Source of the DNA: a virus
Taxonomy: Duplodnaviria > Caudoviricetes
Length of the DNA: 31,006 bases
IMG/VR virus record: IMGVR_UViG_3300037484_001948
Span: 1-31,006 of that record
Direction: 5' to 3' (one strand)
The notes under the pieces are model-generated. The model did no database searches. It was not told where the DNA came from and saw only the letters and a program-made list of their open reading frames with translations. A program made the translations under genes and the position numbers. Shown piece after piece: positions 1 through 31,006 of this stretch. Every line of letters starts with the position of its first letter. Position 1 is the first letter of the stretch.

Positions 1-363
1 TTAAATCTTGATACTTTGTCCTTTTTGGATAATTGGCATTTTTAGATATTTATCATATTCTTCAGGAGTCATCTTTCTATGTTTTTGTATACTATTTTCC
101 CAATAGCTATCAAACAATAAAAAGTCATTAATAGCTGATTCTAGTCCTCGTTTAGCATGAACGATCTTATCTCTAAAAGCCGTATCTGATACAAAGTCAA
201 ATCTAATGTTTTCTAATATTTCGTATGCTCTCAAAATTTGACTTCTGACAACTCCAGCCCTTGTTCGTGCAATTAAAAATTCACGTCTTCGCTGGTCATA
301 TTGTCTTTGTAATAACTCCTCTTTTGTAAAATGAGGATTGGCTATCGCTTTTATATTTTCCAT
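1..363 (-). CDS. hypothetical protein (~120 aa)
   Basis: ORF track 1..408. The ATG at 363 (MENIKAI) is preceded by an AAAGGAG Shine-Dalgarno (SD) sequence, so the start was moved there. Confidence 0.7.
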   Translation of the reverse strand: MENIKAIANPHFTKEELLQRQYDQRRREFLIARTRAGVVRSQILRAYEILENIRFDFVSDTAFRDKIVHAKRGLESAINDFLLFDSYWENSIQKHRKMTPEEYDKYLKMPIIQKGQSIKI

Positions 364-422
364 ACAAACTCCTTTTCTTCTATGCTTTCCGCATAGACTT
401 GACCCCACATTTAAAAGTGCAA

Positions 423-620
423 TTATCTACCATCAATAATTTTTCTGATGACATTAGCGAACACTGACCATAAAGCAACCACAACCGGCGTATATGCTCC
501 AAATTCAACCTGAGTGATAACTTGGGAGATATAGGTTAAGGCGGCTCCTGTCAAAGCAATGCCTAAGCCTGTTCCTAGCTTAACCAAGTCCTCACGTTTT
601 AGAGAATATGATTTATTCAT
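423..620 (-). CDS. putative holin (small, 2 hydrophobic segments)
   Basis: 65 aa with two predicted TM stretches and a basic C-terminus. GGAGG SD upstream; lies downstream of the endolysin. Confidence 0.65.
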   Translation of the reverse strand: MNKSYSLKREDLVKLGTGLGIALTGAALTYISQVITQVEFGAYTPVVVALWSVFANVIRKIIDGR

Positions 621-796
621 TTTTCCTCGCCTCCTTTAAATGCTTTTAATCTGTTAACGTCTTTTTCGGTAAATGTCCAAGTATTACTGCCTTTCTTTTC
701 CCCTATATTCAAAGCTCTGGCTATATGTCTAATATCTCTCCTTGAACAACCTAGTGTTTTTGCTAAATCCTCGGTAAAATATATGCCGTAGATCAT
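617..796 (-). CDS. small winged-HTH (excisionase/MerR-like) DNA-binding protein, 59 aa, absent from ORF track
   Basis: Manual translation MIYGIYFTEDLAKTLGCSRRDIRHIARALNIGEKKGSNTWTFTEKDVNRLKAFKGGEEK. It fills the gap exactly and its stop overlaps the next ATG (ATGA). Confidence 0.7.
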   Translation of the reverse strand: MIYGIYFTEDLAKTLGCSRRDIRHIARALNIGEKKGSNTWTFTEKDVNRLKAFKGGEEK

Positions 797-799
797 TTT

Positions 800-1051
800 T
801 CATTTAATTACTAACATCGTTTCAAGCTCTTTTATCTTTACTTCCATTGTTCCCAATCTTGTCTGCACCTCTTTATTTCTTTCAAAATATTCATTTTGCG
901 TTTGAACAAGATAATCTACTTTCTGGTTTAAAAGACTAATCTGGTTGCCAAGCGAAGACCATGACAGAGCGATTATTACCGCCGAGGTGATAAGCGGGAT
1001 GATGTTATTCGTAAGGAACCATTGAAATAGATCTTCTTGATTTTTACTCAT
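800..1051 (-). CDS. membrane protein with one TM segment and a coiled coil (lysis-cassette protein)
   Basis: N-terminal hydrophobic helix followed by heptad repeats; overlaps the endolysin stop. Confidence 0.55.
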   Translation of the reverse strand: MSKNQEDLFQWFLTNNIIPLITSAVIIALSWSSLGNQISLLNQKVDYLVQTQNEYFERNKEVQTRLGTMEVKIKELETMLVIK

Positions 1052-1820
1052 TCTTTTTTAATACTTGATCTAAGCCCATCAGCCACTTGTAAATTTTTAA
1101 CGTATATTTGTTTTTAGGAGTCAGCTTATTTTCAATCTCAGTCAGTTGTTTTTGAAAGGTTGCCCTGTCAGTTTTACAGGTTTCGTAGTTAGTATTGGCT
1201 TGTTCATATGATCTATGCCATTTATCCCTTAATTCTTCCAGTTTAAGCAGTTTTTCGGCATCATCTTTTACTTGTCCTACCGCCTCATCCCTTTCCTCCC
1301 TTACGTTTAGCAGTTCGGTGGATTGTTTGCTAATCACCTCATCCTTTTTATCGGCTGATTCAACGGCTTCTTTATGGGCTTTCAGACAGGCTTGAAGTTC
1401 GTTATCTTTAAATCTTAGCCATCCTAGAACAAAGTCGTAATTGTAAGTTTTAACGACACAAGGAGAGCCTATAGGATCGTTTTGTGAGAAGGCTTTAAAA
1501 GTATCAATATCACCTTCTCCGGTTGCGATTACAACGTGTCCGGCTGATCCAAACTTATTAGAGAATACGACTATATCCCCGACTTGTGGCACTCCATCTG
1601 GAGTATTAGGAATAATCGAAAAGTTATCTTTAGTTATTTGGGTAGGATTGGTGTAAATTTGGTAGGCATATAGGAGGCCGGAGAAGATGTTAATTGGCAA
1701 GCCTAACCATTCACACCAAGCAATTGCTAAATCGAAGCATTGATTTTTGTTTGTTGGATCAACCCGCTCTATAAACTGGTTTAAGTTAAGCGTTAAAAAC
1801 TCATTAAATTTGTTTTTCAT
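1044..1820 (-). CDS. CHAP-domain endolysin with C-terminal coiled coil
   Basis: NQCFDLA (catalytic Cys), PQVGDIVVF, AGHVVIA (catalytic His) and SQN motifs typical of CHAP domains. Confidence 0.85.
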   Translation of the reverse strand: MKNKFNEFLTLNLNQFIERVDPTNKNQCFDLAIAWCEWLGLPINIFSGLLYAYQIYTNPTQITKDNFSIIPNTPDGVPQVGDIVVFSNKFGSAGHVVIATGEGDIDTFKAFSQNDPIGSPCVVKTYNYDFVLGWLRFKDNELQACLKAHKEAVESADKKDEVISKQSTELLNVREERDEAVGQVKDDAEKLLKLEELRDKWHRSYEQANTNYETCKTDRATFQKQLTEIENKLTPKNKYTLKIYKWLMGLDQVLKKNE

Positions 1821-1823
1821 AAT

Positions 1824-2687
1824 TTAAGCCTCCTGAACTGATGCAACACATCCCCACTTTGCGGAAACTGTGTCGAAAATAAAGCTAGTTGTTAATACTT
1901 TTGATATAACTGTGGTTGTTGGAAGGGCAACGCCCCTTGCCTCAAAAGATGCCCCCCAATCTATTGCTCTTGCTGTTGCGTTATCTTTAATCCTAAAAAC
2001 TAGGGTTTGAAAATTTGTAGGTGTTCCTGACAAGTTTGTCGTCATGGATGTAATTGCAGCAGCCAAGGCTGTTATTGTTACACAATCACAGTTATCGGTG
2101 TTTACTGTCGGTTCCGCTGCGCTTGTTATCGTTGTTACTCTTTTGGTAATCCGTTTATTAGTCAATGTATCTGTTGTTGCAAGGCCGACAAGTGTGTCTG
2201 TTGCATTAGGCAGAGTTGCGACAGTGCTGTCGCCAGCCGATGTTAACGTCATTGTTTTGCTGACTGTTAACGTCTTGCCGTTTGCAATAGTCAAGGTGGC
2301 TGATGTAGCCGGCGCTGTTATTGCCACTTTATTAATACTGGTTGCCGTTGCTACTCCTAAGGTAGGCGTTACTAAGGTGGGCGAAGCTAGAGGAGCTTTA
2401 GCGTCTAGTTGCGTTTGGATAGCTGATGTTACTCCGTCCACGTAATTGATTTCAGTTATAGAGGCGGTTACGTCAGTTGCCCCATTAGCTAATGTATGCT
2501 TATGACCAGGGTTTGAGGATGATGTGCTTTTAAGAAGATAATCTAATGAAGTGGCAACAGCCGAATCGTCAACTCCTACTTTAGTTTCCAGAGCGTTATG
2601 AGCGTCTGCGTGTCCTACTGAGGATAAAGTGGCAGAAGATGCTCCTGTTAAAAAGCTGTTTAAAGTTGTAGGATAAGTGTTTGCCAT
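1824..2687 (-). CDS. virion fibre-like structural protein
   Basis: Thr/Ala-rich; fibre-like segments GVTSAIQTQLDAK and TDTLTNKRI; C-terminal beta-rich domain. Confidence 0.6.
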   Translation of the reverse strand: MANTYPTTLNSFLTGASSATLSSVGHADAHNALETKVGVDDSAVATSLDYLLKSTSSSNPGHKHTLANGATDVTASITEINYVDGVTSAIQTQLDAKAPLASPTLVTPTLGVATATSINKVAITAPATSATLTIANGKTLTVSKTMTLTSAGDSTVATLPNATDTLVGLATTDTLTNKRITKRVTTITSAAEPTVNTDNCDCVTITALAAAITSMTTNLSGTPTNFQTLVFRIKDNATARAIDWGASFEARGVALPTTTVISKVLTTSFIFDTVSAKWGCVASVQEA

Positions 2688-2690
2688 AGT

Positions 2691-2891
2691 TTATGTCCAT
2701 GTTGTCGGTGGGGCATATACCGAACTAAACTTTTCATCATCCATTATTAAAACAGTATCATCCATGATGTAATCTTCATCATCCATTACTGCCCCCAAGT
2801 TCTGAACCTCCCGCCCTTCATAACTGGTTGATGTTTTTGATACATCACTCCAGTTGGTTGAATTAACTGACGGCTTTGTCCAGTTTGTCAT
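2691..2891 (-). CDS. hypothetical small protein
   Basis: 66-aa ORF with an ATGA overlap with the upstream gene; three MDD repeats. Confidence 0.6.
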   Translation of the reverse strand: MTNWTKPSVNSTNWSDVSKTSTSYEGREVQNLGAVMDDEDYIMDDTVLIMDDEKFSSVYAPPTTWT

Positions 2892-3211
2892 ATTCCTCCT
2901 AATTGCGACTTTTTCATATCGCTGTCCATTTTCAACCTTTCGATTAGAGCTTTTATAATTATTTCGCTCTCTGGGGCAGGTTGAGGCATCTGCGCCCCTT
3001 GTGTCGGCCCTCCCATATTACCCTGAGGCGCCCCTTGCGGAGCACTTGGGCCTTGAATTTGAGGCATATTAACCGAGGGATCAAATCCATATGAGGCCGG
3101 AGATTGCTGTTGCAGGACACTTGTATCCATCCCCCTTGATTTCATCGCCTCAACAACTGGATCAGCACCTCCCAATAAAGCGCTACCGCTACCAAAATTT
3201 ACTGGATTCAT
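2888..3211 (-). CDS. hypothetical Pro/Gln/Gly-rich protein
   Basis: ORF track 2888..3229. The start is more likely the ATG at 3211 (MNPVNF), because the track's GTG lies inside the regulatory hairpin. Confidence 0.7.
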   Translation of the reverse strand: MNPVNFGSGSALLGGADPVVEAMKSRGMDTSVLQQQSPASYGFDPSVNMPQIQGPSAPQGAPQGNMGGPTQGAQMPQPAPESEIIIKALIERLKMDSDMKKSQLGGI

Positions 3212-3273
3212 AGATATAAAAAAAACCACGCTATTTGGGCGTGGTTAAATTACCTTATATATAAATTATAACA
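3212..3273 (-). promoter_or_regulatory. promoter-attenuator cassette E1
   Basis: TGtTATAAT-ttatatata-aGGT AATTTA ACCacgc-ccaaata-GCGTGG + U-tract-atatct-ATG. Confidence 0.85.
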
Positions 3274-3274
3274 C

Positions 3275-3961
3275 TTATCTATATAGCCTATTGCGGATTA
3301 TATCCATCAAAGCCTTAAGTTGACCTTTATTAGTATATTCTGTGTGAAGATGGGGTGCCGTAGACATTCCCGAACTTCCCTCTCTCATTACAGCCGAGCC
3401 TGTTGCTACTTCACTTCCTGATGGAAGTGGTGTATCTGCTCCATGACCAAGTAATGCCACATTTTCATACTTACCTAAAGAGGGAAAATCTTGCAATGAG
3501 TTAGCAGTTGGCAGGTATTGTTGAAATTCGTTAACTAGATTTTGTTTTTCTTCCGGCGCCATTTGAGCCAACTCTTGAGGATTAGCACCGACTATTGCAG
3601 TAACGTTTCCGTATCCTCCTGGCTGATAACCTGATAATACAAGTCCTCCAATAGCAGCTCTTATCTCATCTTCTGTAGTTGGCGTGCCATATTCAGGGTT
3701 TCGTATGTATGCTAGGTCTTCTCCCGCATGCCCGCCGGTTGAGGGATAGTTTTGAGGGTTTTCCCCTATTCCTTGTGTTTTGACAACTTGATCGTTGGCA
3801 AATGGCGATACAAAATCTGGAGGCTGACTAGGCGACTGAGGGGTAGGTGCTGGTTCAGGAGTGTAGTTCATGACCTTAAGTTCAGGGTTCTGGCTTAAAA
3901 ACTCCTGTATTTCCTGATCGGTATAATATTTTCTGGCTTCTCCGTAGTTGAAATATGCCAT
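3275..3961 (-). CDS. M23-family metallopeptidase (probable virion-associated cell-wall hydrolase)
   Basis: HAGED (HxxxD) and GSSGMSTAPHLH (HxH) zinc-ligand motifs. Confidence 0.8.
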   Translation of the reverse strand: MAYFNYGEARKYYTDQEIQEFLSQNPELKVMNYTPEPAPTPQSPSQPPDFVSPFANDQVVKTQGIGENPQNYPSTGGHAGEDLAYIRNPEYGTPTTEDEIRAAIGGLVLSGYQPGGYGNVTAIVGANPQELAQMAPEEKQNLVNEFQQYLPTANSLQDFPSLGKYENVALLGHGADTPLPSGSEVATGSAVMREGSSGMSTAPHLHTEYTNKGQLKALMDIIRNRLYR

Positions 3962-4018
3962 ATACTAAAAAACCCCGACACATCGGGGTTAATTTACCTT
4001 AATAGTTTAATTATAACA
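3962..4018 (-). promoter_or_regulatory. promoter-attenuator cassette E2
   Basis: TGtTATAAT-taaactatta-aGGT AAATTA ACCccga-tgtg-TCGGGG + U-tract-agtat-ATG. Confidence 0.85.
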
Positions 4019-4023
4019 TTTTG

Positions 4024-4032
4024 TGCTATAAT
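4024..4032 (+). promoter_or_regulatory. putative plus-strand extended -10 promoter (antisense to 4073..4261)
   Basis: TGcTATAAT, back-to-back with the E2 promoter. Confidence 0.4.
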
Positions 4033-4072
4033 TAAGGCGGAGGGATTTTTATACTTCTAAAAAGAATATATC

Positions 4073-4261
4073 TTATCTGCATTCTGGTAATGAAACTGTA
4101 GCAGCAATTCCTTTAATTTTTAATTGAAGATTAAGATTGTCTGTTATTATTTTAAATTCTTGACATCTTATCTCTTTCTTTTCATTCCGACCAGCAATAT
4201 AGCTAATAATTGCCATTATCATTCCAATTACAACAATAGTTTTTAAACAATTGTTTTTCAT
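4073..4261 (-). CDS. small single-TM protein, moron-like
   Basis: 62 aa, AT-rich, N-terminal hydrophobic helix; TATAAT 6 nt upstream of the ATG. Confidence 0.55.
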   Translation of the reverse strand: MKNNCLKTIVVIGMIMAIISYIAGRNEKKEIRCQEFKIITDNLNLQLKIKGIAATVSLPECR

Positions 4262-4300
4262 ATAAGAATTATACTAAAAATAGAAGTCAAGTAGTATTTT

Positions 4301-6700
4301 TTACTGACTTAAAGGATTATTCTCAATACTCGGTAAATATTCAGGCACTCCTGCTGTATTTTGCATATAATCCTGCATGCTTGATATGAACGAGCTTATT
4401 CTTTCTTTTAAAATGGGGGTGGGTAGGCTAAAGTCAAAAGTAAAATCAAGAAGGCTCTCAATCTCTTTATCTGACATATTAGCGCCTAACAAGGCATTTC
4501 TTGCTGCTGTTCTGGCAATAGCGATTTTTGACTTAAGGATAGTTATGTTTTTATCCTGTTGTCCAGTAAACTCCATACCTTTACTTACTAATGATTTTAA
4601 CGGCCCCGACTCAACTCCCTTATCAAGAATATTCAAAGCCGCCTGAGCCTGACGACCTGCAAAGTCAAACTTTTTATCAACTTCAGTTAAATCTTTTTTA
4701 CCCGCTTTTTTTTGATCGGCTTGGTATTTTACTTCAGTATCATATAGCTTTTTAATTCTTTCTGCATTAACCTCATCGCCAGCCATCACGGCATCGCTGT
4801 ATGCTTGGCCTAGCTCTTCTACAGTATGACGTGTTATATTTGGTAATTGACCATTGACAGGAGGTTGTAGACCTGTTACAATACCGTCATGATTGAGGCC
4901 TACCTTAAAATTGGATTTGCCTGTTTCATAATCACCTCTATTGTCGGCATAATCATCACTCTTTGGCCCACCAGAAAGTAACTCAACCGATTTAATAATA
5001 CCCACATTTCTCAATACATCTTCTGGCCCACCAATTTCAGGCAATAATCCTTTCTTACCCGCACCTAAAAATTTAGATGATACTTCGGGTCTTCCACCTA
5101 TTGCTTGAGCAGGTGCTGAAAACCACGTTGTTGGTTTTGTTAAGTCCAACTGTCCCAAGCCTAACCGTAAAGACGATCCTTGTGTGTTGGAAATAGCCCT
5201 AGCTCTATTTAAAACTGGCCGCAATGTAAGCACTTCCTCTTGTGTTCGCAAAGCATCGGCTAATTCAGGAAACATTTCTTTGATTGTATTTTTTAAAATA
5301 TTAGCTTCAAGTTTTTGGGATGCATTAGCAACAGCATCGGCAGCTGACACATCAACGATATTCTTACCAAACTTTTCGTTAGCATATCTTAGTATCTTGA
5401 TTGCTTGATTAAGGGAAACGCCATTTTTATATTTTTTTTCAACTTGTTTAATGATGGTTTTTATTGCTTGTGATCTGGTATCTCCTCCTAATTCTTTCTC
5501 AATAAGTCTCGCCTCTTTTTTTAAGGCTAAAAGTAAATCATCAGGTGAAATTCTAAAGTTAATACCTGCTGCCTTTGAGGTTGCTTGGATTTTTGTCTCT
5601 GCTGCATTTAAAATATCGTTTAAAACTCCACCTCTTCCTCTTTTTGAAATATCTCCAAGTACCTGATCGTAGCTTGTACCTTCGGGATAATATTTTTCAA
5701 TTAAAGCATTAATATCAACACCATGTTCTTCTAATGCTTTTTGCCATTGAGCAGGAGTTGCTTTTCCTATACCTTTAGCAACTTCTTTTGATATTGCCTC
5801 CCCAGGTTTTTTAGTTAAGTTTCTTAAAAACTTATATCCTGCTCCTGCTAACTCAAATGCTCCAGAAACTGCAGTACCTGTCAAAGTACCTCCAATAATT
5901 GAAGGTAATTCTTGTCCTTTTTCGCTTAATCCATATCCTGTCATCCCTCCTGTAAGACCACCTGCCAACATTCTGGTAGTAGTTGATCCGCCACCTGGGA
6001 CAAAAAACGCTGCAGTACCAACTCCGCCCTTAACAACATCCTCCGTTCCTTTTTCAGCCTTGGTTTTTGTCGTTTCTACATTTCTCTGAGTATATTGACC
6101 CATTCTCGAAGCTATCTTTTGGTTTTCCTGAAGAAGTCTTTGAGCTTGTTCTTTTTTGCCTTGTTCCTCTAACGTTCTTGCCAATACTAGGTTTTTTCTT
6201 ATCTGCTCCTGATCTGTTTTCATCATTGAGTTTACCGCTCCTTGGTCTTTTGCAACGTCATACGTTCCACCTAGTCCCTTACCAAACCTCTTTGGAGCAG
6301 AGAATATACCGCCTACAAAATCCATTGCTCCCTTACCTAGATTAGTTAAAAAACTGCTTGATCTAACCTGTGCCTCAGGATCAAACGAAGCTGAACTGTC
6401 GGCTTCAACAAAGCTATTAAATGCTGGTTTTGGTGTTGGTGTTGGTTGGAAATATGAAGATACTGGTTTGTCCGGTGTTTTATTCTTTGCATCATAATAA
6501 GCCTTAAACTCACTTGACATTGAAGGATTTTTCATAATATCCTCAGCCTGATTGCCTGAAGGTGATAAAGGTTGGGTTGAAAGCATCTGTTTATATGCTG
6601 CAGTTAAACCATATTGGGATAGATCATCCGGATTAACTGTTCTAGTTTCACCAGATTCTAAGTTCCTTATTTCAACTTGTCCATTTGGTAGTATTTTCAT
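4301..6700 (-). CDS. large internal virion / DNA ejection protein
   Basis: 799 aa, largely helical, with a Gly/Ala-rich hydrophobic central segment; position after the tail genes matches podovirus ejection proteins. Confidence 0.55.
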   Translation of the reverse strand: MKILPNGQVEIRNLESGETRTVNPDDLSQYGLTAAYKQMLSTQPLSPSGNQAEDIMKNPSMSSEFKAYYDAKNKTPDKPVSSYFQPTPTPKPAFNSFVEADSSASFDPEAQVRSSSFLTNLGKGAMDFVGGIFSAPKRFGKGLGGTYDVAKDQGAVNSMMKTDQEQIRKNLVLARTLEEQGKKEQAQRLLQENQKIASRMGQYTQRNVETTKTKAEKGTEDVVKGGVGTAAFFVPGGGSTTTRMLAGGLTGGMTGYGLSEKGQELPSIIGGTLTGTAVSGAFELAGAGYKFLRNLTKKPGEAISKEVAKGIGKATPAQWQKALEEHGVDINALIEKYYPEGTSYDQVLGDISKRGRGGVLNDILNAAETKIQATSKAAGINFRISPDDLLLALKKEARLIEKELGGDTRSQAIKTIIKQVEKKYKNGVSLNQAIKILRYANEKFGKNIVDVSAADAVANASQKLEANILKNTIKEMFPELADALRTQEEVLTLRPVLNRARAISNTQGSSLRLGLGQLDLTKPTTWFSAPAQAIGGRPEVSSKFLGAGKKGLLPEIGGPEDVLRNVGIIKSVELLSGGPKSDDYADNRGDYETGKSNFKVGLNHDGIVTGLQPPVNGQLPNITRHTVEELGQAYSDAVMAGDEVNAERIKKLYDTEVKYQADQKKAGKKDLTEVDKKFDFAGRQAQAALNILDKGVESGPLKSLVSKGMEFTGQQDKNITILKSKIAIARTAARNALLGANMSDKEIESLLDFTFDFSLPTPILKERISSFISSMQDYMQNTAGVPEYLPSIENNPLSQ

Positions 6701-6707
6701 TTAATTA

Positions 6708-7466
6708 TTAAGTCCAACCCGTCATTTTTCCCGTTTGGGTATTATATAAAGCTGAACTTCCTGTTGGCATAGCTGAATATTTAGATTGATTATCAATCTT
6801 ATATCTTTCCGCCTCCGCATTAATCTTTGCCGTTTCAATAGCTTTCTTATAATCCAACTCCGCCCTTGCATAAGCCTGTAATTCTTGGTATTCAACAGTA
6901 GATAGCTGAACACCTAATGATAGTTTTTGCAAGTATCCAGTAAGTTTAGATTCCATTTCGGTAGTGAATCCGGTATTTTCCCGTGCCCAGCGATCAACCA
7001 TAAACTCCCTCTCATAAGTAAAAGGCGTCATTAAGCGTTCACGCTCTGCCTGTTCAATACCCATTCTGTTTGATAGTTCTCCTTCTGCACTTGTCAGTCT
7101 ATTGCCTACGGCATTAACAACCGGCGCCAACTCTGATGATTTTTGACCGATAGTTCGCTCCAGTTGGTTTGCATTAACATCAAAGCCTTTTGTGGCTTCG
7201 CCGAAGGTGTAGGGAATATTTTGTAACGTAGTCTGTAATTGGCCATAGTTTTGCCTTAGTTGTGGCAACCCTAACTCTTCGCTTATTCTCTGGTTTAATA
7301 CAGGCAATGCTTCCTGTCCTCCAAGTCCTTGTCTAAATCTTGTTAACCAGTCATCTCCTTCAGTTTTTTGTCCTCCGTAAAATGATTGTCTTGTTCCTGT
7401 ATAACCGCCTAAGAAATTATTTAAGTCTGTAGAGTAGCGGTTTATGTCTGTATTAAGAGTTGCCAT
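6708..7466 (-). CDS. putative ejection/internal virion protein
   Basis: 252-aa helical Gln-rich protein; assigned by synteny. Confidence 0.5.
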   Translation of the reverse strand: MATLNTDINRYSTDLNNFLGGYTGTRQSFYGGQKTEGDDWLTRFRQGLGGQEALPVLNQRISEELGLPQLRQNYGQLQTTLQNIPYTFGEATKGFDVNANQLERTIGQKSSELAPVVNAVGNRLTSAEGELSNRMGIEQAERERLMTPFTYEREFMVDRWARENTGFTTEMESKLTGYLQKLSLGVQLSTVEYQELQAYARAELDYKKAIETAKINAEAERYKIDNQSKYSAMPTGSSALYNTQTGKMTGWT

Positions 7467-7527
7467 AATACTAAAAAAACCAGCCTTCTGGGCTGGTATA
7501 AAACTACCTAATAATTTAATTATACAC
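7467..7527 (-). promoter_or_regulatory. promoter-attenuator cassette E3 (variant loop)
   Basis: gtgTATAAT-taaattatt-aGGTA GTTTTA TACCagcc-cagaa-GGCTGG + U-tract-agtatt-ATG. Confidence 0.8.
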
Positions 7528-7532
7528 TATAT

Positions 7533-7817
7533 TCAAGTCAAGGTCTCAGTTACCCAAGCTGACCCGTTCCAGACACTTAGAACATTGGAATCTGTTGCAA
7601 AGAAAATTGGAGATCCCTGTAATGGTTCTTCTCCTGTTGTTGGACGTGCTGCTGCTAGACCTGACCTTATATAATTAACTCCTTCAGAAACGTGTCTTGA
7701 CTTTACGCATGAATTCATCAAATCAGTTTGTGTTATCCGTCTTGATTTCAATACTCTAACTTCATCCTCTAATCTGGCTACTTTTTGAATTAAATTGTAT
7801 ATCACTTGGTTTTCCAT
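7533..7817 (-). CDS. small tail-associated protein
   Basis: N-terminal coiled coil and a fibre-like C-terminal FFATDSNVLSVWNGSAW motif. Confidence 0.6.
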   Translation of the reverse strand: MENQVIYNLIQKVARLEDEVRVLKSRRITQTDLMNSCVKSRHVSEGVNYIRSGLAAARPTTGEEPLQGSPIFFATDSNVLSVWNGSAWVTETLT

Positions 7818-7818
7818 A

Positions 7819-10800
7819 TTATTTACCTACCTTTTTTTCCTCCTTGAGATCATCCCATTCCAAAGCTACGTTTTTTAATACAGGACTTGTTCCTGAAGTT
7901 GAGGCCAAATCAACGGCAAACTGGTGTTCTCTACATCGTCCGTCTGGTATTATAATCCTAGCCTCAGTTTCGTCTGCAGTTGTTACCGCTCCCAATGCCG
8001 TCCAGTCAGTATCACTATCTAGTTTATACTTAATATCTATGGATTGGCCTGATTCAAGAGGATCAAAGACGGCAAGAAGCGTATTAGCCCGCTGTTCTTT
8101 AAACATCATGTTGTTATCGTCAACCAAAAACTCAATCGTTCCATCACCAAAGCAGTCATTGTCAGCGTCAACATAATCTATCCCATATCCTACGTTATCC
8201 TGCCGGCCGATTAATAATTTCTTATTGACAACAGTCAGAAAACCTATTTTTACTCCCGTACTTGTTCTTGTTCCGGTTGAAATGGGGTAGTCATAAGTTA
8301 AGGCGTCAGGATAGCGGATATTCTTTTTGCCGAAAGTATAAACTCCTCTTTCAATTTCTGTCGAATCTCCTCCGCCTGCTACACCAATACGCATTAAAGA
8401 CTTCCAAACTGTTATAGCCTGCGGTAAAACCTCAACGTATTTATTCTCGGTAGTTTTAGGAATTTTTGTTGCAGGTTCAAACTCACCGCCGTTAAATTTA
8501 AGTATCTCTCCTTGGTAACCTACTACTGCATATAACTTATCCTTTGTCCCGCATAGGGCATTAACTCCACCTTCGGGAACATCCCTGAAAAAGTTATAAG
8601 TTGGAGCTATCCCGTCCCAAAAATATACACGTCCTTGGTCAGTATCGTATATATTGCTTCCCCTTGTAACGCCTATAGCTAAAAACTCCTGCCAGTAGCC
8701 ATAACACCGCACCCTATATCCCGCCGGTAAGACAATTTTATTTGGTTCATAGGTAGTTGCTTCGTATTTTGCTATATACCGCTCATTTCCAATTACCAAA
8801 AACTGTAACATTTTAGCCATAGGATGGAAAGCCGTATCCTCAACTAAAAACTGGTAGTAAGTCCTGTATGAAACAGTTGACAGATCGTTTAGATCAGTCG
8901 TTGTTACTGTTCCGTCAGCTACAGTTGATGTTACGTGAAAATGATAAGTATTTGTAAAGTTTGTAATAGGGCGCCAGACCGTGTCAAAAACAAACTCGGT
9001 ATAGTCTCCGACCGTTATGTTGGCATTGGCTAATGTTTTTGAGGCAACCGTATTATTATATTGGTCATGGACGGTTAAAGTCCAATTGCCTGTGCCTTTA
9101 GCTACCACTAAAACTGCAACAGACTTTTGCGGATCTTTAGCCGGTGTAAATGTTTTTCTATTGGCTGCAGTTTCCGAGATCGTTGTTGCCAAAGTATAAG
9201 TATTGCCTGTAGTTGTTGCCGATTGGTCTATGTCAAGCCTTGTCGTAGGAGAAGGATAAGGAACGTCGGTTGAGAAAACAGGCGATCCTGATGCCGTTAA
9301 GTCATTACTATTGCTTGTTGCATCGGCATAGTCTCCATTGAGGTTGTAATAAGCGACTAGTCCAGGAGTGGCTGACGGTATTTGCTGGTTTATTCCTAAA
9401 CTAAAATCATCTTGAGATCTGGCTGTATTGAATACCCTTACCTCATCAATCAACCCGTCAAAAAAGTTAGCTGCATCTCCGGCATCGTCTTTACTCATCC
9501 CTACCTGAAAGGTGGCGCTATTTGAGTCAATAGACGCAGCAGTACAGGCTACGGTTCCCAAAGATACGCCGTTTAGATAAAAAGTAGCCTCATTATCGGT
9601 AAAATTAAGAGAGACCGCTACATGTTGCCAACTATCAGTTACAAGACTTGCAGTTTTAGATAATGTTTCTACCGCCGTTCCATCATCTGAAACTAAAAGC
9701 CTTAATTGGTAAGAATCGGTTGATGCCGCTAACGAGTTGTCTTGTGTTGCGTCTATAGTTGGAGTTGTGGTTCCTGTGTAGGAAGTGTAGTAGTCAATAT
9801 GAATCCGTCCCGATCCGCCATTTCCTCCATTCTGTAAGCCGCCTGATTTTGTCCCGCCCGTTCCGCCTGATGCGGTAATTCTTGTTGTTCCTAACGTTCC
9901 CGTTTGTGTTTTAAGAAGAATTGATCCTCCCGCACCTCCTCCTCCACCGGCAAGCTCCCAGGTTGAAGAATACTCGCCGCCGTTTCCTCCGTTTGCAGAA
10001 ATTAATCCGGCCGCTCCCATTGTCAGGGTGGTTGCTGTGATAAAAACAATCCCTCCTCCCGATCCGCCTGCTCCTATTGCCTCGCTTGTTGTTCCTCCAT
10101 TATTCCCGTCATTTGCCCCACCTCCTCCTCCACCGCCAAATAATATAGAGGTTAAATCAGCTGATCCTGTAATAGTAGTGGCGCCTGCTCCGATAATTGA
10201 CCCTGAATCGGCAGGATATGGAGCCTTGTTACCGCTTACCCCAACTGTCGCATTAGAGCCTCCGCCACCGCCTGCTCCTCCACCTTCACCCCAGCAGTAT
10301 CCGGCGCCACCACCAGAGCCGTTTGCCGCTGTAGCGTTATCTGTCGTACTCCATCCACCTAAATCACCCTCGCCCCTGTTTCCGTAAACGGCTGTAACCT
10401 GCGCCCGTGCCATACCTCCCCTAAAGCCTCCGCCTGAAGTATAAACTGCGGTATAGGTTCCGTAAGAATTTGTATAAGTGCCGTTTGAGCCGGAAGCTGA
10501 TATTGTTCCGTTAACCGTAACCGTTCCTGAGGCTAAAAAGGCTAGTATCCCTCCCACTGTTCCGTTCCATGCCTTAGCCGTCCACGTTACTCCCGCATTA
10601 ACCGTTACGTTGGTATATTCTTTTAAGACCAAAACCTGAGCGCCAGTTGAGTATGTAGCATTAAGGGTGGTTTCAAGGGTAATTGTCCCTGCCGTATAGG
10701 CTTGAATCTTGTTTCTCATCCGTGTTCCCGCTCCTGTTCCTTGGGACTGGTGGATAAATATAACCTGACCGGCAGCAAATGAAGTGTTTGTAGCTGAAAG

Positions 10801-11550
10801 TGAGGTTGTATTAATTGTTCCCGTACAAGCGGAGTCAATTGGAGCATCGGTTGTATTAGTTGAGATAGTCAAGGCTCCATCCCCCCCATCTCCAAAGTAG
10901 CCTGAGGCGGCGTATAGATCAAAGTGGTAAGAGCGGGTTGCCCCAGACTCATCCCACTTGGAGGCGATGACCATAGCATTACCGGTTGTTGGCAGGCTTT
11001 CCGGCTTGATCTGGGCCTCAATAGCTAAGTTTCCTGTTATTTGGAGTGAGCCTGAAGATGCCCGTGAGGCATACTGGGATGATCCTGCCTCAAGATCAAG
11101 CGAGCTTGTATTAAGAGGCACGCCCCCCTGAGCGCCTAAAAAATCATCCGTAAATGAAGGTGTCCCTGATAATGACCCATAACGTCCGACAACTTTGTCT
11201 AGTGTATAGTACAAATAATCATCCTCGCCAAAGTAAGACAAACCATTTCCATGCGAGCTTGACACACGCCTAAGTAATGAATAAGAAGCAGCGGAAGTTC
11301 TTTTATATATATTTCCAACTTCATCGTAAATATATGTATCAAGGTTGCTGACAACAGTTTCAGACCATTTAGGTAGGGCCTCAATGACATTTCCTGATTC
11401 TTTGATAGTTTTTGGAAGCAAAGAAACCTGACGAGGATTTGACCTGACATCAATTGACCTGCCATGTGAATATGTATCCTGCGTTCCCTCGCTTTCATAA
11501 TCGGCAATCCCTCCGATAAACCGACTTATGCTCTTAACTTTCTTAGCCAT
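7819..11550 (-). CDS. tail nozzle/hub-like protein with inserted LamG (concanavalin A-like) and glycine-rich domains
   Basis: LamG motifs WQHVAV, FYLNG, FFDGLIDEVRVFN and GLVAYYNLN; Gly-rich GGGGG...GGSGRI block; beta-rich N- and C-terminal parts; follows the adaptor gene. Confidence 0.65.
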   Translation of the reverse strand: MAKKVKSISRFIGGIADYESEGTQDTYSHGRSIDVRSNPRQVSLLPKTIKESGNVIEALPKWSETVVSNLDTYIYDEVGNIYKRTSAASYSLLRRVSSSHGNGLSYFGEDDYLYYTLDKVVGRYGSLSGTPSFTDDFLGAQGGVPLNTSSLDLEAGSSQYASRASSGSLQITGNLAIEAQIKPESLPTTGNAMVIASKWDESGATRSYHFDLYAASGYFGDGGDGALTISTNTTDAPIDSACTGTINTTSLSATNTSFAAGQVIFIHQSQGTGAGTRMRNKIQAYTAGTITLETTLNATYSTGAQVLVLKEYTNVTVNAGVTWTAKAWNGTVGGILAFLASGTVTVNGTISASGSNGTYTNSYGTYTAVYTSGGGFRGGMARAQVTAVYGNRGEGDLGGWSTTDNATAANGSGGGAGYCWGEGGGAGGGGGSNATVGVSGNKAPYPADSGSIIGAGATTITGSADLTSILFGGGGGGGANDGNNGGTTSEAIGAGGSGGGIVFITATTLTMGAAGLISANGGNGGEYSSTWELAGGGGGAGGSILLKTQTGTLGTTRITASGGTGGTKSGGLQNGGNGGSGRIHIDYYTSYTGTTTPTIDATQDNSLAASTDSYQLRLLVSDDGTAVETLSKTASLVTDSWQHVAVSLNFTDNEATFYLNGVSLGTVACTAASIDSNSATFQVGMSKDDAGDAANFFDGLIDEVRVFNTARSQDDFSLGINQQIPSATPGLVAYYNLNGDYADATSNSNDLTASGSPVFSTDVPYPSPTTRLDIDQSATTTGNTYTLATTISETAANRKTFTPAKDPQKSVAVLVVAKGTGNWTLTVHDQYNNTVASKTLANANITVGDYTEFVFDTVWRPITNFTNTYHFHVTSTVADGTVTTTDLNDLSTVSYRTYYQFLVEDTAFHPMAKMLQFLVIGNERYIAKYEATTYEPNKIVLPAGYRVRCYGYWQEFLAIGVTRGSNIYDTDQGRVYFWDGIAPTYNFFRDVPEGGVNALCGTKDKLYAVVGYQGEILKFNGGEFEPATKIPKTTENKYVEVLPQAITVWKSLMRIGVAGGGDSTEIERGVYTFGKKNIRYPDALTYDYPISTGTRTSTGVKIGFLTVVNKKLLIGRQDNVGYGIDYVDADNDCFGDGTIEFLVDDNNMMFKEQRANTLLAVFDPLESGQSIDIKYKLDSDTDWTALGAVTTADETEARIIIPDGRCREHQFAVDLASTSGTSPVLKNVALEWDDLKEEKKVGK

Positions 11551-11551
11551 T

Positions 11552-12508
11552 TTAGGTTAGGGTAGTGGCCCAAACTTTATAACTTAAAGATTGTGTTTTT
11601 GGTTTTCTTTGGATTAGGCGCTGGTTATTGCGGTCGGCGTAATCCTTCATCAAACCAATCAAACCTCCGGCAACGTCTTTATCTCCTTCTTTTCTTGAGT
11701 TATTATTCCCGTCTCCTGTCCAAGACTTGTTATTCCACCATGTGGCTGTCGTTATATCGCTTCTCATTCCTGCGTAGTAGTCAGAGGCGGTGCCGTCAGC
11801 TAAAATAATATGTCCTTCCTCTGGAATTTCAGGTGACTGGCCTATTTTGTAAGACAGGGAAGATGCAGTTGCTCCCTCAAAACCATTCTCAAGAGTGATT
11901 GTTGTAGCGTTAGTGTAGCCCGCTATCCTGTAAAAGTAGCCTTCACCTGTATTGGTTGTAGAGGTTACACAAAACCAGCGTCCTGCCATAGCGGCAGTAA
12001 ATGCCGTGCCTGACCCTGTTATCGTAGTTGAGGCGTTTGTTGCAGTAACCGAGCCTGTTGTGTAATCCTCAACTGTTAAATTTCTATCTCTTAAGTGGTA
12101 GTTGAAAGTTATCGTATAAACAGCTTGCGGTATGGGCCAGATTCCAAAATCATCCCGCCTGGGATAGATAAACTGGGGGATAGTTGAGGCTTGGATGTCC
12201 ATTGCATTTAAGTTATCCCACGTAAATTGAGATGTTACGACAGATAGAGGGTAATTGACTGATCCGACAGTCACAACGCACCCCTCAACGTCAACGATGC
12301 CTGCTGGATAGTGGTAATATTGCTGGTCAGCGACAGTTGAGGCGGTTTTAGGCACCTGCGTCATGTAATTTCTCATCTTGGCCAATATCAATTGATACCT
12401 CTGTCCTAAATGAAATTTAAAGTCATTAATGATATTGGTATCGGAGCTTCCCGCCATACCGATATTTCGTAAATGTTGTTCTTTCAAGTCAGTATATGTA
12501 AGTCTAAT
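11552..12508 (-). CDS. head-tail adaptor-like protein (start uncertain)
   Basis: TVADQQYYHYP and GIWPIP...YTITFNY adaptor-like motifs. The frame is open to about 12511 with no ATG; candidate starts are TTG 12487 or ATT 12508. Confidence 0.6.
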   Translation of the reverse strand: MRLTYTDLKEQHLRNIGMAGSSDTNIINDFKFHLGQRYQLILAKMRNYMTQVPKTASTVADQQYYHYPAGIVDVEGCVVTVGSVNYPLSVVTSQFTWDNLNAMDIQASTIPQFIYPRRDDFGIWPIPQAVYTITFNYHLRDRNLTVEDYTTGSVTATNASTTITGSGTAFTAAMAGRWFCVTSTTNTGEGYFYRIAGYTNATTITLENGFEGATASSLSYKIGQSPEIPEEGHIILADGTASDYYAGMRSDITTATWWNNKSWTGDGNNNSRKEGDKDVAGGLIGLMKDYADRNNQRLIQRKPKTQSLSYKVWATTLT

Positions 12509-12514
12509 AGGTCA

Positions 12515-12673
12515 TCATTCTCCTTTCGCTATATTGGTAATTTTTAATATTAAAAATATCTTTTCATGCAATGCTCTATATCCAACAGTATCGCCTCTCC
12601 AATTCCAATTACCTACACCTGTCATTTTTCCCTTCCTATTTTCACTCATTTTCTTTTTGATCTCTTCTGGCCA
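12515..12673 (-). pseudogene. remnant of a NUMOD3-like homing-endonuclease N-terminus
   Basis: Translates WPEEIKKKMSENRKGKMTGVGNWNWRGDTVGYRALHEKIFLILKITNIAKGE*; no nuclease motif follows. Confidence 0.55.
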
Positions 12674-12674
12674 T

Positions 12675-12736
12675 AGATACAAAAAAAAGCCACCCGTTTG
12701 GGTGGCTTAAATTAGCCTAATAATTTAATTATATCA
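12675..12736 (-). promoter_or_regulatory. promoter-attenuator cassette E4
   Basis: TGaTATAAT-taaattatt-aGGCT AATTTA AGCCaccc-aaac-GGGTGGC + U-tract-gtatct-ATG. Confidence 0.85.
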
Positions 12737-12751
12737 TCTCCGATTGCTTGT

Positions 12752-13534
12752 TTATCTTGGGAATGGGATGATTCCTTCTTGGATAATATCTTTAAGAATT
12801 GCAACTGGTCCGACAGTAAAAGTTCCGCTTGAAGTGAATGTGTGAACAGTATAGCTTCCATCAGTTGTTATTGTTCCGCCTGTTACAATGTAGTCGGAAA
12901 AATCTGAAGTTGCATATCGTATAATCACTACCCCACTACCTCCATTACCGCCATTGCCACCACCTCCATCACCAGTATTAGTTGCCCCGTTTGATCCCGC
13001 AGCGCCATTGCCGTCACCACCCCTGCCTCCAGCTGCATATGTAACTGCTGAACCCGTAATTGAATTGGATGTGTCATTCCCTCCGGCTGCACCGGAAGCA
13101 GAATTAGCAGTCGCTCCTACGCTTCCATTACCACCGCCTCCACCGCCTCCACCATTCTCATAACTTCCTGCACCTCCATTGTTACCTTGGTTGCCTGTTC
13201 CTGGATTGTAACCCAACTGGTTGCCTGCACTTCCACCTCCTGATCCTCCGTTGCGTCCCGCAGCAGCACTTGTGTTATAGGTAGATCCGCCACCACCACC
13301 GGCATTAGCAGTAATCGTTGAAAAAACTGAATTATTTCCATCAGAGCCTTGTTCACTTCCGCTACCGCCACTACCGTCGTTGCCGACGGTTACTTCATAT
13401 GCTTGTTCTGAAACAGCAAATGAAGCGTTATACTGAAGTCCACCTGCACCTCCTCCACCTCCTCCATAGCCTCCTGCTCCGGCTCCTCCACCTCCTCCTC
13501 CACCCGCAACTACTAAAACTGCTACGTTTGGCAT
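12752..13534 (-). CDS. glycine-rich domain virion protein
   Basis: VLVVAGGGGGG, GGSGVVIIRY and YTVHTFTSSGTF motifs typical of phage Gly-rich tail domains. Confidence 0.75.
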   Translation of the reverse strand: MPNVAVLVVAGGGGGGGAGAGGYGGGGGGAGGLQYNASFAVSEQAYEVTVGNDGSGGSGSEQGSDGNNSVFSTITANAGGGGGSTYNTSAAAGRNGGSGGGSAGNQLGYNPGTGNQGNNGGAGSYENGGGGGGGGNGSVGATANSASGAAGGNDTSNSITGSAVTYAAGGRGGDGNGAAGSNGATNTGDGGGGNGGNGGSGVVIIRYATSDFSDYIVTGGTITTDGSYTVHTFTSSGTFTVGPVAILKDIIQEGIIPFPR

Positions 13535-13549
13535 ATTAAAAAGTTAGTC

Positions 13550-14950
13550 TTAAATTTCATAACCACACACGGTTACATAAACATTTCCCGCACTTGTAGT
13601 TATTATTAAATCAGCCGCATCCTCCCCTGAAAACCAAGGAGTAGTAAAGCTATGCGACCAACCTGAATTGGCAGCCAACTCGGCCTTCCAAATTGCACTA
13701 TCTCCAGCAGCCAAATCATCTTCCAAAGTAACTGTTGCCGCTGCGGATACTTGGATAAAGATGTCTGTCACATACCATCTTTTACCTGCTGCCGGCGACC
13801 AGATAATGCCATCGGTCGCTGCACCAGCTGACGTATAGTATTTTTTGACATGGGTAGTAGCAAGTGTCGCTAAATCTGATTGGTTTGGGATTATTGAGGT
13901 TACATCTACATCGCCAATATCCACTCCACTATTAGCGGCAAGTTTTCCTATGGCATTCGTTCCTGCTGGAAGTGCCGCAACAACATCGACCTGCATTTCC
14001 GAACCTGAAATAGCGTTGTCAAGAGTTCCGAGCGATACCACTGCAGGATCATCTGACGCCAGAGTTACCCTTTGGACACCTGCGGCTACTGCTCCTGCTC
14101 CACCTACAATATCAGTTCCTGCTATATTGCAATTAATATTCAAATAATTACCGTCAACCGCATTGTCTAAATTGCCGAGGGAAGTCGCCATATTGCCTGT
14201 ATCGGTATCTATGGCTGCCAAATTGCCAGCAGCGGTGTCGGGTAAGGTTGCCAAAGTTACATCATTATTAGTCCCTAAATTGACAAGAAGACCATCGGTC
14301 AGATCACCCCTCATTCTATCCCAACCAGTTTCGTTAAAATAATATCCTCTGTTATCAACTACTAAATCCTTTGAGGTATTGCTCTTCCCATCTGCTCCAC
14401 TGGTAGCATTTGCTAATTCGGTATTGCCAGTATATAGTGCAATTCGTAGGTTTGCGCCAGCATCTATAGAAAAAGGAACATAGTCATTGGCAGCATGAAG
14501 ACCAAATGCATTAGTAACAGAAAGTGTATTATAAACGCCCAACATAGCGACACCAATATCTCCTCCTGCAAAAGCTCCATTATCGGCTTTCCCTAAATTA
14601 GTAGCGGCTGATCCTGGCACAACAGCAGAAACAGAAACATCATTATTGTCTCCCAGATCAACTACTAAGCCACCGGCAGTTTCCAGTGCTGCCTCTATTT
14701 GCGACAAGTGGGTTGTTTGAGTTTGCTGTTCTACTAAGGTTGAGAGTCCTGTTGTATCAATTGAAGCATTGACATCTAGTTTCCCATCCGTTACAGTTGC
14801 CGCCTCACCGTCTGCATCAACTAAAGTTGTTTGGGTCAATAATTCATTAGTTGAAGGGTCAACTGCTACAAGTGTAGGAGTAGCCAGATCGGCACTGGAT
14901 ACCCCGATTAATGTAGGAACACGATTGTCATCCCTTTTAGCCTGTGCCAT
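13550..14950 (-). CDS. virion structural/fibre-like protein
   Basis: 466 aa, Ala/Asp/Thr-rich, internal repeats (LVVDLGDNNDV / LLVNLGTNNDV), ALPAGTNAIGK motif. Confidence 0.6.
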   Translation of the reverse strand: MAQAKRDDNRVPTLIGVSSADLATPTLVAVDPSTNELLTQTTLVDADGEAATVTDGKLDVNASIDTTGLSTLVEQQTQTTHLSQIEAALETAGGLVVDLGDNNDVSVSAVVPGSAATNLGKADNGAFAGGDIGVAMLGVYNTLSVTNAFGLHAANDYVPFSIDAGANLRIALYTGNTELANATSGADGKSNTSKDLVVDNRGYYFNETGWDRMRGDLTDGLLVNLGTNNDVTLATLPDTAAGNLAAIDTDTGNMATSLGNLDNAVDGNYLNINCNIAGTDIVGGAGAVAAGVQRVTLASDDPAVVSLGTLDNAISGSEMQVDVVAALPAGTNAIGKLAANSGVDIGDVDVTSIIPNQSDLATLATTHVKKYYTSAGAATDGIIWSPAAGKRWYVTDIFIQVSAAATVTLEDDLAAGDSAIWKAELAANSGWSHSFTTPWFSGEDAADLIITTSAGNVYVTVCGYEI

Positions 14951-15012
14951 ATATAAAAAAGCCCCGCTGGTTAGCGGGGTAAATTCCCTTAATATCTAAT
15001 TTAATTATATCA
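14951..15012 (-). promoter_or_regulatory. promoter-attenuator cassette E5
   Basis: TGaTATAAT-taaattagatatta-aGGG AATTTA CCCcgct-aacc-AGCGGGG-c + U-tract-atat-ATG. Confidence 0.85.
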
Positions 15013-15540
15013 TTTCATTATGTTATTTATTCGTTGAGCTTTGATTTCAAGTTGTTTCTCCTTCATGTCCAAAGCCTCTTTTTGTTGGTCTAAAATTTCC
15101 TTCCTTTTATCCAAAATCTTTCTTTCTTTAAGAAGCACCGCCTCTTTAGTCTGAAGCTCACCCCATTTTTTATCAAGATTGGCATATTTTTTATCTTTGG
15201 CGCTCAATATAGCCTCTTTTTTCTCGATTTCTTTTAACCTTTCCTCCTGTTTTCCTTCTGCTTCAACAAGCTCATCCAGTTTTCTATTTAATGAATCTGT
15301 TTTACATTTTATTTGACCGTTTTCCTTGTCAATATAGCTCTTCTGTTCGTCTATTTTCTGGTACTCAAGGCTAATCTTAACGTTCTGAAGCTCTATTTTC
15401 TTCTTTTCCTCGTTTAGTTTTTTCTCAAACTCATTCAGTTGTTTTGTCCTTTCCTCAACCTTATCGGCATCCTCCCTTAAAAGGGTAAAGTTTGCAATAA
15501 CCTGCTCTATCAACTTTTTTGTTTCCTCAAGTATCATCAT
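15010..15540 (-). CDS. coiled-coil protein
   Basis: 176 aa, Lys/Glu-rich heptads. Confidence 0.7.
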   Translation of the reverse strand: MMILEETKKLIEQVIANFTLLREDADKVEERTKQLNEFEKKLNEEKKKIELQNVKISLEYQKIDEQKSYIDKENGQIKCKTDSLNRKLDELVEAEGKQEERLKEIEKKEAILSAKDKKYANLDKKWGELQTKEAVLLKERKILDKRKEILDQQKEALDMKEKQLEIKAQRINNIMK

Positions 15541-15779
15541 AAATCAACCTCAATCTCTTTTAATATGGCGTTAAAATCATCCTCCCAGTTGGTTTTTATA
15601 CCCCGCTCGTTTAAAATCTCATCCGCTAGATGTTTTTTTATAAAATTAACCTGATCAGGGGGAAAGTAAGTTATCTCTCCAGCCTTCATTGTCAGAATAT
15701 GAGGATCGTTGTTATCATCGAGCCATTTATAGGAAAAATCTCTATTCAGCGGATTGTACAGAGGTATTTTTTGGCTCAT
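15537..15779 (-). CDS. hypothetical protein
   Basis: 80 aa; ATGA overlap; YNP...W motif shared with 15963..16571. Confidence 0.65.
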   Translation of the reverse strand: MSQKIPLYNPLNRDFSYKWLDDNNDPHILTMKAGEITYFPPDQVNFIKKHLADEILNERGIKTNWEDDFNAILKEIEVDL

Positions 15780-15966
15780 TTATTGTCATTAAAAGTTCTA
15801 ATCTTTCTTCAATTTTTTCAAATCTTTTGCAAAGCATCTTAACAAGCTCCAGTATTTTCCTGTTGGTTATCATACCTGCAACATCTAAGCGTTTAATTGT
15901 TGCATCCCACTGGTTAGGTTCTACCCTTACGCCTAGTATTGTTGATGCTTCTTCTCTAATATTCAT
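15742..15966 (-). CDS. hypothetical protein
   Basis: 74 aa; AAGGAGGT SD; ATGA overlap. Confidence 0.6.
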   Translation of the reverse strand: MNIREEASTILGVRVEPNQWDATIKRLDVAGMITNRKILELVKMLCKRFEKIEERLELLMTINEPKNTSVQSAE

Positions 15967-16571
15967 TGTGATACCTCCTTTAATATTTCTTTCTTTTTAT
16001 TTTTATTAATAGGATAGGTTGCCTCTGGTTCTTTGACAATTTGTACTTCCTCTATCTTTTTAGCTGGCCTTTCCATCTCGTCCAGTATCTGTTCCTCAAT
16101 CGGCCGTCTGTCAACTACGCCGTCTCCTTCAACTTCAGGAGTGTCAATTAATCCAAACTCCTCCTCAACTCCAAGCCAACATATCTTATAGATCTTTCTA
16201 ATAAGCTCGGTATTATCCGTTCGTGGCGCTTTATCGTATAACTTCTGCTTCATGTAAGGATCGGCTAAAAACTCTGTTCTACTGACTTCAGCCATACCCT
16301 CAAGCATTTTTTGAACACTACCATCAGCCATCTCGTTAATCAGTTTGTTTTTGATTTCACGGACGTATTTTTCAGCTAAATAGCGGTACATTACTCGTTG
16401 TCCTTTTCCCCATCCCATATCCTTATCTTTATGAGGAACAATGTGCTTGAACTTATCCCAGTCTAATGTGTAGTCTTCTGATGTAGGGTTGTAAACTCTA
16501 ATGAGGTCTTGAGATTTGCGGTACATTTCCCGTTTTACCGCTTCCGCTTGCGCAGATTGGTTTTTATCCAT
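15963..16571 (-). CDS. hypothetical protein
   Basis: 202-aa ORF in operon context. Confidence 0.75.
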   Translation of the reverse strand: MDKNQSAQAEAVKREMYRKSQDLIRVYNPTSEDYTLDWDKFKHIVPHKDKDMGWGKGQRVMYRYLAEKYVREIKNKLINEMADGSVQKMLEGMAEVSRTEFLADPYMKQKLYDKAPRTDNTELIRKIYKICWLGVEEEFGLIDTPEVEGDGVVDRRPIEEQILDEMERPAKKIEEVQIVKEPEATYPINKNKKKEILKEVSQ

Positions 16572-16591
16572 AGTTTAAATTAACTTAAATT

Positions 16592-16774
16592 TTAACTGGC
16601 TGTTGAAACAGCTTCTGGTTTTGGTTGATTTTCCGGTAATAATTCAGGATTTTTAATATGTTTTTGTAGCTTAATGACAATAGGGATAACGACTTGAGCG
16701 TTTTTCAAAGAATAGGTAAGCTGAAAAAGAAGGCTAACGATTATCTTTAGCTCATCTTCGCTTAGTTCTACCAT
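16592..16774 (-). CDS. hypothetical small protein
   Basis: 60 aa; TATAAT 9 nt before the ATG. Confidence 0.55.
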   Translation of the reverse strand: MVELSEDELKIIVSLLFQLTYSLKNAQVVIPIVIKLQKHIKNPELLPENQPKPEAVSTAS

Positions 16775-16811
16775 ATATAAATAATTATACTTTTGGCGCC
16801 TTTTTTTGCTA

Positions 16812-17318
16812 TTAAGAAGTTGATGCTGTTACATCTCCATCTGTTGACCACGGAACCCATAGACAGTAATAATCTATCACACCACTTTCTATATCTGCTC
16901 CTCCGGCAATAGTCATAATAATATCTTGTCCGTTTAAGGCATATTCTGGAAAATTATCAGCAGCGGCTGCTTGTTCTCCTAATATAAGATACGCTCCAAC
17001 TGTTGCATTATTTGCTACAAAATCCCCTGCATTTATGTCCGCAGCTGCCTCAGTAGGTAGATAAATGGTGGTTGCTCCTGCTATTCCAACGGCGTGCGTG
17101 CCTGATCCTGCTAAGTTCGTAGTACATATACCAAAAACTCTTGCACGAATAACACCAGTAATGGTAAAAATAGCAGCACCATCTAAAGCGCCTCCATCAT
17201 TTCCCCAAGCATCTGTAGTTGCACCTGCAAATGTTATTGTTTTTTTGGTAATAATTCCATCAGTCCAGACAGGAACACGATTTGCGTCTCTGTAAAAACT
17301 AGAACTTAGTGTAGCCAT
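16812..17318 (-). CDS. virion structural protein (beta-sandwich-like)
   Basis: 168 aa, Ala/Gly/Thr-rich; lies in the head region. Confidence 0.6.
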   Translation of the reverse strand: MATLSSSFYRDANRVPVWTDGIITKKTITFAGATTDAWGNDGGALDGAAIFTITGVIRARVFGICTTNLAGSGTHAVGIAGATTIYLPTEAAADINAGDFVANNATVGAYLILGEQAAAADNFPEYALNGQDIIMTIAGGADIESGVIDYYCLWVPWSTDGDVTASTS

Positions 17319-17319
17319 A

Positions 17320-17553
17320 TTAGTCTTTTAATTTAACTTTTATTAATTTAATGTTTCCTGTTTTTTCATAGACCTTATGTAGTAAGTCCATAAACTCCAT
17401 AAAATGCTTTAAAGTATCAGGTGACAACGGATCGGACGATTGTGTAATTTTATAACTCATCAATCCATCCGTATTAAACTCACATTCTCCTTTAATAAAG
17501 ATGTTACCTTCAGTCCCTGCATTAAATTCGTAATTATGAGTATAAATTGACAT
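17320..17553 (-). CDS. hypothetical protein
   Basis: 77-aa ORF packed tightly between neighbours. Confidence 0.6.
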   Translation of the reverse strand: MSIYTHNYEFNAGTEGNIFIKGECEFNTDGLMSYKITQSSDPLSPDTLKHFMEFMDLLHKVYEKTGNIKLIKVKLKD

Positions 17554-17577
17554 AGCTAAATTTGGATTAGTAACTCA

Positions 17578-17612
17578 CACCTGTTCTCCAATCGTCATTG
17601 AAGAACAAAGTG
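17578..17612 (-). other. intergenic long RNA hairpin without U-tract
   Basis: CACTTTGTTCTTCAAT-GACG-ATTGGAGAACAGGTG; the mismatches become G-U pairs on the minus strand. Confidence 0.6.
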
Positions 17613-17624
17613 AATAAATAATTA

Positions 17625-18632
17625 TTAAGTTGATCGACCTGTCAGTGAACCAAATGTTCCAACAGCATCTGTTGACTCCTGATAATTTCCTGCCATAAAC
17701 ATGGTAGCAGGAACGATTCCACCAGAACCTGCTACTTTAAATGTTCCATCATTAGTAGCAAATGCGTTGTTATATAAGATTCCTACAGAACCAGTCAAAG
17801 AAACAAATCTCTTAACTTGTCCTGCTGACAAAGCTGGCATAGCTGAAAAAGTATTATCTCTAATTACTAAGCCATTTACTCCGTCCGAACTTGTATAGAT
17901 GTTTACATCAACATTTGCGGCTGGCCCTGAAAATTCATTATGTTCAATCACCCAATCCTGAGGGATTGAACCACTTGTTCCAACAGATACAATATCTGCC
18001 TCATTTTTATAGAATCGGTTTCCACCGATATATAATTGCCAAGGACCACCGCCTGCGGTTGTATAAATAGCTCCGCCAGTTCTTCCATCATTGGCAGTAA
18101 CTACGCAGTTTTTAAAATGACATCCAACAATGCTTGTTCCAAAAGCTGCTGCTGTTGATCCACCATCATCATACAATCTAACTCCTCCACCCGTTGCGCT
18201 TACTCCATTAATTCCGATATTGGCAATAAGACAACCGGGCGCTTTAACATCAATAACAGGACTAGTTGTGGTCGATCCCACTTTTAATTGCGGAAGTCCA
18301 CCCTGCGTCCTACCTCTTGAAACTCCGATTAATGAAACGCTTGGAGTATCTAAAACAGCGTTTTCAGTATATGAAACTGGGTCAGTTGAAGTTGCAGACA
18401 TTGTTCTTGCCGCAACAAAAATTGTATCGCCCGCTGTTAAAGAAGTGTTATTGGCGGCACTCTCTACATCATAAAAAGCATCTTCCCAAGAAGTACCGCT
18501 TCCATTGGCTGATTTATCTCCGTCTACAAACCAATATTTATTAGTATCATTCATCGAAAATACTCCAGCTAAATCCTCTGGATACCATTTTGCTCCGTAC
18601 TTTACGGCTGGCATAAAATCTCTCGCTTTCAT
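17625..18632 (-). CDS. right-handed beta-helix (pectin-lyase-like) virion protein
   Basis: FVDG...GSGTSWEDAF and AGDTIFV cap motif; repeated I-x-x-N-x-F coils. Confidence 0.7.
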   Translation of the reverse strand: MKARDFMPAVKYGAKWYPEDLAGVFSMNDTNKYWFVDGDKSANGSGTSWEDAFYDVESAANNTSLTAGDTIFVAARTMSATSTDPVSYTENAVLDTPSVSLIGVSRGRTQGGLPQLKVGSTTTSPVIDVKAPGCLIANIGINGVSATGGGVRLYDDGGSTAAAFGTSIVGCHFKNCVVTANDGRTGGAIYTTAGGGPWQLYIGGNRFYKNEADIVSVGTSGSIPQDWVIEHNEFSGPAANVDVNIYTSSDGVNGLVIRDNTFSAMPALSAGQVKRFVSLTGSVGILYNNAFATNDGTFKVAGSGGIVPATMFMAGNYQESTDAVGTFGSLTGRST

Positions 18633-18643
18633 AATATTTTTTT

Positions 18644-18732
18644 AATTCTTTTAGGCTCCTGAATTGATGTAATCTTCTCGTCAACCCTAAAAGGAATTTA
18701 TAATTTGTTGGGGCGGGCTTTTCATCCGCCCC
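18644..18732 (-). other. two intergenic stem-loops between the decoration and beta-helix genes
   Basis: GGGGCGG/CCGCCCC stem at 18710-18732, and CTTTTAGG/CCTAAAAG stem pairing 18644-18655 with 18686-18698. Confidence 0.55.
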
Positions 18733-18746
18733 TTGTTTTTGTATTG

Positions 18747-19484
18747 TTACGGTAAATTCAAGTTAACTGGAATAACCACGCCACTTGAAAGTGCTCTCAT
18801 AGCATGACCGACTGTATTACATTTTCCTGTCCCTGCTACGTTCACTCCAACCGTTCCTGCTGTTGCTCCCGGAACTCCAACATCGCTACCGACTGCGCCT
18901 GTTGAGTTATCTGACAAAATGCCAACTACTCCTTTGGTTTGAACCCATCCATATTCGCCTGAAGCGACTGGATAAATACAAACACCAACTGGAGTACCAG
19001 TTAAGGTTGTTGGACATTTTAAAATTCCACTATAAGGGCTTCTCCTCATGGTTACTTTTGAAGCTGCAACTGTGAGTGCGACCCTAATTGGTCTATCAAG
19101 TTGAAGCGTCAAAGTTGTCCCGCTTGTTGACGTGTCATGTCCAATGATTGTAAATTCCTGTCCCAATCCTGGAGTAACTGACACAGTTGCTGTGCCTCCT
19201 ACAAACTGTCCTGCGGTTACTGATGTCGTACCACTAACAATTTTGAGTTGAGTGTCGCCAATTGCACCTGCAGCGTAAAGAGTCATGCTGTCAAATTGTG
19301 TATCCACAACTGACGATTGCATAATATCTCCAACGACTCCAAGTTCACCAAACAATGCATACCTAAATGCCTTTCCGTATTTTCCCTTTACTTCCTGCCC
19401 CAACTCATAGTTATAGTTTGGTTGAGTGCTTGAGCTGTAAAGATCGGCAGTTCCTATGGTTGCCGTACCTGTTAAATTAGCCAT
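18747..19484 (-). CDS. capsid decoration/cement-like protein
   Basis: Directly after the major capsid gene; GKAFRYA and GEYGWVQTKG motifs. Confidence 0.6.
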   Translation of the reverse strand: MANLTGTATIGTADLYSSSTQPNYNYELGQEVKGKYGKAFRYALFGELGVVGDIMQSSVVDTQFDSMTLYAAGAIGDTQLKIVSGTTSVTAGQFVGGTATVSVTPGLGQEFTIIGHDTSTSGTTLTLQLDRPIRVALTVAASKVTMRRSPYSGILKCPTTLTGTPVGVCIYPVASGEYGWVQTKGVVGILSDNSTGAVGSDVGVPGATAGTVGVNVAGTGKCNTVGHAMRALSSGVVIPVNLNLP

Positions 19485-19517
19485 AATATTTAAAAATTAA
19501 ATTGATAATTAAAAACC

Positions 19518-20615
19518 TTATACTCCCGTAATTCCCGTTAACTTACCCTCACGTCTGAACCCTGAACCAACAACCTGACCGATAACATGGAAACGAGCAA
19601 TCATACCGGCCTGATTTGGGAGCATTTGAGGTTCTTGATAAAACCATCCGTTCCATTCTGAAGGCATATCCATTGCTTCAGCTCCAGTTCCCTCATAAGC
19701 CTTTTTCGTGCCTAAATTGACCTTAGAAACGGCTTCCTTATAATCATCTGGAACTACCGCACGACCTCTCCATTCGTAATAACCCTCGTTAAGAGCATGC
19801 CAATAACCCGAGGTGCAGAAATCATCTTTAATTACCGGTGCGCCTCTATATGAGAGTGCAGTAAAGCCTGCCGCATTCCGTAATTCTGCCTTGTTTCTGA
19901 CTAACCCTTTGCCACGAATGGCTAAAGCGTTATAACCAGCCTCGTTATATGAAGCTCTAACGTTTGGAGTTAACAGTTGCTCGTATAAGCTCCAAACAGT
20001 TTTTGTAGTGTCATGGATATTCGGTTCATCGTTAGCAATTCCGGCAGCTGATACTGCGTCATGTAATGTTGCTAATTTTGCCAAAGTCAAAGTTCCTCCT
20101 GCTGAGGTAACTGTGGCATTCAAAACCGAATAGGTTGTCCTTGATTGGCCACCGATTGATCCTGAGTCAAGAACAATGTTACCAAGACCATTTGGCCTGT
20201 TGGCCGTTCCATCAAGATAGACTGTTGATCCAAACTTTTGGAGAGCCTCAGCCGCAGCCTTCTCATACTTGAAAGCATCAAGTGGAATAGTTGCAGTTGA
20301 ACCAGTGTTGGCAAAACTCTCCAACATGATGGAAACTTTAGGCTGTGTGAATGCAGTGTGAGCATAAGACAAGGTGATTGTCGTACTAACTGCCGCTGAA
20401 TTGAGAGTTTCCAAGCCTGTATAAAACTCTCCTTGAGTATCAGAAACCACATCAATCTCCACATCCTCGGTTTTACCCAAGAATGGTTTACCCATACCTA
20501 ACACTCGTGAAAAATAGGTAGGTGCGCTGAGAACGTTATCAACGACTTTTGCATGGAGTTTACGTTCATTAAAACCCTCTACTCTTTGACCATGCTGTAT
20601 TCCGTCATAAGCCAT
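19518..20615 (-). CDS. major capsid protein
   Basis: 365 aa after portal and scaffold; YLDGTANRPNGLGNIV...GGQSRTTY, LTLAKL and YRGAPVIKD features of HK97-fold capsids. Confidence 0.8.
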   Translation of the reverse strand: MAYDGIQHGQRVEGFNERKLHAKVVDNVLSAPTYFSRVLGMGKPFLGKTEDVEIDVVSDTQGEFYTGLETLNSAAVSTTITLSYAHTAFTQPKVSIMLESFANTGSTATIPLDAFKYEKAAAEALQKFGSTVYLDGTANRPNGLGNIVLDSGSIGGQSRTTYSVLNATVTSAGGTLTLAKLATLHDAVSAAGIANDEPNIHDTTKTVWSLYEQLLTPNVRASYNEAGYNALAIRGKGLVRNKAELRNAAGFTALSYRGAPVIKDDFCTSGYWHALNEGYYEWRGRAVVPDDYKEAVSKVNLGTKKAYEGTGAEAMDMPSEWNGWFYQEPQMLPNQAGMIARFHVIGQVVGSGFRREGKLTGITGV

Positions 20616-20735
20616 AAGATTAAAAATTAATTAATAAAAAAACCCGCCACGATGGGCGGGTTAAATTACCCTAAATACTAAAAAAGGCCACCCTTGTTGG
20701 GCGGCCTAAATTTGACCTATACTTAAATTATACCA
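20616..20735 (-). promoter_or_regulatory. tandem promoter-attenuator cassette E6a+E6b
   Basis: TGgTATAAT-ttaagtat-aGGTC AAATTTA GGCCgccc-aacaa-GGGTGGCC-U6-agtattt-aGGGT AATTTA ACCCgcc-catcgt-GGCGGG-U7...ATG. Confidence 0.85.
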
Positions 20736-20753
20736 CAGACGCCTTTTATCAAA

Positions 20754-21587
20754 TTATTTTTCTAAAGCTATATCGACAAATGATTTTTCCCCTGATTTTC
20801 CGTGAACGTCCAAATAGCTGTAATCGTCATCATTTTTAGATGGAGGAGTACCGCCTCCGCCTGGGGATACCGGCGCATCATCTCCTGCTGGTTGATCTGG
20901 AGCTTGGTAATGCTCGTAAAATATCTCTTTTATTGAAGTGATAGCAGTTTTACCTTCTGTAATACGCTTTTTATTGACCTCCATCATTGTTTCAAACAGT
21001 TTCTTTCTGCAAACTAAGCCATAATCGTTCTTATCATCTTTATCCTTAATCCTAGGCAGTTTATTGGCTGCATGTAAATCTTCAAGCTGTTCGTCTATAT
21101 ATTTATTAAAGGCTTTTTTGTAGTTTTCCTGATATTCTTTAGTTTTTGTTTCCTTCTCTTTATTGGCTTTTTCTTCTACTTCTTTTGTCCGTCTATCCAA
21201 TATTTCTTTTTTCTTAACACTCCAATCGGCAATTTCATCATAATCTTTAGGATTTCTGTTTTCTTTTTTCCAAGGTGACACAAGCTCTTGGTCAGGATCA
21301 TCTTTGTCTTTATCTTCGCCAACCAAAGCTCTGACTATCTTCTCAGTTGTTGCATGTGATATATCCTCTTTTAATTTTTCTGGATCAATTGCGGGCTTTT
21401 CAGGTTCTTTTTCCAGTTCTTCTTTATCTTTCAGCGGGGTTTTCTTATCCTCGTCTTCAGAAGGGGTTTCTTTATCGTCTTTTGGAGTTTCTGGAGTTTC
21501 CTCAATAAATTCTGCAGCCTGACCTTCTCTGATTTTATTAACTTCCTCTACTGCTGTAGGTTGTTTTTCTTCCTTTTTTTTCGCCAT
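20754..21587 (-). CDS. capsid scaffolding protein
   Basis: Highly charged helical protein between portal and capsid genes. Confidence 0.65.
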   Translation of the reverse strand: MAKKKEEKQPTAVEEVNKIREGQAAEFIEETPETPKDDKETPSEDEDKKTPLKDKEELEKEPEKPAIDPEKLKEDISHATTEKIVRALVGEDKDKDDPDQELVSPWKKENRNPKDYDEIADWSVKKKEILDRRTKEVEEKANKEKETKTKEYQENYKKAFNKYIDEQLEDLHAANKLPRIKDKDDKNDYGLVCRKKLFETMMEVNKKRITEGKTAITSIKEIFYEHYQAPDQPAGDDAPVSPGGGGTPPSKNDDDYSYLDVHGKSGEKSFVDIALEK

Positions 21588-21654
21588 AACTTTGGTTAAA
21601 AAATAATAATAGTAAATTCCTTACTTATAATATAATTATAGATTTTGCGCTTTT

Positions 21655-23664
21655 TTACATCATTCTCGGACTACCTGCTGGTGGTCCTGTTGGTATAGCG
21701 GGAACTCCTGACGTATTTTGCGGTGATGGTATGGTAGGTGCTGCGCCTCCTGTGGGTGCCGGTGCGACTGATGCAACAGGTGGAGTTGGCGGTTGGGCTG
21801 CTAAATTCATTGCTAAAGCCTGTGCTGATCCGCCTTTGTTTAATATATATTGAGCCATATAATTTGCAGGCATTGCTTGGAAGGTAAGTAATCTTTCTGC
21901 TCTGCCTACTGGATCAGGTAAACCTAAGTCCTCAAATAACGATACAGGATCAATCATTTGCATTTTAGCAAGTTCTAGCGCATTTCTTTGTGCTTTGAGT
22001 TTGTCTGTTCCTGACGCTTTAATCATTACTTCCATCCCGTCCTCGATCATATCGTGGCATACTTTGACAAACGTTATTTCTCCTTTTGCTCCAAGTATCT
22101 TTCTAAAGTGGTTTTCCGTATAGCGGAGTTTAATCATGTGCAAATCCCAGTCTGCAATCCACTCACAGGCTGCATTAATCGTATCCTCAACCAAGTCATC
22201 TGCTCTAGTGAAGTTGTTTTCTCTAGCTATCTGGTTATTGGTTGCAACATCTGATTGTAACTCACCCCTTACGGCTGTTGCTCCTGCCACTCCATACATT
22301 CTTTCCCTGGTATCATTTAAGTCCTTAAACTCCTGAGCTGATGGCTGTTCCGGTCTGATCTCGCCATGAACCTTACTGACGTCACCATCAACCAATAAAT
22401 CCTGTTTAGGATCGTCCAAGTCCATATTCTCAATATCGTCAGCCTTAAGTCCTGATTCTTTTGAGAATATGTGCTTAATTCTTTGGGCAAGTTTATCGAG
22501 TATTGACTTACCACGTTTGTCAAGGTTTTCCTGATTTCTTGTGTTCTGTTCAATACGTGAGGTTTCGTCATATGCTATTTTATGCCACTGATCGTAACCC
22601 ATAAAAAAGTAAGGTTTTCTAGGCCTACTAAAATAATTTCTATAGACCATCTCCTCACTTATTCCTTGAGGTGTTTGGCCTGTCATTACAGCCATCATTA
22701 TTTCTTCTTCAGAAATTTCTCGTTTAGTTGACTCATCTGACGGATCTTCCAGCATAAAATATTTTTTCTCACCTTCATAATCAAAGTTCGGGTTCTTCAT
22801 CTTCTCCAAAACAACAGTGTCATATTTCCATAAGACCGCCGTTATCTTCTCATACTCTTGTTTACCCTCTTTGTCTTTTCCTTTCTTCTCCTTATACCAG
22901 TCAAACCAAACCTCTTTTATTTTAATCTCGGTTGCCATCTCTGACTTTTCAGGCTCACCATCTTTATTGGTAATTACTCCCTGATCCCTTAGTTTTTTAA
23001 TTAATTCATCTTTTTTCTTGGGAAACTTCAAAACACACTCTTCAACTGTAATAGGAATCGTTTGTGCTATCCACTTCATCTTATCTGCATCATTTATTGG
23101 GCAAGTCTGATCTAAATCAATAAAATCAGGATGTACTACCTCAAAGATAAAATCATCAAGCTCCTTGTCCCATTTGACTTTAATTACTCCAGTAAAGTAA
23201 GCGGGCAGATGTTTAAAAGCTACCCCTAAAACTGTTCTCGTGTTTCTTTTTTTTATGTCTGTGTCAATCACTTTTGATACGTCTTTAGCAATAGTCTTTG
23301 ACTCTTCAGTGTTGTTGCCTGGAGTTACAATCATGTCAGGTAAGCGGGACATAGCCAGAGGCTTAATAGAGGCTTCGGTTTCGTATATTACATTGTCTAA
23401 ATATTTTGCCTCGTACTTTTTTAGATCGTCCTCATTGATTTGACGTCCAAATAAAAACTTCTCATTCTTTTCTCTGCGTTCATAAAGTTTGTATTTATCC
23501 TTAAAAAACTTACGGGAGTCTTTTATCCTTTTATCAATAATATCTGTTAAGTCTTTGTCTGGGATGTCAAGAGAAAGAGGAGAGGCTTTTTCAACTATTC
23601 CATCGTCATTTATCTGCTTATTATCAACTAGTTGTTGGTTTGTTGGAGATTCATTATCTGCCAT
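21655..23664 (-). CDS. portal protein (podovirus/P22-like size)
   Basis: 669 aa downstream of the terminase; helical, with GVIKVKWD and a Pro-rich tail. Confidence 0.8.
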   Translation of the reverse strand: MADNESPTNQQLVDNKQINDDGIVEKASPLSLDIPDKDLTDIIDKRIKDSRKFFKDKYKLYERREKNEKFLFGRQINEDDLKKYEAKYLDNVIYETEASIKPLAMSRLPDMIVTPGNNTEESKTIAKDVSKVIDTDIKKRNTRTVLGVAFKHLPAYFTGVIKVKWDKELDDFIFEVVHPDFIDLDQTCPINDADKMKWIAQTIPITVEECVLKFPKKKDELIKKLRDQGVITNKDGEPEKSEMATEIKIKEVWFDWYKEKKGKDKEGKQEYEKITAVLWKYDTVVLEKMKNPNFDYEGEKKYFMLEDPSDESTKREISEEEIMMAVMTGQTPQGISEEMVYRNYFSRPRKPYFFMGYDQWHKIAYDETSRIEQNTRNQENLDKRGKSILDKLAQRIKHIFSKESGLKADDIENMDLDDPKQDLLVDGDVSKVHGEIRPEQPSAQEFKDLNDTRERMYGVAGATAVRGELQSDVATNNQIARENNFTRADDLVEDTINAACEWIADWDLHMIKLRYTENHFRKILGAKGEITFVKVCHDMIEDGMEVMIKASGTDKLKAQRNALELAKMQMIDPVSLFEDLGLPDPVGRAERLLTFQAMPANYMAQYILNKGGSAQALAMNLAAQPPTPPVASVAPAPTGGAAPTIPSPQNTSGVPAIPTGPPAGSPRMM

Positions 23665-23725
23665 ATAACAAAAAAACCCCGCACGTCATGCGGGGTTAAA
23701 TTACCCTAACAATTTAATTATATCA
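23665..23725 (-). promoter_or_regulatory. promoter-attenuator cassette E7
   Basis: TGaTATAAT-taaattgtt-aGGGT AATTTA ACCCcgca-tgacg-TGCGGGG-U7-gttat-ATG. Confidence 0.88.
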
Positions 23726-23727
23726 CG

Positions 23728-23973
23728 TTACACTATTGCTTGGATAGAGTATAGTATCTTACAATTAGGACACTTGATATAAATAGGCAATGGTACGGCG
23801 GATCTACCAGGCATGATAGAACATACATGACCCTGATACTGGGCTATCGGGTTCTGGCAGTTATAGCAGAAAAACATCTTTAGTTTAGCTCCCTCTGGAT
23901 CGTCAAGATCGTGGGCCAGGGTAACGTGAGTAACTTGAAGCTCTCTAATTTCATTTCTTATTACTACCTTCAT
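23728..23973 (-). CDS. Zn-finger protein, Mu Com-like (candidate RNA-binding regulator)
   Basis: FCYNCQNPI...IYIKCPNCK has two CxxC pairs in the Com-like pattern. Confidence 0.6.
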   Translation of the reverse strand: MKVVIRNEIRELQVTHVTLAHDLDDPEGAKLKMFFCYNCQNPIAQYQGHVCSIMPGRSAVPLPIYIKCPNCKILYSIQAIV

Positions 23974-23989
23974 TAATTATATTTTACGT

Positions 23990-25528
23990 TTAGCGCCTTT
24001 TTTTCCATGCGGTAGCAAACTTATCTAAGTCTAATGCTACCTGCCGTCCGTCTTTCATAACGGCAGTTGATAATATCTTCTTTTTCTCGGTGTGGCCTAT
24101 GCCGCCTATTCGAGCATCTATCCATTTAATATGTTTAACAATATATCTTAACGTGTCGCCACAATGATCATCTACACCAGGTTGGTCATCAACGTCTTCG
24201 GGGTATGTTTCATCGTGCATAAGTTCTGGTAGTGATCTTATTGTATTGACGCAGTTTTCACCAATTATTAGATAAGGAAGCCCGTCTGGAGCTAATGTCA
24301 GCCAATTATATAATAATGCCCATCCTGATATGCGGTCATTATCGGCAGGTTTCAATATATAAGCGTAATCGCCAAATATCTCACGATAATCAGCAATCAT
24401 CTTTTTGCCATCCTCTTTCTCTTTATCCATTGAGGGATCGTACCTCATCTGTATATATTCAGCAAGGTTGACCGACTCTTTTATTTTATTTGCTTGGTCT
24501 GTTAGGCTTAATTTTGTTTGATATATCTCCTTATAAAACCATAATCTGTTGAAATAAGAGTCTTCATATCTAACCTTCTGTAAGGCAGCTCCTAAAAATG
24601 CAAATGGGTCTTTTCTCCCATAGTCAATTCCTCCAACTTTACTAAGTTCTGGTTTAGGAATGAAGGGTGGACAGGTATGGATGCTTGTTCGCCATATATC
24701 AAAAAACTGTCCGGCAGCCACATCCCAATCACCCTCCAGAAGCATCCTTTTATTCATCACATTAGTTGACAGACGACTGGCATATTCAGGGTCTCTTTTT
24801 GCCAATATTTTGTTGTCACTAAGTTCCGATGGAATAAATATATGTGTTCTTACCTGTCCTGTTTCATAGGTATAGGGGTGTACTTTTTCTGGTTCACCTA
24901 TTTTAATAAACCTTACTTTATGAGCTCCATGTCCGACATTTCCTGGATTTGAAGCAAGGGCGGTAAAGGGCCTAAATGTTGGATAATCAACAGTCGCCCT
25001 ATTTCTGGTTATCAAGTAATCAATCATCTCAACCAAAAATTGGGTTGACTCATCAATAAGAAGAATGTCAAACTGCCATGATTGATAGTTATATATGTCT
25101 TTGGCGTCTTTACAATGGCAAAACTGAAGAAGGGAGCCGTTTGGATATTTCCACCGATGTTTCTGCTCGTTATATTTGGCAACTGGTGTCAATATCTCAA
25201 GAGAACGCTGGATAGCGCCACCTGCTCCCTCAAGTTGTGGAAATTCACGTCTAAAATACCCTACGTTGAGTTTAGGATAAGCCAGACATCCAACAAAACC
25301 CATTGCAAGTAAAGTATCGGTTTTTCCTCCTCCGGCTTGTCCTCCGTAGAAGATGACGTCAGCTATTGACTTGTGAAATAGCTCACCTTTTGATCCTGAC
25401 GGACGAAGTTCTAAATTTACATCAAATGGCTCAGATAGACCACCAGCATTGAGTGCAGTTAGTTGTCTTTCTTGAGGTTCCCAGTTAATCTCAATAATCT
25501 TTTCATTCACTTTTGCGTTTAAAAACAA
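23990..25528 (-). CDS. terL: terminase large subunit
   Basis: Walker A GGQAGGGKT, Walker B LLIDE, SNPG coupling motif, nuclease GIDYG and DDHCGDTLRY. The start may be GTG 25510. Confidence 0.95.
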   Translation of the reverse strand: MFLNAKVNEKIIEINWEPQERQLTALNAGGLSEPFDVNLELRPSGSKGELFHKSIADVIFYGGQAGGGKTDTLLAMGFVGCLAYPKLNVGYFRREFPQLEGAGGAIQRSLEILTPVAKYNEQKHRWKYPNGSLLQFCHCKDAKDIYNYQSWQFDILLIDESTQFLVEMIDYLITRNRATVDYPTFRPFTALASNPGNVGHGAHKVRFIKIGEPEKVHPYTYETGQVRTHIFIPSELSDNKILAKRDPEYASRLSTNVMNKRMLLEGDWDVAAGQFFDIWRTSIHTCPPFIPKPELSKVGGIDYGRKDPFAFLGAALQKVRYEDSYFNRLWFYKEIYQTKLSLTDQANKIKESVNLAEYIQMRYDPSMDKEKEDGKKMIADYREIFGDYAYILKPADNDRISGWALLYNWLTLAPDGLPYLIIGENCVNTIRSLPELMHDETYPEDVDDQPGVDDHCGDTLRYIVKHIKWIDARIGGIGHTEKKKILSTAVMKDGRQVALDLDKFATAWKKRR

Positions 25529-25976
25529 CTGTTACTGATTGCACGCTTCCATCTTCTAATGGTAAATTTAATTTATTATCTAGTCTCTTTTTTAGCTTTA
25601 ATGCCGTTTCCAAATACTTATGCCTTATTGCAAAATCAGGAACGTCAATAAAATCTACATCTCTTGCTGTTGCTGACTTAGTTTTAACTTTTGGATCATT
25701 GCTTTTTACAATAACTTGTGCTGATATGGTTCTGTTGGCGTCAAGTCCCTCAAGTATTTTTTGTTGAAGCAATCTATCTGTTATTCCTGCTTCCTCCATA
25801 AAGTCCGTATAATCTAGTTTTCTCACGTTTTCCCATCCAATATTTGCTGCTGACTCTCTATCTTTGCAATTATATACTTGCGTTGCAGCTTCCGTAGCAT
25901 TACCACACTCTAAATATATCCTTAACCACTTGCGCTGTTTAAAAGTTAATTTTTTATCTTCTTTTTGATCGGTCAT
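25503..25976 (-). CDS. terS: terminase small subunit
   Basis: LTFKQRKW...GNATEAA...AANIGWENVRK HTH; directly upstream of terL. Confidence 0.85.
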   Translation of the reverse strand: MTDQKEDKKLTFKQRKWLRIYLECGNATEAATQVYNCKDRESAANIGWENVRKLDYTDFMEEAGITDRLLQQKILEGLDANRTISAQVIVKSNDPKVKTKSATARDVDFIDVPDFAIRHKYLETALKLKKRLDNKLNLPLEDGSVQSVTVVFKRKSE

Positions 25977-25977
25977 A

Positions 25978-26298
25978 TTATTTATTTATCTTTATTTTCT
26001 TTACTAACTTCGCAACATTTCCTTCAACATAAACAAAAAAATATTTATCAGCACCTAGTTCGTGCAAAGGTATACTTTCTAAATCTTCAGGAAATAAACC
26101 TGTATTTTTTGAAACAAAAATAAGATAGTTACAACCTTTCTCTATTTTTAATTGTTTTATTAACGCTTTTGTATTCATACTTCTTTCTTTAAATTTTTCC
26201 TGCAATGATGACAATAAATAATGACATATGGAACAGATCTTTGTAATAATCCTCCCTGTAACCTTTTTGTCTTTAATGTTTTTTTCCATATTATGCAA
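25978..26298 (-). CDS. hypothetical protein (start uncertain, possibly shorter)
   Basis: ORF track; several in-frame Met codons. Confidence 0.5.
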   Translation of the reverse strand: MHNMEKNIKDKKVTGRIITKICSICHYLLSSLQEKFKERSMNTKALIKQLKIEKGCNYLIFVSKNTGLFPEDLESIPLHELGADKYFFVYVEGNVAKLVKKIKINK

Positions 26299-26518
26299 CC
26301 CCTTCTAATTTTTCAGTTCCGCATCTTGAACAATAAATCCAATTCTTAGGTAATGGATCTTTAAAATATTTAGACGATCTATGCCTCCATTGATGGCGAG
26401 TGCATAATTCTTCCATTGTTTTAGGTTTATAATCTTTCCCATCCTTAGTATATTTACCAGATATTGCAAATCCTGACATATAAACCTTTTTGGTGTAACA
26501 AAAAATGCCTGTACTCAT
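26291..26518 (-). CDS. hypothetical protein, possible Zn-binding
   Basis: CTRH...CSRC. Confidence 0.55.
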   Translation of the reverse strand: MSTGIFCYTKKVYMSGFAISGKYTKDGKDYKPKTMEELCTRHQWRHRSSKYFKDPLPKNWIYCSRCGTEKLEGVA

Positions 26519-26547
26519 ATTACTTTACCCTATACCTCATAAAACAC

Positions 26548-26796
26548 TTAAACTTTGATTATCTTGTCCAATAACTTACCAAACTCTTTTTTCCCCTCCT
26601 CAATAACGGGATTTTCTTTTTTCCTCAAATCCTTGGCTGTTGGCCTATTGATAACTCCAACCCGTTCAGTATCAAACTTCTTCTCTATTGTTTTTTTCCA
26701 CTTTAGCGCCTCATCTACTGTTAACTCACGCTTGCCTATGAAATAACCTATTAAAAACGACAGTATTGAAATGATCCAAACCAATATAATTGTCAT
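26548..26796 (-). CDS. small membrane protein
   Basis: N-terminal TM helix; ATGA overlap. Confidence 0.65.
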   Translation of the reverse strand: MTIILVWIISILSFLIGYFIGKRELTVDEALKWKKTIEKKFDTERVGVINRPTAKDLRKKENPVIEEGKKEFGKLLDKIIKV

Positions 26797-27050
26797 CTTT
26801 TTCTAGCTTTCCACTTAAACTTATAATCGTCATAGTAACTTCCATATAATTTTGTAATATCACAAGTCATCTTCTCGTCAGGAAACCAGTCGCCATAATC
26901 TCTTATTAAAATTGTCATTATTTTAGTTGGAGAGTTAGGATCTTCCAGATCAGCAACAATTGTTGCATTCCTGTAAACATGAACCACCAATACAGGCTTG
27001 CCTGTTTTCTTATGCCTTATTACCTGATCGGGTAAATATTTTTGCGGCAT
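26793..27050 (-). CDS. hypothetical protein
   Basis: 85-aa ORF in a tightly packed run. Confidence 0.6.
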   Translation of the reverse strand: MPQKYLPDQVIRHKKTGKPVLVVHVYRNATIVADLEDPNSPTKIMTILIRDYGDWFPDEKMTCDITKLYGSYYDDYKFKWKARKR

Positions 27051-27051
27051 G

Positions 27052-27357
27052 TCAATCTTTATAATAATTTGTATCCTGCCAAACCTTACGGGCCTTCTTA
27101 ACTTCCTTACTATTTACTTTAATTCCCTTTGTTCCGTATTGCTCAATATACTCTTTGCTTAAGTCTCCTTTTCTAAAGGGCTGGACAATGTCTTTTGAGT
27201 ATGCTTTTCTCTGGTCTTTAATATCGGCTGTCGTAAACTCAATCTGCTTATTAGGTTTTCCGTAACTTCGATGCCTCTCCTGACACTCCTTACAGGGAAG
27301 ATAGCCGAAAGCATAATGCTTGATAGCCTCGCCTTTGTTACAGACTAGGCAACGCAT
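27052..27357 (-). CDS. Zn-ribbon protein
   Basis: CLVC...CKEC; basic. Confidence 0.65.
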   Translation of the reverse strand: MRCLVCNKGEAIKHYAFGYLPCKECQERHRSYGKPNKQIEFTTADIKDQRKAYSKDIVQPFRKGDLSKEYIEQYGTKGIKVNSKEVKKARKVWQDTNYYKD

Positions 27358-27653
27358 CGGCTTCTTAATAACTTTATAACCTCAGACCAGAGCCTGTCAC
27401 ACCATAAGTTGACATCGTTAAGGTTCCCTAAAATATCCAAGACTGGACGCTCGTGTTCGTCCAGAAACTCAACCATGCGACCGATGTTAAACCAAACCCA
27501 ATAGCATGGCTCCATTTCTCTGATGAAATCAAAAAACCTGCCCGCATATTCATCAGCCCGTTTCTTTTCCATCCACCTAAAAAGATAGTCATAGTCAGCG
27601 ATATGCTCCCGCTTAAATCCCATCCATTCAGCCAGAGTCAGAGTTTGTTTCAT
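27345..27653 (-). CDS. hypothetical protein
   Basis: 102 aa; ATGA overlap with groEL; AAGGAGG SD. Confidence 0.65.
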   Translation of the reverse strand: MKQTLTLAEWMGFKREHIADYDYLFRWMEKKRADEYAGRFFDFIREMEPCYWVWFNIGRMVEFLDEHERPVLDILGNLNDVNLWCDRLWSEVIKLLRSRCVA

Positions 27654-29218
27654 TTTTCCTCCTTAATTTCAGGAACTATAATAGCCCCGCAAATCATAAT
27701 TTGAATAGCTACCGATACTGAATTAAGTATTGCCTGTTTGGCTACACTCATCGGGTCAACTATCCCCGCCTCAACCATGTTTTTAACCTTGCCGTCTGTA
27801 ACGTCAACTCCAAGCTCTAAAACTGGATTATTGATATTGAACATGATCTCGTTATTATCAAGCCCTGAGTTTTCGAGAAGCTGTAGGAACGGTTTTTTTA
27901 ACGCATGATAGAGAATAGGATTGTCCTTAACAATGTTCCGTATATTAAGGTAAACTACCTCTCCACCGGCGACAACTCCATCCTTGATAGCGCACCTTGT
28001 TGCGGATACTGCATCGGTTGCCCTCTCCCAGCGCTCCTTCATCTCAATTTCAGTTTGTCCTCCAACCTTAATAACTGCAATTCCATTTGAGAGCTTGCCT
28101 AAACGTTCTTTTAACTTTTCTCTGTCAAACTCAACTTCTTCATCTTCTATCTGTTTTTTTATCTGTTCTATACGGTCTTTGATCATCTGTTTATCTCCTC
28201 TGCCTCCGACTATGATCGTTTCGCTTTTTGATGAGGTGATCCTTTTGGCCTGCCCTAAGTCTTCAAACTTCAAGTCCTTAAGCGAGTAACCGACATCAGC
28301 CGAAATAAACTTGCCTCCTGTCAATATCGCTATATCCTCAAGCGTATTTTTCATGTTCTGTCCGAATGACGGGGCGGTAACACATAAACTTAAGAAATGC
28401 CCATCAATCTTGTTTTGGATAAATGAGGGTAGGACATCGTTGGTGAACTCCGGCGCTATGACTGTCAATACTTTGGCTTTGGGCAAGAATTGGTCTTTTA
28501 AAAACGGCACCAAGTCCATAAAGTTACTTAAAGTCATGTCGGTAACTAAGACGTAAGTCTCCTCTAAAGTTGCCGTCATTGTCTGGGGATTGGTAATGAA
28601 GTAAAGCGATACATAGCCCTTATCAAACTGCATACCCTCTTGGTGTTCAACTACAGTTTCAGCCATTTTTGATTCCTCAACTGTAATCACTCCGTCTACT
28701 CCTACCTTCTCATAAGTGTCGGCTATCAGTTTTCCGATCTCCGGGTCTTTAGATGAGATCGTAGCAACCTGCATCTTGTCCTCTATGCTCTTAATCGGGC
28801 GGGCTAATTTCTCAAGTTTTTTAATAAGCTTTTTAGTGTCTTCCTCAAGTCTTAGTCTTAACTCCATCGGGTTTATCCCTTTGGCAATCTGGGCGATACA
28901 TTGGTTGACTATCTCACGGGCGAGGATGATAACTGCTGTAGTTCCATCACCAACCTCGTCAACTTGCTTCTGGGCCGATTCTCTGATTAACGCCGCTCCC
29001 ATACTTTCAAATTCATCCTTTAAGTCAATTGCCTTAGCTACACCCACCCCATCATCAACTACCTTCCTCTCATAAACCTCACCTTTAGGGGTGCACTTGG
29101 CTATCGCAACATTGCGCCCTCTTGGCCCCAAGGTCATTGCAACAGCATCGGCCAGTAAATTAACTCCTTTTAATAGTTTGGCTCTCGCCTTTTCATTGAA
29201 AATCAGTTGTGTTTTCAT
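27650..29218 (-). CDS. groEL: chaperonin GroEL (phage-encoded)
   Basis: [32 protein letters not shown] and AVIKVGG motifs. Start moved to ATG 29218 (MKTQLIF). No GGM tail. Confidence 0.97.
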
Positions 29219-29225
29219 AAAAAAT

Positions 29226-29456
29226 TTATCCTTTAAATAAATTATTAATAATGATGAAATAATATGACCATTCCGACATCTCAAGTATTGCTGTTTTCGA
29301 TTGGGTAATTCTCAAATCTTTCATAATTAGCATAGGTAATTTTTCATATTCAGGCTTTTCTAAAATATCTAATAATTCCTTTTGCAGTTTTTGTTCAAGC
29401 TTACGATTTCTTACAAAATGTGTAATTTTTAATCCTTGGACTTTTTTCTTTTTCAT
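29226..29456 (-). CDS. hypothetical basic protein between groES and groEL
   Basis: 76 aa; start overlaps the groES stop. Confidence 0.55.
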   Translation of the reverse strand: MKKKKVQGLKITHFVRNRKLEQKLQKELLDILEKPEYEKLPMLIMKDLRITQSKTAILEMSEWSYYFIIINNLFKG

Positions 29457-29761
29457 AAATAAACTCCTAATATGTTTTTAAAAGGGACTATGCGGTATTT
29501 CTTGACGTCAATCAAAAACTCTTCAAATCCAATGGTTGTATGAAAGATTATTTGACCCATTTTAACTGGAGAGTTGATAACTGCCCCATATTCGGTAGTT
29601 ACCGAAGCACCGACTGCCAAAACCATGCCTTTTTTTGGCGGTTCTGCATCCCTTTGGGATATTGAAAGACCGCCATAATGCTCCCGCTCTATTGGTTCTA
29701 TAAGGACATATCCAGGTGCGGGACTAAACTGAACTGTGTCCTGTAAAGTTAATTTTTTCAT
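29453..29761 (-). CDS. groES: co-chaperonin GroES
   Basis: PAPGYVLIEP, GGLSI mobile loop, GMVLAVG, VKMGQ and NILGV; ATG at 29761. Confidence 0.9.
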   Translation of the reverse strand: MKKLTLQDTVQFSPAPGYVLIEPIEREHYGGLSISQRDAEPPKKGMVLAVGASVTTEYGAVINSPVKMGQIIFHTTIGFEEFLIDVKKYRIVPFKNILGVYL

Positions 29762-29818
29762 ATCCCTTGCCAAAAGAGGCTAGCGATGGCTCTTCTTGAC
29801 AAGGTATCTGAACGCTAG
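29762..29818 (-). promoter_or_regulatory. structured groES leader; hairpin covering the ribosome-binding region
   Basis: CCTTGTCAAGAAGAG pairs with CTCTTTTGGCAAGG, ending 3 nt before the ATG. Confidence 0.55.
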
Positions 29819-29935
29819 TTATTTTTCCAACTCAATAACATGACCTTTCGATTCCATTAGCTTATCGGTTGCTTTTATCCTTGCTTCAATCTCATCTTCA
29901 GCTTCTACCTCGATTATGATCCGGTATTTTTTCAT
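29819..29935 (-). CDS. small 38-aa protein, absent from ORF track
   Basis: MKKYRIIIEVEAEDEIEARIKATDKLMESKGHVIELEK; first ORF after the promoter at 29996-30024. Confidence 0.6.
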   Translation of the reverse strand: MKKYRIIIEVEAEDEIEARIKATDKLMESKGHVIELEK

Positions 29936-29995
29936 AGAAGTTAAATCAAGAAAGTTATCACCCATTTTTATATGGTTACTGGAGCGTGTGTAAAT

Positions 29996-30024
29996 ATACT
30001 ACAACTAAGAAAGTGAAATGTCAA
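29996..30024 (-). promoter_or_regulatory. sigma70-type promoter
   Basis: TTGACA-17 nt-TAGTAT upstream of the groES/groEL/terminase run. Confidence 0.6.
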
Positions 30025-30043
30025 GAGATAGATATAGTAATTG

Positions 30044-31006
30044 CTATAAAACATCATCCTTATAAAGATTTTGAACTACGTTAGCGTCAAACGCTTTAAG
30101 TTTCGGGTAGAAGTCGGTATCTTGATACTGCTTTATTAATTCGTCTAAATCCGATAAGAAATCTTTAATTGTTCTTGTTTTTCTTAACAACGGATTCCTT
30201 CTTATCGCCTCCCTCTTTCTTTTCATCGATACACGGACATAATTAAGGGTTGACTGGATGCTTTTATGTCCAAATAGCTCTTTAATCGTATAGATATCAA
30301 CTCCTTCATCATGCAACGAACTGCCGCACGAATGCCTTAGAATATGATTGCGAATTGGCTTATTGATTTTAAGGTCTTTGCGTATTTCTTCAATGAAAAC
30401 ATTAAGCAGATACTCATTGAGCCTGCCCCCGCTCCTACCCTCGAAGACAAGAACCTTGTTTTTCATCAACCTTGATAGTTTTTCATATAAACTTGCGTCA
30501 ATAGGCACCTGCCTTCCAAGGTTGTTTTTTGAAAACTCTGTTTTTACGACAAGCATATCGCTAAAAATATCTTCAGGCTTCAGGTTTGCCACCTCCTGGA
30601 TTCTTAACCCTGTCTGAAGCATCAAGTCTATCGCCACTCCATAGCGGTAATCTCTTCTATATGCTTCATCAAGGAGTTTTCTTTCTTCATCTTCGTTAAG
30701 CGGAATCACCAGTTTGGGATAAGATTTGAAATTTTCGAGGGTGTCCTTAAAGTCTATTCCCTGCCACCGGCATACCAACCTTAAAGCATTGAGATATAAG
30801 TTTTTAGTATTTGGAGATTCTTTAACCTTATCAACATAATCCCTGTAAGACGTAAGATTTTCAAGGGATAATTCTTTTTTGTCAAAGAATAAACAGAGAA
30901 ACTTAAACCTGCTGAGATAATTCGAGTTCTGACTTTTATCGAGCTGCCTCTTGCGAAACAGCCATTCAGAAAATTGTATCCATTTTTCTAAACTGATCAT
31001 AGTCAA
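30044..31006 (-). CDS. tyrosine recombinase/integrase (XerC/D-like)
   Basis: TGLRIQE (R), SKN (K), HILRH (HxxR), LFGH and TLNY (Y). The start lies at the window edge (TTG 31006 or ATG 31000). Confidence 0.92.
   Translation of the reverse strand: MTMISLEKWIQFSEWLFRKRQLDKSQNSNYLSRFKFLCLFFDKKELSLENLTSYRDYVDKVKESPNTKNLYLNALRLVCRWQGIDFKDTLENFKSYPKLVIPLNEDEERKLLDEAYRRDYRYGVAIDLMLQTGLRIQEVANLKPEDIFSDMLVVKTEFSKNNLGRQVPIDASLYEKLSRLMKNKVLVFEGRSGGRLNEYLLNVFIEEIRKDLKINKPIRNHILRHSCGSSLHDEGVDIYTIKELFGHKSIQSTLNYVRVSMKRKREAIRRNPLLRKTRTIKDFLSDLDELIKQYQDTDFYPKLKAFDANVVQNLYKDDVL

Follow-up and report, generated by a model that had tools for sequence, protein, structure and literature searches.

The 31,006-nt stretch of phage DNA analysed here (the window) carries the same kind of short leader before several virion genes, which raises the question of what this leader does and what might act on it. 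Judged from its sequence, it is likely an uncatalogued gate, which a small phage zinc protein would keep open for transcription of the capsid gene and other virion genes. An earlier note on this DNA had described eight units at seven sites, and all were recovered, on the minus strand, at the positions given below. TGnTATAAT is present in six of the seven regions (the exception, 7467-7527, has GTGTATAAT), and the spacings reported in that note also hold: 8-14 nt from TATAAT to AGG, U-runs of 6-8, then an ATG 4-6 nt on, or 20 nt for capsid. The AGG..AATTTA box of the note does occur as a motif, but it belongs to a mini-hairpin of 3-4 bp, here called P1, of which it forms the 5′ arm and the loop, and AATTTA is found in only five of the eight loops (AAATTTA, GTTTTA and AAATTA occur once each). 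The P1 arm pairs of the eight units are GGGT/ACCC, GGTC/GGCC, GGGT/ACCC, GGG/CCC, GGCT/AGCC, GGTA/TACC, GGT/ACC and GGT/ACC. The 3′ arm of P1 is the bottom of the terminator 5′ arm, and the antiterminator P1 and the intrinsic-type terminator hairpin are mutually exclusive in pairing, as in protein-stabilised attenuators.

Gate 1 (23665..23725, TGATATAAT) precedes the portal gene (21655..23664, minus strand; tblastn to the annotated portal in MW202566, 26%, E 3e-46), with P1 at 23706-23693 (GGGT-AATTTA-ACCC), the terminator stem at 23697-23675, U7 at 23676-23670 and the ATG at 23664. The major capsid gene (19518..20615, minus strand; phrog_9953, E 2.5e-19) is doubly gated by the two copies in 20616-20735. 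Gate 2a (20680..20735, TGGTATAAT) has P1 at 20717-20703 (GGTC-AAATTTA-GGCC), a terminator and U6 at 20685-20680; gate 2b (20616..20671), a tandem second unit with no promoter of its own, has P1 at 20671-20658, a terminator and U7 at 20642-20636, with the ATG at 20615 20 nt later. Gate 3 (14951..15012; P1 14988-14977, U6 14960-14955) lies before a 466-aa gene, a putative fibre or tail protein, with no family match in profile searches. Gate 5 (7467..7527; P1 7508-7495, loop GTTTTA, U7 7479-7473) lies before a 252-aa core gene that is present in 16 of 16 genomes compared and is, by position only, a putative ejection protein. Gate 6 (3962..4018; P1 3998-3987, loop AAATTA, U6 3972-3967) precedes an M23-peptidase-like gene, and gate 7 (3212..3273; P1 3254-3243, U8 3225-3218) a 107-aa gene and the fibre/CHAP-lysin block. 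Gate 4 (12675..12736; P1 12717-12704, U8 12688-12681) stands before the adaptor module, with its SU10-type adaptor protein (11552..12487, minus strand; PF24175 above cut-off). At this unit the expectation that each gate leads to the ATG of its module fails: the next ATG opens a 10-codon ORF only, the adaptor starts about 190 nt downstream, and an endonuclease-like remnant lies between that ORF and the adaptor gene.

The window also encodes Zn81 (23728..23973, minus strand), an ungated 81-aa all-beta C4 zinc-ribbon protein located between terminase and portal and a candidate P1-binding antiterminator. The Zn81 gene ends beside gate 1, just outside the coordinates of the earlier note, which named no regulator.

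A structural descriptor detected seven units on the minus strand and none on the plus strand of the whole window, versus a mean of 0.005 (maximum 1) in 200 dinucleotide shuffles of it, a contrast that is somewhat overstated because the descriptor was derived from these very elements. A covariance-model search of the window revealed no additional copy with a promoter beyond the known units. For comparison, 116 clusters of related phages were used, whose hosts are probably Patescibacteria. P1 was found in 109 of the 130 promoter-terminator leaders of these clusters, which as relatives are not independent samples, versus 54.2 +/- 4.4 in permuted sets (1000 permutations, maximum 68), and in 12 of 65 antisense hairpins. 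Where the terminator arm does not start with CC, a matching P1 5′ arm is still present in 54 of 70 leaders. Among 77 aligned leaders, picked for having P1, both-sided changes occur in 83 cells versus 35 when shuffled, with none of 500 shuffles reaching 83; 22 G-U or U-G cells are present in P1 in the same alignment. At least six of the 130 leaders have an alternative layout, with P1 wholly inside the terminator arm. The gate promoters look real, since a -35 match is present in 20 of 30 capsid gates and a TG extension in 78 of 100 other gates. The terminator state is favoured over the P1 state by a predicted median of 6.2 kcal/mol (n=124). Covariation between P1 and terminator, this terminator ground state of about 6 kcal/mol and the selected U-tracts favour what the earlier note had proposed, a leader that would terminate by default at about 40 nt and contain a competing antiterminator.

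At least six T were found within the next 8 nt in 95 of 99 elements, a tail not required by the search, and such strong U-tracts argue against a mainly translational switch as in Mu com/mom, in which the long hairpin would keep ribosomes off a start that lacks an SD and would become shorter once P1 is bound. In capsid gates the distance from stem to ATG has a median of 20.5 nt and a maximum of 41 nt, and tandem units exist, which suits transcription better than ribosome blocking, as does the long interval from gate 4 to the adaptor start. In non-capsid gates, in favour of ribosome blocking, the stem ends at a median of 11 nt upstream of the ATG, and SD-like words occur in only 8 of 121 leaders. 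The weak U-tails of four portal units, the likely capsid ATG of genome G007 inside a long hairpin without U-tract, and the precedent of Mu Com (accessible text of PMC6483171) agree with it as well. On balance, a mainly translational switch is improbable.

A transcription gate could also work with no protein at all. In the predicted transcript the 5′ arm of P1 falls into roughly the first 10 nt, and abortive 5′ transcripts might pair in trans with the terminator arm, for which T7 phi10/Tphi is a precedent (accessible text of PMC2952870); the pairing comprises 2-4 bp here versus 5-6 nt in T7. Alternatively, competition by P1 would be a fixed leak that tunes the stoichiometry of modules, with which the free gain and loss of gates among relatives is consistent. 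Both versions are quite improbable, since P1 by itself contributes only about -2.8 kcal/mol (predicted), and since they do not account for a loop that is phage-specific and fixed in length next to stems that vary freely. P1 loops are phage-specific and stems variable: loop identity is 0.86 within genomes versus 0.63 between them, with little such effect in the spacer (0.49/0.43), upper stem (0.36/0.33) and terminator loop (0.34/0.30). The loop classes of the group are AAUUUA, ACAYA and AUUUA. Genome G003, with a gate of loop ACACA, encodes a tandem form of Zn81.

To our knowledge, phage late genes are switched by sigma factors, DNA-binding activators or processive antiterminators. Multi-promoter late control is already known from P2 Ogr and Mu C, and the undescribed part is the RNA-level gate, not such control as such. 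P2 Ogr and P4 delta are C4 zinc proteins, single or tandem, which control several late promoters and bind DNA upstream of weak promoters. Similar to them, the present phages combine a C4 zinc protein, single or tandem, with several late promoters; unlike theirs, these promoters come close to consensus, and what is conserved is a transcribed feature whose pairing takes place in the RNA. At lambda pR′-tR′, the site of Q (also for AlpA and BrrG), a strong host-type promoter is directly followed by a terminator; Q loads through DNA and lambda N through nut sites, and both are processive. The gates share with Q the strong host-type promoter before a terminator and a candidate regulator gene ending right before the first gate, and with N/boxB a phage-specific small hairpin. 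In contrast to Q and N, every terminator here is overlapped by a hairpin of its own, suggesting that the action is local. Control at the DNA level is very improbable. In that case a repressor or an Ogr-like protein would bind the inverted repeat as its operator, or a Q-like factor would use the loop as a sigma-pause element. The half-sites vary inside one genome, G-U pairs included, and no Q family is present among the 43 proteins of the window (a partial genome). Six-nt loops read as xAxxxT, as such an element could, but 5-nt loops lack the -10-like pattern. The single and tandem forms of Zn81 do resemble Ogr and P4 delta, and PF04606 (Ogr/Delta) gives weak matches to 4 of 76 Zn81 members (E 3e-4 at best, Zn81 of the window not among them).

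Local capture of RNA hairpins is known from bacterial metabolic operons, where RAT is about 30 nt long with internal loops, unlike P1 with only 10-15 nt. At RAT, according to the accessible text of PMC3369931, BglG, SacY or LicT stabilises an antiterminator that is mutually exclusive with an overlapping terminator, and the gates have this same layout. No CAT or PRD domain was matched in Pfam among the proteins of the window, and the Rfam search gave no RAT match. In the same text, ANTAR proteins (EutV, NasR, AmiR) have as targets a small six-base-loop hairpin overlapping the 5′ part of an intrinsic terminator, with several gates per locus, and stems matter by structure and loops by sequence; the overlap and the several gates in one locus recur here. 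As described there, however, ANTAR needs two hairpins, whereas one P1 per terminator is present here (the tandem capsid unit being two P1-terminator pairs), and its hexaloops have A1 and G4, whereas in AAUUUA/ACAUA loops position 4 is nearly always U, C or A. Unlike the ANTAR examples, the gates serve phage virion genes, and no ANTAR-domain protein was found among the 43 proteins of the window or the 76 Zn81 members. In the accessible text of PMC6483171, Mu Com is a small phage C4 zinc finger whose target, a short hairpin with a loop of six bases, adjoins an inhibitory hairpin; it activates translation at one site, with the motif CC(N)2-3GAG. Zn81 is likewise a small phage C4 zinc protein and can be aligned with Com in the cysteine region (61% in hhalign, 32 columns), but its spacer has 28 residues and it bears an additional sheet at the N-terminus. 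Unlike the Com target as given there, the site is repeated and has a long hairpin with a conserved U-tract and loops without GAG. PF10122 (Com) is not among the 25 families listed for the 76 Zn81 members; an Atlas feature match of 0.92 links Zn81 to a cluster with 22% Com members, with structure rows below the bar. Local antitermination of the BglG/ANTAR type by a phage factor is the best reading. A 2025 review of local RNA-hairpin-capture proteins does not mention phages.

That the attenuator is opened by some factor acting in trans is probable, and Zn81, on suggestive evidence the lead candidate, is fairly probable as that factor once such an attenuator is granted. In 154 of 177 loci Zn81 immediately precedes portal in the same orientation, and 18 of the 22 loci without a match are cut off at the portal start. 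An own -10 box 5-10 nt before the ATG is present for Zn81 in 46 of 96 cases, versus 3/58, 3/62 and 5/67 for three other genes. The same gate could have another P1 binder, either a host RNA-binding protein that differs between hosts or another phage protein (Zn101, a member of the g202/g80 family, or scaffold, which would tie the synthesis of capsid to the amount of free scaffold); this is unlikely, with a small yet appreciable chance. These phage genes are conserved like Zn81 (14-16 of 16 genomes), the scaffold gene is ungated and directly before the most conserved gate, that of capsid, and loop class tracks all late-gene trees. However, only Zn81 is in the top three for excess branch length on both branches with a loop-class change (ranks 2 and 3 of 50), a test with two events only and an 80-residue protein. 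On the discriminating branch MCP ranks 10/37, scaffold 20/40, Zn101 18/33 and TerL 19/41; the ACAYA stem branch is also long for MCP, g202 and Zn101, and on the top-ranked Zn81 branch (1 of 50) loop length is unchanged. Zn101, moreover, is kept in a complete TM7 phage that has neither Zn81 nor gates. Also against another binder, the exact pattern occurs in 0 of 401 Woesebacteria-class MAGs and the model matches 4 of 151, among them a groEL terminator and a piece of a phage from this group; these tallies include G084 (flagged unpublished), on which alone no claim depends. Zn81 is absent from the 401 MAGs searched. Rho is present in 90 of 101 Woesebacteria-class MAGs, which is not informative.

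The tree test of loop class did not separate Zn81 from portal or MCP, since the three trees fit equally (9 vs 8 changes with 60 taxa; 6, 5 and 6 with 52 taxa), so co-evolution of Zn81 and loop is not established. The basic character of Zn81 is mild (median net charge +3), and no RNA-binding family or fold was matched. In fold searches with both Zn models Foldseek gave no match at E 0.001 and the best VIA Z values were 2.6 and 2.3; for the Zn proteins the best PDB sequence match had E 0.003, and NCBIfam gave none. The family is unnamed and comprises 245 clusters at 50% identity. Besides the cysteines, F34, Q45, Y46 and Y75 of Zn81 are conserved. Its tandem forms are predicted to fold as a single rigid two-domain unit, and from this tandem model Zn81 probably acts as a dimer.

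Leader anatomy, exclusive pairing, covariation, the phage-specific loop and Zn81 conservation are visible in the sequence. In the proposed mechanism, host sigma70-type polymerase would initiate 6-8 nt past TATAAT, so that P1 would be the first structure made. Without bound factor P1 would yield to the terminator, and the transcript would end after about 40 nt. Zn81, probably dimeric and expressed from a leaderless promoter of its own that is not gated, would capture P1 before polymerase has left the leader and thereby remove the bottom 2-4 pairs of the terminator; the remaining stem would be short and too distant from the U-tract. At equilibrium the 6 kcal/mol gap needs a roughly 10^4-fold excess over Kd, and kinetic capture is therefore more likely. 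The gate would act as a delay, opening as the factor accumulates. The full reading, an attenuator stopping at about 40 nt unless Zn81 binds the P1 loop, has about an even chance. More tentatively, and somewhat short of even, a zinc-ribbon antiterminator of unnamed family and fold may read a 5-7 nt loop code and open up to seven gates singly, loop and protein having diverged jointly into non-cross-reacting pairs (AAUUUA, ACAYA, AUUUA); these would form a natural set of 40-nt protein-switched terminators and a new class of phage late control.

The module-by-module late switch of the earlier note fits the present genome. In many relatives, however, capsid is the sole gated gene, and portal, scaffold and others have ungated promoters that look leaderless (scaffold has its own in 33 of 68). 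A capsid gate occurs almost everywhere (64 of 77), whereas under a strict rule only 32 of 101 clusters have a gate before portal; tight late control of all modules is thus not general. From these sequences, the capsid gate is the conserved core, and the present genome extended gating to seven sites. Both G007 and MW202566 have Zn81 but no clear P1 gate.

If confirmed, the gate would be an additional mechanism of phage late control, give a function to an unnamed zinc-protein family, offer a first look at gene control in phages of probable Patescibacteria, and provide very small switch/protein pairs testable in E. coli. In agreement with the novelty first proposed, Rfam 15 gave only eight weak matches (E up to 5, best 0.05), all far below gathering, and the literature search found no paper describing this gate. 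Nothing was found in the accessible content of six supplementary files of the Fremin 2023 virus RNA catalogue (PMC10690425), whose files 1, 2 and 4 may hold the motif, and nothing matching in the accessible text of Weinberg 2017 (PMC5737381). In IMG/VR, two exact patterns detected only this phage group, with 3 loci for one and 12 loci in 5 contigs for the other.

The eight units described in the earlier note were found in the window, each comprising a mini-hairpin (P1), an overlapping terminator hairpin and a U-tract, preceded by a TATAAT promoter motif except in the second of the two tandem capsid units. Promoter-linked units number seven on the minus strand and none on the plus strand (0.005 expected). 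The conserved AGG..AATTTA box of that note is also present, and is more precisely P1 itself, a hairpin of 3-4 bp whose 3' arm is the lowest part of the terminator 5' arm; in some units of relatives the whole of P1 lies inside the terminator arm. P1 arms vary jointly within the window (GGGT/ACCC, GGCT/AGCC, GGTC/GGCC, GGTA/TACC), and the default predicted fold of each window leader is the terminator (z -2.4 to -4.3). The window units matched no Rfam family at its threshold.

These gates are real, non-random and conserved. Portal, capsid and pattern searches gathered 176 loci of relatives, which were merged at 93% identity into 116 clusters, window included. P1 occurs in 109 of 130 sense leaders having a -10 box and a terminator, and in 54.2 +/- 4.4 leaders (maximum 68) when upstream parts were permuted against terminator arms 1000 times. 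Where sense hairpins lacked a -10 box, 30 of 74 had P1; of the antisense hairpins, 12 of 65 did. In 77 aligned leaders, picked for having P1, pairing and double changes in both helices were above all 500 column shuffles, with counts inflated by relatedness and 5-nt-loop rows one column off. Control at the DNA level appears very improbable.

A gene-anchored survey, which searched upstream regions from capsid and portal genes and not from motifs, detected a terminator-type hairpin at 72 of 77 capsid genes, with P1 as well at 64, and at 47 of 101 portal genes, with P1 at 32. At least one gate is present in 14 of 15 near-whole genomes, up to about seven, always on the sense strand. In genome G013 the capsid gene is the sole gated gene. 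In the near-whole genomes, gates with an assignable downstream gene stand before virion genes, except for one atypical unit before the terminase in G011. Many ungated late genes carry TGnTATAAT 6-8 nt upstream of ATG. A near-perfect gate was also found before a 47-aa ORF at locus L212, near 1500-1555 (G144:C1:7446-7500), on a contig without matches to these phages' proteins.

The evidence favours termination as the common function of the gates, because of their T-tails, the capsid stem-ATG distances, tandem units and the context of gate 4. In a search requiring no tail, 95 of 99 promoter-P1-hairpin elements (53 clusters) had six or more T among the 8 nt that follow, and the four elements with weak T-tails all precede portal. 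The stem ends a median of 20.5 nt before the capsid ATG (7-41, n=30) and 11 nt before the ATG of non-capsid genes (n=72). Tandem units are present in the window and at locus L022. Downstream of gate 4, which precedes the adaptor module, come a 10-codon ORF and an endonuclease-like remnant (12515-12682, minus strand). The remnant is similar to endonuclease-like ORFs of relatives, best matching a gated gene of genome G016 (E 4e-8), and the adaptor gene that follows the remnant apparently uses ATT or TTG as its start codon. A translational switch is improbable as the general explanation, and a translational side effect or variant possibly also exists, for example in genome G007. There, a long hairpin without a U-tract in the capsid leader (34490-34640, locus L193) buries the likely ATG; L134 is similar, and both are possible translational variants.

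By itself P1 is weak (median -2.75 kcal/mol), and the leader with P1 formed is 6.2 kcal/mol less stable than with the terminator (n=124), so something must hold P1. Passive tuning or abortive RNA, the latter with a precedent at T7 phi10/Tphi (PMC2952870), is for its part a rather remote explanation. Across 27 genomes and 116 pairs, P1 loop identity is 0.86 within genomes (exact 44%) vs 0.63 between genomes (exact 7%). The loops fall into 6-nt AAUUUA-type, 5-nt ACAYA-type, 5-nt AUUUA-type and 7-nt classes. Flanks and upper stems show no such sharing; the pattern is one expected of a phage-specific factor's binding site and not of simple duplication.

The candidate proposed from sequence as regulator is Zn81, an 81-aa ORF (23728-23973, minus strand) ending two bases before the first gate. 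Transcription would by default terminate at about 39 nt, and Zn81 would relieve termination by capturing P1 co-transcriptionally, a scheme that we regard as having an even chance of being correct. In 154 of 177 loci Zn81 directly precedes portal; its relatives number 245 at 50% clustering, and in 46 of 96 cases it has its own leaderless promoter. Its predicted fold is an all-beta C4 zinc ribbon (pLDDT 89.5), with conserved non-cysteine residues including F34, Q45, Y46, G48, G56 and Y75. Tandem forms were modelled as one rigid unit (pLDDT 97, pTM 0.90), and one duplication arose on the ACAYA branch. A second tandem form, whose first domain lacks most zinc cysteines, precedes portal in L067, L070, L077, L079, L080, L172, L175 and L176. 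On the portal tree, Zn81 branch-length excess comes second and third of 50 at the two loop-class changes, a test counting two events only; no control gene with at least three taxa in both clades, at matched taxa, was in the top 3 on both branches. However, loop class agrees equally well with the portal, capsid and Zn81 trees, and G007 and MW202566 possess Zn81 without a clear P1 gate, both of which count against Zn81. Family and fold comparisons gave no RNA-binding link beyond weak likeness to Com and Ogr. A factor other than Zn81 is the strongest competing explanation, though an unlikely one. The complete TM7 phage lacks both Zn81 and gates.

The gates resemble ANTAR and BglG attenuation in mode of action, but in comparison with the available part of PMC3369931 they show neither the ANTAR loop nor the dual hairpin. 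Similarly, the hairpin target of Mu Com resembles P1, but the gates lack the Com motif as presented in the accessible text of PMC6483171. No description of such phage gates was found in the literature searched, including passages and part of the supplements of PMC10690425 and passages of PMC5737381 and PMC9875498; the term 'phage' occurs 0 times in the available text of PMC12591593. The gates would be a variant of protein-dependent attenuation serving phage virion genes, with a proposed regulator.

The main genes of the 31-kb partial phage record lie on the minus strand: integrase, GroES/GroEL, small genes, terminase, the 81-aa zinc-ribbon ORF, portal, scaffold, major capsid, tail-type genes, adaptor, and M23-like and CHAP lysin genes. 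The host is probably, though unproven, a member of Patescibacteria. This is based on four of seven genome-collection matches in Patescibacteria-labelled MAGs (binning can err), the TM7 phage as one of two GenBank relatives (portal identity 25%), a Woesebacteria-class MAG containing a gated fragment of this phage group, and the TGnTATAAT-N6-8-ATG style of these phages, which each Patescibacteria genome shows 14-32 times, against 0-4 occurrences of the pattern in reverse. The style is not exclusive to Patescibacteria, since a 5-Mb Brocadia MAG has 36 vs 8 reversed. Across the genomes searched, the gate does not occur as a general feature of hosts (pattern 0/401, model 4/151).

GroES and GroEL (27650-29773, minus strand) are carried by 11 of 16 genomes of the group. 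Zn101, a second, unnamed zinc-binding gene after GroEL (27052-27357, minus strand), is present in 14 of 16 genomes and in the TM7 phage. AAAARGCG, possibly a DNA site specific to the window phage, lies 7-12 nt upstream of TATAAT at four late minus-strand promoters (16784-16804, 20727-20747, 21635-21655, 23976-24001), vs 0.03 expected for a pattern chosen post hoc; it was not seen in relatives. An ungated, moron-like ORF of 62 aa, membrane-like, lies between late modules (4073-4273, minus strand), with its own promoter (TTGACT...TATAAT) and ATG 7 nt later. Within the late region, a strong plus-strand hairpin with a T-rich tail (18710-18732) could terminate antisense transcripts or else denote a site of processing, and relatives possess a promoter-less hairpin in a similar place, after g245.
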